Of a stretch of DNA of 64,000 nucleotides, positions 1 to 64,000 are shown in pieces. The stretch spans positions 288,001-352,000 of the forward strand of contig OY969699.1 of the NCBI GenBank assembly GCA_963702025.1, read 5' to 3'. The translations under genes were made by a program, and so were the position numbers. Source of the DNA: an uncultured bacterium (GTDB taxonomy: Bacteria > Babelota > Babeliae > Babelales > Vermiphilaceae). The notes under the pieces were generated by a model, which searched no databases, was not told where the DNA came from, and was given only the letters and a program-made list of their open reading frames with translations. Every line of letters begins with the position of its first letter. The first letter of the stretch is position 1.

Positions 1-116
1 TATTGTGAGCTTGCCAATGGCTCAATTCCATTTGGCTCAAGCCTTTCTAAACTTTTTTCCATTGCGGTTACAGAAATAATAAAACTGAGTGATAAAAAGA
101 CACATTGTTTATGCAT
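1..116 (-). CDS. N-terminal part of an exported protein, running off the window start
   Basis: Manual translation from ATG at 116: MHKQCVFLSLSFIISVTA-MEKSLERLEPNG..., open to position 1; signal peptide followed by ME as in other genes here. Confidence 0.6.
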   Translation of the reverse strand, partial: MHKQCVFLSLSFIISVTAMEKSLERLEPNGIEPLASSQ

Positions 117-335
117 GGTGCACTTTCGATGCAAAATGGTTGGACATATAAATTAGACATAAATTGATCCAATCATAAAGGAATGGATTACTATCGTCAA
201 ATGTTTTTTAATTATTGGATGAAGCTTTAGATACGAATAGAAAACTAGACTCTGCATAATTCTAGAAACATCAAATCTTCACAATGTTTTTTACAGCTTT
301 AAAAGTAAAAGACAATAGAAGTTTTGCCCAGATAA

Positions 336-893
336 TTACTCCTTAGCGCCATATTTTTGCAGCATTTGGGTTATTTCCTTTTTCTCTTCGGCAGAAAGAT
401 AGTTAAGAACACTCTCCTCATTTATCATGGCCAAAGGGGCTTTGCCAAAAAGGTTTTTGATATTCGGATCAGCTTTTGCTTCCAGAAGTAGTTTAATTAT
501 CTCTTTATACCACTGATTAAATTCATCATTACGACAAGTAATCATACAAGTTGCATGGGTCAATGGAGTTCCGACTTTATCTTGAAGATTTGGGTTTGCA
601 TTATGGGCCAAAAGTGTTTCAACAAGAGGCTTAATGCCGGAAGTAGCAAAAACTGAGAGTGCCGTTTGCCCATATTCATTACGTGCATCAACATTTGCTC
701 CATTTGCAAGTATTATTTTTAACATGTCATTTCGATTATTTATTTCTTGTGGACGAAGAGGTGATAAGTAGGCCGGTCCATCGTTTATTAGTTTGACTAA
801 CAGCGTATCCTGGTCTCCTTTTCCATTCATTGCATCGCATTTAGCAAAAAGATATACCGTTGTAATTAAAAAAAAGAATACAAATTTTCTCAT
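336..893 (-). CDS. Exported ankyrin-repeat protein
   Basis: Hydrophobic N-terminus; ANK motifs GANVDARNEYGQTAL, ANPNLQDKVGTPL, ADPNIKNLFGKAPL. Confidence 0.85.
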   Translation of the reverse strand: MRKFVFFFLITTVYLFAKCDAMNGKGDQDTLLVKLINDGPAYLSPLRPQEINNRNDMLKIILANGANVDARNEYGQTALSVFATSGIKPLVETLLAHNANPNLQDKVGTPLTHATCMITCRNDEFNQWYKEIIKLLLEAKADPNIKNLFGKAPLAMINEESVLNYLSAEEKKEITQMLQKYGAKE

Positions 894-1053
894 AAAAATC
901 CTAATTCAAATGTTAATAGTTGATTAATATATATTATCGTTCAAGGATATATTTTTTTTAAATTAATTACATATATTTCGACACAAAACCGGGCAAATAA
1001 TTATTGTTTCACGAAGTTAGTTTTTGTTAGTGTGAAAAAAAAAGGGGACAAAA

Positions 1054-1578
1054 ATGAAATTCTTTACAATTCAACTTCTACTCAGCATCACACTCGCATC
1101 ACTTTCTGCTTATGGGCAAATAACACCGAATTTTGAATTATGGAACAAACATATTCAGCCGGTTTATTACGCCATCGGCACATCAAAGGAAGAGGCAAGT
1201 AAAAAGCCAATGCAAGAAATACGCCCGGGCACCTTTCTTGCAGAAACAAGAGACCTAACAAAGCTAACAAGTATCGCACTCGCAGTCGGCAAAAAACCGG
1301 AAGCGGGGCAGCGAATTGATGTTTTTACGATGCTTCCCAATAAAAATCTCTACTTGCGCGTTGGCCTGCCTTCTGAAAAAGAAAAATTGAAAGAGACTGT
1401 AAAAACAATCATGGGACGCAAATCATTAGAACTTACTGATTACATTTTTGGCCCGCAAACCGGTCCACTTCTTGGCTTTAAAGGAGTTACTGAACGCGGA
1501 TATCCGCTTAAAAATAACATCACGCAGGATGACATTACCAGAAGTTGGGGCATCTACCTTCCGGCCAAGGAAAACTAA
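1054..1578 (+). CDS. Hypothetical exported protein
   Basis: 174 aa ORF, signal peptide ending SAYG, purine-rich RBS. Confidence 0.7.
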   Translation: MKFFTIQLLLSITLASLSAYGQITPNFELWNKHIQPVYYAIGTSKEEASKKPMQEIRPGTFLAETRDLTKLTSIALAVGKKPEAGQRIDVFTMLPNKNLYLRVGLPSEKEKLKETVKTIMGRKSLELTDYIFGPQTGPLLGFKGVTERGYPLKNNITQDDITRSWGIYLPAKEN

Positions 1579-1579
1579 T

Positions 1580-2869
1580 ATGCCAGAAAAAAAACGGTTG
1601 AAAGTCGGCATCATTGGCGCCGGCGCTGCCGGATTAACCACTGCATGGCTCCTTGATAATGATTATGATATCACCGTATTTGAAAAAAATGACTATTTAG
1701 GCGGCAGCATATGTACCGTGCATGTTCCTATAAATGGCAAAATTGTTCCGGTTGAAGCAGGCGCAGAGTTTTTTTCCGACATGATGTTTCCCCATTTTAA
1801 TCGGCTCCTTTCATTGTTGCAGGTCCCCGTAACCAGATATCCACTTGGATACACTTTTTACAACACCAAAACACAAGAAGCAATCATTTTGCCGCCCATT
1901 AGCGATGGCCAGATTTCCTGGCATTCATTAACCCCGCATACGATTTTTGATTTGGTTCAATTTAATCATTTTATTGAGAGTGGCCACACCATTATTGGCA
2001 TGAAAGATACTGACATTACCTTGGAAGAATATTGCGACGAGCTTAACATCACCCATTCATTTAAAAATGACTTTATCTACCCATTTTTTGCCGCATCATG
2101 GGGATGCACGCCTCAGGATGCAAAAAAGTATTCTGCCTACGATATGCTCGAATGGATGATTCCTCATCAACCGGCAGGCATTTCTATACCGCATTGGAAT
2201 GAAATAAAAGGTGGCATGAGCATTTATATACATGCACTTGCGGCACGGTTGCGCCACACCACGATTCATACTGAGTCACATATCACCAATATTACCTTTG
2301 CACAGGGCGTTTATACTATTTACAACAATAATCAGCCGGTTGTTTGCGTGGATCATCTTATTATTGCAACGGGCGAAAATGAAGCAGCTGAATTACTCAA
2401 AACCGTTCCCCATGCCGCTCAACTGGTCGCAATACTTAATACCATTGAATTTTTCCATACCACGATCGCCATCCATGGTGATCGCCGTTTAATGCCGGCA
2501 CAAGAAGCTGATTGGTCGATTGCCAATATTCTGTATGATGGGAAAAACAGCGCGCTTACCATTTGCAAGCCCCATATGAGAGAATTTCCCCTTTTTAGAA
2601 GTTGGATTACCTATAATTTAGGGCTTCCCGAAAGCAATCCACTCCCGGAACCGTTATATGCCCTCAAATATTTTTACCACAGCAAAGTAAATAAAGCCTA
2701 TTTTGATATGCAAAAAAATATTGCGCCATTACAAGGGAAAAACAACCTCTGGTTGGCCGGTTTTTATACCGCCGGGCCAGACTCACACAATAGTGCCATA
2801 GTTTCTGCTATGAATATCGCGCGACATCTTGCTCCTGCCAGCGAAAGGCTCGCAGCACTAAGCTCTTGA
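1580..2869 (+). CDS. FAD-dependent oxidoreductase (amine oxidase / COG2907-like)
   Basis: Rossmann motif VGIIGAGAAGLTTA, FEKNDYLGG, C-terminal QGKNNLWLAG; start moved from 1448 to ATG 1580, just after the upstream stop. Confidence 0.85.
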   Translation: MPEKKRLKVGIIGAGAAGLTTAWLLDNDYDITVFEKNDYLGGSICTVHVPINGKIVPVEAGAEFFSDMMFPHFNRLLSLLQVPVTRYPLGYTFYNTKTQEAIILPPISDGQISWHSLTPHTIFDLVQFNHFIESGHTIIGMKDTDITLEEYCDELNITHSFKNDFIYPFFAASWGCTPQDAKKYSAYDMLEWMIPHQPAGISIPHWNEIKGGMSIYIHALAARLRHTTIHTESHITNITFAQGVYTIYNNNQPVVCVDHLIIATGENEAAELLKTVPHAAQLVAILNTIEFFHTTIAIHGDRRLMPAQEADWSIANILYDGKNSALTICKPHMREFPLFRSWITYNLGLPESNPLPEPLYALKYFYHSKVNKAYFDMQKNIAPLQGKNNLWLAGFYTAGPDSHNSAIVSAMNIARHLAPASERLAALSS

Positions 2870-2939
2870 ATTTTTAAAAAAAATCTATTACTTATATTAA
2901 TAGGATACAGTATCAAAACCTTTTATAGGAGGCATTATT

Positions 2940-3569
2940 ATGCGTATTACCAGTAAACAGTTGATGCTTTCTGTGTTCTACAGTTTAGCATTAGTAACAT
3001 CATCTCTCTGTGCAAAAACATTGTTTGATGAGATGATTGAAGAAATAAATGAGATGCAAGCACTTTTTGAACGACGCTTAAACCGCATCAATGAACATAT
3101 CAAGAGCGGTTTTCCCCACCACACTGATTTAGTTGAAAGCGCTACAATACACATGAGTGAAAACAAAACAACAAATGGCATGGATGTTGTAGTAAGTCCG
3201 CTTCTTTTTACCGATAAAATTGTTGAAGCAACTATGGAACAAGATGCCAATATACTCACAGTAACTACACCTGCAGGCACATTGACAATCCAAGTGGACC
3301 GTCGCCTAATTTCAGCGCAATTCAATCAACGGCTCAAGCAAGAGGTTGACAGTAAAAATGGCGCAAAGCAGCAGTTTTCTCTGAGCAGCCTGAGCCAAAG
3401 CGCCCATTATGTGGACCATGAAATGGCGCTGGAAGAATCACGGATTGAATATGATCAAACAGAAAAAAAATTAACGGTCTCTATTCCGGTGCGCAAGAAA
3501 GCGATTACCAAAATCCCGGTAACGGTCAAAGAGAGTCCCAAAGAAAGCGCAAAAGCTGAAGAAAAATAG
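2940..3569 (+). CDS. Exported protein, possibly small heat-shock (alpha-crystallin)-like
   Basis: AGGAGG RBS, signal peptide, FDEMIEEINEMQALFER helix and C-terminal IEYDQTEKKLTVSIP...KIPV resembling sHSP strands and IXI motif. Confidence 0.55.
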   Translation: MRITSKQLMLSVFYSLALVTSSLCAKTLFDEMIEEINEMQALFERRLNRINEHIKSGFPHHTDLVESATIHMSENKTTNGMDVVVSPLLFTDKIVEATMEQDANILTVTTPAGTLTIQVDRRLISAQFNQRLKQEVDSKNGAKQQFSLSSLSQSAHYVDHEMALEESRIEYDQTEKKLTVSIPVRKKAITKIPVTVKESPKESAKAEEK

Positions 3570-3586
3570 TTTTTAGCTTTAATCAC

Positions 3587-3623
3587 AAAGCCGTTTGTTA
3601 TTTTAACAAACGGCTTTTTTTTT
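3587..3623 (+). terminator. Rho-independent terminator
   Basis: AAAGCCGTTTGTTA-ttt-TAACAAACGGCTTT followed by a T run. Confidence 0.85.
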
Positions 3624-3686
3624 GCGACACTTCTTTTATACTTAACAAAAAATCAATTATTTCACTTATATAAAGACATACTAATC

Positions 3687-4823
3687 ATGATTCAAACACC
3701 GCATACGTGGATAGAAATTAGCAAACAGGCATTATTGCATAATCTTGCCATGTATAAAAAAGCAATCGGTAACCGCGCTTTGGGCGTGGTGATTAAAAGT
3801 AATGCATATGGTCATGGCATCCTCGAAACCGCAACCATTTGCCAAGAAAGCGAGCATGCAGATTGGCTCATAACTGGCAATTTAAATGAAGCGCTGCACT
3901 GTCGAGCCGCCGGCATTACCAAACCGATATTAATCGTTTATTTTATTGATAATGATCCTCAGTTGCTCGCCCACCATGATATTGACGTTATGGTCGCTGA
4001 TAGTGATCTTTTGAATGAGTTAAATGGCGTTGGCATTAAAAATGGTAAAAAAATAAATATACACTTAAAATTTGATACCGGGATGTCACGGTTTGGTTTC
4101 ATGCCCCATGAAGCAGTGACTATTGCTAAAAAAGCGTTCTCAATGCCTGGCGTATCAGTGCGGGGCATTTATAGTCATCTTGCCCAAGCCGCAAATCCGG
4201 ATCAAACATTTACCAAAGAACAGGAACGCTCTTTTATGGAGATTTTGGCGGCTCTTGAACAGGAAAACATACATATACCCCTTATTCATTTAACCAATAG
4301 TGCGGGCACAACAACAGTACTCAATTCCAAAATTAATCTTGTTCGTATTGGTCTTGGAATCTATGGCTGGTGGCCCTCACAATCAAATAAAGAGCTCACC
4401 CGAGCGCAAAATCCTGATTTTGAGTTAAAACCGGTCCTTACCTTTAAAACACGAATTTTTCAGGTTCGGCACCTCGATGCAAATCAATTTGTAGGCTATG
4501 ATCGCACCTATAAAACTGCCGGCCCTACCAAAATAGCGATTTTACCAGTGGGGTATTATGATGGCTATGACCGCCGATTGAGCAGCAAAGGAATTCTCTT
4601 TATAAGAGGGCATTATGCCCCTGTTATAGGCATTATCGCTATGACCACCACTATCGTTGATATTACTCATATACCCGGCGCTCAGGTTGGCGATGAGGCC
4701 ATTTTAATGGGTAATTATGAAAAAATTACCCCTACACAGCTTGCCAATGTGATAGGGAGCTTCAATGCCCGGGAAATGATGACCCGCCTCAATCCAACCA
4801 TCCCTCGTCTTATAGTACCCTAA
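3687..4823 (+). CDS. alr: Alanine racemase
   Basis: PLP-lysine motif VIKSNAYGHG, HLKFDTGMSRFG, VRIGLGIYG, VGYDRTY, PVGYYDG. Confidence 0.95.
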   Translation: MIQTPHTWIEISKQALLHNLAMYKKAIGNRALGVVIKSNAYGHGILETATICQESEHADWLITGNLNEALHCRAAGITKPILIVYFIDNDPQLLAHHDIDVMVADSDLLNELNGVGIKNGKKINIHLKFDTGMSRFGFMPHEAVTIAKKAFSMPGVSVRGIYSHLAQAANPDQTFTKEQERSFMEILAALEQENIHIPLIHLTNSAGTTTVLNSKINLVRIGLGIYGWWPSQSNKELTRAQNPDFELKPVLTFKTRIFQVRHLDANQFVGYDRTYKTAGPTKIAILPVGYYDGYDRRLSSKGILFIRGHYAPVIGIIAMTTTIVDITHIPGAQVGDEAILMGNYEKITPTQLANVIGSFNAREMMTRLNPTIPRLIVP

Positions 4824-4870
4824 AAAGCCAAAAAATGGGGTTTCAGGTTCAGTTTTACGCCCTTTCATTA

Positions 4871-4898
4871 TTGACAAATAGGATATTTTTGGTAAAGT
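4871..4898 (+). promoter_or_regulatory. Probable sigma70 promoter of the zinc-finger gene cluster
   Basis: TTGACA (4871-4876), 16 nt, TAAAGT preceded by TGG. Confidence 0.5.
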
Positions 4899-4933
4899 AA
4901 AGATATAAGTACTAATATTTAATGGAGGAATAT

Positions 4934-5662
4934 ATGAAATATATCAAATATGCAAGTTTATCGTTATTGGCCCTTATCTGCCTACCAGCCTTTTCTATGG
5001 AAAAAAAGAGACCCCTTGAAACAAAGAGAGATCCTCTTGCTAAGGCTCCTAAAGTAGATGACAATAGTGATGAGAACATTATTAATCTTGTAGAAGATGA
5101 TGAGATCATTGAAGAAGATCCTGAGTTAGCCGCACTCCTTGAACTAGAATTTGCACAACAAATTCCTGATGAGGAACCGGCGCATACCAATGCGCTGCAA
5201 AAAGATGAAACCACTATTGCCGATGATGAATCCACATTAATAGATAAAGAACCCCAAAAGTGCCCGGTTCCCGGTTGCAAATCGGGACCTCAAAAAAATC
5301 TTAAAGAACACATCAAAAACTATCATCATGGCAAAGGGGCAGAGCTGACTACCTGCCATATATGCCAAAAACAAATATTTAGAAGTGATATGAACTTCCA
5401 TCTATTTCATAAGCATGAAGTGGGCTTTCGGACACGTTTAGAAAAAGTAGCATGTGACAAATGCGGAAAAGTAATTTCAAAACAATATCTGGAGAGCCAT
5501 CTAAAGACACTACACGAAATGAGCAAGCAAGATTATTATACCTGCAAATCATGCCCGACTGTGTTTACCGGCTCTTCCTCAATTATAAATCACTTAAAAA
5601 AGAAACATCAGATAAAAGAAAAATTCGTAGATCATTATAAAAAAGAAACACGTGATGTGTAA
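4934..5662 (+). CDS. Exported C2H2-type zinc-finger protein (4 fingers), paralog 1
   Basis: GGAGG RBS before ATG 4934; signal peptide; acidic linker; four Cx2-4C...Hx4H units. Confidence 0.85.
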   Translation: MKYIKYASLSLLALICLPAFSMEKKRPLETKRDPLAKAPKVDDNSDENIINLVEDDEIIEEDPELAALLELEFAQQIPDEEPAHTNALQKDETTIADDESTLIDKEPQKCPVPGCKSGPQKNLKEHIKNYHHGKGAELTTCHICQKQIFRSDMNFHLFHKHEVGFRTRLEKVACDKCGKVISKQYLESHLKTLHEMSKQDYYTCKSCPTVFTGSSSIINHLKKKHQIKEKFVDHYKKETRDV

Positions 5663-5677
5663 TGGAGTGAGGAATAT

Positions 5678-6466
5678 ATGAAATATATCAAATATATAAG
5701 TTTATCGTTATTGGCCCTTATCTGCTTGCCTGCCTTTTCTATGGAAAAGAAAAGACCCCTTGAAACAAAGGAGAATCCTCTTGCTAAGGCTCCTAAAGTA
5801 GATGACAATAGTGATGATATTAATGAAATTGCAGAACAAGAAGATCCCGAATTAGCCGCACTACTTGAACTGGAATTTGCGCAACCAATTACTAATGAGA
5901 AACCGGCACATACCAATGCGCTGCAAAAAGATGAAACCACTATTGCTGATGAAGAAACAGTTGCGGCCGATGATGAATCCACACTAATGGATAAAGAACC
6001 TCAAAAGTGCATATTTCCCGGTTGCAACGCGAAACCTCAAAAAGATCTTTCTAAACACATGTGGAACTATCATGGCAGAGGAGCTCAAGAAATAACGTGC
6101 ACTGAGTGTAATAAAAAAATTTTCCAAAGAATTCTGAAAGACCATACTTGGAGATTTCATGGTGGAGGTGCAAAAGAGACAATTTGCGAGGAATGTAATA
6201 AACAAGTATTAAAAAGAGATCTGCAAAACCATAAAGCACTCCACCCAAAAACAACTTGTGAAATTTGCAAGCAAGAATTTTTATCAGCATGCTTCAACAG
6301 GCATCTAAAAACGCATGCCATGGATAAACAAGATTATTTTATCTGCAAACTATGCACAAAAACTGAGTTTACCAATCGCCATTCAATTCTACGACATTTA
6401 AAAAAAGCACATGAAATAAAAGCAGAATTCAAAAATAACTATAAAAAAGAAACACGCGATGTGTAA
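5678..6466 (+). CDS. Exported C2H2-type zinc-finger protein (5 fingers), paralog 2
   Basis: N-terminus nearly identical to paralog 1, same YKKETRDV end, five finger units. Confidence 0.85.
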   Translation: MKYIKYISLSLLALICLPAFSMEKKRPLETKENPLAKAPKVDDNSDDINEIAEQEDPELAALLELEFAQPITNEKPAHTNALQKDETTIADEETVAADDESTLMDKEPQKCIFPGCNAKPQKDLSKHMWNYHGRGAQEITCTECNKKIFQRILKDHTWRFHGGGAKETICEECNKQVLKRDLQNHKALHPKTTCEICKQEFLSACFNRHLKTHAMDKQDYFICKLCTKTEFTNRHSILRHLKKAHEIKAEFKNNYKKETRDV

Positions 6467-6476
6467 TGGAGTGAAT

Positions 6477-7331
6477 ATGAAATATATTAATTACTTAGCT
6501 TTATCGTTATCGGCCCTTATCTACCTACCAGCCATTTCTATGGAAAAAAAGAGACCCCTTGAAACAAAGGGAAATCTACTCACAAAGGCACCTAAAATAG
6601 TAGATTACAAAAGCGATCAGAACATTATTAATCTCGTGGGAGCAAAAGAAGAAGATGATGAACTAGCGGCCGTACTTAAATATTCGAAACAAATTGCTGA
6701 TGAAGAACCGGCTCATACAAATGCTTTGCAAAATGAACAAGACAATTTCATCAATTTGACAAATGATGATAAGCAAGCAAAAGAAGATCAAGAACTAGCC
6801 GAACTGCTTGAATTTACGCAACAAATTTCCGATGATGAACCAGGGCATACAAATGCTTTGCAAAACGAACAAGACAACATCATCAATTTGACAAATGACG
6901 AAAGCAAAGTAAAAGAAGATGAAGAACTAGCCGAACTGCTTAAATTTACGCAACAAATTGGCGAGGAACCGACGCAGGCAAGTACTCCCCAAAATAATGA
7001 AACCATTGTTGATTTTTATGAAGAAACTTCCGCACCTAATGAAGAATCTGCATTGATAGCTCAAGGAAATTGCACGGATCCGAAGTGCAAAGCTGGGTTG
7101 CAAAAAGATGCTATGCATATCTGGAAATTTCATGGTAATGGAGCACAGGAGATCAGGTGTCCAGAATGTGATGAAACAATGGCAATAAGAGACCTGAGCG
7201 CTCATTCGTTTTCGATTCATAATAAGCGCATAGCAAAAAAGGTCAAATGCACTCACTGCGATAAGAGCATGTTACGAAGCAATATTTTCAAACATAAGGC
7301 GAAATTTCATAATGAAGAAGAACCACAGTAA
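6477..7331 (+). CDS. Exported C2H2-type zinc-finger protein (3 fingers) with triplicated acidic repeat, paralog 3
   Basis: Start by homology at ATG 6477; three ~38 aa repeats (INL..ED.ELA..L...QI..EP); three fingers. Confidence 0.85.
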   Translation: MKYINYLALSLSALIYLPAISMEKKRPLETKGNLLTKAPKIVDYKSDQNIINLVGAKEEDDELAAVLKYSKQIADEEPAHTNALQNEQDNFINLTNDDKQAKEDQELAELLEFTQQISDDEPGHTNALQNEQDNIINLTNDESKVKEDEELAELLKFTQQIGEEPTQASTPQNNETIVDFYEETSAPNEESALIAQGNCTDPKCKAGLQKDAMHIWKFHGNGAQEIRCPECDETMAIRDLSAHSFSIHNKRIAKKVKCTHCDKSMLRSNIFKHKAKFHNEEEPQ

Positions 7332-7404
7332 AAAATAGTTCACGAACAATATAAAAACCTCTAGACTAGTTTTGTACTTTCAAAATTAATTTAGAGGTTT
7401 TCTC

Positions 7405-8304
7405 ATGTTCACTATACACCGTTCTTTGATCACACATCTATTATGTTTGCTTGCCGTAAGCACTATCAATTCAATGAGCACTCCTCAAAAACAGGATTTT
7501 CAGGGTGTTCTGTTTCAAAAAGATGACACTGCTACTCAGTCATTAAGCAAGCTCCTGGTTGCATTTAACATTCTTGCAAACACTCAGGACCAAATCGTAA
7601 AAGCAACACAAGAAGCGTGGTTGCGCCCGGCTCATAAAGAACGCTGGGAGTCACCTAACCCCCATGGCAATCGCAAAGAAGAATTAATGCCTTTATTTAA
7701 AGAGATAGGCCTTGTTTGCCAAGTAAAGCCCTCTCAAAAAGAATATGACTTTCTTTTAATCATGGGTGCTCTTCACAAACGGGCACAAATGCGCATAGAT
7801 TATGCGGTTAAACTTTGGAAAGAAGGATATAGATTTAAAAAAATTGTGGTACTTGGCTCAGAGCGGCCACTCGATGCAGAGCAAGAGCCAGCACACGAAT
7901 TTAACACTGATGAAAAACCCCACAATGAATTTGGTATGCTAAAGTATTGTTGCAATAACAGTATGCCGGCGGAAATGCTCACATCAAAAAATATTATCTT
8001 TATCGATACGCCAAATACCATTGATGCGCACGGAAAAATAAAACGCGCGACGACCGGAGACACTATAAATGAATGGCTTAAAACCGAGAATCCAAAACCG
8101 GGCAGCTGCTTAGTTGTTTCTAATCAGCCGCATATTGGATACCAAGAAACAGTGGTCAAAAATCTCGTTCCTCAAACTTTTAGCGTTGAAGGAACCGGCG
8201 ATCAACAATCGCCTGATACTCCGGTTAGTGATATTCTTGACGCATTGGCTCGATGGATTTATAACGAGAATCAATTACGCAAAAAATATGCAACCGCTCA
8301 CTAA
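7405..8304 (+). CDS. Conserved hypothetical exported protein, paralog of the next gene
   Basis: Shares WLRP..ERW, PSQK.Y..LL.MG, RATT.DTI.EWLK, PGSCL..S.QP.IGYQE, LD.LARW.Y with 8288..9136. Confidence 0.75.
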   Translation: MFTIHRSLITHLLCLLAVSTINSMSTPQKQDFQGVLFQKDDTATQSLSKLLVAFNILANTQDQIVKATQEAWLRPAHKERWESPNPHGNRKEELMPLFKEIGLVCQVKPSQKEYDFLLIMGALHKRAQMRIDYAVKLWKEGYRFKKIVVLGSERPLDAEQEPAHEFNTDEKPHNEFGMLKYCCNNSMPAEMLTSKNIIFIDTPNTIDAHGKIKRATTGDTINEWLKTENPKPGSCLVVSNQPHIGYQETVVKNLVPQTFSVEGTGDQQSPDTPVSDILDALARWIYNENQLRKKYATAH

Positions 8305-9136
8305 CTTTTCCTATTCTCTTCTTACAAAAGATGATAAACCCACCCAGAATCTCCAGAATATTTTAACTTTTTTTGGAATACAGCCGACTCTGTCACTTAC
8401 TGAGCTCATTCAAGAAACTCAAAAAAAATGGCTTCGCCCATCCGATAATGAACGCTGGCATTTATCTGAAACATTGTCTGCAGCGCAAAGAAATAATGCT
8501 CACCGGCTATTTGAAAAAATCGGCATGGTATACCCAATAACACCATCACAAAAGAAATATTGCTACCTTCTTTTTATGGGCGGTGATATTCACGGCATGC
8601 ATGAAAGGCTCACTGAATTGGCCATGCTGTTGCATAAAGGCGTTAGCATATCACAGATTATATTTCTCACCGCGCAACGCGAACTTGATCCCAATCATGA
8701 ATCGATAGAAAAAATTTGCTCAATTTTGGGCAAGGAGAACAAAATTCAATGCGAGCGGGCCGCCTACAATCTCAAAACAGAATATGATTTGCTCAAATAT
8801 ATGTGGCACGAGTCGCCACTCGCCTTTCAAGTAAAAACCTCTCCCTCTTTTATTAATACTCCCAACAAACTCAAAAATGGAAAATTGATCCGCGCCACAA
8901 CGCCCGATACGATTATTGAATGGCTCAAACAAAAACCAAAACCCGGCTCATGTTTAATACTCAGCAGCCAACCACTCATCGGCTATCAAGAAGCAGTGGC
9001 TAGAACATTGCTGTCACATAATTTTCCCATCGATTCATATGGCCCTGCATCATCCACCACAGTAACCACTGCCGAGTATCTTGACACTCTTGCACGCTGG
9101 TTGTATCAAGAAGGTATACTCAGAAAAATCATATAA
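8288..9136 (+). CDS. Conserved hypothetical protein, signal-less paralog of 7405..8304
   Basis: Same motifs; ATG 8288 overlapping the upstream stop region is preferred over the 8114 start. Confidence 0.75.
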   Translation: MQPLTNFSYSLLTKDDKPTQNLQNILTFFGIQPTLSLTELIQETQKKWLRPSDNERWHLSETLSAAQRNNAHRLFEKIGMVYPITPSQKKYCYLLFMGGDIHGMHERLTELAMLLHKGVSISQIIFLTAQRELDPNHESIEKICSILGKENKIQCERAAYNLKTEYDLLKYMWHESPLAFQVKTSPSFINTPNKLKNGKLIRATTPDTIIEWLKQKPKPGSCLILSSQPLIGYQEAVARTLLSHNFPIDSYGPASSTTVTTAEYLDTLARWLYQEGILRKII

Positions 9137-9157
9137 CCTAATTTTCAAAAGGGCAGA

Positions 9158-10117
9158 ATGAAGATAGTAATTTTTACTCTTGTCCTATTGGCACCATCGC
9201 CTCTTTATCCCTGTTTTGCCCCGCTCACCTGCGTTAGAAAAATAATAGATCATGGAGCAACGTGTCCGTGCCTCAATCTTGACAATATGCAACGAATTAT
9301 AGATCATCATCATGAAAAAATAATAGATTTTATTAATAAAAAAATTCACACCGAATCCGACATGTTAAAACCTCTACCTATTACAGGATTTCACGCACCA
9401 GCTATTTTTAGTCTCGCCTATAACAATAAAAATAAAGATTTAATAGCACTGCTCCTCAAAAAACGGCCAAAATTAACCAATCTCGTTGAACCGGAAACTG
9501 GCAATACCATTTTTCACACCGCCGCTGAACAAGGTACAAACAAGATTTTGGCAAAATTACTCATCTATGCAAAAGAAAGCAATATACCACTCAATATTCT
9601 TGAAAAAGAAAATAATAATAAACAAACCCCGCTCATGCTTGCCGCCTATTACTCAAGAACGAAATGTGTGAAAGATTTACTCTCCCATGGGGCATCAATC
9701 AATAGTCCTCCCAGCCCGTTACACCGGGCTGCCGTTGGCTTTTTTCGCAGTGAAAATAAACAAAATACAATTATTCTCATGCTCTGCCAAGCAGGAGCAA
9801 ATCTCGATACAAAAAATGAAGATGACTTACAGGCCAATGAACAGCAAAATTGTTCTGCAAATGCTAAAAATTTAATTGCCGAGTATCGCTCTTATCGAGA
9901 CTATAAAAAACTACAAGCACTCGATCTGCCGCCAAAAAAAAGCCGCTTCAGCCGGCTACCATTAGAAATACAGTGTTTGATAAAAGAGTATGTGATTGGT
10001 AAAAAGTATAAACCAGATGAATGGCAAAAACATCGATTTGATTCATTATTGTCATCTGATATTTCATTAAGTGCCAAATTGATCGCAACACTTAATTCAT
10101 TGGAGGAAAAAAAGTAA
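9158..10117 (+). CDS. Exported ankyrin-repeat protein with C-terminal F-box-like motif
   Basis: GNTIFHTAA, QTPLMLAA, SPLHRAA; C-terminal FSRLPLEIQCLIKEYV. Confidence 0.8.
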   Translation: MKIVIFTLVLLAPSPLYPCFAPLTCVRKIIDHGATCPCLNLDNMQRIIDHHHEKIIDFINKKIHTESDMLKPLPITGFHAPAIFSLAYNNKNKDLIALLLKKRPKLTNLVEPETGNTIFHTAAEQGTNKILAKLLIYAKESNIPLNILEKENNNKQTPLMLAAYYSRTKCVKDLLSHGASINSPPSPLHRAAVGFFRSENKQNTIILMLCQAGANLDTKNEDDLQANEQQNCSANAKNLIAEYRSYRDYKKLQALDLPPKKSRFSRLPLEIQCLIKEYVIGKKYKPDEWQKHRFDSLLSSDISLSAKLIATLNSLEEKK

Positions 10118-10119
10118 TT

Positions 10120-10629
10120 CTAAAATGCTTTTTTAATTAACCGCTCAATAGCATCCCTTGAAAATCTGCCTTCTATACGGCCAATTTCAACCCGTTTGTC
10201 AACTAAAAGCACCGTGGGATATTCATCAATCTGCGCCTCTTTGCAAATTGTAGGAAACTTTTCCTCTTCAACCAAAACAATTTTGAGGCGATCTGCATAT
10301 TCGACCGCAAGCTCGCGCAAAAGAGTCCGTTCGGTAACATCTTTTTGATAAAAATAAATAAGAACGGGCAGCGTGCAATTAAGCACCTCCGATTCAAAAG
10401 CAATCTGCGCAGGACTAAAATTATTTATCAAAAAATCAAGATCAGCCGGATCAGAATTTTCCAAAATCTTGCTCAATGAATTTGATTGTAGCAAAGTGCG
10501 TATAATGGTAACCGAATCAGCAAAATCGAAAAGAGGATCGTTGGCCTTTTGAACATTTGAGCTGCAAGAACCAAACGGCAACAAAAATGAAAAATTCAAA
10601 AATAGCCAAAGGTAACTTTTTTTAAACAT
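10120..10629 (-). CDS. Thioredoxin-fold protein lacking CxxC, exported or lipoprotein
   Basis: FESEVL..PVLIYFY, ELAVEY..RLKIVLV, IDEYPTVLL...EIGRIEG match the thioredoxin pattern, but WCGPC is absent. Confidence 0.65.
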   Translation of the reverse strand: MFKKSYLWLFLNFSFLLPFGSCSSNVQKANDPLFDFADSVTIIRTLLQSNSLSKILENSDPADLDFLINNFSPAQIAFESEVLNCTLPVLIYFYQKDVTERTLLRELAVEYADRLKIVLVEEEKFPTICKEAQIDEYPTVLLVDKRVEIGRIEGRFSRDAIERLIKKAF

Positions 10630-10673
10630 TATTATCCTAAATCTTAATACAATCTTGACTTACGAAATCAGAT

Positions 10674-10812
10674 TTACACATCCTGAGTAGAAATCGTCCT
10701 TCGAGATGCAGCTACGCTGCTCCTCAGGATGATCGGAATGATGATGGCGGACATGGCAGCCCGGAGTTTATCCTGAGTTTTTATCGAAGGGGGCTACTCG
10801 CCATGTGTGAAA
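10674..10812. repeat. Composite REP-like palindromic element
   Basis: Contains CCTGAG..CGAAGG units in both orientations; both ends (TTACACATCCTGAGTA / GC.ACTC.CCATGTGT) shared with 46544-46640. Confidence 0.75.
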
Positions 10813-10839
10813 AAAAAATAACACTTATAAAAGGATACT

Positions 10840-11457
10840 ATGAATACCTATAAAAGATTATCTAAAGACCATGCAGCGGTGCTATTCATTGATCATCAAG
10901 CAGGATTAAACACTCTAGTACGAGATTTTTCGCCAGTAGAATTTCGGCAAAATGTACACGCACTGATAGATTTAGCAAAATATTTTAAGCTGCCGGTTGT
11001 TTTAACAACCAGCTTTGAAGATGGCCCTAACGGCCCTCTCATGCCAGAAATTAAAGCAGCATTTCCTGATGCACCTTATATCGCACGACCTGGCCAGATC
11101 AATGCCTGGGACAATGAAGACTTTGTAGTGGCAGTAAAAAAAACCAGCCGCAAACAACTTATTATCGCAGGAATTACCACCGATGTCTGTGTCACCTTTC
11201 CCACACTCTCGGCACTTGAAGCTGGTTATGAGGTATTTGTGGATGTGGGCGCATCAGGCACCTATAGCGATATCGCACGCAATGCCGCATGGACCCGTAT
11301 GGTGAGTGCAGGCGCTCAAATGATGACCTGGTTTAGTATGGGCAGTGAATTACAACGTGATTGGCGCAATGATGCCAAAGGATTTGGTAAATTAATGGCA
11401 GAAAATCAACCCGCATACCAGTATCTAATGACAAGTTTCAACGCTCAGAAAAAATGA
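10840..11457 (+). CDS. ycaC: Isochorismatase-family hydrolase (YcaC-like)
   Basis: IDHQAGL, TTSFEDGPNGPL, RPGQINAWDNEDFV, TDVCVTFP, ELQRDWR. Confidence 0.9.
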   Translation: MNTYKRLSKDHAAVLFIDHQAGLNTLVRDFSPVEFRQNVHALIDLAKYFKLPVVLTTSFEDGPNGPLMPEIKAAFPDAPYIARPGQINAWDNEDFVVAVKKTSRKQLIIAGITTDVCVTFPTLSALEAGYEVFVDVGASGTYSDIARNAAWTRMVSAGAQMMTWFSMGSELQRDWRNDAKGFGKLMAENQPAYQYLMTSFNAQKK

Positions 11458-11466
11458 TTGTTCTTC

Positions 11467-12654
11467 TCACTTAATTTTATAAATACGATGCTTGCCTACC
11501 TTTATAACTGATCCGGGTTTTGGGTGCACCGTTGCTTTAAACTCGGTGATGGCAACACCATCAATGTGCACTGCTCCCGATTCAATCAACCGCTTGCCTT
11601 CAGATGAACTAGGAATTGCTTTGAGTAGTTTTAAAAGATCAATTATCCACAGCGGCTCATAGTTTGCCAGAGGAACTTCTTGGGCCTGTGAATAATCTTT
11701 CTTTTGAAACAATGCCTCAAAATTAGCTTGAGCTTCACCAGCTTCTTTTGGTGACCAAAAACGGGCAATAATGGCATGAGCCATATTCTTTTTGAGATCC
11801 ATGGGATGCATGGATCCTTCGTGCACATTTTTTTTAAATGCTTGAATGTCATCGTTCGTCTTATACAATAAAATGTGCATATAGTGCCACATCAAATCAT
11901 CGGAAACCGACATTAATTTACCATAGGCTTGAGCAGCAGGCTCAGCAAGGCCAATCGCATTGCCCAAAGATTTGGACATTTTTGGCCCACCATCAAGACC
12001 TTCCAAAAGCGGTGTGGTAACAATTACTTGCGGCTCTTGATTGTAATGCTCTTGCAAATAACGGCCCATGAGCAAATTAAATGTTTGATCGGTGCCGCCC
12101 AACTCAATATCCGCTTTTAAGGCAACTGAATCATATCCCTGAAATAATGGATACAGCAATTCATGAAAACTGATCGGTTGATTTTGTTCCATACGGTTTG
12201 CAAAATCTTCCCGTTCTATCAAACGCGCAAGCGTAACCTGCGCGCAAAGCTTGATCATATCTTTGATGCTCAGCGCATTGAGCCACTCAGAATTATAGAC
12301 CACGGTTAACTTTTTAGGATCCAAAATTTTTGAAACCTGATCAAAATAGGTTCTCGTATTTTTTTCAATTTCAATTTCCGTAAGTGGTGGCCGCGTTTTT
12401 GATTTACCGGTTGGATCACCAATACGCGCAGTAAAATCACCGATAAGAAAAATTACATCGTGGCCCAAATCTTGCAGTTGCTTCATCTTTGAAAGAACCA
12501 CCGCATGCCCTAAATGCAAATCAGGAGCCGTTGGATCCATGCCGAGTTTGATGCGGAGCGGTATGCCTCGTTCTAATTTTTTTATCAAATCGGCTTCAGG
12601 AATCACCGCGGTAGTGCTTGATTTGATGATCTCTAATTGTTTTTTAATTTCCAT
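11467..12654 (-). CDS. tyrS: Tyrosine--tRNA ligase
   Basis: [27 protein letters not shown]-terminal S4-like domain ending VGKHR. Confidence 0.97.
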
Positions 12655-12741
12655 TATCGGTGGCTCACTTTTTGTTTAGTTCATTCAAATTCTTTCTAGA
12701 ACCGCAAGGCTTCGCAAGCCAGAAAAGCATAAATAGTTATT

Positions 12742-13311
12742 TTATGGCTTGCAAACATGTTTTATTCTTTCTTGCAAAGGAATATAAGGATCATTTTTTT
12801 CATGAAGTTCTAAGGCAAGAGCTTTTTTTATGTCTTCCGGACTACCTGTGAGCCATTGCGTTTTATAGAAATTTCGCATTGCTAAATACCCCTTTATCCG
12901 ATCTAGTATATAGGTATGCGCCAGTTGACCGGGAACGTTAAAATCATCACCAACTACAAACTCGCTATAAGATACGAGCTGCATGTAGAATTTATCCCGC
13001 TGCGTTAATTGGGATGCGTCAGGCAATTTAGCTTTCGCTTCCATAACCTCATTAAATTCGTTCTTTCTGAATACTTCCATTGTTATTTTATCAGCATCAA
13101 TCAATATTCCACGCGCTTTTTCAAGGGATAGCTGATGTTTTTTATCCGGTGTTTCATAATTTTGCACGATGACATTTTTATTAATTTCAATAAATTCTGC
13201 TGCCATATAGCATTCAAGAAAAGAAGTTTTTTCTTCATATTCTTTTTCGGGCACTTCCATACCAATACAATTTATGCTGATTACAACAAAGAGTGAAAAA
13301 AGTTTCTGCAT
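12742..13311 (-). CDS. Hypothetical exported protein
   Basis: Start reassigned to MQKLFSLFVVISINCIG-MEVP (signal peptide followed by ME). Confidence 0.65.
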   Translation of the reverse strand: MQKLFSLFVVISINCIGMEVPEKEYEEKTSFLECYMAAEFIEINKNVIVQNYETPDKKHQLSLEKARGILIDADKITMEVFRKNEFNEVMEAKAKLPDASQLTQRDKFYMQLVSYSEFVVGDDFNVPGQLAHTYILDRIKGYLAMRNFYKTQWLTGSPEDIKKALALELHEKNDPYIPLQERIKHVCKP

Positions 13312-13318
13312 GAATTCC

Positions 13319-13996
13319 TTACAAAAGATGTAATAGGGTTGCAAGTAAATAACCACCTTGATGGATTACATTATAAACAAAGTTTAAGAGCACACTTCCA
13401 AAAATAAAATAGAATAATAATGGCACCAGTACCATAATAATATTCGTATAATGCAAATAACTAGGATTTTTTTCGGCCAGATACATAATACCAAGCCCAC
13501 ACATATTCACCAAAAATGAAACCACGGCGAGCATAATATTTACGCCAAACATGGCAATAAGAATAAAGGCAATCGCAAGAGTATACGAAGAACTTTCAGG
13601 AAATGCAGTAAGAATGGAGCCTGCGGCAAAAATACGAGCGCCAAATAGAGCAATTAATGCGAGTAAAGAAAGAATTCCCAAAATTAAAAACCAAAATGTT
13701 TCGGTTAAATAGGCAATCAGAATTTTAACAATGCGGAATCTTCCATGCATATTTAATGGATTAATCGGCACAAATCGTGACCAGCCAAATCTATAGAGCA
13801 TCAAAAACAATGTACCCAAAGGATCCACATGGGCCAATGGATTGAGGGTTAAAAAGCCTTCTTGCTCGGGGGTATCATCCCCCAACTTCAGCGCCACCCA
13901 GGCAGTAAAAAAGCCGGCAAAAGTGATAGAGATAACATAGGCAATAAGGTATGCCATTTTACTAATAATAAATTCGGCTGTAGGGACATTAAGCAT
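13319..13996 (-). CDS. Site-2 protease (M50) homolog lacking the HExxH motif
   Basis: AWVALKLGDDTP..EGFLTLNPLAHVDPLG and FGWSRFVPINP are typical of small M50 proteins; multiple TM segments. Confidence 0.75.
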   Translation of the reverse strand: MLNVPTAEFIISKMAYLIAYVISITFAGFFTAWVALKLGDDTPEQEGFLTLNPLAHVDPLGTLFLMLYRFGWSRFVPINPLNMHGRFRIVKILIAYLTETFWFLILGILSLLALIALFGARIFAAGSILTAFPESSSYTLAIAFILIAMFGVNIMLAVVSFLVNMCGLGIMYLAEKNPSYLHYTNIIMVLVPLLFYFIFGSVLLNFVYNVIHQGGYLLATLLHLL

Positions 13997-14156
13997 GGAG
14001 TTTTCCTTTATAGCTAATACAGCTAGTGTAAAAGAAATGATCTGGTGGGTCAAATGGGCTTTTTCGGGTATTTTGACCCAAAAGAACTAAAAGATTACAA
14101 TAGAATAAAAGCCTAAAATCTTAAATCAAAAATTCACACCTTAAAAAAAGCACATT

Positions 14157-16619
14157 ATGGATAAACAGTATAATCATCAGATCGCCCAGCAGGATGCCCG
14201 CATCAAATGGCACAAAGAAAAGATCTATAGCACTGCCAATAATCCCGGACAACTCTATAGCATCGACACGCCCCCTCCCACAGTCTCGGGCAATCTGCAT
14301 ATTGGCCATATTTTTTCCTACACCCAAACCGATATTTTAGCCCGTTTTGCGCGCATGAGCGGCTACAGTGTTTTTTACCCTTTTGGCTTTGATGATAATG
14401 GATTGCCAACCGAACGCTACGTAGAAAAGAAATTGGATGTTCGCGCGCATACCATGCTCCGCTCAGAATTTATAAAACTGTGCCTTAAAGAAACACAGGC
14501 AGTTGAAGAAGAATTTAAAGATCTTTGGCAACGCATGGGCCTTTCTGCCGATTGGGATCATTGCTATTCAACTATTTCCGATTCTACCCGCAAAATATCC
14601 CAAGAATCATTTTTGATTTTATTAAAAAAGGGATACGCCTATCGCAAAAATGAGCCGGCCCTTTATTGCACCACCTGCCGCACCAGTGTGGCCCAAGCCG
14701 AACTTGATGACATTGAAAAACCATCTTTATTTAGTGATATTATTTTTAAAGATGCACAGGGCAACAATTTGCTTATTGGTACCACACGGCCTGAATTGCT
14801 ACCTGCCGTTAATGCCCTCTTATTCAATCCGGCAGATGAGCGCTATAAACATTTAAAGGGTACTCATGCCACTGTGCCGCTCTTTGGCCAAAAGGTTCCT
14901 ATTTTAGAAGATGATAAAGTGCTTATTGATAAAGGAACCGGTCTTGCGATGACCAGTACGTTTGGTGATAAAACGGACGTTGAATGGTTTAAAAAGCATC
15001 AGCTTGAATACCGCCCCATGATCGGCCTTGATGGCAAAATGGTAGAAAAAGCGGGAATTTTAGCCGGCCTTACCGTTGCGCAGGCCCGCGCCAAAGCGCT
15101 TGAGGAATTAAACAAGGCGGGATTGTTAGTATCTCAAAAATCGATAACTCATGCGGTTAACGTTCATGAGCGCTGTAAAAAAGAGATTGAATATGTGATG
15201 CTTCCGCAATGGTTTTTAAATATCATTGATCATAAACAGAAATTTATCGAGCTTGCTGATAAAATTAATTGGTATCCGGCTCATATGAAGCATAGATATG
15301 TTAACTGGGTAGAAAATATCGGGTGGGATTGGTGTTTGTCGCGTCAGCGATTCTACGGCATCCCCTTCCCGGTCTGGCATTGCAAAAACTGCAATTATGT
15401 TATTACTCCCTCAATAGATCAACTGCCAATTGATCCACAAGAAACTCCGTATAAAGGCAGCTGCCCCGAGTGTAAAAGCACCGATATTGTTCCGGATACT
15501 GATGTTATGGACACCTGGAATACATCATCATTAACGCCTTATATTTGTTATGCGGAATATAATAAGAACGCAAAATCCGTGTTCGAGTCCTCTGAATTCT
15601 TCCCCATGTCCATGCGTCCGCAAGCGCATGACATTATCCGCACTTGGGCATTTGATACGATTGTAAAATCATGGATGCATCAGAATGACATTCCATGGCA
15701 CAACATTGTTATTTCCGGCCATGTGCTTTCGGATGCAAAAGAAAAATTATCCAAATCCAAAGAAAATGCCTCAACGTCCCCTCAAGGTTTGTTGGAACGC
15801 TATCCGGCTGATGTTATTAGATATTGGACAGCATCGGGCGGCCTGGGCAATGATATAGCATTTTCTGAAGCACAACTTAAAATTGGTCTGCGATTGGTTA
15901 CCAAAATTTGGAACGCCTTTCGCTTTATTCATGAGCATGTGAGCATCGTTGCCGTTGAGCAACCCTCAACGCCATTAGGCGTCACCAATGAATGGCTCTT
16001 GCACTCGGCAACGCAAGCATTTAACCGGTACACTACGTATCTCAATCAAAATGAATTCAGTCTTGCTCTTGATGCTGTGGAAAAATTCTTCTGGCACAAT
16101 TTTTGCGACAATTATTTGGAATTAATCAAGGATCAATTATTCAATCCGGATAAGTATACCGAATTTGAATTAAAGGCAACCCGCTGGACGCTCTACCATG
16201 TTGGCTTGCGCATTCTGCAAATGTACGCGCCTTATTTGCCCTTCATCACCGAAAATATCTATGGCATAATCTATCATAAGCAAACAGGCATTTCATCATT
16301 GCATCAAACAAAATATGCAAATATCCAACAAAATTATTTGTTTGAAGAAAGTGCAGCGCTCATGGAAACAATTATTGAGATAATTGCACAGGTACGCAAA
16401 TTAAAAACAGAAAAACAACTTTCGCTTAAGGTGCCGCTGGCAAGTTTGACTATTTCCAGCAGTGATGAGCATCTGTTGCACAAAATAGAAAATCAAATTC
16501 CGCTGTTGCGCGGCGTTGCTCATGCAGAAAAATTTGTGTTTAAAACACAAAAAAGTGTCAGTGCGATTCAAGAAATTGAAGCTACCTGGCACATGCAGGT
16601 GCATATAGGAAAAGAATGA
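14157..16619 (+). CDS. valS: Valine--tRNA ligase (type 2, archaeal/rickettsial-like)
   Basis: IDTPPPTVSGNLHIGH, FDDNGLPTER, DWCLSRQR, RPQAHDIIRTW, KLSKS. Confidence 0.95.
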   Translation: MDKQYNHQIAQQDARIKWHKEKIYSTANNPGQLYSIDTPPPTVSGNLHIGHIFSYTQTDILARFARMSGYSVFYPFGFDDNGLPTERYVEKKLDVRAHTMLRSEFIKLCLKETQAVEEEFKDLWQRMGLSADWDHCYSTISDSTRKISQESFLILLKKGYAYRKNEPALYCTTCRTSVAQAELDDIEKPSLFSDIIFKDAQGNNLLIGTTRPELLPAVNALLFNPADERYKHLKGTHATVPLFGQKVPILEDDKVLIDKGTGLAMTSTFGDKTDVEWFKKHQLEYRPMIGLDGKMVEKAGILAGLTVAQARAKALEELNKAGLLVSQKSITHAVNVHERCKKEIEYVMLPQWFLNIIDHKQKFIELADKINWYPAHMKHRYVNWVENIGWDWCLSRQRFYGIPFPVWHCKNCNYVITPSIDQLPIDPQETPYKGSCPECKSTDIVPDTDVMDTWNTSSLTPYICYAEYNKNAKSVFESSEFFPMSMRPQAHDIIRTWAFDTIVKSWMHQNDIPWHNIVISGHVLSDAKEKLSKSKENASTSPQGLLERYPADVIRYWTASGGLGNDIAFSEAQLKIGLRLVTKIWNAFRFIHEHVSIVAVEQPSTPLGVTNEWLLHSATQAFNRYTTYLNQNEFSLALDAVEKFFWHNFCDNYLELIKDQLFNPDKYTEFELKATRWTLYHVGLRILQMYAPYLPFITENIYGIIYHKQTGISSLHQTKYANIQQNYLFEESAALMETIIEIIAQVRKLKTEKQLSLKVPLASLTISSSDEHLLHKIENQIPLLRGVAHAEKFVFKTQKSVSAIQEIEATWHMQVHIGKE

Positions 16620-17068
16620 TCAGTATCCGCACTACGCAAAGAAAAATAAAAGTAAATATTGCGCAGCTTAAAAAAGATGCGCAATATATTCTTGATGCAT
16701 TGGGGTATTCTGATTTTGATCTGGGCATCTGGCTGGCCAGCAACAAAACCATTCACCGTTACAATAAAGAATATCGGCACCAAAATAAACCGACCGATGT
16801 ACTTTCATTTCCCTATCACACAGATCTCAAGGCCGGACAAAAAATCACGGTAAAAAGTGATGAAGATAAAAATCTGGGCGATCTTATTATTGCGCCGGAA
16901 TATGTGATGAACGATTTGCCCAAGTGGAACACAACCTTTGAAAAACATCTGCAACGGCTCCTGGTTCACGGTATCTGCCATTTACTTGGTTACGATCATA
17001 TTGAAGACGAAGATTATAAAGTTATGCACAAAAAAGAAATGTTTTTGTTGAAAAAAATACAAAAATAA
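16616..17068 (+). CDS. ybeY: rRNA maturation endoribonuclease YbeY
   Basis: YRHQNKPTDVLSFP, LGDLII, HGICHLLGYDH. Confidence 0.95.
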   Translation: MISIRTTQRKIKVNIAQLKKDAQYILDALGYSDFDLGIWLASNKTIHRYNKEYRHQNKPTDVLSFPYHTDLKAGQKITVKSDEDKNLGDLIIAPEYVMNDLPKWNTTFEKHLQRLLVHGICHLLGYDHIEDEDYKVMHKKEMFLLKKIQK

Positions 17069-17132
17069 TGCATAACTATACTAATTCTTTTGACTCTCTC
17101 AACATTTGCTTTGTAAATAAGGGACTATATTA

Positions 17133-18020
17133 ATGTTGAAATTAAATTACGTTTCCTCTCTGGGCGTAGCACTAAGTATTTATTCTTTGAGCTATACAAT
17201 GGAAGTACCGCGGATTAAGGGGCAACGCCAAATGCATCTTCAAGAAATATTGAATAATGATGCAATGAGGAGTTTTGAGAGATTTCCAAACTATAGTTAT
17301 TTTGCTCTTCCTTTAAATATCGATCAAAATGCTCTTTCAAAAATTATACAAAGTAAGAACAAAAAATCTGAGGATATAACTTATTCTACACAAATCGCGC
17401 AAGGCAAAACCGTTAATGATGAGTTAAAAGCACAAACAAATAATCCTGGTGAATTTGTTGCGCCATTTGGCTCAGCAAGCCCTGTAGCTGTGATTACAAT
17501 TTCTACATATGGTATTTGCCGGCACAAAGTTTTCATGCCACTTACTGATTCCGTCGACCTAACTAAAAAAGCTCTTGATACTCAACTTGGTAGAAGATTT
17601 TCCTACATTGAAGATAAGTCAAAAAATGTTAAAGAAGAACTATATGCGCAATATGGCGACCAAGTTAAAAAAAATTTAGAGAGCTTTAAATCAATGCTCT
17701 ACCTCAAAGTGTTACCATCGGTCGCGTATTCAGTGGCCCAACATATTACTAAAGATATAGTTACCGGCGCAGCAGAGTTTCTCAGTTATCCAAAAATACC
17801 TACCTCTCACCCGGTGTCTGCGCAAGAAAAAGAGAAACAAATTACTTCAATCCGGGCCATGAAAGATGTAGCGATTGCTACAAGTAACTTAAAGAGACTT
17901 AAAGCCTTGAAAAAAAATGATAACCCACAAATTAAAATTCTTGAAAAAAAATTTGAAAGTAATTTTTGTCAAACTTTTGAAAAATATATTCACACTCAAT
18001 ACAGTAGCAGGAACATATGA
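17133..18020 (+). CDS. Hypothetical exported protein
   Basis: 295 aa, signal peptide followed by MEVP. Confidence 0.65.
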   Translation: MLKLNYVSSLGVALSIYSLSYTMEVPRIKGQRQMHLQEILNNDAMRSFERFPNYSYFALPLNIDQNALSKIIQSKNKKSEDITYSTQIAQGKTVNDELKAQTNNPGEFVAPFGSASPVAVITISTYGICRHKVFMPLTDSVDLTKKALDTQLGRRFSYIEDKSKNVKEELYAQYGDQVKKNLESFKSMLYLKVLPSVAYSVAQHITKDIVTGAAEFLSYPKIPTSHPVSAQEKEKQITSIRAMKDVAIATSNLKRLKALKKNDNPQIKILEKKFESNFCQTFEKYIHTQYSSRNI

Positions 18021-18610
18021 ATACTATTAAATATTTTATCTTAGCAGCATGTTTGGCTCAAAGCTCCATCAGCACATGTGTGCAAAATGAGGCAGAACTG
18101 CATCAAAAAATTGCCGAGCACATTCTGCGCGGACAAATCAAAGAAGCTTTACTCATGGCGGGTGTGTCAGTTGGCATTGGAGTGACTACCGGCGTTGCTT
18201 CATTTTTAGCAATCGAAGCATATAAAGCAACAAAAAATCTAGGGCACCGTCTCATCTATGGTCCAAGCTTACAAGATCAAATCATTGAACTACAGATGGA
18301 TAAAAACCGTCAAGCATATGAAGAAAAAGAAATTGCGCTAGCCTTTGCCCGGTTAAAATTAGAAAAAGAAGGCATTGCAACCTATGTATCTACGATGAAA
18401 ACAAATATTCAAGAAGCATCTCCGGAAGAGAAAGCTAGCATAGAAAAAAAATTGGTAGAAAATCTTAAATTGATGGCTGAAGCTCAGCGCAATCGAGTTT
18501 TGGGAGCACATCGAGGTGCCACGCCAATGGCTCCTTCATCAAATAATGTCACACAAGAAGAACAAGAAATAGTAGATGGCAGATCTCGTTTGTTGCAATC
18601 AGCCGCTTAA
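18017..18610 (+). CDS. Hypothetical exported protein with an internal Gly-rich hydrophobic segment and coiled coil
   Basis: ATGA overlap with the upstream gene; AGVSVGIGVTTGVASFLAI segment. Confidence 0.65.
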   Translation: MNTIKYFILAACLAQSSISTCVQNEAELHQKIAEHILRGQIKEALLMAGVSVGIGVTTGVASFLAIEAYKATKNLGHRLIYGPSLQDQIIELQMDKNRQAYEEKEIALAFARLKLEKEGIATYVSTMKTNIQEASPEEKASIEKKLVENLKLMAEAQRNRVLGAHRGATPMAPSSNNVTQEEQEIVDGRSRLLQSAA

Positions 18611-18620
18611 AAAAATATTT

Positions 18621-19223
18621 TTAAGAAGTCCGTTTGGCTAAAAATGCGAGCGCTTGACGCACGAGTTGGTCAAATGCTACGGAACTTTGTGGATATTGTT
18701 CATTAATATGATTCATGGCGGCAGCAATTTCTTGGCGCGAATAATTGAGAGATTTGAGCACCTGAGAAATTTCATGCCGCTTTTCTAGCGTTGGCGACGA
18801 GCCAATATCTGCACCACTTTCAATCAGTTTTGCAACTTTATGTTTGAGCTGCACAATAATCTGTTCAGCTTTTTTTGCACCAATACCGCTCACGCTGCTC
18901 AATGCATCTTCATTGCCCGTTTGTACCGCGTCCAAAAATTCTGATGCTCCTAGTTGACCCAAAACAGCCATCGCCAATTTTGGCCCGAGCCCAGAACAGC
19001 TGGTGATCATAAGGAACACCGATTTTTCTAAACTTGTTTTAAATCCAAATAATGCCGGACCATTTTCTTGGTTCCAATGCATATGGACCAACAGTTCAAC
19101 TTTTTGTCCAAGAGAGAATAAAGAAGGTTGCGGAACTTGGAGGGCAAATCCTATGCCACTATTTTCCACTGTCAGCATTGATTCTTGAATGTCTTTAATG
19201 GTGCCGGCAAGAGTATTGATCAT
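18621..19223 (-). CDS. ruvA: Holliday junction DNA-binding subunit RuvA
   Basis: LFGFKTSLEKSVF, SGLGPKLAMAVL, VSGIGAKKAEQIIVQLK HhH motifs. Confidence 0.93.
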   Translation of the reverse strand: MINTLAGTIKDIQESMLTVENSGIGFALQVPQPSLFSLGQKVELLVHMHWNQENGPALFGFKTSLEKSVFLMITSCSGLGPKLAMAVLGQLGASEFLDAVQTGNEDALSSVSGIGAKKAEQIIVQLKHKVAKLIESGADIGSSPTLEKRHEISQVLKSLNYSRQEIAAAMNHINEQYPQSSVAFDQLVRQALAFLAKRTS

Positions 19224-19318
19224 TTTTAATTCCTGTTAACAAACTTTTTTTCAGTAAACCTTAATTGGGCCCTAAAGACAAGATCTTGGCAATATTTAAC
19301 CTGAGCACAGGTTCTTTA

Positions 19319-19347
19319 TTGACAAAAGCCTATCTCATGGATACATT
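19319..19347 (+). promoter_or_regulatory. Probable sigma70 promoter of tRNA-Gly
   Basis: TTGACA-17 nt-TACATT about 22 nt upstream of the tRNA. Confidence 0.6.
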
Positions 19348-19369
19348 TGGACTGTTACTCTTGAAATAC

Positions 19370-19445
19370 GCGGGAATAGCTCAATTGGTAGAGCGTTGCC
19401 TTGCCAAGGCAAAGGTCGCGGGTTCGAGTCCCGTTTCCCGCTCCA
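19370..19445 (+). tRNA. tRNA-Gly (GCC)
   Basis: 76 nt, GCGGGAA/TTCCCGC acceptor stem, anticodon loop TTGCCAA, GTTCGAG T-loop, encoded CCA. Confidence 0.97.
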
Positions 19446-19612
19446 GTCTACGCCTACGCTGGTTAGACTTCGAAGTATAAACACGGCTACGCCTGGCTTT
19501 GCCAGTTTTTTAAAGGAAATACCTATAAAGTTTAAGAGTGGGCTAGACTGTACACCCTCGGATACATCTATGAGACATAACAACATATTTAGACAGGAGC
19601 AACAGGTAAGTT

Positions 19613-19695
19613 CCGTTCGTGCTGCCCCTTCGGCGAGCTCAGGAGTAAACGCCGAGCCTGCCCGCCGAAGCTTTAGCGAAGGCTGGGTCGAAGCA
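19613..19695. repeat. REP-like element carrying two nested palindrome insertions
   Basis: CCGTTCGTGCTG[30 nt]AGCCTG[27 nt]TCGAAGCA; the uninterrupted form occurs at 20720-20745. Confidence 0.8.
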
Positions 19696-19876
19696 TCATA
19701 TCGAATATCTCAATAGCCAACAGCAAAATGGCTCTCAGGAACATCTTATTTGGCAACAATAAAAATTCTTGATAAGGTCAAAATAAAATCCCCGTTCATA
19801 GTGCAAAAAAATGACTTCTCAACGAATTATTTCAGCATAAGTGCATAAATAAAAAAACCATAAGGTTAGAAAAAAT

Positions 19877-20707
19877 ATGAAATCAATAATGGAAGAAGCA
19901 TCAACAGTAAGCAAAGCAATAGAGCAAGCCTGGCAACGTGCAGGCCAACCTCAGGAATTTTCAATTAAAGTTCTTGAGCTCCCTAAAACATCATTTTTTG
20001 GTCTTAAAACATCAAAATCAGCAAAAATTGCCTTCTTTTTTAATGAGGCAACAGTAAAAATTCGAGAACCTCAAGCAGCGACCCAAAAGCAGATTCGCCC
20101 TCTGGCTCCCCGCCCTCAGCAAGGCGGCCGCCCTGAGCAATCAGAGCAAAGAACTGGTCAACGCCGTCCTCAGCATGCGCCTCGTGACCAACAGCGCCCT
20201 GAACGCCGAGAACAGACTGAGCGCACCGACATTCAACGACGAGTAACACAACCAAGCCGCCCGGAGCAATCCGAAAAGCGGCACGAAGAGCGGCGGCATC
20301 GTTCGGATGAAAGAGGCGGATACAGAGATGGTTCACCAGCCCCGGCGGGAGATGAAAGACCATATCAGCGCCAAGAGTATCGCTCATCAGAACCGCGTGA
20401 AATGTGGACCCCAGAAATGATCGATGCGGCACGTGACTGGGTAAAAGAAACATTGGTGATGATGGGACATCATGACATTAACGTCAGTTCAACTGTGTCA
20501 CATAATTATCTAAAGCTTAATTTGAGCCAACCTGTTTTAGATGATCCACGCGCTGAAGAAACGCAACTTAAAAGTTGGGGCAGTTTAGCAATGGAAGCAG
20601 TACGCGATAAAGCACAAAAACCTTTGCGTAGCTTGCGAGTTATTTTAGAAAGCAGCCCTTCGAGACCCGACTACGCCAAGACTTCGTCGGGCAGGCGCAC
20701 AGAATAA
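19877..20707 (+). CDS. jag: Jag/KhpB (EloR)-like protein: Jag_N domain, R/Q/E-rich linker, degenerate KH-like region, no visible R3H
   Basis: EEASTVSKAIEQA...IKVLELPKTSFFGL N-terminal pattern; directly upstream of mnmE. Confidence 0.75.
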   Translation: MKSIMEEASTVSKAIEQAWQRAGQPQEFSIKVLELPKTSFFGLKTSKSAKIAFFFNEATVKIREPQAATQKQIRPLAPRPQQGGRPEQSEQRTGQRRPQHAPRDQQRPERREQTERTDIQRRVTQPSRPEQSEKRHEERRHRSDERGGYRDGSPAPAGDERPYQRQEYRSSEPREMWTPEMIDAARDWVKETLVMMGHHDINVSSTVSHNYLKLNLSQPVLDDPRAEETQLKSWGSLAMEAVRDKAQKPLRSLRVILESSPSRPDYAKTSSGRRTE

Positions 20708-20745
20708 TAGTATAGAAAGCCGTTCGTGCTGAGCCTGTCGAAGCA
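20656..20745. repeat. REP-like doublet overlapping the jag 3' end
   Basis: CCCTTCGAGA-CCCGACTACGCCAAGACTTCGTCGGG-CAGGC followed by CCGTTCGTGCTGAGCCTGTCGAAGCA. Confidence 0.75.
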
Positions 20746-20767
20746 TCCCTGAATAGAGGTTATTTAC

Positions 20768-22297
20768 ATGTTCTGCCCCGATGAACAAACAATCATTGCA
20801 CAATGTACGCCCCGCGCAAGCGGGGCAATTGCCTTACTGCGTATCAGTGGAAATGGAGCAATTCCGATCGCTGATGCGATAAGTTCTTTGGCTTCTGGCA
20901 AGAAACTTGCTCAATCGCCATCCCATACCATTCATTATGGTTCGGTCAAGAAAATGACTCCAATAACCAATCACGATCCTTCGATACGCGCCTATGGCGC
21001 TACTCAGGACGAACGGAGGAATGAATCCGTTCGTGGTGAGTGTCTCGCGAAGCGAGATGTATCGAACCATTCCCAAGAAGCTGCAACTATTGATAATGTC
21101 CTTTTTCTCCTCATGCGAGCACCCAAAACATTCACCGGGCAAGATACGGTGGAAATTACCTGCCACAACAACCAATTTATTATCGAAGAGATTATTGCGC
21201 TTGCCATCGGCGCCGGCGCGCGCCTGGCGCAAGAAGGTGAGTTCACCAAACGCGCGGTCCTGAGTGGCAAAATTGATCTGATACAAGCGGAAGCAATTAA
21301 TGAATTGATTCACGCTCAAACACAATTGGCACTCAAGCAATCGCTTGCCCAACTTGATGGGAGCTTTTCACAGTGGTTGCAAATGCTGGAAAAAGATTTA
21401 CTCAAAGCGCTCGCATTATCTGAAGCAAGTTTTGAATTTCTTGATGAAGAGATGGAATTTGCGCCGCAAATCAGCACTTTGATAGAAACCACACAAAACA
21501 ATATTGGTATCATTAAAAAAACATTTAATCAGCAACAAACGATTCGCCAAGGAATCCGTGTTGCCATAATCGGCTCGGTGAATGCCGGCAAATCATCCTT
21601 ATTTAATGCGTTGCTCAATCAAAATAGAGCGATTGTAAATGCACAGGCAGGCACCACAAGAGATTCTATTGAGGCAGGTCTTTATAAAAATGGCAATTTT
21701 TGGACCTTGGTGGACACCGCCGGATTGCGCCAAACGGATGATACCATTGAACAAGAGGGCATTAAACGTTCTTTTGAAGAAGCTCACAAAGCAGACATTA
21801 TCATTCTTGCATATGATGGTTCGCGAGAAATAAGTGCGCAAGAAAAGACGGTTTATGATGGCATTGTGGAAAAATATCCGAATAAAATTATTACGGTATT
21901 TACCAAGGTGGATCAGGTACAATCCAAGGAACCGTTCGTGGTGAGTGCGAATGAAATTCGCGTATCGAACCATGCAGTTGAAAATCCCATCTTTCTCTCA
22001 AGCAAAACCAAAACAAACATAGACCTTCTTGAAAAACAGATCGAACAAAAAATAACCGGCTTATTTGCTCAAATCGAATCACCGTTTTTACTTAATCAGC
22101 GTCATTACAATATCTTACTGACACTTGAAAATAAACTGCACGAAATTCAACAGATGCTCGCATGCAAAAAAGTTGCCTATGAATTACTTTCCGTGCATAT
22201 TAATGATGCCATTGCTAATCTTGCAGAACTTTCGGGTAAATCTATCAGCGAGGCAGGAATGGACATGGTGTTTAGAGAATTCTGTATTGGAAAATGA
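20768..22297 (+). CDS. mnmE: tRNA modification GTPase MnmE (TrmE) with two in-frame repeat insertions
   Basis: APKTFTGQDTVEITCH, GEFTKRA, GSVNAGKSS, GTTRD, DTAG, C-terminal FCIGK. Confidence 0.97.
   Translation: MFCPDEQTIIAQCTPRASGAIALLRISGNGAIPIADAISSLASGKKLAQSPSHTIHYGSVKKMTPITNHDPSIRAYGATQDERRNESVRGECLAKRDVSNHSQEAATIDNVLFLLMRAPKTFTGQDTVEITCHNNQFIIEEIIALAIGAGARLAQEGEFTKRAVLSGKIDLIQAEAINELIHAQTQLALKQSLAQLDGSFSQWLQMLEKDLLKALALSEASFEFLDEEMEFAPQISTLIETTQNNIGIIKKTFNQQQTIRQGIRVAIIGSVNAGKSSLFNALLNQNRAIVNAQAGTTRDSIEAGLYKNGNFWTLVDTAGLRQTDDTIEQEGIKRSFEEAHKADIIILAYDGSREISAQEKTVYDGIVEKYPNKIITVFTKVDQVQSKEPFVVSANEIRVSNHAVENPIFLSSKTKTNIDLLEKQIEQKITGLFAQIESPFLLNQRHYNILLTLENKLHEIQQMLACKKVAYELLSVHINDAIANLAELSGKSISEAGMDMVFREFCIGK
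20977..21070. repeat. Head-to-head REP-like doublet, in frame inside mnmE
   Basis: TCCTTCGATAC-GCGCCtatGGCGC-TACTCAGGACGAACGGA ggaatgaa TCCGTTCGTGGTGAG-TGTCTCGCgaaGCGAGATG-TATCGAACCAT. Confidence 0.85.
21932..21975 (+). repeat. Single REP-like unit, in frame inside mnmE
   Basis: CCGTTCGTGGTGAGT-GCGAATgaaATTCGC-GTATCGAACCATGC. Confidence 0.85.
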
Positions 22298-22372
22298 GAC
22301 TACTTAAATATAGACGCAGAGGCGTAAAGCCATTAATACAATAAGATAATCTGCTTCATTACTATATCTCAT

Positions 22373-23341
22373 TTATGCATGAGCCGCTTGTGCTTGTGGC
22401 GCATATTTATTATAAGAAGCCACAATCTTATCAACTTTCTTTTGACCGGCGACGATTGCCAATTGCTGCGCAGCCGTTTGGCATGCAACAGGAATTCCCG
22501 ATGCTGTTTTTGCAGCAGAAGAAGCATTTTTTATTAAAGCATGCTTAAATTCCATCTCTTTTTGTACTTTTTCTGTCTCTGCTTTAAATTTAGCGGCTTT
22601 CAATTTTTCTTTTAGATCATTTGCCTTTTGAGCCTCGGTCGGGAAAAAGTATCGATAAATCTCACGGCCTTTATAATACACTATAACACCCACAACCACT
22701 CCTCCCACAACAATGCAGGTTGCAACCGGATGTGCTACCGCAACAGCGGCAACGGTTGATCCGGCAGATTTTATTGCAGCGCCGGTGGTTTTTATGGCAG
22801 CCCCTACGGTATTTAATGCGCCGACACCAACATTTGCGCCTGCATTTGGCGCAGCCTTAGCAAGAGCGATACATGCTTGCTTAATCTCTCCCGATGATTT
22901 TTCAATAACCGGAGCAAGAACTTTGGCTGCTTCAATGCCACCATTTGCCAGAGCCGGCTCAGCAGTTTTTAATGCTTCAGCAAATTTTTCAAGGGCCGGG
23001 ACAGTTTTTGCGGTGATAAAAATACCTGTTTTAGATAGTGTATTCACTGTTTGATTAACAACCGGAATCGCGGTTTTAACAGTTTGTAATCCAACCTCAG
23101 AGCCGGCTGCAGGAAGCGTTGCTAGCAATTCTTTAAGATGTGGCGATAACTCTTTAACGGCTTCAATACCTAATTCTTTAGCAGCTTCATTCATTTTTTG
23201 CGAAGCATCTCGGAGTGCAGGTGCCATAATTTTTGCAGCATTTAAGCCTATATCACATCCCATTCCATTGTCCGCTAAAATGCAATGGAACAATTGGAAA
23301 AGAAAAAGTTGATAAAATACCATCTTTTTTATGTTGTTCAT
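22373..23341 (-). CDS. Exported Ala-rich helical-repeat membrane protein (cassette-adjacent gene D)
   Basis: Signal peptide, repeated G(L/I)xxxKxxxP helices, TM VATCIVVGGVVVGVIVYY, basic tail. Confidence 0.75.
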   Translation of the reverse strand: MNNIKKMVFYQLFLFQLFHCILADNGMGCDIGLNAAKIMAPALRDASQKMNEAAKELGIEAVKELSPHLKELLATLPAAGSEVGLQTVKTAIPVVNQTVNTLSKTGIFITAKTVPALEKFAEALKTAEPALANGGIEAAKVLAPVIEKSSGEIKQACIALAKAAPNAGANVGVGALNTVGAAIKTTGAAIKSAGSTVAAVAVAHPVATCIVVGGVVVGVIVYYKGREIYRYFFPTEAQKANDLKEKLKAAKFKAETEKVQKEMEFKHALIKNASSAAKTASGIPVACQTAAQQLAIVAGQKKVDKIVASYNKYAPQAQAAHA

Positions 23342-23363
23342 AATCTTTTACCTTTTTTAATTT

Positions 23364-23864
23364 CTACTGATTAAAAGCGATCAATTTTTGATTAATTTCA
23401 CGACGTTCTTGCTCAAGAACTTCATATCTTTGGATTAAAGTCTTTATAAGTCGATACTCATTAACAATTATTAGAAGAAAAAACTTTATTGCGTCAAAAT
23501 TTTCTTCTATTTGGTCATTTTCAGATTTTCGGAAAAGTTCTTTAATCAAAAAATTATTAACATTTTTTTCATTATTTAAAGTTCTGATAAATGCGACAAG
23601 ATTTTCGTCTACCGCGCGACCGAACTCGCCTCTTTCTTGCTCGTTAAGGTTCTTTTTTTCTAGTTCTGCTCTCAAAATATTGATAGCTTCTTTCCAAGTC
23701 GAACGCGTATACAAATACCTTTCAGCAATTGTCTTGCCCAATTCGGAAAGTTCCATTTCTTTTTTAAATTTAAGCTCTGCTAATTGTGCTTGTGCGTCTG
23801 TTTCATTACCCAAAAGAGTAAGCGGCATTAAAAGAACGGCTAGTAATATATTTTTGTAAGTCAT
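23364..23864 (-). CDS. Exported helical protein (cassette gene C1)
   Basis: MTYKNILLAVLLMPLTLLGN leader nearly identical to 26631..27140; shared NNFL..ELF and INQK/IDQK. Confidence 0.8.
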   Translation of the reverse strand: MTYKNILLAVLLMPLTLLGNETDAQAQLAELKFKKEMELSELGKTIAERYLYTRSTWKEAINILRAELEKKNLNEQERGEFGRAVDENLVAFIRTLNNEKNVNNFLIKELFRKSENDQIEENFDAIKFFLLIIVNEYRLIKTLIQRYEVLEQERREINQKLIAFNQ

Positions 23865-23948
23865 AAAAATTCCTTAAAATAATTGAAAAATTTATTCACA
23901 ATGGGGCATAATCCCGAAAATAGTTTTTAATCTTGTCTCAATAAATCC

Positions 23949-23969
23949 CCCCATGGAAGAACCATGGGG
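23949..23969. terminator. Conserved hairpin between cassette genes B1 and C1 (terminator or stabiliser)
   Basis: CCCCATGG-aagaa-CCATGGGG; equivalent hairpin at 27229-27251. Confidence 0.6.
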
Positions 23970-24010
23970 AGGCCAATGTTAATCTTTGGAATAATGTATC
24001 TCACGCATCG

Positions 24011-24355
24011 CTAATCCGATTCAGCCCGTTTATACTTATAATGATAGACACACCAAATCAACGTTATGCTAAATGCAATTCGGATAATCGGCGCCATATA
24101 AGGGCTAATCTGATACAATGGTTGCCACAGTCCATAGCGTGGAATTTGATAATACCATGCCAGCCATGGGCATCCTATGAACCATACAATAATCATATAG
24201 GTCAAGAAGAAGGGATTTCTGAACGGAGAATTTTCATCGATAATTCTATACCATCGCTCTCGTTCTCCTCCAATTATCATGCTCAAAAGCACTATAACTG
24301 CACCATATAACGTATTTTCAAGTTGGATTAGGCAGGAGTACCAAAATGTAATCAT
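24011..24355 (-). CDS. Small 3-TM membrane protein, putative immunity protein (cassette gene B1)
   Basis: Hydrophobic, Trp-rich; shares FL.Y.I..WF....WL.WY.Q.PR.G.W with 27258..27593. Confidence 0.75.
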   Translation of the reverse strand: MITFWYSCLIQLENTLYGAVIVLLSMIIGGERERWYRIIDENSPFRNPFFLTYMIIVWFIGCPWLAWYYQIPRYGLWQPLYQISPYMAPIIRIAFSITLIWCVYHYKYKRAESD

Positions 24356-24364
24356 ATGTTCTCT

Positions 24365-24856
24365 TTATGGAGTCGGCAAGAGAGTTCCAGCAACCTCCAC
24401 GGTCAATGCTGATGCTTCAATAGCCTCATGAACAAGATGCGCTTCTGCAAGAACTTCTGGATGAAAAATGGCCGCAACTGCATAGCCGCCATAACCCACT
24501 GCACGTACTGTCCATCCGGCAATTTTTCCTGTAATCCAACCGCCGCCATTGCCACGAACCTTTGCCACAAGAGCATATTTCCCTTCTTCAAATTTATTGA
24601 TGCGGATATACCCGTTACCAACAAATTCATTCAAGACTTTATGTTGCGAAACATCTCTGAGCAATGGATTAATATTATGCTTTTCAACAAAATGTTTTCC
24701 ATTCTCATCTTCGACGTAGAAATCTCTCTGATTTGAATACAGCTTAAGATCATTTGCCGATGATACAGCGCTCTGCTCTACCAATTCCATTGCATGAACT
24801 AATGATGAAATACTGAATAAAAATAATGATAAAGAAGTGATGTTACGTATCTTCAC
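24365..24856 (-). CDS. Exported precursor: conserved domain + GGG + variable hydrophobic tail (cassette gene A1)
   Basis: GTG start with AGGAAG RBS; 91/106 aa identical to A2 up to LVAKVRGNGGG, then divergent. Confidence 0.85.
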   Translation of the reverse strand: MKIRNITSLSLFLFSISSLVHAMELVEQSAVSSANDLKLYSNQRDFYVEDENGKHFVEKHNINPLLRDVSQHKVLNEFVGNGYIRINKFEEGKYALVAKVRGNGGGWITGKIAGWTVRAVGYGGYAVAAIFHPEVLAEAHLVHEAIEASALTVEVAGTLLPTP

Positions 24857-24996
24857 GTATTCTTCCTAGCGTTATGTTGTTAATAAATATATACACTGGC
24901 TTGTTCGACATCGCTGCAGCTGAAACCGAAACGCATTACTACTATGGGTCGGGCAATATAATAGAACAATTTTTTTCAAATGAAAAGCATTATTTT

Positions 24997-26226
24997 CTGA
25001 AGTTCGGACATAAATAGAAGAGACTCCTGTTCTGGTGTATTTTTAAAAAAAACAAAGAAACACCAAAAACAGGAGAATCATGATTGCCAAAAAAGATATC
25101 ATAAAAATGATTAATTCGCTAAAAGTATTTAACATTCATGTTGCCGACTTCATCGGATCGATGATTTGGGGGTTCCAACAAGCAAAAAAGCTTAGAATTT
25201 CCAGCATTTCTGCTGCATCACCCGGCAAGTATGAATCTAACTATAAAAACATCACAAGATCTCTAAATAAATTAGAAGTTTCTCAGCTTTCAGAAGCTCT
25301 TTTGTCATTTCAGGACCAAGCGAGTGATATCCTATTGCTCGATTTTACTGAGATGACTCGAAAAAATGCTAAACGCACTGCTTATATTGGATATTTAAAA
25401 GATGGAGAAACACTTGGCTACAGCATATTGGCACTGAGTGTACCATTCAAAGGAAGATCTAAAATAATATTTGCTGATGTAATATCTTCTTCAATCATTG
25501 CTGAGAGCGCAACTGGAAAGTGGAAGCTTATTCAAGAAGCTTTACGCCCATTAATTCCTTTGCTTCAGAGTAAGATAATTGTCATTGATCGTGAACTTTG
25601 CAATGAGGAGATGATCAAGTTCTTTCATAAACATCAAATTCATTATTCAATACGCTTAAAAATAAGTGCTGGAAAAAACCAAATTATTATTACTGACAAA
25701 AAAGGCAGCAGGATTAACATTTCTATTACTCGCGGCTCAAAGAAAAATTGGAAAGGGGTTTATTATAAAGGGAAAATCAAAGTAAATATTGCTGCTGAAT
25801 GGCAAAGCAATATGCCTGAGCCAATGTATATAATTACAGATTGTCAGCCAAGTGAAGGTTTAAAATACTATAAAAAACGCATGAAAATAGAGGAAAGTTT
25901 CAAAGATATAAAAGATAAATTGGGCTTTACAAAAATCATGAATAAAACTTTAGGCAATCTCCTTAAAATGCTCCTCATTGGATTAATTGCCTACAATCTA
26001 TTGATTTTGATAGGCGAAATGCTGCGATTACAAGTGCTCACGAAGCGCGAAAGGCTTAAGTTCAGCGGTTTGCATTTATTGCTTAATATGATTTATTCAT
26101 ATTCTCGATCCAAACTTCGGAAAGCACTACGTCAAGTTGAATTCCATCTGCTTGAAAATAATTCAGATGATGTTGTTTGGTTAAGAGCCTTTAGGAATTG
26201 TTAAAATGAAATTGTCCGAACTTAAG
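24997..26226 (+). mobile_element. IS4-family insertion sequence, apparently intact
   Basis: 14-bp terminal IRs CTGAAGTTCGGACA (24997-25010) / TGTCCGAACTTAAG (26213-26226), 1 mismatch; 7-bp direct repeat TTATTTT at 24990-24996 and 26227-26233. Confidence 0.9.
25080..26204 (+). CDS. DDE transposase, IS4 family
   Basis: LLLDFT, VIDREL, and YREK signature YKKRMKIEESFKDIK. Confidence 0.9.
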   Translation: MIAKKDIIKMINSLKVFNIHVADFIGSMIWGFQQAKKLRISSISAASPGKYESNYKNITRSLNKLEVSQLSEALLSFQDQASDILLLDFTEMTRKNAKRTAYIGYLKDGETLGYSILALSVPFKGRSKIIFADVISSSIIAESATGKWKLIQEALRPLIPLLQSKIIVIDRELCNEEMIKFFHKHQIHYSIRLKISAGKNQIIITDKKGSRINISITRGSKKNWKGVYYKGKIKVNIAAEWQSNMPEPMYIITDCQPSEGLKYYKKRMKIEESFKDIKDKLGFTKIMNKTLGNLLKMLLIGLIAYNLLILIGEMLRLQVLTKRERLKFSGLHLLLNMIYSYSRSKLRKALRQVEFHLLENNSDDVVWLRAFRNC

Positions 26227-26382
26227 TTATTTTTCACCGCAAGGCCAATAGATTAAGCAGGAGGAAATCAAAGAACTTGATAAAGCCCTATTAGTTATGT
26301 TTTATTTGTTCAGCGATTGGCATATAAAAGAAGAAGCGATATAGTTATTTAGAATATTAGTTATGAATTATCAGGATTTCAG

Positions 26383-26625
26383 ATGTCATCTAGATTGCCG
26401 CTCGATTTAAGTACTTTTTCTTTATTGCGCAAATCGGGCTATCTCTATGTGGATAAAACCGAATATGCATACAATCTTATCACGCAGGGACGCAGATACT
26501 TTCTTTCTCGCCCCCGTAGATTTGGCAAATCATTGTTCGTTTCGACGTTGAAAGAAATCTTACATGGCAATAAATCATTATTTAATGGTTTTGGATCGGG
26601 AAAAGTGACTATGAATGGCATTCTC
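26383..26625 (+). pseudogene. Truncated, frameshifted AAA-ATPase-like (AAA + PD-(D/E)XK family) gene
   Basis: YLYVDKTEY, FLSRPRRFGKSL Walker A; the family-typical WIGKSDYEW continues in a shifted frame near 26590, then the gene stops at the convergent cassette gene C2. Confidence 0.85.
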
Positions 26626-26630
26626 AAATT

Positions 26631-27140
26631 TTATGCATGTGAAGAGCCTCCGTTGTTTTGTTTTTTTAGATTTTCAATTTTTTGATCTATCGCTACCATT
26701 TCAGACAAAATTTGTTCATATTCTTCAAACATATTTTTCCAAATAATTCGCTCAATTATGATCCTCATTTGGGCTGATTTTATTTTGCCAAGCCCAAAAT
26801 CATTCTTTTTATTCTCAAAGAGTTCTTGCTTAAGAAAGTTATTAAAAGTTCTTTCGCCTTTAAAAATTTGATTTAATCGATTTAAAAATACATCTATCTC
26901 ATCATTAAATACTTTTTTTTCATCCTCATTCAAAGTTGAAAGTATATCTTGCCAGATGACAGATGCTTTATAAATCATATCTTCAATCAATTCTTCTTGC
27001 CGAGCGATTTTCTTGCCATACTCAGAAGCTTTTAGAATTTGCTCTTTTAAATCGTTTGTTAGTTGGGCTATTTGCTCGCTGTTACCCAAAAGAGAAAGTG
27101 GCATTAAAAGAATAGCCAATAATAGATTTTTGTAAGTCAT
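26631..27140 (-). CDS. Exported helical protein (cassette gene C2)
   Basis: Paralog of 23364..23864 with conserved signal peptide and divergent mature part. Confidence 0.8.
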   Translation of the reverse strand: MTYKNLLLAILLMPLSLLGNSEQIAQLTNDLKEQILKASEYGKKIARQEELIEDMIYKASVIWQDILSTLNEDEKKVFNDEIDVFLNRLNQIFKGERTFNNFLKQELFENKKNDFGLGKIKSAQMRIIIERIIWKNMFEEYEQILSEMVAIDQKIENLKKQNNGGSSHA

Positions 27141-27228
27141 CGAAAATATCCTTAAAATAATTGAAAGTTTTATTCAAAATGCGGCATAAGCTCTGAAAAT
27201 AGTTTTTTTTAGTCTTGTCTCAATTTAT

Positions 27229-27251
27229 CCCCCATGTAAGAACCATGGGGG
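27229..27251. terminator. Conserved hairpin between cassette genes B2 and C2
   Basis: CCCCCATG-taagaac-CATGGGGG. Confidence 0.6.
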
Positions 27252-27257
27252 CATATA

Positions 27258-27593
27258 TTAATCTTTGGAATAATAATATCTATCCATTACAATCATAATG
27301 ACATTTGATATGATCACTACTCCTAATGCAGCCCATCCAAGTATTGGATTATGTCCAAAAAGTAAACTCCAGATGCCCCATCGAGGCTTTTGAATATACC
27401 AAGTGAGCCAGGTAAAAAAACCAAACCACATAACAATTAAGTATGCTAAGAAATACCCGTTACAAAAGTAATCAGGAAATAGTTCTGCGATTTTTGTTTT
27501 ATCACCAATTATGATATGACGAAAGCATAACAGCGTTATACCAATTAATAGGATCTCAACTTGTCCAAGAAAGGCTTGCAAAATGGTGACCAT
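27258..27593 (-). CDS. Small 3-TM membrane protein, putative immunity protein (cassette gene B2)
   Basis: Starts 2 nt after the A2 stop; divergent paralog of B1. Confidence 0.75.
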   Translation of the reverse strand: MVTILQAFLGQVEILLIGITLLCFRHIIIGDKTKIAELFPDYFCNGYFLAYLIVMWFGFFTWLTWYIQKPRWGIWSLLFGHNPILGWAALGVVIISNVIMIVMDRYYYSKD

Positions 27594-27595
27594 AA

Positions 27596-28090
27596 TTATG
27601 GTAATGGGGAAAGGGTTGCAGCAAGTCCCAGTGTATTTGCTGCCGCTTCAATGCCATGCATATATTCAGCCGAGTGCATTAGCATTTCGCCATGACTTGC
27701 CCATACTAATGCCGCAAAGGTACCCCATCCTGCAAGTCGCGTCCCCCACAATGCACACGCGCCAGCAACTGGGCCACCGCCATTGCCACGAACCTTTGCC
27801 ACAAGAGCATACTTGCCATCTTTAAATTTATTGATGCGGATATACCCGTTACCAATAAATTTTTCCAAGGCTTTATGTTGCGCGACAGCTTTGAGTAATG
27901 GATTAATATTATGCTTTTCGACAAAATGTTTTCCATTCTCATCTTCAACATAGAAATCTCTGTGGTTTGTATACAGTTTAAGATCATTTGCCGATGATAC
28001 AGCACTCCGATCTACCAGCTCCATTGCGTGGACTAATGATAAGGTACTGAATAAAAATAATGATAAAGAAGTGATGTTACGTATCTTCAC
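27596..28090 (-). CDS. Exported precursor: conserved domain + GGG + variable hydrophobic tail (cassette gene A2)
   Basis: Paralog of 24365..24856. Confidence 0.85.
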   Translation of the reverse strand: MKIRNITSLSLFLFSTLSLVHAMELVDRSAVSSANDLKLYTNHRDFYVEDENGKHFVEKHNINPLLKAVAQHKALEKFIGNGYIRINKFKDGKYALVAKVRGNGGGPVAGACALWGTRLAGWGTFAALVWASHGEMLMHSAEYMHGIEAAANTLGLAATLSPLP

Positions 28091-28464
28091 GTATTCTTCC
28101 TAGCGTTATGTTGTTAATAAATATATACACTGGCTTGTTCGACATCGCTGCAGCTGAAACCGAAACGCATTACTACAACCCTTTGTTCGTAGCTCAATCT
28201 TTTCTTGGAACCGAGTAGAAAAGAGCGAAGCAGAATGGGTCGGCGAATATCATAGACAAATATTTTTCAAAAGAAAAGCAATTTTTTGCTGTATCTTCCG
28301 GATAAAGCAGGAAAAAATCAAAAAACATTATTATTTATGCTTTATTTGTTCAGCGATTACCGTTACAAAAGACTGAAAGATAGAACTTATTTAAAGAAAT
28401 TTAGTAAATATCATTGTTTCATGTATACTTTAAACTAATTTTTTATTGAAAGTATAGGTGTTTT

Positions 28465-29268
28465 ATGAAAAAATTGTTGTTTCTTTTACTGGTATCTTCT
28501 TCTAACGTATTTTCCATGGAAAACTTAAAAAGTGAAGATGAATTTAACAATATTTTTTGTGCTCTGAATAGCAATCTGAAACCAAAAGTGGTCGCACGCT
28601 TGGCGACTAGTATCGAAAAAGATTCAGAAGCTAAAAAGGATATCAGTCAGTTGTATGATCTTAAAAACGCTCTTTATGCACTTACTGAAAGCGATGATTA
28701 TATTAGTGCCACAAAAAAAGTTTTAGAATCACTTGAATTACAACCCAACCTAAGTGCGTTGAATGGATTGATCCATCTAGCTGCAGATAATTTTGCAGTA
28801 GAAACAGTAAAAGCTCTTCTTAAATATGGTATACCTGCTGATGAATATGAATATATAAAAGTGCCCGGAGCAGAGTATAAAAAAACACCGCTTTATAAAA
28901 GTTGCACGATTCCCTACAGAATTGATGACACAGGTTTAATACCTAAAAGGATTGCTATTGTACAAGCTTTATTGGAAAATAAAGCTGATGCTAATGCATT
29001 AAATGGCGCTGATCAGGTAGGGTATAGCACTCAAACTGCGTTGTTCCGCTTGCTTGTAACAGAATGTCGGCTCAATCCACAGATTCTTGCCCATCGAAAA
29101 TCTATTATCGATCTTTTAGTAAAGGCAGGTCTTGATATTGAAATAAGAAACTCAATAAACCAAAACTGCTGTTGAGTATGCATATGCTAAATCTTCCATT
29201 AAAGATCAATGTGCCAAGATTTGGTGAATCACGTACTACAACGCGCCAATGAAAGATCCAATAATTAA
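28465..29268 (+). pseudogene. Exported ankyrin-like protein with frameshifted C-terminus (ORF 28465..29175)
   Basis: Paralog of 30097..30984 and 32689..33762; homologous TAVEYAYA and DLVNHVLQR segments continue in shifted frames after 29165. Confidence 0.65.
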
Positions 29269-29329
29269 ACCTTTTTTTATTGCATCTTAATGCTCTTTCT
29301 ATTTACCTTAAGTTAAAAAAAGGAAAAAT

Positions 29330-29980
29330 ATGAAATATAAAGCATTTTTATCCCTGATAGTTGCCACTTCACATGCCATGGAAATTAATGATCCATGGAT
29401 CCTCCATAAAACAGTTAAAAAGTTTGATATAGAAAAAGTGAATGAGTTACTTGCGGCAAAAAAAGTCTCCGTTAATGCAACAAACAGTAATCGTGAAACG
29501 CCGCTCCATGTAATCTGTTCCGTTGAATGTGATGCGGTGGTGCCCGAAATTGGGGAAAAACGGGTGGCAATCTGCAAAAATCTTATTGCCAATGGCGCGG
29601 AAGTAAACAGTGTTGATCGGCATGGTGAAACACCATTTTTTAATGTTTTTTGTTATGGACCAAAGATTATTAATCCTCGTGAGCAGAATGGTGGCCATGA
29701 AGAGGAAGTTCTTACTTGCTTTCTTGAACAACGAAAAGAAATCATATCACTGTTAGTTGTAAACCAATGTAATACCGAACACACAAACAGCACTGGCCTC
29801 ACTGCCTTTTATAAGGCGTGTCAAAAAAATGATGCCTTCTTAAAAAAATTGATCGCCTATGCAAAGAGCATGGAGTTAAAGGGCATTGAGAAAATAGATG
29901 ATCCCAGACAACCGCTATTCGGATTAGGAGCTCTTCAATCAGATGGTAACATTTGTTACGAATTTTGCTCAATATCATAA
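29330..29980 (+). CDS. Exported ankyrin-repeat protein
   Basis: VNATNSNRETPLH, GAEVNSVDRHGETPF, TNSTGLTAF. Confidence 0.8.
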   Translation: MKYKAFLSLIVATSHAMEINDPWILHKTVKKFDIEKVNELLAAKKVSVNATNSNRETPLHVICSVECDAVVPEIGEKRVAICKNLIANGAEVNSVDRHGETPFFNVFCYGPKIINPREQNGGHEEEVLTCFLEQRKEIISLLVVNQCNTEHTNSTGLTAFYKACQKNDAFLKKLIAYAKSMELKGIEKIDDPRQPLFGLGALQSDGNICYEFCSIS

Positions 29981-30096
29981 CAATTTTTATCAGCGCTTTG
30001 GTGCCGGCATTAAACGGTGGTCGCAATGGACAAAAACGGCCAAAAGTTCTACCTTTGTACTCACATTTTTAATTATACCAAAAAAAGGTGAACAGC

Positions 30097-30984
30097 ATGA
30101 AAAAGACTCTCTTAACCATCGTGGCATTTTCTGTACAAAATTCCGATACGATGACAAAAGATATTTCAACGTACATGAAAAATGGAGAAAAAATTGATCA
30201 TCTCTTTTCTCCCGGCGATCTTGATAATCCTCTCTTTAAATTTGCCGCGGGCGATGAGTATCTTCCAATAACCACAAAAATATTGGATTATGGCGTTAGC
30301 GTTGAAGGGTATAGCGGACATTCGCCGCTCCATGTTGCCGTTGATAAAGGTGCTTTGCTAACCGTTACGAAACTTCTTGCGCACAACATTGATCCCAATA
30401 CAAGGAGCGATAAATTGCAGGCTACCCCGATCGAACTTGCGTGCCAAGTATTAAACCGTCCAACAAGTAACTATGGGGAACCCGCACCATTCCGTACAAC
30501 TTGCTTTGAAAAAACTTTGAGAAATATAGAAATTATTCGAGCGCTTCTCGATAAAAAAGCCAACCCGAAATCAATGTTATTTTTTCTGATGACGCATTGG
30601 CTAGCTCTACCAAAGTTTACCGGTCCCCAGCAAGAGACTTTGATTTTCATAAATAAAGAAATAATTGGCAGTGCATTCAAAAATGGTCTTAATATTTGGC
30701 TCAAAAATAATGAAAATAAAACAGCATTGGAAAATGCTGCAGGCCAACATGGCGCCAACCCAAGCCAAATCTCTTTAGTAAATTATGTATACGAACTTGA
30801 ACGCCAAAAAGTCTTAAAAGTTGTGCGGTACACAGTAAACGGCCCAAAGGCACGTTCACCATTTAAGCTCTTGCCAAAAGAGATATGCGAAATGATTATT
30901 AAGCTTGCATATCCGGTAATCGTCTTACCATCTGATGAGATTCATGAAATTAATGCGCAAACATTTCTTCATGGATTAGCTTAA
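30097..30984 (+). CDS. Ankyrin-repeat protein with C-terminal F-box-like motif
   Basis: GHSPLHVAV, ATPIELAC, NNENKTALENA; SPFKLLPKEICEMIIKLAYP. Confidence 0.8.
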   Translation: MKKTLLTIVAFSVQNSDTMTKDISTYMKNGEKIDHLFSPGDLDNPLFKFAAGDEYLPITTKILDYGVSVEGYSGHSPLHVAVDKGALLTVTKLLAHNIDPNTRSDKLQATPIELACQVLNRPTSNYGEPAPFRTTCFEKTLRNIEIIRALLDKKANPKSMLFFLMTHWLALPKFTGPQQETLIFINKEIIGSAFKNGLNIWLKNNENKTALENAAGQHGANPSQISLVNYVYELERQKVLKVVRYTVNGPKARSPFKLLPKEICEMIIKLAYPVIVLPSDEIHEINAQTFLHGLA

Positions 30985-31025
30985 ATGATGTAAAAAAATT
31001 TCATTCAGATAGAGGAAAAACATTT

Positions 31026-31817
31026 ATGAAAACAAAATATCTTGCAATGCTTTTGCTATTTATTCCCTCATTAAATTTTTGCATGGAAGATGAGGGCTTT
31101 TTCTACCTTATGGAATCTGAATCGGAGGCCAAAGATAGAAAAGAACAACTCATAAATATCATCAATGAACGGCTAGAAAAAAACCTGGATTTGAATGCGA
31201 AAATGGGGTTTCCCTTTGCGAATCAAAAGCCATTACATCGGGCAATACATCATGATCGAACTGGCCAAATAGCCCTAAAATTGCTTAGCGCCGGAGCCGA
31301 TCCAAATGTTAATAATGGCTGGGGGGAAACCCCTTTACATTGGGCATGTAGACCACGTATATCTCTTGAAAATATAAAAATACTGCTAGCATATAACGCA
31401 AACCCAAATATTTATGATACTGCAGGATTATATCTAATTCCCACATCTTATGAAACCCCTCTGCATAATTTGTGTGCAGCATCCCATAGCGCCGATAAAC
31501 AGATTGCTCTCAAACTTTTACTTGCGCACGGCGCAAATTTTTCTTTAGAAAAAAATGGGTATGGCAAAACATGCTTAGAATTATTGTCGGAGACGGATCC
31601 AAATTTGGGCCAAATAGCCAGGCGCATTTACCATCATAAAATTGCTGCCTATATTTTGTTGCTGAGAGGAAAAGAAACAAATGAGTCTTTATTCAGACGC
31701 CTGCCAAAAGATTTGCTCAAATTGATTCTGGGTAGCATTTTCCCCAATTTTCCATGGCCAGGAGAAATTTTGAATTCCGCCAAACTTCTTGCTCTTTTGA
31801 AACCGGAGCCGAAATAG
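31026..31817 (+). CDS. Exported ankyrin-repeat protein with C-terminal F-box-like motif
   Basis: GADPNVNNGWGETPLHWAC, ETPLHNLC; SLFRRLPKDLLKLILGSIFP. Confidence 0.85.
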   Translation: MKTKYLAMLLLFIPSLNFCMEDEGFFYLMESESEAKDRKEQLINIINERLEKNLDLNAKMGFPFANQKPLHRAIHHDRTGQIALKLLSAGADPNVNNGWGETPLHWACRPRISLENIKILLAYNANPNIYDTAGLYLIPTSYETPLHNLCAASHSADKQIALKLLLAHGANFSLEKNGYGKTCLELLSETDPNLGQIARRIYHHKIAAYILLLRGKETNESLFRRLPKDLLKLILGSIFPNFPWPGEILNSAKLLALLKPEPK

Positions 31818-32648
31818 TACATTTGCTGTTTTTTTTGGCACAATGGTGAAAAGCAATTGAGTAAAAAAATTTTAATAATTCTTGTATTTGGAAATAGAGC
31901 ATGAAAACAAAATATCTTGCAACGCTATTACTATTCGTCCCTTTTTTAAATTTTTGTATGGCCGATTGGGATTCGATTTCCCGAATAAGGGCTAAATCAA
32001 GAACTGAACGTCAAGAAGAAGAGAATAAGAAAGCAGTAATAGCCACAATCAATGAACGATTAGAGAAAAAAATAGATCTAAATGAACTCATGCTTGCTTG
32101 GCCGGGCCATAAACTGTTACATCGAGCGGTTCATTATGATCACACTGGTGAATTGGTGCTAAAATTACTCAAAGCTGGGGCATTCCCGGATGTATTCGAT
32201 AACTGTGGACGAACTCCTCTCCATTGGGCATGCAATTCATTATCTCCCGAAAATCTAAAAATACTTCTTGCATATAATGCCAATCCCAATACTGCACTTC
32301 GCAACTCTACCCCTTTGCATAAAATATCCGAATCAACTAATAATTCGAGCTCCAACACACAAATAGCAGTTAAGCTTTTACTTGCTCACGGTGCGCATCC
32401 TTTAAAAAAAAATTGTTATGGAGAAACATGTTTGCAAATATTAGCTAAATATAATCCGAAATTAGAACAAATAACCAGGCGGATTTACCATCATAAAATT
32501 GCTGCCTATATTTTGTTGCTGAGAGGAAAAGAAACAAATGAGTCTTTATTCAGACGCCTGCCAAAAGATTTGCTCAAATTGATTCTGGGTAGCATTTTCC
32601 CCAATTTTCCATGGCCAGGAGAAATTTTGAATTCCGCCAAACTTCTTG
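31626..32648 (+). repeat. 166-bp perfect direct repeat (31626-31791 and 32483-32648)
   Basis: Base-by-base identical from ATTTACCATCAT to AAACTTCTTG. Confidence 0.9.
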
Positions 32649-32692
32649 ATCTTTTGAAATCAGAGCAAAAGCAAATTAAAGGAGATTCATGA
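31901..32692 (+). CDS. Exported ankyrin-repeat protein with C-terminal F-box-like motif, paralog of 31026..31817
   Basis: GRTPLHWAC, STPLHKI; C-terminal module identical to the upstream gene. Confidence 0.85.
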   Translation: MKTKYLATLLLFVPFLNFCMADWDSISRIRAKSRTERQEEENKKAVIATINERLEKKIDLNELMLAWPGHKLLHRAVHYDHTGELVLKLLKAGAFPDVFDNCGRTPLHWACNSLSPENLKILLAYNANPNTALRNSTPLHKISESTNNSSSNTQIAVKLLLAHGAHPLKKNCYGETCLQILAKYNPKLEQITRRIYHHKIAAYILLLRGKETNESLFRRLPKDLLKLILGSIFPNFPWPGEILNSAKLLDLLKSEQKQIKGDS

Positions 32693-33762
32693 AAAAAAAA
32701 TTTGTAGTTTTGGTAGTGTTAATCGTGCTCAACTCAAATACCATAAAAGCATGTTATAGCACACTTGAACATATGTCACGGCGACATACAGCAACCGAGA
32801 CGGCAGAAACACTGAGAGCACTACGCGAAAGCAAAGAAAAAGAAGAGCGTGAAAAAAAAGAAAAAACACAAAAATTGATAAAAACTCTTGAAGATGCACT
32901 GGCAAAAAACGAAAGTGTGAGCCATTTCTGCAATCTAACTGACCCGAAAAATGCTCTCTTTCAACTTGCCCAAAGCGATGAATATATTGAGATAACAAAA
33001 AAAATTTTAAAATCGGGAATAATGCTCAATCCATACACGTTGCAGCCTTATCAAAAATATTCTCCCTTACACGGTGCCGTGCAAAATTTGGCCGTAGAAA
33101 CAACTAAAGAATTACTACGTCATGGCATCCTCCCCAATACCTACGATACTGATGCTGAAACGCCACTCTATAAAATTTGCAATTTTTCCAATGACTCGCC
33201 ACCGCAAATGGTGCAAAAAAGAATAACGATCGCTCGTGTTTTGCTGGCAAATAAAGCTGATCCTAATGCAATAAATGGGCACTTTGGCTATACGCCCAAT
33301 CCAACTGTATTATTTCCATTACTTGCGCCTTGCCTCGATCGTGATCGCTCTATTGAACAATTGGCTATACCCGAGCGCAAATCACTTTTTGATCTCTTAT
33401 TTAAAGCAGGAATAAAAATCCATATCGAGAACTCACAAAACATTACTGCTATGCAAAAAGCGTATGCAGAACTTGGCACGATACCCGAGTTTGTGGAATT
33501 GATAAATTATGTCTTTCAGCGTGAACGTGAAAAAGTATTAAAGATTCTACGCAAACCAGGAAAGGGACCAAAGGCGTATTCACCTTTTAAACTTTTACCT
33601 TTAGAAGTATGCGAGATGATCATTAGTTTTGCATATCCAGAAATAACCCTAAAACCTAAAAATCAGTTCCAATCTTCACTTACAAAGATGGAGTTTCTAA
33701 ACATGTTTAAAGAGGTAAGCACTGAAACCCTGTATCAAAGATCTCTCGGGAAAAATGCGTAA
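32689..33762 (+). CDS. Exported ankyrin-repeat protein with C-terminal F-box-like motif
   Basis: YSPLHGAV, ETPLYKIC, ANKADPN; SPFKLLPLEVCEMIISFAYP. Confidence 0.85.
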   Translation: MKKKFVVLVVLIVLNSNTIKACYSTLEHMSRRHTATETAETLRALRESKEKEEREKKEKTQKLIKTLEDALAKNESVSHFCNLTDPKNALFQLAQSDEYIEITKKILKSGIMLNPYTLQPYQKYSPLHGAVQNLAVETTKELLRHGILPNTYDTDAETPLYKICNFSNDSPPQMVQKRITIARVLLANKADPNAINGHFGYTPNPTVLFPLLAPCLDRDRSIEQLAIPERKSLFDLLFKAGIKIHIENSQNITAMQKAYAELGTIPEFVELINYVFQREREKVLKILRKPGKGPKAYSPFKLLPLEVCEMIISFAYPEITLKPKNQFQSSLTKMEFLNMFKEVSTETLYQRSLGKNA

Positions 33763-33849
33763 TCCATCTTTGCTCCTTTCTGCAACCTGACATACAGGCC
33801 GTTTTATGCTATTATAGGGTATAATTAACCCTTTTTTTACAAGAATTTA

Positions 33850-34992
33850 ATGAAGAAAAAAATAATCATTTTCACCAGTTCAGGTGGCCAGGGCCATATT
33901 AGTGCCATGAAGGCCATTCAGGCTTACTTGGGCAACGAATATGAAACTAAACCAGTATTTATTTTCGATGAAGTCTTTAAAGGAATAGACCCAAGCTCGC
34001 GGCTCACTTTTGGTGCCATCAACGGGGAAGATATTTACAACTATTTCCTGCGAAAACGTTGGTATAAAATATTAAATTGCATGTATAATCTGGGCAACTG
34101 GTATTTTGGGTTGCGCGCCAAAAAAATGACGCGACTTGCCACTCAGTATTTACAACAGCACAAGCCGGATTTGGTTCTTTCAGTTACCCCGATTATCAAT
34201 GGGGTGCTTCTGCAAGCGTGCCAAAATGCTGATTTTCCCTTTCTTTTAATTCCTACCGATCTTGATGTTACCAGCTTTATTACCGGTATAAAAAATCCAA
34301 CCTATGCCAAATTTCAACTGGTTATCGGCTTTGATGATCCCATAATTAAAGAAAAGTTGAGTGCGGCACATATAAACCCTGCACAAATTTCAGCAGCCGG
34401 ATTACCGGTGCGATCCAGTTTTTTTGAAGAAAAAAATATTCCTGAACTTAAAAAGAAATACAACGTTCCAACGGATAAGCCGGTGATTGTGCTCATGATG
34501 GGCGGTCAAGGCAACACCAATATTGTCACATTTGCCAAACAATTGGCAACGCTTACCATCCCTGCGCATATCATAATTTTTACCGGCAAAGATGGCAAGA
34601 TCGCAAAACGTCTTGAGCGCTTAAAGCTTAATCCCATGCTTTCTTTAACCATCATCAGATTTACCGAACATGTTGCGGATCTTATGGCAACTGCCGACCT
34701 TTTAATCACCAAATCCGGCTCGGTGAGCTTTTGCGAAGGAATATATTTAAATATTCCTATGATTTTGGATTCAACAGCAACGTTACTTTACTGGGAACGG
34801 CTCAATCATACCTTGTTAACCGCACACGATTGGGGAATTTGCTTGCAAAATGCACATGATTTGCGTCAAGCAGTCACCACCATTATTGCAAATCCGGGTT
34901 ATGATGAAGCGATCAAAGAACGGCTTAAAAAATATCCAAAAAAACGGCTCGATCAGGAAATAAAGCCGATTATAGAAAAATTGATTGGATAA
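33850..34992 (+). CDS. MGDG synthase / UgtP-like glycosyltransferase (GT28)
   Basis: GGQGHISA, KPDLVLSVTP, GLPVRSSF, LMMGGQG, ADLLITKSG. Confidence 0.9.
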   Translation: MKKKIIIFTSSGGQGHISAMKAIQAYLGNEYETKPVFIFDEVFKGIDPSSRLTFGAINGEDIYNYFLRKRWYKILNCMYNLGNWYFGLRAKKMTRLATQYLQQHKPDLVLSVTPIINGVLLQACQNADFPFLLIPTDLDVTSFITGIKNPTYAKFQLVIGFDDPIIKEKLSAAHINPAQISAAGLPVRSSFFEEKNIPELKKKYNVPTDKPVIVLMMGGQGNTNIVTFAKQLATLTIPAHIIIFTGKDGKIAKRLERLKLNPMLSLTIIRFTEHVADLMATADLLITKSGSVSFCEGIYLNIPMILDSTATLLYWERLNHTLLTAHDWGICLQNAHDLRQAVTTIIANPGYDEAIKERLKKYPKKRLDQEIKPIIEKLIG

Positions 34993-35057
34993 GCAACATT
35001 CCGATTCATTAATGCAATAGAGAGCGCATAAGCGATATGCTTAAAGAAATATGCTAA

Positions 35058-35603
35058 TTACTTCTCCGACCTCATTAGCAAGAAACCCTTCAAAATACTT
35101 AAAATAACTGTTCGTTCGGCTAAATACTCAATCTCTTTATCCGGGCTCTTGATGCATTTTATTGCAACATCCTGTTGAATACGTTCGACTATAGAAACCA
35201 GAGGCAGAAGGTTATTTGTATCTTCAAGGTTTGCTGTTCGCAAGATACTCCATTCCTTTGAACTCAAAATTGCACGTAGTTTTTCCTCTACCGCCTGAGT
35301 ACTTTTAGTCACCCGCGCAGAGAAGCTATTTTCTTCATGACCTGCCTGCGCTTTTTTTTCGTACAACGCTTTAAACACATGCGTGGAAAATTCTATAGTT
35401 TTTATTTCTTTCTGCTTTTCCTTAATTTGCAGATCAGCTACTTGATCAAATAAATTTTTATTGCAGGCAACAAAATTCTGCAATTCTTCTTTATCTTGTG
35501 CCAACTGAGCCGCCAGTAACGCCTCTTTGGCAGACTGATTTGGACCGGTTGCACCGATATAGTTTGCGCTGAAAGTAAGAACAACAATTAATTTGTATTT
35601 CAT
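35058..35603 (-). CDS. Hypothetical exported protein
   Basis: 181 aa, GGGGA RBS, short signal peptide. Confidence 0.6.
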   Translation of the reverse strand: MKYKLIVVLTFSANYIGATGPNQSAKEALLAAQLAQDKEELQNFVACNKNLFDQVADLQIKEKQKEIKTIEFSTHVFKALYEKKAQAGHEENSFSARVTKSTQAVEEKLRAILSSKEWSILRTANLEDTNNLLPLVSIVERIQQDVAIKCIKSPDKEIEYLAERTVILSILKGFLLMRSEK

Positions 35604-35619
35604 AATGTCCCCTATAGTT

Positions 35620-35647
35620 AAAAAAAGGGGCTGAACATTCAGCCCCT
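35620..35647 (-). terminator. Rho-independent terminator after the OmpA/Pal gene
   Basis: AGGGGCTGAA/TTCAGCCCCT stem followed by a T run on the minus strand. Confidence 0.85.
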
Positions 35648-35665
35648 ACAATATTATCAAATTAT

Positions 35666-36313
35666 TTACGCAGCAACCGCAATCACTTGAATTTCATCAC
35701 GACGATTCGGCGCTTGTTGATCCTTATTGCCGGTGCATGGTTTACCATTAACCAGCTCAGGGTAATCAGTTCCACGACCCACAATCTTGATACGATCGGC
35801 AGGAATTCCTTGCGCTACAGCACAATCTTTGAGTGTTTTTGCCCGTTTTTCTGAAAGGAAATAGTTATATGTCTTGGATCCTGCAAAATGATCGGCATTT
35901 CCATTAATCACAAATTCAACTCGAACGCCGGTTTTTTCTTCCTCAGCAAGCAACTGCTTCATGTGAGAAACATTATAATCAACAGACTCTTTTTCAGATG
36001 ATTTTATGCCATATTTATCAAAATCAAAATATACTTTCTTAAGACTTTGTGCCGTCTTGCCTGATCGATTTATCCAGACATACTGATTATCGTCTTCCTC
36101 AATAGGCGCCGCAAAAGAAGGATCATTGAGCGCTAACTCGTCAAGATCTTCTTCAAAAAAACTCTTAACACCATCACCGGCAACCGGAATATCAACATCC
36201 GTTAATATCTCTTTTTTATTAACCGGTCTTTTTTCCGCTTTTTTTGACTTAAAGAACCCGCAACCTGGCATTAAAACAATTACAGATAGTAATGCAATGA
36301 CTTGCTTATTCAT
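35666..36313 (-). CDS. OmpA-family peptidoglycan-associated lipoprotein (Pal-like)
   Basis: Lipobox-like LMPGC, VYFDFDK, GNAD..GSKTYNYFLSEKRA, NRR. Confidence 0.85.
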   Translation of the reverse strand: MNKQVIALLSVIVLMPGCGFFKSKKAEKRPVNKKEILTDVDIPVAGDGVKSFFEEDLDELALNDPSFAAPIEEDDNQYVWINRSGKTAQSLKKVYFDFDKYGIKSSEKESVDYNVSHMKQLLAEEEKTGVRVEFVINGNADHFAGSKTYNYFLSEKRAKTLKDCAVAQGIPADRIKIVGRGTDYPELVNGKPCTGNKDQQAPNRRDEIQVIAVAA

Positions 36314-36461
36314 GAATACTCCCTAGTTGAGAAGGAAAGAAAAAAACTATTTTTATCCAAAAGCATAAGGACTTTAACACAAATTTGGCCAATTTTCTAC
36401 TCATTATCATCAAAATAAGCTATAGTTAAGAAAAGAAAAAATTAAAAAATGGCAAAAAAGC

Positions 36462-37979
36462 ATGAAAAAAATTTTAATTAATGAAAATCCCTGGCAAACG
36501 CGAATTGCTATTACCACCGATGGGCAATTGCAAAATGTCTACTTTACCGGGCACACAGAAAATCCCCTGGAAAGAGCGTTTTTCAAGGGAATTGTAACCA
36601 AAGTTTTACCCGGCATTCAAACAGCGTTTGTTGATATTGGCCAAGAAAAGGCCGGATTCTTGCATATTTCAGAGATCGATCGGGATCTTGCAATCGCAAA
36701 AATAAGCAAACATAGCCAAATTGACGATGAAGATGGCGAATCACCGCCCCGTCGTCACATTTCCCGTCAGCAAATCGATATTAGTAAAATCTTCAAAGAG
36801 GGCGATCAGATACTGGTACAAGCGAGCAAAGAACCGGTATACGAAAAGGGGGCAAAACTCTCCACCTGCTTCACGCTACCTGGCCGCTTTATTGTATTAA
36901 TGCCAAATATTCCACGAATTGGTGTTTCTAAAAAAATAGAGAATCGTGACGAGCGCATACGATTAAAAAACATCGTAAAACAAAATCTTCCTGACGGCAT
37001 GGGCGCCATTATTCGCACCACCAGTGATGAGCGTCCGGAAGCAGAAATTGTTAAAGATATTCAGTTTTTGCTTGAAACATGGGAACTGGTTCAAACTAAA
37101 TTCAAGAGCGCCGAGCCCAAAGAAAAAATATTTCAAGATATTGAACTGCCTCTTCAAATTGTGCGCGATCACCTTGACGATGACGTTGAAGAAGTGATTA
37201 CTGACAATAAAGACGGCCTGAATAAAGTATATAAGTTCGTTAAATCGATAGCCCCCGAATACAGCCAAAAAATAAAATTATATGAGGGCCCTTCACCGCT
37301 CTTTGAACATTTTGGCATCGAAAAGCAAATTGATGCGGCACTTGAGAAGAAAGTTTCATTAAAATCGGGCGGCTCATTAATCATCGAAACCACTGAAGCG
37401 ATGACCGTAGTTGATGTGAACACGGGTAAATTTACTGGCAAAAAGAATCTTGAAGAGACAATTCTTGCCACAAATCTTGAAGCTGCACAAGAAGTTGTTC
37501 GCCAATTACGGCTGCGCAACATCGGTGGCCTTATTGTAATTGATTTTATTGATATGGCTTCGGGCGCCAATAAACAGAAACTATTCAGATTCTTTGAAAA
37601 AATGCTCCGGGAAAAAGATAAATTCCAATCAGTAGTGCTCAAAATTTCTGAATTCGGCCTAGTTCAGATGACCCGAAAACGATCAGGCATTACTTTGCAG
37701 CAGCAGATGATGCAGAAATGCCAGGCCTGCAAAGGTCTTGGGTATGTAAAATCGCTAGAAACAGAATGTCATTTAATTTTGCGCCAGCTGCAAGAAAAAA
37801 TTAAAGAACAAAAATGGGGCAATGTGGCAGTTTTATATGTACATCCGGAAAATTTCAACCACTTGACCAGTGTTGAATACAATGCCATTTTATCATTAGA
37901 AAAAACGTATAAATGCAAAATTACCTTAGCAAGTGATAAAAATTTAAGTACAAGCACTTATAAAATCGAAAAAAAATAA
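36462..37979 (+). CDS. Ribonuclease E/G family
   Basis: VLPGIQTAFVDIG, TEAMTVVDVNTG, LRLRNIGGLIVIDFIDM, CQACKG Zn link. Confidence 0.95.
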   Translation: MKKILINENPWQTRIAITTDGQLQNVYFTGHTENPLERAFFKGIVTKVLPGIQTAFVDIGQEKAGFLHISEIDRDLAIAKISKHSQIDDEDGESPPRRHISRQQIDISKIFKEGDQILVQASKEPVYEKGAKLSTCFTLPGRFIVLMPNIPRIGVSKKIENRDERIRLKNIVKQNLPDGMGAIIRTTSDERPEAEIVKDIQFLLETWELVQTKFKSAEPKEKIFQDIELPLQIVRDHLDDDVEEVITDNKDGLNKVYKFVKSIAPEYSQKIKLYEGPSPLFEHFGIEKQIDAALEKKVSLKSGGSLIIETTEAMTVVDVNTGKFTGKKNLEETILATNLEAAQEVVRQLRLRNIGGLIVIDFIDMASGANKQKLFRFFEKMLREKDKFQSVVLKISEFGLVQMTRKRSGITLQQQMMQKCQACKGLGYVKSLETECHLILRQLQEKIKEQKWGNVAVLYVHPENFNHLTSVEYNAILSLEKTYKCKITLASDKNLSTSTYKIEKK

Positions 37980-37980
37980 C

Positions 37981-39441
37981 ATGTCAAAAACAGCTTCCGT
38001 TTTGGATAATTATCCAAATTATGAACTTAACATCGGTATTGAGGTCCACGTTCAATTACTTACCAAGAGCAAAATATTTTGTTCCTGCGCCAATCAAGTT
38101 GGCAAAACTCCCAATACTAATATTTGCAATATCTGTACCGCACAACCGGGCTCATTGCCGGTGCTCAATAAAAAAGTGGTCGAATATGCTATTAAAGCAG
38201 GACTTGCCACCAATTGCGCCATAACGCCGCGCAACACATTTGCTCGTAAACATTACTTTTATCCGGATCTGCCCAAAGGGTACCAAATAAGCCAAAATGA
38301 AGATCCTATTTGCACGGCCGGTTATGTGCCGATCCGTTTGGAAGACGGATCGATTAAAAAAATTCGATTGATCCGTATTCACATGGAAGAAGATGCGGGC
38401 AAAAATATTCATGCCGAGCATGAAAATGCAAGCTTTGTTGATCTCAACCGTGCCGGCACGCCGCTTCTTGAAATCGTAACATATCCTGATATTGCAAGCA
38501 CTTATGAAGCAAAAGCATACTTGCGCGCCCTGCGATTAATTGTGCAGTATTTAGGCATTTGTTCGGGCAATATGGAAGAAGGAGCCTTCCGCGCCGATAC
38601 CAATATTTCTGTCCGCAAAAAGGGCGCGGAAAAATTAGGAACGCGGTGCGAATTGAAAAATATTAACTCATTTAAATTTATCGGCGACGCGATTGAACAT
38701 GAAATTGAGCGCCAAATTGAACTTATTGAGAGCGGCCAAAAAGTACGCCAAGAAACGCGCTTATGGGATACAAAAAATAAAAAAACCATCATGATGCGCA
38801 GCAAAGAAGAGGCAGCCGACTACCGGTATTTCCAAGATCCGGATTTACCGATTCTGGAAATTAACCAAGATATGATCGATGATGCTAAAAAAACAATGGC
38901 AGAATTGCCCTACGATCGGTTTGATCGCTATGTAAATCAAAACGGTTTATCTGCCTATGAAGCCGAGATTTTAGTTGATGATATTGAACTGGCATCCTAT
39001 TACGAACAGGCGCATAAACTCAATCCAAGCAAATCGATTGTGAATTGGATATTGCGCGATATTATGGGCCATCTCAAAGAACATAAAATACCGCTAAACG
39101 AATTAAAAATGACCCCTGATAAACTGGCAACGCTCATTGGCTTAGTGGAGAAGGGCGTTATTAATAATCGCGCGGCGCAAGAAGTTTTTGCCATCGTTTG
39201 CCAAACCGGCCAAAACCCGGAACAGGTTGTTAAAGAAAAAGGGCTTGAACAAATCGGATCAAGCGAAGAACTTGAAGCAATGGTTAAAGAATTGCTTGCT
39301 GCCAATGTGGCACAAGTTGCCGATTATAAAGCGGGCAATGTAAAATTATTTGGCTTTTTTGTTGGGCAGATGATGCAGAAAACAAAAGGCAAAGGCGATC
39401 CGAAAGTAATTCAGGAATTACTTAAAAAACATTTGAGTTAA
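37981..39441 (+). CDS. gatB: Asp/Glu-tRNA amidotransferase subunit B
   Basis: IGIEVHVQL, RKHYFYPDLPKGYQISQ, HMEEDAGK, DLNRAGTPLLEIV, DYRYFQDPDL. Confidence 0.97.
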   Translation: MSKTASVLDNYPNYELNIGIEVHVQLLTKSKIFCSCANQVGKTPNTNICNICTAQPGSLPVLNKKVVEYAIKAGLATNCAITPRNTFARKHYFYPDLPKGYQISQNEDPICTAGYVPIRLEDGSIKKIRLIRIHMEEDAGKNIHAEHENASFVDLNRAGTPLLEIVTYPDIASTYEAKAYLRALRLIVQYLGICSGNMEEGAFRADTNISVRKKGAEKLGTRCELKNINSFKFIGDAIEHEIERQIELIESGQKVRQETRLWDTKNKKTIMMRSKEEAADYRYFQDPDLPILEINQDMIDDAKKTMAELPYDRFDRYVNQNGLSAYEAEILVDDIELASYYEQAHKLNPSKSIVNWILRDIMGHLKEHKIPLNELKMTPDKLATLIGLVEKGVINNRAAQEVFAIVCQTGQNPEQVVKEKGLEQIGSSEELEAMVKELLAANVAQVADYKAGNVKLFGFFVGQMMQKTKGKGDPKVIQELLKKHLS

Positions 39442-39453
39442 AAAGCGTGGGCG

Positions 39454-39798
39454 ATGCGTAAAAATGTACTGCTATTTTTACCAACACTTATCACTCTGCA
39501 CACGGTGGCATTTCAGCATGATGCTTCAAATATCCTTAAAAAAGAGATAAAAATTATTTATTATTACCCGGACTACGATCCGAATTCTATGGAAGTTGAA
39601 TTTCAGGATGGTGAAAGTGTTCAAATTAAATTGGCAGTTCAAAAACCAAGCGCTCGCTATTGCATGAAAAATAGAAAAACGGGAGAAGTTATAGGCACTA
39701 TGCAAATAACCGATCCACCACCTCAAGAATTGTTTGAATTTTATCAGAAAAAATATAATGATTTCTATGCAAAAACTTTAACAAGGAAAAGCACATGA
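39454..39798 (+). CDS. Hypothetical exported protein
   Basis: 114 aa with hydrophobic N-terminus, directly after gatB. Confidence 0.55.
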   Translation: MRKNVLLFLPTLITLHTVAFQHDASNILKKEIKIIYYYPDYDPNSMEVEFQDGESVQIKLAVQKPSARYCMKNRKTGEVIGTMQITDPPPQELFEFYQKKYNDFYAKTLTRKST

Positions 39799-40190
39799 CC
39801 ATTTTTAAACACTTTCTTGCCATTTCATTATTCACATCAACCATTAACGTTTTGTGTATCGATCGTGTCAATCAAATCGGTTCAGCAATCGCTGTTATTG
39901 CCAGCGGCCAGCATATGATTCGGGAGTATAAACAGAGTGTGCAAAAACTAGAACAAGCGCAAAATAATCAAATTCCTTACATGGTTCCGGAAAATACCAA
40001 TGATACAAAATATGTTGCGCTTGCAAAACAACTACGGAGCAAAATTAATTGTGCATTGCAAAGCCCCCAATTCAGACTCTGGACCGGTACCACAGTAGCC
40101 TCTGCATGTATATTAATTTACAACCTTATACCAGATTCACCAAAAATGTCCGGTGCGAGAACGTTTAAAGTAAGAACTTTTCAAACTTGA
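39795..40190 (+). CDS. Hypothetical membrane or exported protein
   Basis: ATGA overlap with the upstream gene; signal peptide and C-terminal hydrophobic segment. Confidence 0.55.
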   Translation: MTIFKHFLAISLFTSTINVLCIDRVNQIGSAIAVIASGQHMIREYKQSVQKLEQAQNNQIPYMVPENTNDTKYVALAKQLRSKINCALQSPQFRLWTGTTVASACILIYNLIPDSPKMSGARTFKVRTFQT

Positions 40191-40203
40191 TCTTGATTAA
40201 TGG

Positions 40204-40339
40204 CCGCTCGTGGTGAGTGATTGCGAAGCAATCGTATCGAACCATGCGGCCTAAAAAAGTATAAGAAATTTTATTGATGAATATTTATTAAACCCGCATG
40301 GTTCGATACATTCACTGCGTTCGCACTTACCACGAGCGG
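40204..40339. repeat. Tail-to-tail REP-like doublet (REPIN-like)
   Basis: CCGCTCGTGGTGAGT-GATTGCgaaGCAATC-GTATCGAACCATGCGG, AT-rich spacer, inverted copy CCGCATGGTTCGATAC...ACTTACCACGAGCGG. Confidence 0.85.
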
Positions 40340-40397
40340 GCATGATTGACTTTTACAATTCTTAACTCCATTAGCGTTAGATTAAAGGAAATTAATT

Positions 40398-40643
40398 ATG
40401 ACTAAAAAACTTGTTAAGCATGGCAACAACCTTGCATTAATTATTGATAAATCAACATTAAAAAAGCTAAATATTGATGAAAAAACCGATTTAAAAATAT
40501 CTGTCTCGGGGGACTCATTAATTATTGCGCCTGATAAAACAAAAAAAACTGTACCTAAAAAAGAAAAAAGTGACATAAAAACTATAGCTAAGCAAATCAT
40601 GAAGGCTCATGATGCGACATTTAAAAAATTAGCCAAAACATGA
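40398..40643 (+). CDS. AbrB/MazE-type antitoxin
   Basis: KKLVKHGNNLALIIDK..LKKLNI swapped-hairpin pattern, C-terminal HDATFKKLA; ATGA overlap with doc. Confidence 0.85.
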   Translation: MTKKLVKHGNNLALIIDKSTLKKLNIDEKTDLKISVSGDSLIIAPDKTKKTVPKKEKSDIKTIAKQIMKAHDATFKKLAKT

Positions 40644-41025
40644 AAGATATAATCTTTCTTACTGTCTCAGAAGCAATTGAGCTTCATAATTTGCTGATTA
40701 AAAAATATGGTGGCATTGCCGGAATTCGCGATAAAAAGCTATTAGAATCTGCTATGGCACAACCCAAATGACTATTTTTGGGCAATTTGTTTGCAAAGAT
40801 ACTTTTGAAATGGCTGCAGCTTATTGCTATCACATTGCTAAAAATCATCCTTTTGTTGACGGTAACAAACGGGCAGCCTTGCTAACTTCTCTTACTTTTC
40901 TTAAAGAAAATGGATTCTCCATCAACCAAGAAGTTGATTTCTATGCCTTTATGCTTGATGTTGCCTCTTCAAAGCTATCAAAAGAACAGATTGCTCACTT
41001 TTTTAAAACTAATTTCAAAAAGTAG
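40640..41025 (+). pseudogene. doc: Doc/Fic toxin split by a 1-nt frameshift
   Basis: 5' half MKDIIFLT...YGGIAGIRDKKLLESAMAQPK* (40640-40771); 3' half from ATG 40768 with HPFVDGNKR; total 386 nt. Confidence 0.85.
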
Positions 41026-41140
41026 CTTCTTTCCCTGCAAAAATTGCAAATAGAAAACATACCATTTATTGACATTAATTAAATTTCTATTATATTTAAT
41101 ATCAAAATAGATTATTTTCTATCATTCAAATGGAGATTTT

Positions 41141-44100
41141 ATGAAATTGCCTACTTTTGCTGCAAAACTATTTGCATCCACACTATTGTTAGTTCTAGCG
41201 ATTCCCGGCATGCAGGGTTACAATGGCCCAGAAACTGCTATCAACCGCGCTAACCAACTCGCTTCTCAACTGCACAACAACGCCTTTGATCAAAAGACTT
41301 TTGATGCCTATGCAACAGAATATGGTAATAAAGCAGCAAATTTAGAAGAATTACGCAAAATTGCCCCTACAATTCCGGTCAAAGGAAAATGCGTTCAAGT
41401 GCCCTCCTTTTTTGCAATCAGCGATAAAGAGGTTCAACAATTTTTGTCAAAAACAAGAGCTATGAATGCTGTACATCCATTCGTTTTAGAAGAAGTTAAA
41501 TATCAACTGGGTATAATGCGGCAATTTGCACATAAAAGTAACCAGGTCCACATTGAAAATGCATTCACCAATTCCACGTTCAAATTTGAGCACCCCAAAC
41601 GCCAAGCAACATTCGAAGAATATGTTAAAAATGCCGTTGGCAACAATAACCTTTTTATGGTTCGCAGTTCCGGCAAAGAGGATACTAAAGAATTTGCCAA
41701 TGCGGGTGGCAATAAAAGTATCGCCGCTGTATGGCCCCATGATCAGGCAATTTCCAAATCAATGGGCCAAGTAGTGGCATCATATTTTAGTGAAAAATCG
41801 ATTTCTCAACGCTTGCTGGCCGGCGATAAGACAGTATTCAATACCGTGTTTATGCCGGCTTTGGTACAAGTGATGATATGCAAAGATCCCATATCGGGCG
41901 TAATCTTTAGTCAAGAGGCCGAGGGCCAAACCCCGGGCGTTACCCATATCGAAGCTGCATACGGACACGGTGAAGGAATTGTTAATGGTTTAGTGCCGGT
42001 GGATAGTTATTATATTGGCCAATCAGGCATCATTCACCCGATAATAAGAAATAAACATGAACGCATTATGCCTTCAGCAGATTTTACTCATCTTGAAAAG
42101 GTACCAAATAGCACCGATAGAGCAACCAAGCCCTGCCTCACGCCGGCCCTTATTAAAGATTTAAAAATTGTTGCTGACACGGTTCAGGCATATTACGGCT
42201 ATCCCGTTGATATTGAATTTGTGATCCAAGATGATGTTATTTATTTGGTGCAAGCGCGCCCGATCGTTGCAAAGCAACAAAAAGCTTCTTATTTATCAGA
42301 TGATTTTGTTAAAAATGCACAAGAAAAAATCACTGTTTTGCCGATAGTCAGTGGGAAGAATGCAGTATGCGCAAATCTGTTTCAAAAATACCCAATTAGG
42401 TCTATCAATGAGCAAACCATCAACCTAGCTCTAGATACATTTCTAAATCTAAATGCTGAGACTAAATCTTCTTTAGAAGCTATTATCGTGGGTCAGATGG
42501 CACCATCAACATCTCATGAAGCAACCACATTTCGCGGCGCCAATAAAGTGGTGGTGTATGTTGCTGAATCTGATAGAAAACGAATTATGCAATGGATCGC
42601 GGGACACGCACCTGTAGCTCTCGATGTTCAAAGAGGATTAATTATCCTCCTTGATCCATCAAAAAAACCAGAGATGTTTCTTCTTGAAGAAAAGCCTGGA
42701 TCATCTGCATTGAGACACGGATGGTTCGCTCACCCGATTCCTGCAAAATGCTCCTTGTTTTCGGAATTTATAGAACTCAATCAAATGCCTGGTTTAAAGC
42801 CGGAAGAATGTTTTAAAGGAAAAAATATATCAACAACTCAGCTATTGAATATGCTTAAAAATGGATCCGCGCAAGAAGCAACCGATGCGCTCAAAACAAT
42901 TTTAGCCCGCGTATCGGGGCAAATTGCACATGCGCAAAAACAAGCTCATGATAAAACAACTATTTTACAATTAAAAAATATCTACGCTCACGCGATCACG
43001 TGTGCACAAGAAACGATGATGGCATTGACCGCATGGGAAACATCGGCTAAGACAGAATCCGATCGGTTAGCACGTTTATACCCAATCACCTTCTTTGAAG
43101 CTGTGATCCGCCAAACACCAATGAAAGATGAATTTCTTAATGGTTATTCTGCAGCGGCACTTTTAAAGATTGATCATGCAGAACAAAAAATTGCCGACAC
43201 AGTAGCAAAAGTAAAACAAGGATTCAGGCCATTTGCGGTGCAACTTGCAAAAGTGGGCAGTTATGCTTTAACTCCGGAATTGGAACAATTGTGGAACGCG
43301 TTCATTACTGAGTTGAGTGAAGAACCATTGGCTACGCGTCTTGATTTTACCCGCATGATCCATAGTTTGGCACAAAACAATATGTTGGCGGAGTGGATAA
43401 ATATCTCATTCGCCCAAGCGATTCAAAAGAAGCCAACTACTTTTTTTGGAAAAACTAAGCAACAGTTAGGAATAACGCACTATGAACCGATTAAAGAATT
43501 ATTACAACAATACAATGAAATTATGCCGCTGCTTATTCAATTGCAATCATGTAAAACAAAACTTGATCCGATAGCCAAAGCGCCGTGGCAAAATCCTGAA
43601 AAATTTATCGGATTAAGAGATCAGTTGAGCAAAGAATGCATACAGCCTCTTGGATCACGACTCTTTTTTAAAACCTATGAAAATACTCCACTATTGGGAA
43701 AAATTGCTATCCAGCACTATTTATATGAGTTAATAAATACCTTCGATGGCATTATAAAAACATTCAAATCAAGCCAAGACTACCCTGATATACATTTGCT
43801 TATTGGCAATTTTAGAGAACTCTTACTCGACTATTGGCAACTTATGGATCATTTAGCCAAAATCCCATGCATTTCTGCAGATATCTATGCCATGCGGGAT
43901 AAAAACACTTTTAAATCGACTAAGGAATATTTCGATGATATTAATAGAAATATAACTAACGCTAATAGAATGAATCCGGAAGAGTTATTACTTCCTTCAC
44001 GCGGAACTCTTTTAAGCTCTTTTAGTGTTGCAGCAGCAATGCTTGGCAGCAAGGCAAATTATACACGACATTGCCCAGAAACGTTGGAAGACATCTTTAC

Positions 44101-44575
44101 CCTTATCCATCAAAACTTGCTAGCAATTGTCCGTACGCTTGCTGCTAAAACCAATCTTGTATCAATGCTTCCAATGCCACCATTAGTCAAAAAGGTTATC
44201 GATAATTTCAAGAGTTTCAAACCCGGTTTTTGGTGGCCTTCCCCTTCTTTCATAGGTATTTCTATCGATAAAAATACGGTCACTTATTTTTACAATCTCC
44301 CCCTGAATAATCACAGCAGCACGTTCCAAATTACTTTTGATAAAAAAGATCCGAACATGGCAATTTTATCAATCCAATTTCTGGGCCAAGCAAGAGATAG
44401 ATTTGCAAAGATAGCCCGGTACATAAATCAAGAATACGGCCATAGTTTGCGTCAAACCCCTACGCTTGATGAAAATCGAGGCATTTTATCATTCGCTTGG
44501 AAAATAACCCCTACAACTAACCTTAAGGAAATTTATGTCGCTTACAAGACAGCCTGTGAGATGACCTTTGCTTAG
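41141..44575 (+). CDS. Exported PEP-synthase/PPDK-like dikinase with unrecognised C-terminal domain
   Basis: Signal peptide; YGNKAANL, VRSSGKED, GHGEGIVNG, PVDIEF, LVQARPI (ATP-grasp); TSHEATTFR phospho-His-like motif. Confidence 0.8.
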   Translation: MKLPTFAAKLFASTLLLVLAIPGMQGYNGPETAINRANQLASQLHNNAFDQKTFDAYATEYGNKAANLEELRKIAPTIPVKGKCVQVPSFFAISDKEVQQFLSKTRAMNAVHPFVLEEVKYQLGIMRQFAHKSNQVHIENAFTNSTFKFEHPKRQATFEEYVKNAVGNNNLFMVRSSGKEDTKEFANAGGNKSIAAVWPHDQAISKSMGQVVASYFSEKSISQRLLAGDKTVFNTVFMPALVQVMICKDPISGVIFSQEAEGQTPGVTHIEAAYGHGEGIVNGLVPVDSYYIGQSGIIHPIIRNKHERIMPSADFTHLEKVPNSTDRATKPCLTPALIKDLKIVADTVQAYYGYPVDIEFVIQDDVIYLVQARPIVAKQQKASYLSDDFVKNAQEKITVLPIVSGKNAVCANLFQKYPIRSINEQTINLALDTFLNLNAETKSSLEAIIVGQMAPSTSHEATTFRGANKVVVYVAESDRKRIMQWIAGHAPVALDVQRGLIILLDPSKKPEMFLLEEKPGSSALRHGWFAHPIPAKCSLFSEFIELNQMPGLKPEECFKGKNISTTQLLNMLKNGSAQEATDALKTILARVSGQIAHAQKQAHDKTTILQLKNIYAHAITCAQETMMALTAWETSAKTESDRLARLYPITFFEAVIRQTPMKDEFLNGYSAAALLKIDHAEQKIADTVAKVKQGFRPFAVQLAKVGSYALTPELEQLWNAFITELSEEPLATRLDFTRMIHSLAQNNMLAEWINISFAQAIQKKPTTFFGKTKQQLGITHYEPIKELLQQYNEIMPLLIQLQSCKTKLDPIAKAPWQNPEKFIGLRDQLSKECIQPLGSRLFFKTYENTPLLGKIAIQHYLYELINTFDGIIKTFKSSQDYPDIHLLIGNFRELLLDYWQLMDHLAKIPCISADIYAMRDKNTFKSTKEYFDDINRNITNANRMNPEELLLPSRGTLLSSFSVAAAMLGSKANYTRHCPETLEDIFTLIHQNLLAIVRTLAAKTNLVSMLPMPPLVKKVIDNFKSFKPGFWWPSPSFIGISIDKNTVTYFYNLPLNNHSSTFQITFDKKDPNMAILSIQFLGQARDRFAKIARYINQEYGHSLRQTPTLDENRGILSFAWKITPTTNLKEIYVAYKTACEMTFA

Positions 44576-44651
44576 GAGTTCTAAAAATGAGGCAATCATT
44601 CAAATAGAATGAAAACCCCTTCAATATCGACAATTGTCGCAAAAATACCAT

Positions 44652-44680
44652 TTGACAAAGTTTTCTATCTGTATTAGGAT
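44652..44680 (+). promoter_or_regulatory. sigma70 promoter of the DEAD-box helicase gene
   Basis: TTGACA-17 nt-TAGGAT. Confidence 0.65.
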
Positions 44681-44692
44681 AGGTAAGAATAC

Positions 44693-44789
44693 TATTAGGG
44701 CAGTGATAGCGGTGCCCTAGCCTAAAACGGCTTTGAGTATGTGGATATTCGCTATCACAAGCGACTGATTATCAGTCATAACCCTAATA
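44693..44789 (+). promoter_or_regulatory. Structured 5' leader, candidate cis-regulatory RNA
   Basis: Pairings TATTAGGG/CCCTAATA, GTGATAGCG/CGCTATCAC, GACTGA/TCAGTC and competing TAGGGCA/TGCCCTA. Confidence 0.55.
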
Positions 44790-44804
44790 TGTGAGTTTAA
44801 AACT

Positions 44805-46526
44805 ATGATTACTTCCTTTAAGGAACTTCCTTTACATCCCCAAATTATTACTGCTCTTGATGGTCTTGGCATCACCCAGCCAACAGACATTCAAAGCAAG
44901 GCGATCCCTTTACTTTTAACCCCTAAAAAGGTTGATTTTTGGGGTCAAGCCCAAACGGGGACCGGCAAAACGCTTGCTTTTGGTATTCCTCTGATTCAAG
45001 GTATTAATGCCCAAGATAGACGCCTTCAGGCGCTTATTGTGGCCCCTACCCGAGAATTGGTTGTCCAAATTATGCAAAGTTTGCGCCCTATTGCGCAGCC
45101 CCTTGGCATTAGCGTTGAGGCAATTTATGGCGGCGCATCAATGCGCGATCAAATGAGCGCCCTCAAGCGTGGCATACACATCGTTGTGGGAACACCCGGA
45201 CGTATTAATGATCACTTGACCAGAAGAACACTCTCTTTGGCTAACCTGCAAACATTAATTCTTGATGAAGCTGATATCATGCTTGATATGGGTTTTAAAG
45301 AAGAAATGGATGAAATTTTAGCGGCAGCCCCGGAAGAGCGCCAAATTTGGCTCTTTTCAGCAACGGTAAAACCGGGCATTAGTGGCATTATGCACGAGCA
45401 TATGCACGATACGGTGAGCGTGAGCGCAAGCAGACAACAAGTGGGGACATCAAACACCAAACAATATTTTTCTATGGTACCCGGCAAAAATCGCTTTGCG
45501 GCTCTTTGCAGATTTATTGACAGCAATCCGACATTTTATGGTTTCATTTTCTGCCAAACAAAAATTTTAACCGCGGAACTTGCTGATAAATTAGTTGCCG
45601 CCGGATATCCGGCCAATGCACTTCATGGTGATATGAGCCAAGGATTGCGCAATGCGGTAATCAAAAAATTTAAAAATAAAGATTTTACTATTCTGGTTGC
45701 CACCGACGTGGCAGCACGTGGCATCGACGTGGCCGATTTAACACACGTTATCAACTATTCTTTACCTAATGATCATGAAGGCTACGTTCACCGTATCGGC
45801 AGAACAGGCAGAGCGGGCAAAGAAGGTATTGCTATCAGCTTTATTGGTGGCAAAAATGAGTTGCGCAGCGTCCGCATGCTTGAGAGGAAATTTAAAGTAA
45901 CAATCAATCCGATCGATGTGCCAACTGCCCAAGATATTCAGAAAGTTCATATGCAAAAAGCGATCGACTATTTGAGCGTACTTGCCAATAGTCCGGCAGC
46001 CAAAACATCAACTGAACTAGAGTCGGCAATTAAATCATTTGACCAAGAAGAGCTTGCGCGGATGATAAGCGCCGTTGTTTCTGAAAAATTCTTTCCCACA
46101 ACACGCCAAGATAACTTTAATTTTACCAGCATTTCCAACCAATCATTTGATAATGGCGCAATGGATAGCACCGATGACGGCCTTCAAGAGCTTATGATTC
46201 ATTTGGGAACCGATGATGGTATTACCAAAGAAGATGTTCTTAACTTCTTGCTGCAAGAAGGTGGCGTTGCTGATGAACAACTTGAAAAGCTCAAAGTAAT
46301 TAAACGTCGAACATTCATTAAACTACCCGCTCAGGAAGCTGAAGCACTTATGAATAAATTACGCGGAAAATCAATTAATGGTAAAAAAACACGCGTAACA
46401 GTGGCTCCGGCATCTGATGACGATTGGTCATCGTCAGGTCGGCCAGGCAATCGCCGCGGCGGCAGATCAAGAAATGACCGCGATGGCGGCCGTGAACGTT
46501 CATTTGGCAGACGCAACCGCTACTAG
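44805..46526 (+). CDS. deaD: DEAD-box RNA helicase, DeaD/CsdA-like with DbpA-type C-terminal domain
   Basis: AQTGTGKT, PTREL, DEAD, SAT, ARGID, HRIGRTGRAG, RG-rich tail. Confidence 0.92.
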   Translation: MITSFKELPLHPQIITALDGLGITQPTDIQSKAIPLLLTPKKVDFWGQAQTGTGKTLAFGIPLIQGINAQDRRLQALIVAPTRELVVQIMQSLRPIAQPLGISVEAIYGGASMRDQMSALKRGIHIVVGTPGRINDHLTRRTLSLANLQTLILDEADIMLDMGFKEEMDEILAAAPEERQIWLFSATVKPGISGIMHEHMHDTVSVSASRQQVGTSNTKQYFSMVPGKNRFAALCRFIDSNPTFYGFIFCQTKILTAELADKLVAAGYPANALHGDMSQGLRNAVIKKFKNKDFTILVATDVAARGIDVADLTHVINYSLPNDHEGYVHRIGRTGRAGKEGIAISFIGGKNELRSVRMLERKFKVTINPIDVPTAQDIQKVHMQKAIDYLSVLANSPAAKTSTELESAIKSFDQEELARMISAVVSEKFFPTTRQDNFNFTSISNQSFDNGAMDSTDDGLQELMIHLGTDDGITKEDVLNFLLQEGGVADEQLEKLKVIKRRTFIKLPAQEAEALMNKLRGKSINGKKTRVTVAPASDDDWSSSGRPGNRRGGRSRNDRDGGRERSFGRRNRY

Positions 46527-46543
46527 TCGAATTGTAAAATTAG

Positions 46544-46640
46544 TTACACATCCTGAGTAAAAAATCGAAGATTTTTGTATCGAAGGATATTCAGAATATG
46601 GTTCGATACGGCCCTTCGGGCCACTCACCATGTGTTAAAA
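46544..46640. repeat. Tail-to-tail REP-like doublet after the helicase gene
   Basis: CATCCTGAGTA-AAAAATCgaaGATTTTT-GTATCGAAGGA and inverted TGGTTCGATAC-GGCCCttcGGGCC-ACTCACCATGTGT. Confidence 0.85.
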
Positions 46641-46761
46641 ATTAATGTATTAAGCAATTCGTATTTCACAATGCGACTACTAATTTAATTTATTAAATAT
46701 TGATTCCCCTTCTCATTACGCCCTATCCTAGGTAAAAAAGGTACCAAAGGGGAGTGCGTAC

Positions 46762-47538
46762 ATGAAATATAGTATTTTAGGGGTCTGTCAGCTTTTTATT
46801 ATTTATTCCATGGCGATGGAATTGCCTGCAGATAAACTTGTTTCCGAATGGCGAACAATGGAAATTGGTAGCTATAGCGGCACCCCTTTAATTCGTTATT
46901 ATTCTCGAAATAAAAAGGATCGCGAACAAATCAACCTCATTACCTACAACTCATCGCAAGTAACACTTGATCTTTCAAATAAGGGGATCTACAATCTCGC
47001 TAAACTTGAAGTTCTTATAAACAGAATAAATCCGTTTGATGTACTAGGCTTGGATCTTGCGGATAATCATATTAGCTCTTTTTGCATCGAAGAATTGCGC
47101 AAAGTTTTTCCAAATTTAATCACGTTAGATTTACGCAATAATGAAATAAACAAATTGAATGCTCACAATCTTGCGGGCATTCCCATTAATTTTGGGCTCC
47201 TTTTATCAAACAATAAAATCACTACTCTCGATGAAGACATTCTCAAAATATTCTGCCCGATGATTTCCAATGAAAAAATTTTAGTAACCACCTCAACCTT
47301 ACCACTTTGTAAAACATATGAAACTAATGTTAATACTTGGGAAAGATATCAAAAAAATTGCGGTGCAATGGATTTAACAAAAAATCCCATTAATCCAGAA
47401 ACAATAAAAAAAATAAAATTATGGCTGGAAAGTTGTCAGAAATTATCTTGGCACGAAAAAATACTCAAGAAGGCAGTCTCTTTGGTTAAAGAGGAACCAA
47501 AAAAAAATGGTTTTGAAATAATTTTTGATGAAAAGTAG
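46762..47538 (+). CDS. Exported leucine-rich-repeat protein
   Basis: LDLSNKGI, LDLADNHI, LDLRNNEI, LLLSNNKI, MDLTKNPI. Confidence 0.85.
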   Translation: MKYSILGVCQLFIIYSMAMELPADKLVSEWRTMEIGSYSGTPLIRYYSRNKKDREQINLITYNSSQVTLDLSNKGIYNLAKLEVLINRINPFDVLGLDLADNHISSFCIEELRKVFPNLITLDLRNNEINKLNAHNLAGIPINFGLLLSNNKITTLDEDILKIFCPMISNEKILVTTSTLPLCKTYETNVNTWERYQKNCGAMDLTKNPINPETIKKIKLWLESCQKLSWHEKILKKAVSLVKEEPKKNGFEIIFDEK

Positions 47539-47631
47539 CGAAATGGACCCCATGGATTGACATGGGATTTTATTTTCCGTTACCATTTGGGGAATTTGTG
47601 AGAAGTATGCGAATTCCAAAAAGGAGTATTA

Positions 47632-48504
47632 ATGAAGAACACCTTAAATTATCATATGATGGTTCGCGCATTGCGTTCTTTCTTTCTAGAAAAAAAAGGT
47701 TTTATAGAAGTGCCGGCACAATCTCGGCTTTCCATCTTAGCTGCCTGCGAGCAACCTGAAACCATAACACAATTTGCTCTCAACAATGTTCTTTATCCGT
47801 TACCCCAGACTGGGCAAATGTGGTTAGAATATGAACTCTTAAATAATCCAGAATGGCCAGGCGTTTTTTGTGTCACTACCAGCTATCGAGATGAACCAAA
47901 TCCAATCGAAGGGCGCCATTGGCGAATTTTTCCGATATTTGAATTTGAAGCAAAAGGAAACTTTGAGACTCTCAAGCAACTGGAAGAAGAATTGCTGTTC
48001 TTTTTGGGGTTTGAAATGCCGATTGCAATCGACTATGAACAAACGCGCAAGAAATATGAAACGCAAACTATCGAGCATGAACATGAAAATGCCTTATACC
48101 AAGAACTTGGCTCATGCATCAGTTTGGAAAAGTTTCCCGCGAGCACTCAACCATTCTGGAATATGAAATATGCAGGCAACGGTTTATATAATAAAATTGA
48201 TATATTGTTGCACGGCATGGAAACTATTGAATCATCAGAACGTGAAACAGATAAACAAAAAATGAAAGAACAATTTTTCTCTATTTCGCAAGGCAAATAT
48301 GCCCAATTGCTTTTTAACAGATTCTCTAAAGAACGCGTTTTAAAAGAACTTGATGAATATTTATCGTTTGATATGTTTGAACGGTTTGGCGCAGGAATAG
48401 GATTAAATCGTCTTGAACGGGCGATGGTACTTTCTGGGCTGTTAACACAAGATATGCCAAATGCCTTACCATCGCATACATTTGCACCACAATTACAGGT
48501 ATAA
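47632..48504 (+). CDS. AsnRS-like catalytic-domain-only protein, probable asparagine synthetase (AS-AR type)
   Basis: Class II motif 1 LRSFF..KGFIEV, PLPQTGQMWLE, motif 2 SYRDEP...GRH, motif 3 GAGIGLNRL; no anticodon-binding OB domain. Confidence 0.75.
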   Translation: MKNTLNYHMMVRALRSFFLEKKGFIEVPAQSRLSILAACEQPETITQFALNNVLYPLPQTGQMWLEYELLNNPEWPGVFCVTTSYRDEPNPIEGRHWRIFPIFEFEAKGNFETLKQLEEELLFFLGFEMPIAIDYEQTRKKYETQTIEHEHENALYQELGSCISLEKFPASTQPFWNMKYAGNGLYNKIDILLHGMETIESSERETDKQKMKEQFFSISQGKYAQLLFNRFSKERVLKELDEYLSFDMFERFGAGIGLNRLERAMVLSGLLTQDMPNALPSHTFAPQLQV

Positions 48505-48515
48505 AAAAGAACCAA

Positions 48516-49895
48516 ATGGCACATTACAAAAAATCTGTTTTTATCTTTCGCAGAGATTTAAGGCTTACCGATAATACTGGTCTTTTACACGCATTGGAGC
48601 AAAGCAGGGAAGTGATTCCCTGCTTTATCTTCGACCCACGGCAAGTTGGAAATAAAAATACCTATCGAAGTCTCAATGCGATTCAATTCATGCTTAAAAG
48701 CCTGGAAGAGCTTGACAAGGCACTCAGGAAGAAAAAGTCTCGTCTTTATTTTTTTTATGGAGAAGCAGAAAAAATTATTGAAAAACTCATTATTGATGAA
48801 AGAATTAATGCGATCTGGATTAATCGAGATTACACTCCATTTAGTATTGAGCGTGATGAACAAATAAAAAAAATATGCCATCATTACAATTGCAAATTTG
48901 AAAGTACCGGCGATTTATTACTCAATGAACCGGAACAAATCAAGAGTGCAAACGGCACCCCGTACTCAATATTTACCCCTTTTTATAAAAGATCGGTACG
49001 TGAACCGGTTAAAAAACCGGTTACTAATGTCTCAGGAAATTTTTATCGGGAGAAAATAAAAGGCTCCCACACGCAAGATATTTTCAACAAAATAGATTCG
49101 GCTCAGAATAACAAAATTTGGCTACTGGGCGGGAGGCCAGAAGCATTACACTTGCTCCACGAAACAAAAAAACTAAAAAATTACGCAAAAACCCATGACT
49201 TTCCTGCACAACATACTTCCTGGCTTTCTGCCCATTTAAAATTTGGCACCATTTCCATTCGTGAAGCATATCATACGATCAGCGATCATCTTGGCAGTAA
49301 CCATCCGTTATTGCGCCAACTCTATTGGCGCGATTTTTTCACACATCTAGCCTATAATTCACCGTTTGTTTTTGGCCATGCTTTTCATGAAAAATATGAT
49401 AAATTACCCTGGAAAAACAATGCGCACGATTTTAAAGCATGGTGCCAAGGAAAAACGGGTTTTCCCATCGTTGATGCGGGCATGAGGCAATTAAATACAA
49501 CCGGCTGGATGCATAATCGAGTTCGCATGATCGTTGCGTCATTTCTTGTAAAAGATTTGCACATTGACTGGCGATGGGGCGAAAAGTATTTTGCGCAGCA
49601 ATTAATTGACTACGATCCGTGTGTTAATAATGGGAATTGGCAATGGAGCGCTTCCACGGGCGCGGACGCACAACCCTATTTTCGTATTTTTAATCCATGG
49701 CTTCAACAAAAGAAATTTGATCCCGAATGTATTTACATTAAAGAGTGGGTGGCTGAATTAAAAAAATATGATCCATCTTCGATACATACATGGTATGCTC
49801 AAAAATACCCAATAAAAAATTATCCAAAACCAATGGTTGATCATGCGGTAGAAAGCATGAAAGCGAAAACTATGTATAAAACAATTAAGGAGTAA
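48516..49895 (+). CDS. phr: Deoxyribodipyrimidine photolyase (class I CPD)
   Basis: FRRDLRLTDN, LSAHLKFGTIS, GKTGFPIVDAGMRQL..TGWMHNRVRM, NNGNWQW, PYFRIFNP. Confidence 0.95.
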   Translation: MAHYKKSVFIFRRDLRLTDNTGLLHALEQSREVIPCFIFDPRQVGNKNTYRSLNAIQFMLKSLEELDKALRKKKSRLYFFYGEAEKIIEKLIIDERINAIWINRDYTPFSIERDEQIKKICHHYNCKFESTGDLLLNEPEQIKSANGTPYSIFTPFYKRSVREPVKKPVTNVSGNFYREKIKGSHTQDIFNKIDSAQNNKIWLLGGRPEALHLLHETKKLKNYAKTHDFPAQHTSWLSAHLKFGTISIREAYHTISDHLGSNHPLLRQLYWRDFFTHLAYNSPFVFGHAFHEKYDKLPWKNNAHDFKAWCQGKTGFPIVDAGMRQLNTTGWMHNRVRMIVASFLVKDLHIDWRWGEKYFAQQLIDYDPCVNNGNWQWSASTGADAQPYFRIFNPWLQQKKFDPECIYIKEWVAELKKYDPSSIHTWYAQKYPIKNYPKPMVDHAVESMKAKTMYKTIKE

Positions 49896-49899
49896 GACA

Positions 49900-50541
49900 G
49901 TGATTTGGCGTGATAAATTAATACTATCCTCTGCAATTGCACTTGCAATAGGATGTGCAAGCGGATATCTTTTTTCCTCAAAATTTTGCCGAGCAACCAT
50001 CATCAACCGGACAGAAAAAACTCTCGCATTAAATCAAACATTGCGAAAGGTTCTTTCTGAGCATGCATTTTGGATCCGGAATTATTTACATGCCGCTTTT
50101 TTTAATTCACCCGATCAACAGGCAATTGAAGCCCGCCTAGAAAAAAATCAAGAGGATTTGGTTTCTGTCTTAGCCGCCTATTATGGTCAAGTTCCCAAAA
50201 GCAAGTTAAGCCTTTATTTAAAAGAAAATATTATTTTAATTACTAGGGCAGTTGCTTTAGCAAAAAATAACAAGCCGCTAACTGAAATAAATAACCAATG
50301 GCGTAAAAATGCGGAACTTATTGCAACGCTTATATCGGGTCTTAATACGGCATGGTCGTTTAGTTTCATAAAAACAAAACTCACCGATCAGTTTCTTCTT
50401 ATTATGCAAGAAATAGAAGCAATGCAAGCAAATAATTGGAAAAGGGCATTAGAAATTTTTGATAAAAATTTAGATTACACACTGCAATTTGCAGACGAAT
50501 TGGATAACGGAATATTACAACAATTTCCAAACAAATTTTGA
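49900..50541 (+). CDS. Conserved hypothetical helical protein with N-terminal anchor
   Basis: 213 aa, GTG start with AGGAG RBS, LRKVLSEHAFWIR..RLEKNQED pattern. Confidence 0.6.
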   Translation: MIWRDKLILSSAIALAIGCASGYLFSSKFCRATIINRTEKTLALNQTLRKVLSEHAFWIRNYLHAAFFNSPDQQAIEARLEKNQEDLVSVLAAYYGQVPKSKLSLYLKENIILITRAVALAKNNKPLTEINNQWRKNAELIATLISGLNTAWSFSFIKTKLTDQFLLIMQEIEAMQANNWKRALEIFDKNLDYTLQFADELDNGILQQFPNKF

Positions 50542-50620
50542 ACACCTGAAGTAATTACGATTGACAAAAAACAGGAAAAAGATTATTGTATAAGGAACTT
50601 TTTTACTTGAAAGGCACCTT

Positions 50621-50986
50621 ATGAATTCATACAAATATTTATTTTTTCTGTTGCTTGGATTTTTTCAGCATTCATTTTCATGCTCTCCTCCAAAAGTAAA
50701 GAATTCGCCGCTCCCGGCGTATGGCTATGTTCAAAAAGACTATGCGACAGAATTTCCGGGAGTTTGTTATAACCCATATTCTTATAGAGAGCAAGAAGAG
50801 CAAAAAGTTTCAATAGCTGCCGGCGACTCTGAGCCAGCCGTTGAAAAAGAGCCAACGCCGCCGCAATCTGCTCGATCAAGCGTTAGAGGAATTTCTAAAA
50901 TAGAGATCACCATTACAACTTCGAGCGGTAATGCTACAAGAGAGGTGCTCAAACAATTGATACCATTGTTCCCTGTCGATGAATAA
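50621..50986 (+). CDS. Hypothetical exported protein
   Basis: Signal peptide; TTGACA at 50561 upstream; overlaps the convergent mutY-like end by 38 nt. Confidence 0.55.
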   Translation: MNSYKYLFFLLLGFFQHSFSCSPPKVKNSPLPAYGYVQKDYATEFPGVCYNPYSYREQEEQKVSIAAGDSEPAVEKEPTPPQSARSSVRGISKIEITITTSSGNATREVLKQLIPLFPVDE

Positions 50987-51761
50987 ATTTCTCATCAGCT
51001 AATTGATCGATAATTTTTTTAACACGAACATAATCTTTACCGATTATGTTCGTGAGTTTTTTTTCATCGATTGCCGCGTCTGTTGCCGTTAATATTTTTA
51101 TGATCATACCGCGTATTTGTCTGTCTGATCCCTCAAACTTTGATTGCTGATGATGGTGAAGGCTTTTACGGCTAGGATTTTTGAATCTTTTTTTAAGCAT
51201 TACTCCATAATCCATCAGCGCATAATACCATTCACGGGGATTCTCTTGATCAACGGTTTGTAGAACCAACGGCAGTATTTCATTATCATGCACATTGTCT
51301 CGAGACGGGAAGAAAAAATAAATAAAAACTGTTCGAATATTTGTTTCTATGAAAACTGTTGGCTCATTAAAGGCAAACGCCCGAATTGATGCAGCGGTTG
51401 CTTTACCAATCCCCGGTAAACTTTCTAGAATTTCACTATTGTTGGGTAAAATTCCATCATATTCTGAGGCTATTATCTGAGCCGCTTTATGCAAAAAAAG
51501 GCCACGCCTGTTGTAGCCAAGTCCTTGCCATTGAGCCAGAACATCTTTGAGTGAAGCCTGTGCAAGTGTTGTAAAATCAGGGAACACCGTGATCCATTGG
51601 ATATATTTTTGCGTAACACGTTGTGTTTGAGTTTGTTGCAGCATAACCTCAGAAACAAAAATCTTATACGGATCATCCGCATGCCGCCAGTCAAAAATAC
51701 GGCCCTGCGTGGCATAGTGATGCCAAATTGTTTTCTTAAATTCGTTGATACAGGTAATCAT
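50949..51761 (-). CDS. mutY: MutY-like A/G-specific adenine glycosylase (HhH-GPD), no Fe-S cysteine cluster
   Basis: VSEVMLQQTQ, WQGLGYNRR, LPGIGKATA, FIETNIR, ALMDYG. Confidence 0.85.
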   Translation of the reverse strand: MITCINEFKKTIWHHYATQGRIFDWRHADDPYKIFVSEVMLQQTQTQRVTQKYIQWITVFPDFTTLAQASLKDVLAQWQGLGYNRRGLFLHKAAQIIASEYDGILPNNSEILESLPGIGKATAASIRAFAFNEPTVFIETNIRTVFIYFFFPSRDNVHDNEILPLVLQTVDQENPREWYYALMDYGVMLKKRFKNPSRKSLHHHQQSKFEGSDRQIRGMIIKILTATDAAIDEKKLTNIIGKDYVRVKKIIDQLADEKFIHRQGTMVSIV

Positions 51762-51844
51762 TGTTTTGTAGTGTTAATGTATAGAGATAATAAGTAAGGC
51801 AGCCTATCTATGACTCTAGGATATATTATTATGCAAATAAATTA

Positions 51845-51866
51845 ACCTCGCAGCAAGCAGCGAGGT
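51845..51866. repeat. Isolated intergenic hairpin
   Basis: ACCTCGC-agcaagca-GCGAGGT between the M16 peptidase and the mutY-like gene. Confidence 0.5.
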
Positions 51867-51963
51867 ATTTGCCACTCCACTCAATGCTAAAGAACAGGAA
51901 CAACTAAAAAAATCGGTTAAAATACTTGCCAAAACGATAAAACAGGTAATACAACTATAACCT

Positions 51964-54771
51964 TTACTCGCTTTTTTTGCTTTCTTTTGGCTCTAATCTT
52001 CCAACCTTGAGCGTAAACATTGCCTCATTGCGCAATACTTTTTTAACCGCTTCTTTTACTTGATCAAGAGTAACGGCAGCTAAGGTTTGTGCTCGGGTAT
52101 CAAAATAATTGACCGGGAAACCCATTCTATCAATGGCTAAAAACATTGACGCAGTACCAAGATTTGTTGCAAAATTATTCACCATAGAACTATTAAGAGC
52201 ACGTTTTGCTTCTAAAAGTTCTTCGGGAGTAATTTCATCAACGGATTTGGTGATAACTTCTTTAATAGCTTTTTCTGCTTCCGCCAAACGATCAAGAGAA
52301 ACGATAGTTTTCACGATCACCATGCCCGGCTGCTCATTGGCACCGGAAATTAAGGTGCCGCCGATGGTGTAGAAAAGGCCTGATTGCTCGCGCAACTGGA
52401 ATAATTTTGAATGCATTGATCCGAGTGTGCCACCGCCAAAAATCTGATCGAATAACAATAACTTATCAAAATCAGGATTTTTACGTTCCACCGATAAACC
52501 CGCAAAACAAAGGACCGCTTGATCACGATTGATAGGGTGAATTTTTTCGCAGGCTTTGATCGGGCTCAATGCCGGGAAATCTATATCTTCTACCTTTGGC
52601 CCTTTCCAGACACCAATAGTTTTTTCTAACATTTTATCGAGTGGATAAGACCCTAGATCTCCAACAATAGCCAATCGGGCATCGGCGGGACTAAAATATT
52701 TCTTATGAAACTCAATCAGATCTTTTTTGGTGATTTTTTTAATAGATTCTTCCGTTCCAAGGATATTTTTGCTGTAAGGATGGCCTTTGTAAATTTCCTG
52801 CGAAACTAAAAGACCCGCAATTTGCTGTGGATTGTCCCAAAAGCTTTTAATCTTTGCAAGAATCTGCTCACGAACTTTTTCAATCTCTTGGTCATCAAAA
52901 CGGGGATGCTCAACAATTTCCAAAAGAAGCTCAAGTCCTTTCTCAAAATCAGTTGCAAGCATACTTAAGGTGATCATCCCTGGAACAACTTGTAAATCCA
53001 TGCCACGAGATTCAAGCTCATCGGCCAACTGGCCGGCAGTATATTTTTTTGTTCCTTCAGAAAGCATTTGTGCGACAAAGTTATAAAGTCCCGGGAGAGA
53101 TTGGCTATCATAAAATGAACGAGCCTTCAGTTCCATGACTAGATCAATTTTGGGAATACTCGAGTTATCATAATAAAGAACCTTTAGCCCATTTTTCAAA
53201 GCTAGGGTCTTATATTTAGGAAAATCAAATTTGGTGGCTTCTTTAATTTTTAATGTTTTAGCATAATGGGGTGGTTCAATTGGGGTTGTTCTTGCCCGTT
53301 TTGCAAGAAACTTTGTGTCATACTCGTCAGAAGCTTTTTGCAATGCTTGCCATTCTTTTTTGTCTTGCTCCGAAAGTGGTAACAATGTTCCCTTGTGCAT
53401 AACCGAATTTTTAAAGTAAGCAGCAAGAAGCTTTTTGATTTCAACTTCAGCTTCTTTTTTTGGCTTATCCATGAAATGGAATGCAAAATTTTCATCGCCG
53501 GTAGCCAAATAGGCTTTGCCAATTTCACGCGCCTGTGTTTCAATGTTTTCCAAGAGTCCGTAATAGTTCATGCGAGCTTGATTGAGCGCTCGCACGTATT
53601 CTAAATCGGTAAGGCCATTTTCTATAATTGAATCGATCTCTTCTTGGATCAAATCATAAATTTTGGGCAAGTCATCACTATTTTTTGGCTCAAAGCTGAT
53701 CAAAAATACACCTGCTTCAAAAAGTAAAAATGGTTGCGCTGCAAAAGATGTTACCAACTGCTCTTCATTAACAAGCTTTTTATATAATCGCGATCCCTTA
53801 CCAAGGCCAAGTATATAGGCAATCACATCCATGAGATGCTCATTTTTAGTTTGTGCACCCGGAACCACAAATGCGGCAACGGCCAACGGTTTTTGCACAT
53901 CACGATACAAAGTTACTTGGTGGGAAATTATATCTTTATTAAAATAAAACTGATCTTTTTTATACTGTTTATTGGCAGGAATTTTCTCAAAATATTTTTT
54001 TGCCAGATCAAATGCTTCTTTTACTTCTACGTCTCCTACAATAACCAGAGTGGCATTGTTGGGCCAGTAATGTTTTTTATAAAACTCTCGTAACCTATTG
54101 GCATGGACATCAAATAAATCCTGCTTAAACCCAATTATCGGATAATGGTATGGATGGTCAGGAAAAATTGCTGCCATCAGATCCATAATTAAGCTTTGAG
54201 AATAGTTATCTTTATACATTTTTAATTCTTGAATCACCGCTTTCATCTCAGAATTAAGATGGTCATCTTTAAAGCCAACATTTTGCATACAGTCAGCTAA
54301 AATTGGCAACCCTTCATGCCAATTTTGCACCGGCAAATTAAATAAATAGCCGGTATAATCCCAGGAAGTGAACGCATTGGTTGATCCGGAAAGCATATGC
54401 GTGATGACACTAATATCTGATTCTGAAAGGTATGGTAGCTTGTCAGGCTTAGAAACTGTCCCTTTGAAGATCATGTGCTCAATCAAATGCGCGTCCCCCT
54501 TTTCGCCTGTTTTTTCATCTTTGGAACCAACGTTATACCATATTTGCATAGAAACTTTGGGCAACGTATGAACCACGCGGACCAAAACGGTCATACCATT
54601 ACTCAAGATTAATTTTTGTACAAAGGGATTATTTTCTTTTTGGTCGTGTAGCATTTCTTTTTCCTGATCAAAATCATCCAAGATAGGCTCTGTGCATTCT
54701 TCTGCAAGAAGCGTATGTGTTATAAAACAAACAAACAAAGTAATACAAAGATATATTTGCTTTTTTTCCAT
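51964..54771 (-). CDS. M16 (insulinase/PqqL-like) zinc peptidase, exported
   Basis: Signal peptide; VGSKDE..G.AHLIEHMIFKGT; two-half architecture; LREQSGLFY. Confidence 0.92.
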   Translation of the reverse strand: MEKKQIYLCITLFVCFITHTLLAEECTEPILDDFDQEKEMLHDQKENNPFVQKLILSNGMTVLVRVVHTLPKVSMQIWYNVGSKDEKTGEKGDAHLIEHMIFKGTVSKPDKLPYLSESDISVITHMLSGSTNAFTSWDYTGYLFNLPVQNWHEGLPILADCMQNVGFKDDHLNSEMKAVIQELKMYKDNYSQSLIMDLMAAIFPDHPYHYPIIGFKQDLFDVHANRLREFYKKHYWPNNATLVIVGDVEVKEAFDLAKKYFEKIPANKQYKKDQFYFNKDIISHQVTLYRDVQKPLAVAAFVVPGAQTKNEHLMDVIAYILGLGKGSRLYKKLVNEEQLVTSFAAQPFLLFEAGVFLISFEPKNSDDLPKIYDLIQEEIDSIIENGLTDLEYVRALNQARMNYYGLLENIETQAREIGKAYLATGDENFAFHFMDKPKKEAEVEIKKLLAAYFKNSVMHKGTLLPLSEQDKKEWQALQKASDEYDTKFLAKRARTTPIEPPHYAKTLKIKEATKFDFPKYKTLALKNGLKVLYYDNSSIPKIDLVMELKARSFYDSQSLPGLYNFVAQMLSEGTKKYTAGQLADELESRGMDLQVVPGMITLSMLATDFEKGLELLLEIVEHPRFDDQEIEKVREQILAKIKSFWDNPQQIAGLLVSQEIYKGHPYSKNILGTEESIKKITKKDLIEFHKKYFSPADARLAIVGDLGSYPLDKMLEKTIGVWKGPKVEDIDFPALSPIKACEKIHPINRDQAVLCFAGLSVERKNPDFDKLLLFDQIFGGGTLGSMHSKLFQLREQSGLFYTIGGTLISGANEQPGMVIVKTIVSLDRLAEAEKAIKEVITKSVDEITPEELLEAKRALNSSMVNNFATNLGTASMFLAIDRMGFPVNYFDTRAQTLAAVTLDQVKEAVKKVLRNEAMFTLKVGRLEPKESKKSE

Positions 54772-54882
54772 TAGTTTCCTTTTTCTTTACTTGCAAAAGT
54801 GTACCATTTTTTCAATCCTTTGCTCAATAACTCTCTCATTTTGTATATTGAAGAAAATATGGTAGTAAAAAAGGAGGTAAGA

Positions 54883-55119
54883 ATGGCTCAAGGGTTATAT
54901 CTCACTATTTTCACCATGCTTATCATGGCAGGGCAAATAAATGGGATGAATGATAAAGTAAAGAAACCTAAAAAAACTCCCCCATCACCGCCCGGCTGCA
55001 TCCGCCAAAATTCAGACGAACTACAAAAGGTAATTCTTGAAATTGCCGTACAACAAGGAAACACTGAATTAGCTAAAACATTACAAAAGATTACCGCTCA
55101 GCTGGGTGATAAAAGCTAA
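54883..55119 (+). CDS. Small hypothetical exported protein
   Basis: AAGGAGGT RBS before ATG 54883; signal peptide then MNDK. Confidence 0.6.
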   Translation: MAQGLYLTIFTMLIMAGQINGMNDKVKKPKKTPPSPPGCIRQNSDELQKVILEIAVQQGNTELAKTLQKITAQLGDKS

Positions 55120-55157
55120 AGCGGTGACATTTTTTAATAGCAGCTATTGAGGTCTGT

Positions 55158-55583
55158 TTAGCGCCAGACAGAAAGAATAACTGCTGATAAAATGACGCCT
55201 ATTACTTGGTAGCCAGCATCGATCAAAAAAAGCTTTATTGATCGGCTTTCCCATATAAAAACGCCCGCAATTGCTGTTGCTGAAAAACCAAGCGCAATGA
55301 TAAGACCAAGCATTAAGCCAGATTCCAGAGTTGTTGAACCGGACATATGGACCAAGCAGGCCATAGCAAAGGCAATAATGGTATCTTTTAAGAAGGTGAG
55401 ACCCATATTGGTCAGAAGTTTATCTTTTGAGGGCTCCTTAATGGTAACATTATGGCGACTCAATTCGTGCACCCAAGTTTTTGCGAATAAAACAGAAAAC
55501 CAGATTGCCCCCAAGAAGAAAAAGATGATAGCCGAAACGGCTACTGCCAGGTAATTAATGTGCGGTAAAACAGTGAAATCCAT
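55158..55583 (-). CDS. DUF1761-like membrane protein
   Basis: INYLAVAVSAII.F.LGAIWFS.LFAKTW, IWESRS.KLFLIDAGYQ; four TM segments. Confidence 0.8.
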   Translation of the reverse strand: MDFTVLPHINYLAVAVSAIIFFFLGAIWFSVLFAKTWVHELSRHNVTIKEPSKDKLLTNMGLTFLKDTIIAFAMACLVHMSGSTTLESGLMLGLIIALGFSATAIAGVFIWESRSIKLFLIDAGYQVIGVILSAVILSVWR

Positions 55584-55664
55584 TGAAAATCCTTTAAAAA
55601 ACAATGTTATGCATACTATCAGTATAACTAAAATTCATTTTTACAAAAGTCTCAAAAAGCCCGA

Positions 55665-58286
55665 TTAGACTCTACCAATTCTGATTTTGACCAGCTTTTT
55701 AATATCAAGGATTTCTTTAACTGCTTTTTGTACTGCTTCCACTGATATTTTCTGCAAAGCGGTAATACGCGTATCAAAATAATCTGCGGGAAGTTTATAT
55801 TGATCTAAAAAAAGAAAGCATTGCGCGGTGCCATAGGATGATTCGAAATTATCAACAAGGGAATTAATAATTGCATTTTTAGCATGCTCAAGATCATTTT
55901 CATTCATCTTTTGTGGTGCCTCTTGTATTGCTTTTTCAATTAACACTTCTGCTTCATGCAAGCAATCATTAGAAACAATCGTCCTGATAAAAATCATACC
56001 CGGCTGCTGGTCAGCGTTAACCGTTAATGATCCCCCGATGGTATAAAAAAGCCCTGTTTGTTCGCGCAATTGAAAAAGCTGTGAGCTCATGGATCCCAAA
56101 ACCCCACCGCTAAAAATCTGCTCAAAAAGTAATAAGGCGCTATAATTGGGATTTGTTTTTTCTAATGAAATCCCGGTATAACATAAAACTGTTTGATCTC
56201 GCTGAATTTGATGGGTAAGAGTTTTTTGAATCACGGGGGTAAGTGCCGGGAAAGTTATCGGCTCAAGAGGAGAGTTTTGCCAGACGCCCAAAGATTCCGT
56301 AATTGTTTGAAGAATATCAACGCCTTCAAGATCACCAACAACGCCAAGGCGCATGGCATTTGGGGCTAAATACTTTTTGTATGAGGTCTTTAAATCAGCC
56401 TCTGTTATTTTTTTAATAGTTTCTAAATCTCCCAACGGATTTTTGTGGTATGGATGCCCTTTATAAACTGCATTTCTGGCAATTTGGCCGACAAACTCCA
56501 ATGGCTCATCCCATAATTGTTCAATATCAGCAACTATTAATTGCCTAACTTTTTCAACATTTTTTTTATTAAATAATGCTTTGGTGAGCATCTGATTGAG
56601 CAAATCAAGACCGGTTGCAAACTCATCTTTTAGCATGGTGAAACTAATTATGCCCGGCTGCACATCAATGCCGATGCCATGTGATTCAGCAAAATCAGCA
56701 AATTCTTCCTCAGTATATTTCTGAGTGCCTTCCAAAAGCATTTGAAACATAAAATTAATGAGCCCTTGCTTATCCTCGGGATCAAAATAGGAGCGCACTG
56801 AAGAATCAACTATCATGCTAATTTTTTTTGAGCCTGGCATAGAGTGAGAAAGTATAACAAGGCCATTCTTTAGTATATCTTTTTTTGCATGCGGATAATT
56901 AAAAGCAGCATACTCTTTTATCGTAACCTCTTGCACATAGGAGCCACATTCAACTACTGATTCGCGGATTTTGCGTGATAAAATTTTTTGGTCCTCAAGA
57001 TCTGATTGTTCTTGCAATGAGAGCCAATATGTCTGCTGCTCATCAGTGGAAAACGGCAAAATCATCCCGGTATATTTAGCGCCGGCCAAGAGATTTTCTT
57101 TAAAAAAGTCATGAACCGCACTTGCAATGTTTTCTTGCTGCCGCATTGGCGTAAACAGTTCTTTTTCATCACCGGTGGCCAAATAAAGCTTCCCAATCTC
57201 ATGCGCAATTTTCTGATTATTTTCAAAAATCCCCAAATACTCCAATTCCGCCTGCTTTTGCGCGCGCAGAATTTCATGAGCCTCTGGCCCATCTTTTTTT
57301 ATTTTTTCTATTTCTTCGCTAACAATTTTTTCTATCGATGCAATTGCTTGCTCATCAATCGGATCAATATGCACAAAAAAGACGCTTTGATCAAATAGAT
57401 CGTAAATATCAACCTGTAAATCGGTTGCCAACTCCTGCTCATTGATCAATTTTTGATATAATCGTGATCCGCGACCTTCTCCCAACACCCAGCTGGCAAT
57501 CTCTGAAACAAAATTTTTGCGTTCTTTGAGTCCCGGAGCGGTCCATGCAAACATAAGCACCGGCTGTTGCACATCGCGGCCCATTATAATCGTTTGATTT
57601 TTAATATCTTTATGGTGATGAAAATGTTGCTTTTTATAGCTCCAATCAGGCTGAATCGCGCCAAATGCATGTTGCACATTTTTTATTGCGTCATCGATTT
57701 GCACATCCCCGGCTATCACCAATGTTGCATTGTTAGGAATATAATGGCGATGGTAAAAATCAAGCAACCCCTGCCGCGTAATGCTCCATAAATCTTGTTT
57801 AAAACCGATAATAGGGAAGTGGTACGGATGCCCTTTGAACATGGCACCGATCATTTCTTCACACAAACTGGTGGCATAATCATCTTTATACATTTTAAGT
57901 TCTTGGATAACCGCCTTTAATTCAGTATTTAAAAGATCTTCTTTAAATGTGCATTTATTCATGCAATTCGCCAAAAGCGGTAACGCCGTGCGCCAATTTT
58001 GTTTGGGGAAATCAAAAATATACGCCGTATAATCATAAGAAGTAAACGCGTTGCAACTACCCGAAAGTTTATGCGTAATCAGATTTATATCCGATTCAGA
58101 AAGTAGATCGGTTCCTTTAAAAATCATATGTTCAAGCAAATGGGCAAGCCCGCGCTCGCCATCTTTTTCGTCTTTTGAGCCCACATTATACCACAATTGC
58201 ACAGCTACTTTGGGGATGGTGGCATTGGGATAAATAAGAACGGTAAGGCCATTATCCAGTATAAATTTAGAAATTGTTTGATGCAT
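55665..58286 (-). CDS. M16 zinc peptidase, signal-less paralog
   Basis: GLAHLLEHMIFKGT; closely parallels 51964..54771. Confidence 0.92.
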   Translation of the reverse strand: MHQTISKFILDNGLTVLIYPNATIPKVAVQLWYNVGSKDEKDGERGLAHLLEHMIFKGTDLLSESDINLITHKLSGSCNAFTSYDYTAYIFDFPKQNWRTALPLLANCMNKCTFKEDLLNTELKAVIQELKMYKDDYATSLCEEMIGAMFKGHPYHFPIIGFKQDLWSITRQGLLDFYHRHYIPNNATLVIAGDVQIDDAIKNVQHAFGAIQPDWSYKKQHFHHHKDIKNQTIIMGRDVQQPVLMFAWTAPGLKERKNFVSEIASWVLGEGRGSRLYQKLINEQELATDLQVDIYDLFDQSVFFVHIDPIDEQAIASIEKIVSEEIEKIKKDGPEAHEILRAQKQAELEYLGIFENNQKIAHEIGKLYLATGDEKELFTPMRQQENIASAVHDFFKENLLAGAKYTGMILPFSTDEQQTYWLSLQEQSDLEDQKILSRKIRESVVECGSYVQEVTIKEYAAFNYPHAKKDILKNGLVILSHSMPGSKKISMIVDSSVRSYFDPEDKQGLINFMFQMLLEGTQKYTEEEFADFAESHGIGIDVQPGIISFTMLKDEFATGLDLLNQMLTKALFNKKNVEKVRQLIVADIEQLWDEPLEFVGQIARNAVYKGHPYHKNPLGDLETIKKITEADLKTSYKKYLAPNAMRLGVVGDLEGVDILQTITESLGVWQNSPLEPITFPALTPVIQKTLTHQIQRDQTVLCYTGISLEKTNPNYSALLLFEQIFSGGVLGSMSSQLFQLREQTGLFYTIGGSLTVNADQQPGMIFIRTIVSNDCLHEAEVLIEKAIQEAPQKMNENDLEHAKNAIINSLVDNFESSYGTAQCFLFLDQYKLPADYFDTRITALQKISVEAVQKAVKEILDIKKLVKIRIGRV

Positions 58287-58418
58287 AAAATTCCATATTT
58301 ATAAACTTTTCTTTATAATTATGCCTCAGCGGCTCTTTTTTGACAAACCCAGGAAAACCTATGAAAAAATTTTTATTTCTTATCTGCATAGCGCCATATT
58401 CTTGAAAGAAAGTCCAAC

Positions 58419-59612
58419 ATGTCCATATTGCCGGCAATCTTTACACCAAACACCATAAAATCTTTTATCACACGCATTTTTATTGCGCCAAATCTCCATA
58501 TCCTATTTTTTGTTACCGTCTTGGTAATGGCCGGCATAACGGCTCAATTTCTCACGGTGCCATTATACCTTCAAGCATTCATGGGTATTGCAATGTCCAT
58601 TCTCATGGTAATTATCAACAAAGTTTGGCGCCTACACAATTATTATTACGCTGTTTTGCCGCTCAGTTTTGCACTCGGGGCACTGCTTTGCTATAAACAA
58701 CAAGAAGTGCAAAAAAAGTTTACTCAGGAAGTAACCCGGCACATCATAACCGTTCATGCAACGGTATGCAACATCGAGCCGATTCAAAATAATCCGCGGT
58801 TTAGAGGCCGCATTACTATTGATGCGCATCTTATAAAAAAGGATGACGGCACTATAATGCAACAAAATCGAAATCTTTCACTATATGTAACCAGAATTCC
58901 TACCGAACTATTGGTTGGCGATGTTATTGAGATTACCGATTTAATATGCAAGGAAATAAAAAACCCTTCATTTGGCACCTATTTGGCCAAGGAAAAAATA
59001 TCGGCAACTCTTTTTCTAGATAATTTTACTTATACCCTTTTAAAGAGACCCACATTTTCTGTTGCACGGTCACTTTTTTACATGCGCAACACGATTTTTA
59101 ATTCATTGCGCAACAAAATAAACAAAGCAACATTCACATTATTTTCCTCAATATTTTTGGGAAATCGCACCGGGGTAAAAAATCAGATAGAAAAAACCAA
59201 AGAATCATTTAAAATTTGGGGACTCAGTCACCACTTGGCCCGTTCGGGGCTGCATCTGGTAATTTTTGCCATGCTTTGGCATTTTATTCTGAATATTTTA
59301 CCAATTGCATTCTTGGCGCGTCAGTTTTTATTTATTTTGTTCGTGTTGCTTTATGCTCTTCTTTCATGGTCAAGCATTTCTTTTGAACGGGCACTCCTCA
59401 TGCTCATTTTTTATAAGCTCACGCTTTTTATCAAAACTCCGTTGCACTACATTCACTTAATAACTTTAGTTACTCTTCTGGTGCTCTTGCTAAATCCATT
59501 ACAACTTTTTTTTCTTGATTTTCAATTAAGCTTTGGCTTGACGTTTGCCCTTGCGTGGTTTAGCGCCATAGAGTCCCGTAAAAACCGACACACCGGCGCA
59601 AATATATTGTAA
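58419..59612 (+). CDS. comEC: ComEC/Rec2-family competence protein (short form, no beta-lactamase domain)
   Basis: GLSHHLARSGLHL, SISFERALLM, LLNPLQLFFLDFQLSF. Confidence 0.85.
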   Translation: MSILPAIFTPNTIKSFITRIFIAPNLHILFFVTVLVMAGITAQFLTVPLYLQAFMGIAMSILMVIINKVWRLHNYYYAVLPLSFALGALLCYKQQEVQKKFTQEVTRHIITVHATVCNIEPIQNNPRFRGRITIDAHLIKKDDGTIMQQNRNLSLYVTRIPTELLVGDVIEITDLICKEIKNPSFGTYLAKEKISATLFLDNFTYTLLKRPTFSVARSLFYMRNTIFNSLRNKINKATFTLFSSIFLGNRTGVKNQIEKTKESFKIWGLSHHLARSGLHLVIFAMLWHFILNILPIAFLARQFLFILFVLLYALLSWSSISFERALLMLIFYKLTLFIKTPLHYIHLITLVTLLVLLLNPLQLFFLDFQLSFGLTFALAWFSAIESRKNRHTGANIL

Positions 59613-59677
59613 ACTACGTATCAAATTGAATACCTTTAGTGAGTAAAGGGACAACTACCATTATAGGGGAGTAGGAT

Positions 59678-61003
59678 ATGGTACCTGTTTCAAGCTCATT
59701 GTTATCAAAAAAAATTTTTATCGCACTCTTGTTTTTTACCATTTCTGTCGGGGCTCGAGAAAAAAAGCCCTGGACATTTATTGTTTACACTGCTGCGGAC
59801 AACAGCTTGCGTGATTTTGCATCCAGGAACATTAAACAAATGTCATCGATCGGGTCAAATAACAACGTTAACATTTTGGTACATCTCGATATCCGGCTCA
59901 TAGGCAGCAAGAAAATGACACGCCGATATTATGTTGAAAAAAATAATCCGGTGCAATTAGAAATGCATGAAAAAACTCCGATGAATAGCGGTGATGCACA
60001 AACACTTATTTCTGCTTGCCAATGGGCCATCGAAGAATACCCTGCCGACCATTATATGCTCGTTCTATGGGACCACGGCACCGGCATTATCGATCCGTAT
60101 GGCCGCAGACACATTGATACTAGAACACTCTTTGTGTATAACCCAGAGGCCAATGCTTATGAACTTGATAGAAGTATTGGATTTTTGGAACTCATCGAAT
60201 TAATTAATGATCCTAGGGGAATCTGCTGGGATGACAGTAATGGAGAGTATTTGACGAATCAGAAGTTTGAATTTGCATTAAATGAAATTGTAACAAACAT
60301 TTTACATGGCAAAAAATTTGAGATCATTGCTTTTGATGCATGTCTTATGTCGATGATAGAAATCGCAAATATCACCAAGAATTATGCAAATATCCAAATC
60401 GGTTCTGTTGAAGTTGAGCCAGGTCCTGGTTATCGCTATGATGAAGTATTGTCTCCGTTTTTACACGGTTCGCCAGATCCCCGTGCCTTTGCAAGCCATG
60501 TTGTTGATTCATTTGCAAAAGCATACAAACCCGTGGGCAACCATCCGGGTTTTGTGGATTACACGCAATCTGCGCTAGACTTAAATCTTATCGGCCTATT
60601 GGAACAAAACGTCGATCAGCTAGGCCAACTTTTTGCCAGCGCCTTACAATCGCCGGATTCTTCACAGTTTAAAAATCTCATTAGTGTAAGCCGCAACAAA
60701 AAAAATTGTACTCATTTTAACGAGCCAAGCTATATTGATTTGCATCACTTCTATGCCAATATTCTTCGCAACCTAACGCCACTAGAAAATAATGTTCTTG
60801 GAAAACAAGTAAAACAGGTTGTACAGGACGGCATACAATTAATTAATAAGGTGGTAATACACACAGTATCTGGCACCAATCTGCCCAACACAAAAGGAAT
60901 TTCAATTTACTTCCCCGAAAGGAAAATACATCCATCCTACAAAAAGACAACCTTTGCAAAAAATGCTTGGGTTAAATTTTTAACTGACTATTTATTAAGC
61001 TGA
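59678..61003 (+). CDS. Clostripain-family (C11) cysteine peptidase, exported
   Basis: KPWTFIVYTAADN, LWDHGTG, FDACLM, GISIYFP. Confidence 0.9.
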   Translation: MVPVSSSLLSKKIFIALLFFTISVGAREKKPWTFIVYTAADNSLRDFASRNIKQMSSIGSNNNVNILVHLDIRLIGSKKMTRRYYVEKNNPVQLEMHEKTPMNSGDAQTLISACQWAIEEYPADHYMLVLWDHGTGIIDPYGRRHIDTRTLFVYNPEANAYELDRSIGFLELIELINDPRGICWDDSNGEYLTNQKFEFALNEIVTNILHGKKFEIIAFDACLMSMIEIANITKNYANIQIGSVEVEPGPGYRYDEVLSPFLHGSPDPRAFASHVVDSFAKAYKPVGNHPGFVDYTQSALDLNLIGLLEQNVDQLGQLFASALQSPDSSQFKNLISVSRNKKNCTHFNEPSYIDLHHFYANILRNLTPLENNVLGKQVKQVVQDGIQLINKVVIHTVSGTNLPNTKGISIYFPERKIHPSYKKTTFAKNAWVKFLTDYLLS

Positions 61004-61047
61004 CAAGAAATTTATACTAAGGGGCATACTATCTTCCAAAGGAGATC

Positions 61048-61647
61048 ATGGACATAAAAATATATAAACAAGGCTTACTTGATAAATTGTATGCCCCCTA
61101 TAGAAACTGCACGCAATGCCCGCTAGGCAAGCTTGGCAGAACCAACGTTGTATTTGGCGAAGGAAACCCCGATGCGCGCATTATGTTTATAGGGGAAGGG
61201 CCCGGACAAGATGAGGACAGGCTTGGTCGTCCTTTTGTAGGACGATCGGGAAAACTACTTGATAAAGTGTTAGAGCTTGCCGCGATTAAACGAACAGATG
61301 TCTTTATCACTAATGTTGTTAAATGTAGACCGCCAAACAATAGAAAACCGTTGGAAAACGAAGTATCGATATGCACATCACTATTTCTATTTAATCAAAT
61401 TAAAATCGTACGCCCCAACATACTATGCACGCTGGGAGCATCGGCATTACAGGGCCTCCTTAATAATTATGAGATTAAAATTAGTCAGATGCGAGGCAAG
61501 CCGATAGTTGCAAAGAATATTCCAGGCCCGGTTATTATGCCCACTTATCATCCGGCCTACATCTTAAGAAACCCAAAAGAACTTAAAAACATGTTTGAAG
61601 ACATAAAAAAAGCCTCAGAAATTGCAATTCAATTGCAGAACAAGTAA
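61048..61647 (+). CDS. Uracil-DNA glycosylase family 4
   Basis: CTQCPL, GEGPG.DED..GRPFVG, VKCRPPNNR, TYHPA. Confidence 0.95.
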   Translation: MDIKIYKQGLLDKLYAPYRNCTQCPLGKLGRTNVVFGEGNPDARIMFIGEGPGQDEDRLGRPFVGRSGKLLDKVLELAAIKRTDVFITNVVKCRPPNNRKPLENEVSICTSLFLFNQIKIVRPNILCTLGASALQGLLNNYEIKISQMRGKPIVAKNIPGPVIMPTYHPAYILRNPKELKNMFEDIKKASEIAIQLQNK

Positions 61648-62034
61648 CTTTTTAGCATTTGTGCAACAAAATGCAGGATTTTTGCAAAAAGCAACATTCT
61701 AGTCTTGTGAGCAAGTTTTTATCCCGAAAGACCATTGGCAGAATTTTTTCATACATTAGAAATCATTTATTTATGAACACTTTTAACTATTTAAATACTA
61801 TAAGAAACAACAAAACTTACCATCTCATTTCATACAGAATAAAATAGCTAAATATTTGAAAACAAAAAATCTATTTTAGAGTCTTAAAAAACTTCTTCTT
61901 ATTGATTAAATTAGGATGCACTCGTCTCTTCACAAAGGCAAAACCAAGCATATGCAACCATAACCGGCCCATTGCACAATTTGCATATTTGAAATTAACA
62001 TTTAAACTGTAGGCTTCAACATTACTGTTATGCT

Positions 62035-62346
62035 GGTGGATAACTTGGTGGATAAGTGGTGGATAAGTGGTGGATAACTTTTTGTGAGTATCTGAATACG
62101 AAGATCCTTGGAGGCTTTCTCGCCCTAGAACACTCTTTAAGTTGCTTTAGTTCGGCCTAAAAGAAGGGGGGGCAAAAGTTATCCACAAGTTATCCACCAC
62201 TTATCCACCAAGTTATCCACCACTCGTCGAACATGCTATTTTGCTTTCTGATCAATGTATTGCGCGTTAACTGGCCAAGTTATCCACCAAAAAACAGCTC
62301 GCCTATTATTATTATAGTTAATATATATTTATATAAATAATAATAA
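62035..62346. other. oriC: Probable chromosomal replication origin (oriC)
   Basis: Nine DnaA boxes (TTATCCACA x1, TTATCCACC x8) in two inverted arrays of four plus one single, followed by a ~44-bp almost pure AT tract, in an ~850-bp intergenic region. Confidence 0.8.
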
Positions 62347-62500
62347 GCAAACCGGGTAGCCCTGCCTGTCTTACAAAACATATGTACGAAACTTGCGCAA
62401 AAAAATAGTTTGTACTAAACTAATTCAAAGTATCAAAAACAATTTCTCTATTTTTCTAAAAATAGTTCATCACGCATAACTCTATAGAAGGCAATTAACG

Positions 62501-63568
62501 GTGAAACTCACTGAAGTGATCGACGAGCTTGTTGAAGAACGTGGTCTAGATAGAAGTATTTTAAGTGGCATAGTATGCGAAGGCATGCTTGCAGCATATC
62601 AAAAAAAATATCCAGATTTAGCGCTCAACGTTAATTTCGATAAAAAAACCAATGAAATGGTTGTTCTCATTGAAAAAGAAGTGGTTTCCTCAGTTGAAGA
62701 TGAAGATCGAGAGATAACCCTTCGCAAAGCTCGCGTGTTCAACGAAAAAGTTGAGCTTGGTGACAAGACCTTTGTTCCCTTTGATGGTTCTATAGGTAGA
62801 ATTGAGATATTGCGTGCAAAACAAGTAATTGCCAACAGCATTCGCAAAATAGAAGCCTCGGCTGTTTACGAAGAGTTTAAAGACAAAGAAGGCACCATAA
62901 TTCACGGTACGGTGCATAAAAATGAGCGTGGCGGCGCTGTTATAAAAATTGGTGACACGCTGGCTTTCCTCCCTAAATCTCTTATGATTCCTGGGGAGAA
63001 ATGTGCTGCCGGATACACCATTCGAGCCCTTTTAAAAGAGGTTTTACCGGAGCCTCGTAATGACAATCAACTTATCTTGGATCGCGCTTCAGAACTATTC
63101 TTGCAACGTCTTTTTGAATTAGAGATTCCCGAGGTTTTTGAAAAATTAGTCGAAATAAAAAAAATAGTGCGTACACCAGGATATAAATCCAAGGTGGCCG
63201 TAATTTCAAATGACAAAAATATTGACCCGGTTGGTACCTGCGTGGGTATTGGCGGCGCGCGTATAAAGCCGGTGCTTAAAGAGCTAGGCGGCGAAAAAAT
63301 CGATATTATAGTTTGGAGCGATTCCCCGGAAATATTAGTTAGAGATTCTCTTAAGCCGGCTCAAATTAATCGAGTAGAGATTATTGATCAGCATAATTGT
63401 AACGTGTGGCTCAATGATGACCAGCGTTCGCTGGCAATCGGCAAAATGGGACAAAATATTTCATTAGCTTCCCGTTTGAGTGGATATGATATTCACTTGG
63501 TTAAAAGCGAGCCAAGCCAACAGGATTCAGCAGCTGAGATAGCTATTGACATAGAAGAATATGATTGA
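62501..63568 (+). CDS. nusA: Transcription factor NusA
   Basis: GRIEILRAKQVI, LFELEIPEV, DPVGTCVGIGGARI, SLAIGKMGQNISLASRL. Confidence 0.96.
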   Translation: MKLTEVIDELVEERGLDRSILSGIVCEGMLAAYQKKYPDLALNVNFDKKTNEMVVLIEKEVVSSVEDEDREITLRKARVFNEKVELGDKTFVPFDGSIGRIEILRAKQVIANSIRKIEASAVYEEFKDKEGTIIHGTVHKNERGGAVIKIGDTLAFLPKSLMIPGEKCAAGYTIRALLKEVLPEPRNDNQLILDRASELFLQRLFELEIPEVFEKLVEIKKIVRTPGYKSKVAVISNDKNIDPVGTCVGIGGARIKPVLKELGGEKIDIIVWSDSPEILVRDSLKPAQINRVEIIDQHNCNVWLNDDQRSLAIGKMGQNISLASRLSGYDIHLVKSEPSQQDSAAEIAIDIEEYD

Positions 63569-63598
63569 CGATTTTAATAGAAAGTGTCATGAAGGCCA

Positions 63599-64000
63599 AT
63601 GCGTGTATATGAGTTTGCAAAAAAGCATGAAGTTTCATCGAAAACATTAATTTCTCTATTGGCTGAGCAAGGATTCGTTGTTTCTAGCCACATGGCCGTG
63701 CTCCCTGACCAAGCATTAGAATTTCTCAATAAAAAGTTTAAAGAAAAATCTAACGTATCAGTCCAAGAAGAAAGAAATAATTTGGAAGCCAAACAAGGTA
63801 TATCACACACCCCTCCCGTCAAAGAGTCAATTCCCCTTGAAACCAAGCCTGTACGAGTAGCGGCTACTCAACTAACTGGAAAAAAAGAGCAGTATCTTGA
63901 GCAAGCACCTAAGGGCGTTCCGGAGAAAAAAAATCAGCTCACTTTGCAGCCATATATACTCTCGGATTTAGCTGAGTTGTTGTCAAAGACAACGAGCGAT
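63599..64000 (+). CDS. infB: Translation initiation factor IF-2, N-terminal part (runs off the window)
   Basis: Manual translation MRVYEFAKKHEVSSKTLISLLAEQGFVVSSHMAVL; follows nusA; open to the window end. Confidence 0.88.
   Translation, partial: MRVYEFAKKHEVSSKTLISLLAEQGFVVSSHMAVLPDQALEFLNKKFKEKSNVSVQEERNNLEAKQGISHTPPVKESIPLETKPVRVAATQLTGKKEQYLEQAPKGVPEKKNQLTLQPYILSDLAELLSKTTSD

Follow-up and report, generated by a model that had tools for sequence, protein, structure and literature searches.

The methionine tag in the window

The window, the whole stretch of 64,000 nucleotides analysed here, belongs to the genome of a member of Babelota (Dependentiae/TM6), a parasite of protists, and encodes a series of proteins in which a predicted signal peptide is directly followed by Met. 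Sixteen of these junctions had been listed in the original prediction, and re-reading of the sequence has located all of them where they were placed, with the letters claimed. On the forward strand, Met is followed by Glu at 4934..5002 (AFS/ME, Met codon 4997; weak C2H2 zinc-finger matches), at 5678..5746 (Met codon 5741; paralog of the former), at 6477..6545 (AIS/ME, Met codon 6540; same leader family, no Pfam match), at 17133..17204 (SYT/ME, Met codon 17199; no Pfam match), at 46762..46821 (SMA/ME, Met codon 46816; weak LRR matches), and in three ankyrin proteins at 28465..28521 (VFS/ME, Met codon 28516), 29330..29383 (SHA/ME, Met codon 29378) and 31026..31088 (NFC/ME, Met codon 31083). The reverse strand holds Met-Glu junctions at 57..116 (VTA/ME, Met codon 62-60), in a gene that extends past the window edge, at 13255..13311 (CIG/ME, Met codon 13260; no Pfam match), and at 24785..24856 (VHA/ME, Met codon 24790; no Pfam match) and its paralog at 28019..28090 (Met codon 28024), both with a GTG start.

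A different residue follows Met in an ankyrin protein on the reverse strand (825..893, CDA/MN, Met codon 830) and, on the forward strand, at 7405..7479 (INS/MS, Met codon 7474; no Pfam match, site posterior 0.51), at 31901..31963 (NFC/MA, Met codon 31958; ankyrin paralog of the 31026 protein) and at 54883..54951 (ING/MN, Met codon 54946), the last one in a protein of 78 aa with no Pfam match. Two further sites, absent from that list, lie on the same strand: an ankyrin protein at 30097..30156 (SDT/MT, Met codon 30151) and a 1144-aa protein with a PPDK_N (ATP-grasp) domain at 41141..41215 (IPG/MQ, Met codon 41210). Comparison of the latter protein with viral contigs, and of one N-terminus with the ESM Atlas, gave no result, and an Rfam search returned one tRNA only.

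The sixteen had been presented as accessory proteins of unrelated families, a description that holds only in part. The N-terminal sequences define three paralog sets (4934/5678/6477, 24856/28090 and 31026/31901), and there are at most 12 independent families among the 16 sites. A Pfam scan of 15 of the 16 proteins assigned five to ankyrin families and left seven without a family; the zinc-finger (two proteins) and LRR (one protein) labels correspond to matches below the Pfam cut-offs, and no toxin family appeared among the 15 proteins scanned. As claimed, Met is missing at the cut of the OmpA/Pal-like lipoprotein (35666..36313, reverse strand), the exported M16 peptidase (51964..54771, reverse strand; predicted +1 residue Glu) and the exported C11 peptidase (59678..61003, forward strand). 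Met is also missing in two ankyrin proteins with signal peptides, encoded on the forward strand at 9158..10117 and 32689..33762, both of which have a Cys near the cut.

Two predictors have been used to place the cut. The first one is hand-weighted and untrained, scores only the h-region and the -3/-1 positions, and chose Met as the +1 residue at 11 of the 16 sites. The second is a position matrix covering -8 to -1, in which nothing at or after the cut is scored (hereafter, blind); trained on the Met-Glu sites of this same genome (127/171 in 5-fold cross-validation), it chose Met at 15 of the 16, the miss being 893 on the reverse strand, which is the sole site missed by both. The predicted cuts fall before the Met, and the first outcome that the original prediction named as refuting it did not occur.

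Genome-wide frequency and sequence pattern

The +1 Met rule is real and genome-wide, and comprises several hundred exported proteins by predicted cut. With the blind matrix, Met occupies +1 in 236 of 641 predicted soluble proteins with signal peptides, against a background of 1.7% (p about 1e-239); this set was called by our own heuristic, not SignalP, and includes false calls. The untrained predictor gives 174/641, in a proteome with 1.85% Met. Among signal-peptide proteins without Met, a stabilising +1 residue appears in 59/150 (0.39), the same proportion as in the control (0.39).

The bias extends beyond the first residue. Glu is found at +2 in 138 of the 236 blind Met proteins (7.1-fold enriched), Gln is slightly enriched, and in this genome neither Asp (1.2-fold) nor Asn (0.5-fold) is enriched. 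Taken together, these four residues account for 180/236 (76%; expected 24%), almost all of them Glu, while hydrophobic Leu/Ile/Phe/Tyr/Trp (8/236, 3%; expected 22%) and the small residues that permit aminopeptidase action (31/236, 13%; expected 37%) are rare. Lys at +3 and Pro at +4 are enriched 3-fold and 4.8-fold, and the consensus extends over four residues, with MEKP (21), MELP (14) and MEMP (12) among 303 tagged proteins. These 303 proteins form 187 families, with Glu next to the Met in 89/187 representatives, and 73 of them sit in one linked cluster.

Upstream of the Met, the pattern is that of Sec/signal peptidase I substrates, with a basic n-region, a hydrophobic h-region and small residues at -3/-1. 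At 171 Met-Glu sites, with a mean position of 20, the -1 residue (set by the anchor rule) is Ala in 83, Gly in 42, Ser in 31, Thr in 6, Pro in 5 and Cys in 4, and -3 is mainly Leu/Ala/Ser/Ile/Val/Thr; free of the anchor rule, Ala/Gly/Ser precedes the first Met in 265 of the 349 proteins that have at least one Met in this zone. A single signal peptidase I was found, above the TIGR02227 cut-off, and the search revealed no second, dedicated signal peptidase. A lipoprotein (signal peptidase II) reading was discarded, as +1 is Met and not Cys, and -2 is often Phe, Leu, His or Gln.

The Met at the predicted cut is selectively kept. It is conserved in 78/100 paralogs with less than 40% identity, compared with 68/368 for internal Met, and the signal peptides of those paralogs resemble each other little more than pairs taken at random do (0.17 vs 0.13).

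Cargo of the tag

Among Pfam-typed proteins, the tag is found in 51 of 57 eukaryote-like proteins (ankyrin, LRR, RING, SET) and in only 2 of 20 envelope proteins (p=1e-10), so Met at +1 is not equally common in the two classes. It is carried by 62 of 73 signal-bearing ankyrin genes. Nonetheless, the tag is not universal among putative effectors: five ankyrin proteins, one RING and one histone-deacetylase protein lack the Met, and in the opposite direction an M15 dipeptidase and an S49 peptidase carry it.

Distribution in Babelota and in a second phylum

In other Babelota, the blind matrix places Met at +1 in 48/432 proteins. The tag is patchy across the phylum, and a phylum-wide rule was discarded, since 8 of 22 Babelota samples have no blind Met site. 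The +2 residue varies by lineage; these genomes favour Met-Asp (11/48), with Asp/Glu/Asn/Gln in 21/48 and Met-hydrophobic in 8/48; Met-Phe/Val/Ile starts are among their sites. Two genomes with few Met-tagged ankyrin proteins lean instead to Ala/Ser, with a stabilising +1 residue in 31/42 eukaryote-like proteins, against 9/19 in their own envelope proteins (p=0.08, not significant); Ala/Ser is also common after ordinary signal peptides, as in chagasin homologs. These data are at most suggestive of a general stabilising-residue rule, with Ala/Ser in other lineages. SET genes were found in 22 of 61 Babelota genomes.

Outside Babelota, the alphaproteobacterium Paracaedibacter symbiosus shows Met at +1 in 5/28 blind sites (7 by a looser rule) over a background of 2% (p=2e-4, in a small sample). 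The carriers are an LRR protein, a PLD-like protein and proteins of unknown kind, and no tag was seen on its PBP5, LolA, porin, OmpA, SBP, S8 and M15 proteins. Transfer of the same genes was discarded, given that 0/7 tagged proteins match the source genome by BLAST. Alphaproteobacteria as a whole gave 11/100, and a small control of Rickettsiaceae and Chlamydiae 0/24 (p=0.12, not significant); an E. coli control, with one signal peptide in 50 kb, was too small for use. Phytoplasmas, too, have signal peptides that end before a Met.

A proposed host N-degron reading of the tag

The chance that the tag gives host-delivered proteins an N-terminus ignored by the eukaryotic N-degron (N-end rule) pathway is, in our estimation, about even, with both cleavage and delivery being predicted. 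Translation begins at the upstream start codon, as the ribosome-binding sites show, and the protein would be exported by Sec and cut before the Met by the single signal peptidase I, as predicted from the -3/-1 pattern. Passage through the outer membrane would most likely use the type II secretion system suggested by the gene content, or else vesicles or lysis. Having lost its initiator Met, a protein exported by Sec would otherwise start with an N-degron residue such as Asp, Glu, Gln, Lys, Leu, Phe or Tyr. From established N-degron rules, a Met that has an acidic or polar neighbour at +2 should be neither a Met-hydrophobic degron nor a substrate of methionine aminopeptidase, and acetylation may follow. 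Envelope proteins show no Met bias, presumably because they would never be exposed to the host proteasome.

In favour of this reading are the cargo split, the retention of the Met in diverged paralogs, the lack of a stabilising bias among signal-peptide proteins without Met, the Paracaedibacter sites, the Met-Asp preference of other Babelota and the Ala/Ser tendency of two of their genomes. The avoided and favoured +2 classes are those named in the relevant part of PMC6063864. N-degron rules come from yeast, animals and plants, and the host of the source organism may differ. The proposal that the mature protein mimics a host protein is strengthened by the rarity of Met-hydrophobic and Met-small starts and by the second phylum, its function being a prediction. 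The accompanying claim on NatB is weaker than it was worded. Met followed by Asp/Glu/Asn/Gln, which defines NatB substrates, does occur in the proportions given above for this genome and for other Babelota, but the enrichment here concerns Glu and slightly Gln, not Asp or Asn, and other Babelota have Met-Phe/Val/Ile. NatB acetylation in the host is therefore weakly supported, and it is uncertain whether NatB could reach a protein already completed. Observations that count against the N-degron reading are the missing Asp and Asn enrichment at +2, the Lys and Pro enrichment at +3 and +4, which lies outside N-degron rules, the Met-hydrophobic sites of other Babelota, the lack of significance of both the Ala/Ser shift and the alphaproteobacterial rate, and the exceptions in both directions among cargo proteins.

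In a broader sense, unrelated protist-dwelling bacteria (Babelota and Paracaedibacter-type Alphaproteobacteria) may have independently evolved a eukaryote-style Met-acidic end at the signal-peptide junction of host-bound proteins. This mature end would itself be recognised, either by the acetylation/N-degron machinery of the host or by a type II system, for which it would be the first cargo signal of a linear kind; to the whole proposition we give slightly less than an even chance. If true, two residues would suffice to read out the effectors of a phylum that is not amenable to genetics. The cargo-selective rule nominates about 240-330 proteins of this genome, most of them without a known family, as candidate host-directed proteins, and bears on the way in which Babelota, without type III or IV systems, deliver their numerous ankyrin proteins and others of eukaryote-like kind. 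Two questions also become open to direct test: does the host N-degron pathway shape effectors exported by Sec, and are linear tags at the N-terminus readable by a type II system?

Comparison with known systems

The closest known system is the Q-rule of Bacteroidetes. As described in portions of PMC5837995 and PMC10653852, it also involves a lineage-specific residue right after the signal peptidase I cut in hundreds of unrelated proteins, tied to stability of the mature protein. Nevertheless, the tag uses Met instead of Gln (Gln is at +1 in 38/641 proteins here, against 236 for Met), is also biased at +2 and +4, and is patchy in its phylum. The Q-rule has a dedicated modifying enzyme, glutaminyl cyclase, and, according to the same portions, covers periplasmic, membrane and surface proteins, whereas the tag selects host-interaction cargo and not all cargo classes.

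In Plasmodium, the mature N-terminus produced at PEXEL is xE/Q/D and acetylated, with an acidic residue or Gln in second position, as in the tag. In both, an intracellular parasite exports proteins in two steps, for the tag by prediction, and those destined for the host are marked by a processed N-terminus (PMC10653839, in part). However, PEXEL operates in a eukaryotic ER with a dedicated protease and translocon and a free first residue, while here an ordinary signal peptidase I is the predicted cutter, and the two systems are not proposed to be homologous. The residue classes likewise fit the retained, non-degron Met starts of eukaryotic NatB substrates (Met-Glu/Asp/Asn/Gln), although, in the sections concerned of PMC6063864, those ends arise by initiation and are acetylated mostly during translation, and the tag would arise by bacterial proteolysis. 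A conserved Phe at +1 also sorts a protein subset to a second translocation in complex plastids, but in algal ER-to-plastid traffic and as an aromatic residue plus a transit peptide (bioRxiv 10.64898/2026.03.27.714854, in part).

For Babelota themselves, signal peptides in 44% of Chromulinavorax proteins and 78% of its ankyrin proteins, and two gspD copies in every TM6 genome then known, are reported in sections of PMC6561590 and PMC4776705. The word methionine is absent from the main texts of both, no +1 rule appears in those sections, and our literature search found no description of such a rule.

Alternative explanations

The exposed Met-Glu-(Lys/Leu)-Pro could act in the periplasm as a sorting signal for a second secretion step, likely type II, parting secreted cargo from envelope residents. 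This function, also raised in the original prediction, is one of the two still live and the main rival of the N-degron reading; we regard it as rather unlikely, and it too is only predicted. The source genome encodes two tandem GspD-like secretins, for which GspD is the best match over the full profile (scores 270 and 287, below the cut-off of 351), and a GspE ATPase above its family cut-off (647.6 vs 630.25); profile searches of this genome gave no match for TolC, a T3SS/flagellar export gate or VirB4, and at least two secretin matches appear in 61/61 Babelota genomes. The four-residue consensus exceeds what N-degron avoidance requires, and the cargo split, which takes in chagasin inhibitors with a possible action inside the vacuole lumen, is explained no less well. 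Against it, known type II systems recognise folded cargo and are not known to read a linear end, in Babelota that share this secretin pair most ankyrin proteins lack the Met (blind, present in 1/11 in genome G040 and 3/30 in G041), Paracaedibacter carries the tag with a secretin that matches only the C-terminal half of GspD, and the +2 residue differs between lineages. That a mature N-terminus can decide export has a precedent in Plasmodium (PMC10653839, in part). The secretin and GspE genes may have a pilus role, as part of PMC4776705 indicates.

It is improbable that Met acts only on the bacterial side, in the way of the Q-rule and without a host degron role, by shielding proteins from aminopeptidases of the periplasm or vacuole or by speeding up the cut made by signal peptidase. 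A fixed +1 Gln does stabilise exported proteins in Bacteroidetes (PMC10653852, in part), the genome has one signal peptidase I, and Pro at +4 could stall exopeptidases, but such a preference or protection should include the envelope proteins, 18/20 of which lack Met.

Still less probable is that Met is a relic start codon, left by signal peptides fused before existing genes and spread by duplication with no selection on Met. Cytoplasmic homologs of a tagged HD-domain enzyme, some of them labelled Bacteroidota, have their start Met close to the position of the tag, and both this and the linked cluster are as expected; relic starts may well supply part of the mutational input. As the sole cause they are largely refuted by the spread over 187 families with Glu in so many representatives, by a fourfold longer persistence than internal Met, and by a +2 composition (Glu 52%, Lys 3%) unlike that of the genome's real starts (Lys 18%, Glu 6%). 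In the chagasin family, most homologs are signal-bearing and Met-Glu occurs only in the query and its nearest relative, the next three having Thr-Glu/Gln, which indicates that the family was exported before it acquired the Met. Synonymous sites show no sign of a DNA cassette either; a cassette or recombination site was discarded because Glu codons are used as elsewhere in the genome (116:38 vs 3:1), the slight C excess before the tag ATG (86 vs 62 expected) also precedes internal ATGs (452 vs 384), and paralog signal peptides are of near-random likeness.

Finally, the idea that the ATG is a second translation start giving a cytoplasmic form, whose look an in-frame ATG at a fixed place does have, can be rejected almost entirely, because 85% of 303 first starts have a Shine-Dalgarno site pairing with the genome's own 16S end at -3.5 kcal/mol or better, against 6% of second ATGs (23% of 1000 internal ATGs, 9% in a recoded control), and the bases before the second ATG encode the -3/-1 pattern. 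Gene finders can take the tag ATG as the start, thereby losing the signal peptide.

Met at the Predicted Mature N-Terminus

The source genome is a single contig of 1.596 Mb with 39% GC and 1586 genes by our own gene caller, and it encodes three ATP/ADP translocases whose named homologs belong to Babeliaceae, Babeliales and Dependentiae. In PMC6561590, Babelota are described as protist parasites with proteomes rich in signal peptides.

A Met at the first position after the predicted signal-peptide cut, mostly followed by Glu, is in this genome a real, selected, and cargo-selective N-terminal rule. It was counted with two cleavage predictors of our own, both of which score only positions before the cut. 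One, hand-weighted, yielded 641 soluble non-lipoprotein signal peptides, some of them false calls, and placed Met at +1 in 174/641, versus 1.85% Met across the proteome. The other, a matrix covering positions -8 to -1, was trained on 171 Met-Glu sites of the genome (127/171 recovered in cross-validation) and placed the cut directly before a Met, the arrangement that the original prediction had described for the window, in 236/641. Under a looser rule, by which any Met preceded by a small residue within the cleavage zone counts, the number rises to 303/641, which represent 187 families, and to 331/665 when Pro is allowed and lipobox-like calls are included. Glu occupies +2 in 138 of the 236 matrix sites (7.1-fold), with Lys enriched 3-fold at +3 and Pro 4.8-fold at +4; these three biases are absent from the 405 non-Met sites.

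The 16 signal peptide|Met junctions originally claimed for the window are present in the sequence as described, and two more lie at 30097+ and 41141+. Their assignment to unrelated families holds in part: they represent at most 12 independent families, and Pfam returned ankyrin repeats for 5 of the 15 scanned and weak zinc-finger or LRR matches for 3/15, but a toxin family for 0/15 and no family at all for 7/15. The window also encodes two ankyrin proteins without the Met (9158+ and 32689+). Both show a Cys at or adjoining the predicted cut with no canonical lipobox, as do 50621+ and 18017+, and these four may form a second N-terminal class or be lipoproteins of an atypical kind.

Cargo Selectivity

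A Pfam scan covered all 330 signal-peptide proteins in 40 blocks (about half of the genome), long ones being cut to 520 residues; most have no Pfam family. Classes were set by us from Pfam names, and one pilin, judged a false call, was left out. Among proteins with eukaryote-like domains (ankyrin, LRR, C2H2, RING, SET, Skp1), 51 carry the Met and 6 do not, whereas for envelope functions (amidases, M23, OMP barrels, BamA, PBP, SBP, SpoIID, DUF5122, and others) the figures are 2 and 18 (p = 1e-10). The enrichment foreseen for eukaryote-like over envelope exported proteins is thus borne out (51/57 versus 2/20), and the blind matrix alone gives 38/56 versus 1/16. In addition, 87 ankyrin genes were mapped from hand-picked positions among the best 150 of 163 matches; within these, 73 have a signal call, 62 of the 73 with the Met, and inspection of the remaining 14 by eye finds both signal and Met in at least 8.

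The tag was found in 0/10 exported glycosyl-, methyl-, and nucleotide-sugar enzymes. Three blocks at 1.51-1.57 Mb of the genome (L061, L062, L064) encode nucleotide-sugar enzymes and glycosyl-, methyl-, and sulfotransferases with a signal peptide and no Met, which suggests a destination other than that of the ankyrin-type cargo.

Two tagged proteins hold an N-terminal Skp1_POZ-like domain (L032:15768-16751 - and L059:13800-15158 -), one with LRR and one with an M48 peptidase, and may possibly mimic adaptors of host ubiquitin ligases. Signal-bearing SET-domain proteins are encoded at G000:C1:936048 and 1095876; SET genes occur in 22/61 Babelota, in every genome sampled from two families and patchily elsewhere.

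Distribution in Babelota and Beyond

The survey of the phylum drew samples of 20-280 kb from 21 genome groups, spanning all 12 families, and added one metagenome locus. With the blind matrix, Met falls at +1 in 48/432 sites over a background of ~2.2%, in small samples from non-independent kin; 14/22 samples have at least one such site. The following residue is Asp in 11 cases, then Glu, Gln, Gly, Phe, and Lys (4 each). In two other Babelota genomes, G040 and G041, 1/11 and 3/30 ankyrin proteins are Met-tagged, and their mature start tends to be Ser or Ala, often with Pro at -1; that these residues replace the Met is suggestive only (p = 0.08). Loci L257 and L017 of G041 hold a tandem ankyrin array in which Pro is often the last residue of the signal peptide and Ala-Ala or Met-Ala comes next. 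Babelota as a whole show Pro at -1 unusually often; it also occurs in 5/171 Met-Glu sites of the source genome.

Genomes outside the phylum were chosen through the translocase motif. Paracaedibacter symbiosus shows +1 Met in 5/28 sites by the blind matrix and in 7 by the looser rule. Its tagged proteins include an LRR, a PLD-like, and unknown proteins, its envelope proteins are untagged, and BLAST of the tagged set against the source genome gave no match. The excess is significant over background (p = 2e-4) but not versus 24 controls (p = 0.05 to 0.12). Other translocase-bearing Alphaproteobacteria together with one re-scored Paracaedibacter block gave 6/72, Rickettsiaceae/Wolbachia 0/14, Chlamydiae 0/10, and Verrucomicrobia 1/14.

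Possible Function and Route of Export

Proteins exported by Sec lose their initiator Met. Among the 236 tagged sites, the residue after the Met is hydrophobic in 8 (22% expected) and small in 31 (37% expected), the classes of the Met-hydrophobic degron and of methionine aminopeptidase, respectively; untagged signal-peptide proteins do not avoid them. Because this avoidance is limited to tagged proteins, we prefer the reading that the Met-Glu end of a Sec-exported, host-delivered protein would stabilise it on the host side, with cleavage, delivery, and acetylation all predicted; from sequence, we give it about an even chance. A sorting signal for secretion is a more tentative proposal, which would fit the restriction of the +2 preference to Glu, the Lys at +3 and Pro at +4, the Met-hydrophobic starts in other Babelota, and the possibility that tagged proteins act in a lumen. 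Host-side stabilisation and sorting are compatible with each other.

The genome, 95% complete, encodes one signal peptidase I, BamA, a GspE, and a second GspE-like ATPase, and gave no match to TolC, a T3SS/flagellar gate, or VirB4. Outside the window, two tandem GspD-like secretins of ~850 aa each (G000:C1:365535-373997; L069 and L070) neighbour a PilM/GspL-like gene and a GspC-like gene, the latter assigned solely from its position and its membrane anchor. Two or more secretin matches were found in 61/61 Babelota, and PMC4776705 already reported two gspD copies for this phylum. In five alphaproteobacterial genomes, the match to GspD is confined to the C-terminal half.

Among known systems the closest is the Bacteroidetes Q-rule (PMC5837995, PMC10653852), from which the tag differs in its +1 residue and in being cargo-selective. 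The mature-N-terminus export signal of Plasmodium (PMC10653839) and the +1 Phe of plastid proteins offer analogies. Among the papers listed by full-text literature searches, neither the listings nor the consulted passages describe a +1 Met rule, and the accessible text of PMC8163844 and PMC10165199 contains nothing on the tag.

Origin and Conservation

The Met is kept in 78/100 best paralog pairs below 40% identity, versus 68/368 aligned internal Met residues, and the residue following it differs from the second residue of true starts. Both observations, together with the chagasin family, argue against a relic start codon as sole origin. In that family, 63/68 homologs have a signal, and only the query and the homolog closest to it have Met-Glu, the next three starting with Thr-Glu/Gln. 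A prepended signal fits the tagged HD-domain hydrolase at L030:8202-8945 +, whose cytoplasmic homologs start near the tag; its three closest relatives, however, all retain Met-Glu ahead of a variable linker. Its nearest signal-less homologs include Bacteroidota/Salinibacter-labelled proteins, and it is likely an acquired cytoplasmic enzyme turned exported. A second translation start, which the original prediction had proposed to check through ribosome-binding sites before the second ATG, is rejected: a strong Shine-Dalgarno precedes 85% of the 303 first starts and 6% of the second ATGs, versus 23% and 9% in the two controls. At synonymous sites there is no sign of a DNA cassette as the source of the tag.

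Other Features of the Window

The gene at 41141-44575 + encodes a 1144-aa protein with a signal peptide, a Met-Gln tag, and a PPDK_N ATP-grasp domain, possibly an exported kinase-type enzyme, for which no viral relative was found. At 4934-7331 +, in the mature ends of three tandem paralogs, Met-Glu leads into basic residues (KKRP) that look like a nuclear localisation signal; weak C2H2 zinc-finger matches come from two of the paralogs, and all three are candidate nuclear effectors. A three-gene block is duplicated at 22373-28090 (23364/26631, 24011/27258, 24365/27596), flanking a DDE transposase and an AAA-ATPase fragment. Finally, the gene for a MazE-like antitoxin and the short Fic/Doc gene behind it, at 40398-41025 +, are a probable toxin-antitoxin pair.

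Follow-up and report, generated by a model that had tools for sequence, protein, structure and literature searches.

Why should a bacterial gene and its duplicate agree almost residue for residue up to a run of glycines and then part, together with the small membrane protein gene that follows each of them? The two copies lie in a 64,000-nt stretch of DNA (the window) from a one-contig, 95% complete genome of the order Babeliales, phylum Dependentiae. Members of this phylum are widespread obligate protist parasites with tiny genomes and mostly uncharacterised secreted proteins. All six open reading frames of the original prediction, which saw two triads of A, B, a hairpin and C, are in place on the minus strand.

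28091-28176 (-): conserved 5' leader of A1
27596..28090 (-): A1, putative toxin precursor, 164 aa (ORF and model); signal peptide at residues about 1-22
27776-28024 (-): A1 pro-domain, residues 23-105
27599-27775 (-): A1 tail, Gly-started hairpin, 59 aa
27258..27593 (-): B1, putative cognate immunity protein, 111 aa, 3 predicted TM (ORF, hydropathy)
27226..27255 (-): stem-loop after B1, likely terminates the A-B transcript or protects its end
26631..27140 (-): C1, secreted helical protein, 169 aa; co-duplicated neighbour, non-core
26383..26685 (+): AAA-ATPase-like gene fragment (pseudogene; PF09820, E 2e-23, model positions 2-66 of 201)
24997..26226 (+): IS4-like insertion sequence, 1,230 bp, in the upstream region of A2
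25080-26204 (+): transposase of the IS4-like element
24857..24942 (-): conserved 5' leader of A2
24365..24856 (-): A2, 163 aa, layout as A1
24368-24541 (-): A2 tail, 58 aa
24011..24355 (-): B2, putative cognate immunity protein, 114 aa, 3 predicted TM
23947..23971 (-): terminator-like stem-loop after B2
23364..23864 (-): C2, secreted helical protein, 166 aa; neighbour
22373..23341 (-): D, 322 aa, beyond the region originally described

A1 and A2 are identical at 91/106 positions as far as GGG and at 20/57 in the tails, which end in PLP and PTP, and the predicted abruptness of this break is seen in the DNA, where 30-nt blocks have 24-30 identical positions through the pro-domain and 9/30 right after the glycine codons. 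Using blastn, the window copies match only over 27774-28176 and 24540-24942 (92%), and over 27082-27274 and 23806-23995 (84%). B1 and B2 have indeed diverged like the tails (33/107 identical), and C1 and C2 share 58/153 residues. The A-B spacing is 2 and 9 nt, each B has 3 TM according to a hydropathy script, and a local stem follows each B as claimed; the regions around these stems fold no better than shuffles (z -1.3, -0.6). The end of B and the stem-loop element found after B1 are also retained after B in locus L158, and the 5' leaders of A1 and A2, which are identical over 86 nt, have no Rfam match of note. The copies are separated by the pseudogene and by the insertion sequence (14-bp terminal inverted repeats, a short target duplication, five identical copies in the genome), neither of which figured in the original prediction. 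A third A gene lies outside the window, 47 kb beyond A1 (G000:C1:362888-363529).

The A proteins of the window consist of a Sec-type signal peptide, an 83-aa folded domain, R-x-x-G-G-G and a predicted membrane helical hairpin. The pro-domain is present in 84 of the 261 genomes of the phylum, all in one order, and the A family forms 1,234 clusters at 50% identity. A signal-peptide-like start is seen in 123 of 143 near-full-length homologues, with a lipobox in 0/123. Searched against Pfam with E up to 0.1, 121 members give no match to DUF1020, no enzymatic toxin domain joined to the pro-domain was seen in 36 longer homologues, and the longest of the best 150 homologues has 420 aa. The pro-domain maps to none of the Pfam, NCBIfam and PDB families against which it was run, in line with the suggestion of an undescribed system; collections of plasmids and phages yield no match to A, and its tails and partners match no known toxin or immunity family. 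In the A1 model (pLDDT 92.7), the 83-aa domain is modelled at pLDDT above 90 as four strands, two helices and two strands, and the hairpin helices occupy residues 84-109 and 113-138 of the mature chain. Fold searches were dominated by the hairpin.

Comparison of homologues reveals that the loss of identity at the glycines is a general feature. In 23 of 26 within-genome pairs whose pro-domains are at least 75% identical, the tails are less than 50% identical. Moreover, with tail classes that were set by eye after the data had been seen (only the AUC test below is free of this), 30 changes of class are needed on a 94-row pro-domain tree against a shuffled mean of 29.7, so that tail class is random on this tree. 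These comparisons show that tails have been swapped by recombination at the glycine junction. The shortest tails have about 50 aa and the longest over 200, and the tail is predicted to form a hairpin of helices, the first carrying a basic residue and the last a Glu; K/R occurs within residues 8-18 in 82 of 99 tails, and Glu lies 14-26 residues from the end in 84. An orphan tail in genome G185 shares 61% identity with that of A2.

The putative partner gene follows the tail. Across 238 cross-genus pairs drawn from 23 genes, similarity between tails predicts the partner family with an AUC of 0.865 (matched in 0/2000 shuffles), similarity between pro-domains with an AUC of 0.526 (541/2000), showing that, in homologues as in the window, the linked downstream gene tracks the tail rather than the pro-domain. 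Of 102 hairpin-ending tails, 88 are followed by a small membrane partner (14 lack one by the rule used); the same holds for 2 of 18 soluble-ending tails and for 117 of 1,274 ordinary genes. For GPV-ending tails the first downstream gene comes from the 46a, 46b or 143-aa families in 31/37 cases, and a single tail class can pair with two unrelated partner families. The B1/B2 family is next to 3/3 of the 58-aa His-bearing tails and, with L152 and L158 added, to 5/5 known tails of the 58-aa class; a T2-like tail (T1 and T2 being the tails of A1 and A2) carries a B2-like gene, and the B1 family, of 23 proteins, also follows a T1-like tail in L158. Among 41 long tails, family BI comes next in 12 and an STM3941-like gene in 3; a recognised partner family is missing after 26 of these 41 and after 15 of 23 mid-length tails, where singleton hydrophobic ORFs or none are found instead. 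The STM3941-like partners, one type separate from B1/B2, are related to NCBIfam NF041635 below its cut-off of over 40 bits (two partners: 28.3 and 36.8 bits, E 1e-6 and 3e-9). Pore-forming colicin immunity proteins are also about 110 aa with 3 TM, and 26 B-family members have no match to their Pfam families at E up to 1.

Partners also occur apart from A. Matches to partner families lie beyond the first downstream position in 28 of 117 cases, and the 46b family is found in 41/261 genomes, 8 of them without an A match. Sixteen stretches around 46b matches distant from known A genes contain no pro-domain or tail match, and three have mixed partner arrays. In addition, L150 holds a cassette of truncated pro-domain, tail and partner, L152 a leaderless tail with its partner, and orphan C-terminal cassettes or poly-immunity are seen at L150, L152; L045, L113, L148, L159; L180, L188, L190. 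The loci compared show each tail class with its own predicted small membrane partner family, and partners that persist as orphans and arrays. The central idea of the original prediction, a fixed leader with a swappable hydrophobic tail and a linked, co-varying membrane gene, has thereby come through each of the genomic checks that the prediction set for it.

In our view the A-B pair is likely to be the working unit, toxin plus immunity, of a lineage-specific polymorphic toxin system in Babeliales. Counting against it are the hairpin-ending A genes with no partner, the many long and mid-length tails with no recognised partner family, the pairing of one tail class with two unrelated families, the lack of matches to known toxins or immunity proteins, the absence of enzymatic domains of the Maf kind, and the fact that beside A no protease recurs except a USP gene in three related loci. 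Double-glycine (class II) bacteriocins and microcins likewise place Gly-Gly before a small hydrophobic peptide and have an adjoining small immunity gene. Their leaders, however, are short and lack a signal peptide, and export is by a C39 peptidase exporter. We rejected this class because A has a signal peptide and a folded 83-aa domain, and because the absence of a C39 exporter, originally noted for the neighbourhood, extends to the whole genome (0 C39 peptidase matches; 7/14 control genomes positive). Closer are MafB/MafI of Neisseria and the MAFB-N, Microscilla-N and Amoebophilus APD1/APD2 proteins, which, as outlined by Zhang et al. 2012 (PMC3482391) and in PMC4287609, share with A a signal peptide, a lineage-restricted constant domain, a polymorphic C-terminus, a downstream immunity gene and orphan cassettes. 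A is not a member of the MafB family proper, since DUF1020 is missing; the whole protein has only 160-300 aa, the tails seen are all hydrophobic hairpins and never enzymes, the partners are membrane proteins, no upstream lipoprotein recurs, a lipobox is absent, and the system is carried by obligate intracellular bacteria. CDI ionophore toxins and CdiI, in the account of PMC11630599, are polymorphic membrane toxins whose immunity proteins are about 30% identical per group (B1/B2, 31%), but A has no filamentous CdiA and no sequence match; we rejected this assignment as well, the CDI toxin being a five-helix ionophore on a large CdiA and A1 a protein of only 164 aa with two tail helices. EsxX, presented in PMC12744356 together with ExiAB and ExiCD, has a Gly-rich membrane-depolarising C-terminus and two unrelated immunity types, one an orphan-occurring membrane-protein pair, recalling the 46a+46b pair and the 143-aa family; its export is by T7SS/LXG in Gram-positives, and no homology was found. 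The Rickettsia CRCT/CRCA toxin-antidote modules are proposed in PMC9111745 for competition between obligate intracellular bacteria, although the toxins described there are CDI/Rhs-like C-terminal ones with no sign of kinship to the A family.

The A-B loci thus carry the genomic signature of a Maf-like, putatively Sec-exported polymorphic toxin-immunity system, which is most likely membrane-depolarising and aimed at kin sharing the protist host. A would cross the inner membrane via Sec and exit by a type II secretion system (the genome has two secretins) or in vesicles, with the pro-domain serving as export tag, receptor binder or shield for the hydrophobic hairpin. Inside the shared protist, the hairpin would oligomerise in the inner membrane of a Babeliales competitor, causing ions to leak, unless B in that membrane blocks its cognate hairpin. 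Whether the tail would be cleaved free at the glycines or act uncleaved seems to us about equally probable. The partner-less soluble-ending tails probably reflect reuse of the pro-domain in some lineages for host-directed membrane effectors; one leader module bearing both partner-guarded and partner-less tails suggests a way in which an antibacterial toxin might become a host effector.

That A proteins in general are host-directed membrane effectors (inclusion-membrane-like or mitochondria-aimed), with B a dedicated chaperone or guard against self-damage, is unlikely. Such a role would suit the scarcity of partners after soluble-ending variants and a genome rich in signal-peptide effectors such as ankyrin proteins; Chromulinavorax, according to PMC6561590, remodels the host mitochondrion and has signal peptides on 44% of its proteins, and Zhang et al. 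count endosymbiont toxins without immunity genes as host-directed. A chaperone without its client is useless, however, and partners stand alone and in mixed arrays, even in genomes without detectable A, which fits defence against tails from other cells. Tail-partner co-variation would suit any ligand-receptor pair, and with no toxin homology to hand the tail might be a peptide marking identity, read by B as a membrane receptor, in non-lethal self/non-self recognition or signalling; this seems quite unlikely for partners of 44-190 aa in which no signalling domains were found, at 115 A loci where no kinase or regulator recurs.

F-pilin and TraQ are the model for a pilin with a membrane chaperone, and A could be a pro-pilin, or some other filament subunit that undergoes antigenic variation, given its long leader, its two-helix hydrophobic mature part and the genome's secretins, two of which are encoded within 8 kb of the third A gene. 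We consider this very improbable in view of the spread of tail lengths, the missing plasmid and phage matches, the orphan partner arrays, and the finding of A in only 84/261 genomes although secretins are reported in every TM6 genome studied. Least probable of all are head-to-tail cyclised circular bacteriocins. T1 and T2 are hydrophobic, acidic and 58-59 aa long, like the group ii peptides described in PMC6131525, and their conserved termini lie at the same end of the hairpin. A DUF95/SpoIIM protein is, however, reported there for all circular bacteriocin clusters; this genome has none (6/14 control genomes match), no membrane ABC exporter recurs, and the family's far more variable tail lengths undo the original argument from size.

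The pro-domain might also be a host-activated safety catch, a proposal that we regard as doubtful. Its last strand and di-glycine would mimic the ubiquitin C-terminus, a deubiquitinase (the protist's, or the parasite's secreted USP) would free the hairpin only inside the host cell, killing co-infecting bacteria, and some lineages would have turned the device on host membranes. A aligns locally and in register with ubiquitin's last strand, R-[LIVM]-x-G-G occurs in 20/24 members of the f18/f19 set, Arg stands five residues before the putative release site in 138/154 homologues, USPs are present in 90/261 genomes, and secreted true ubiquitin domains exist. Against this, R-G-x-G-G is the most frequent form outside f18/f19 (49/113), and in the window's family USP is found in only 8/79 genomes and A in 39/79. 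No overall homology to ubiquitin was detected: hhalign against five Babeliales ubiquitin domains gives a probability of 3.4% over only the last 18 columns (0.6% for the f18/f19 set), and ubiquitin families are not among the Pfam matches of 121 A members. The strand and helix order of the A1 model is unlike that of the beta-grasp fold, although the pro-domain may still have such a fold. Perhaps the glycines do no more than link the two parts and offer a place for recombination; if the safety catch is real, the eukaryotic ubiquitin system would arm a weapon that bacteria use on one another.

If the toxin-immunity reading is correct, such a system is present in about a third of Dependentiae genomes, with orphan immunity islands in non-producers, implying that Dependentiae contest host cells among themselves, a mutual combat of which we found no account in print. 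The family would contribute a novel export/pro-domain, candidate ionophores of very small size in several classes, and seven or more families of partners, all of them short enough for E. coli assays.

The original triad stands as regards A-B; C is not a core part of the system, as it occurs in only 13/115 loci (6 genera), is uncoupled from A-B in L158, and has an extra homologue elsewhere in the genome without any A. D, which had no match in a family search, has a signal peptide, an Ala-rich region, one TM and a Cys-bearing C-terminal domain, and often adjoins C (18/115 loci, 7 genera).

The two-copy A-B-C layout of the original prediction was reproduced in full (six ORFs, identities and spacing), and the abrupt break between A1 and A2 at the GGG junction extends to the DNA, where identity likewise ends at the glycine codons. 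The A proteins are identical at 91/106 positions up to GGG and at 20/57 beyond, the values for B1/B2 and for the two C proteins being 33/107 and 58/153. The copies are separated by an AAA-ATPase fragment and a 1,230-bp IS4-like element (five identical genomic copies), and this insertion may alter A2-B2 expression. A conserved 5' leader of ~90 nt, which had no match in an Rfam search, precedes both A copies and is present also in loci L001, L158 and L160; A1 has an additional hairpin-forming insert of ~55 nt upstream of it.

Window 24997-26226, IS4-like element directly upstream of A2's conserved promoter-like region
Window 28091-28176, conserved 5' leader of A1
Window 24857-24942, conserved 5' leader of A2

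A third A of the same genome, outside the window (L001 7888-8529), has a pro-domain 77% identical, a 109-aa tail and a 69-aa partner (the small membrane gene downstream of A) unlike B1/B2. Two secretin genes (G000:C1:366024-371191, on a contig of the window's genome) lie 2.5 kb upstream of it; secretins do not recur beside A in the other loci, for which 1.2 kb upstream was covered.

A profile of the pro-domain, as had been proposed and here built from 29 sequences, finds matches in 84/261 genomes of the Dependentiae, the window's phylum (two of them weak), and the family forms 1,234 clusters at 50% identity with no family match in Pfam, NCBIfam or PDB. Our locus sample comprised 115 stretches around the matches listed, 36 further matches lying outside it; with L001 and the window these gave 141 pro-domain hits, of which 4 partial ones were excluded, and 131 of the remaining 137 had a stop codon and 700 nt of downstream sequence. 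The three junction glycines are at least 90% conserved among 121 aligned proteins. A beta-rich domain, a glycine linker and two long helices make up the predicted structure of mature A1 (mean pLDDT 92.7); fold searches returned matches limited to the hairpin, and generic. Frameshifted or truncated A genes occur in L007, L021 (L045), L016 (L085), L052, L064 and L135, several of them with the downstream partner retained.

The typical tail is hydrophobic, with a median GRAVY of 1.16 and a net charge of 0; it bears K/R in the first helix (82/99) and Glu in the last (84/99), and closes with a Pro motif. Tail length varies from ~50 to >200 aa through a Gly/Ala/Thr/Val-rich middle. Sequence comparison indicates that tails are exchanged between pro-domains. 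Tails are <50% identical in 23 of 26 within-genome pairs whose pro-domains are at least 75% identical, and in several such pairs pro-domains 97-100% identical carry different tail classes. Moreover, on a quick 94-row pro-domain tree, drawn up with the f18/f19 insertion forms and the truncated and unclassed rows excluded, tail class requires 30 changes, compared with 29.7 for shuffled labels, and the starred branches by themselves force 15-16.

The downstream gene, by these comparisons, goes with the tail rather than the pro-domain. A recognised partner or small hydrophobic ORF comes next after 88/102 hairpin-ending tails, 2/18 soluble-ending tails (a group that includes frameshifted genes) and 7/11 others; as a control, the small-hydrophobic-ORF rule alone is positive after 117/1,274 ordinary genes. 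A stricter partner rule gives 51/99, 3/32 and 39/1,273, both rules being crude, since A1 is misassigned under the stricter and A2 under the broader. With partner families defined solely on the partners' own sequences, the families sort by tail. GPV-ending tails are followed by two 46-aa genes (46a and 46b) or one 143-aa gene in 31/37 cases, and 58-aa His-bearing tails by the B1/B2 family in 3/3. Among 41 long tails, 12 are followed by a 65-75-aa partner family and 3 by an STM3941-like gene; the remaining 26 have unrecognised singleton ORFs downstream, or none. This sorting persists with one count per genus, and the anticipated co-variation is borne out across genera: the family of the partner can be predicted from tail similarity with an AUC of 0.865, versus 0.526 from pro-domain similarity (23 genes, 238 pairs). 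In L158, a T1-like tail (45%) accompanies a gene 46% identical to B1 and 29% to B2; in genome G185, a leaderless T2-like tail (61%) accompanies one that is 40% identical to B2 and 37% to B1, a small margin.

Partners also occur apart from their tails. B1/B2 homologues lie behind unrelated A-partner pairs in L148 and L159 and alone in L151 and L156, and of 117 partner-family hits in the A loci, 28 are past the first downstream position. The 46b family is present in 41/261 genomes, 8 of them lacking an A match, and 16 stretches around 46b hits remote from known A genes (two near contig ends) contain no pro-domain or tail hits; three of these stretches, L180, L188 and L190, are mixed partner arrays. 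Partners retained without clients point to immunity-gene behaviour; were B-type partners chaperones of A, such orphans would be hard to explain.

Gene C does not hold its predicted place in a conserved triad. It is found in 13/115 loci, occurs without A elsewhere in the window's genome and is uncoupled in L158 (1870-5460), a rearranged relative in which the A-B pair stands apart from C-D on the opposite strand and a bare A leader remains ahead of C. Gene D, in 18/115 loci, forms tandem arrays together with C and has no match in Pfam or NCBIfam. C and D are secreted neighbours, co-duplicated here, outside the core.

Window 22373-23341, family D (18 loci): signal peptide, variable-length Ala/Gly-rich spacer, one TM, Cys-bearing C-terminal domain

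We consider it likely that A is a polymorphic toxin: it would be exported via Sec, its hairpin would damage the inner membrane of competing Babeliales, perhaps by forming pores, and B would neutralise that hairpin. In this reading the export route, any cleavage, the pores and the target are all inferred; at the junction, the glycines could be where cleavage takes place, or merely a linker and recombination point. The absence of a C39 exporter near A-B, remarked on earlier, extends to any C39 peptidase in the whole genome, which has two secretins and no DUF95. Partner-less A forms with soluble ends, mostly f18/f19, are probably host-directed. Arming of A by a host deubiquitinase acting at the glycines seems improbable. 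The strand preceding the glycines aligns locally with ubiquitin's last strand, most clearly in f18/f19, and USP-type deubiquitinase domains (PF00443) occur in 90/261 phylum genomes, with at most 9 matches per genome, and in 0/14 control genomes; the pro-domain, however, shows no profile homology to ubiquitin and USP presence does not follow A presence, leaving this a minority reading.

G000:C1:1273421-1274470, USP-type domain (PF00443) in the window's genome

Secreted proteins with true ubiquitin domains are encoded in L165-L168 (G232, G145, G220, G010); in L166 and L167 a poly-Gly stretch follows that domain, and in L167 a hydrophobic helix comes next.

The genomic comparisons strongly support a real, phylum-wide and undescribed A-B system of a generally known kind. 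The cited accounts describe a similar layout for MafB/MafI and other systems with lineage-specific pro-domains (PMC3482391, PMC4287609), and a cargo action to which that of A tails may be likened for CDI ionophores (PMC11630599) and EsxX (PMC12744356). Membership in the Maf, CDI or double-glycine bacteriocin groups was rejected, as was a circular bacteriocin, on comparison with PMC6131525. In the main texts of openly accessible articles, we found no published account of it; the word "toxin" is absent from the main text of two papers on Dependentiae genomes (PMC4776705, PMC6561590), and PMC9111745 offers a precedent in antagonism modules of obligate intracellular bacteria.

Beside the duplicated locus, window 28465-33762 encodes a series of signal-peptide proteins, the first with Pfam ankyrin matches. 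Several of these end in what we take to be a C-terminal F-box-like stretch.
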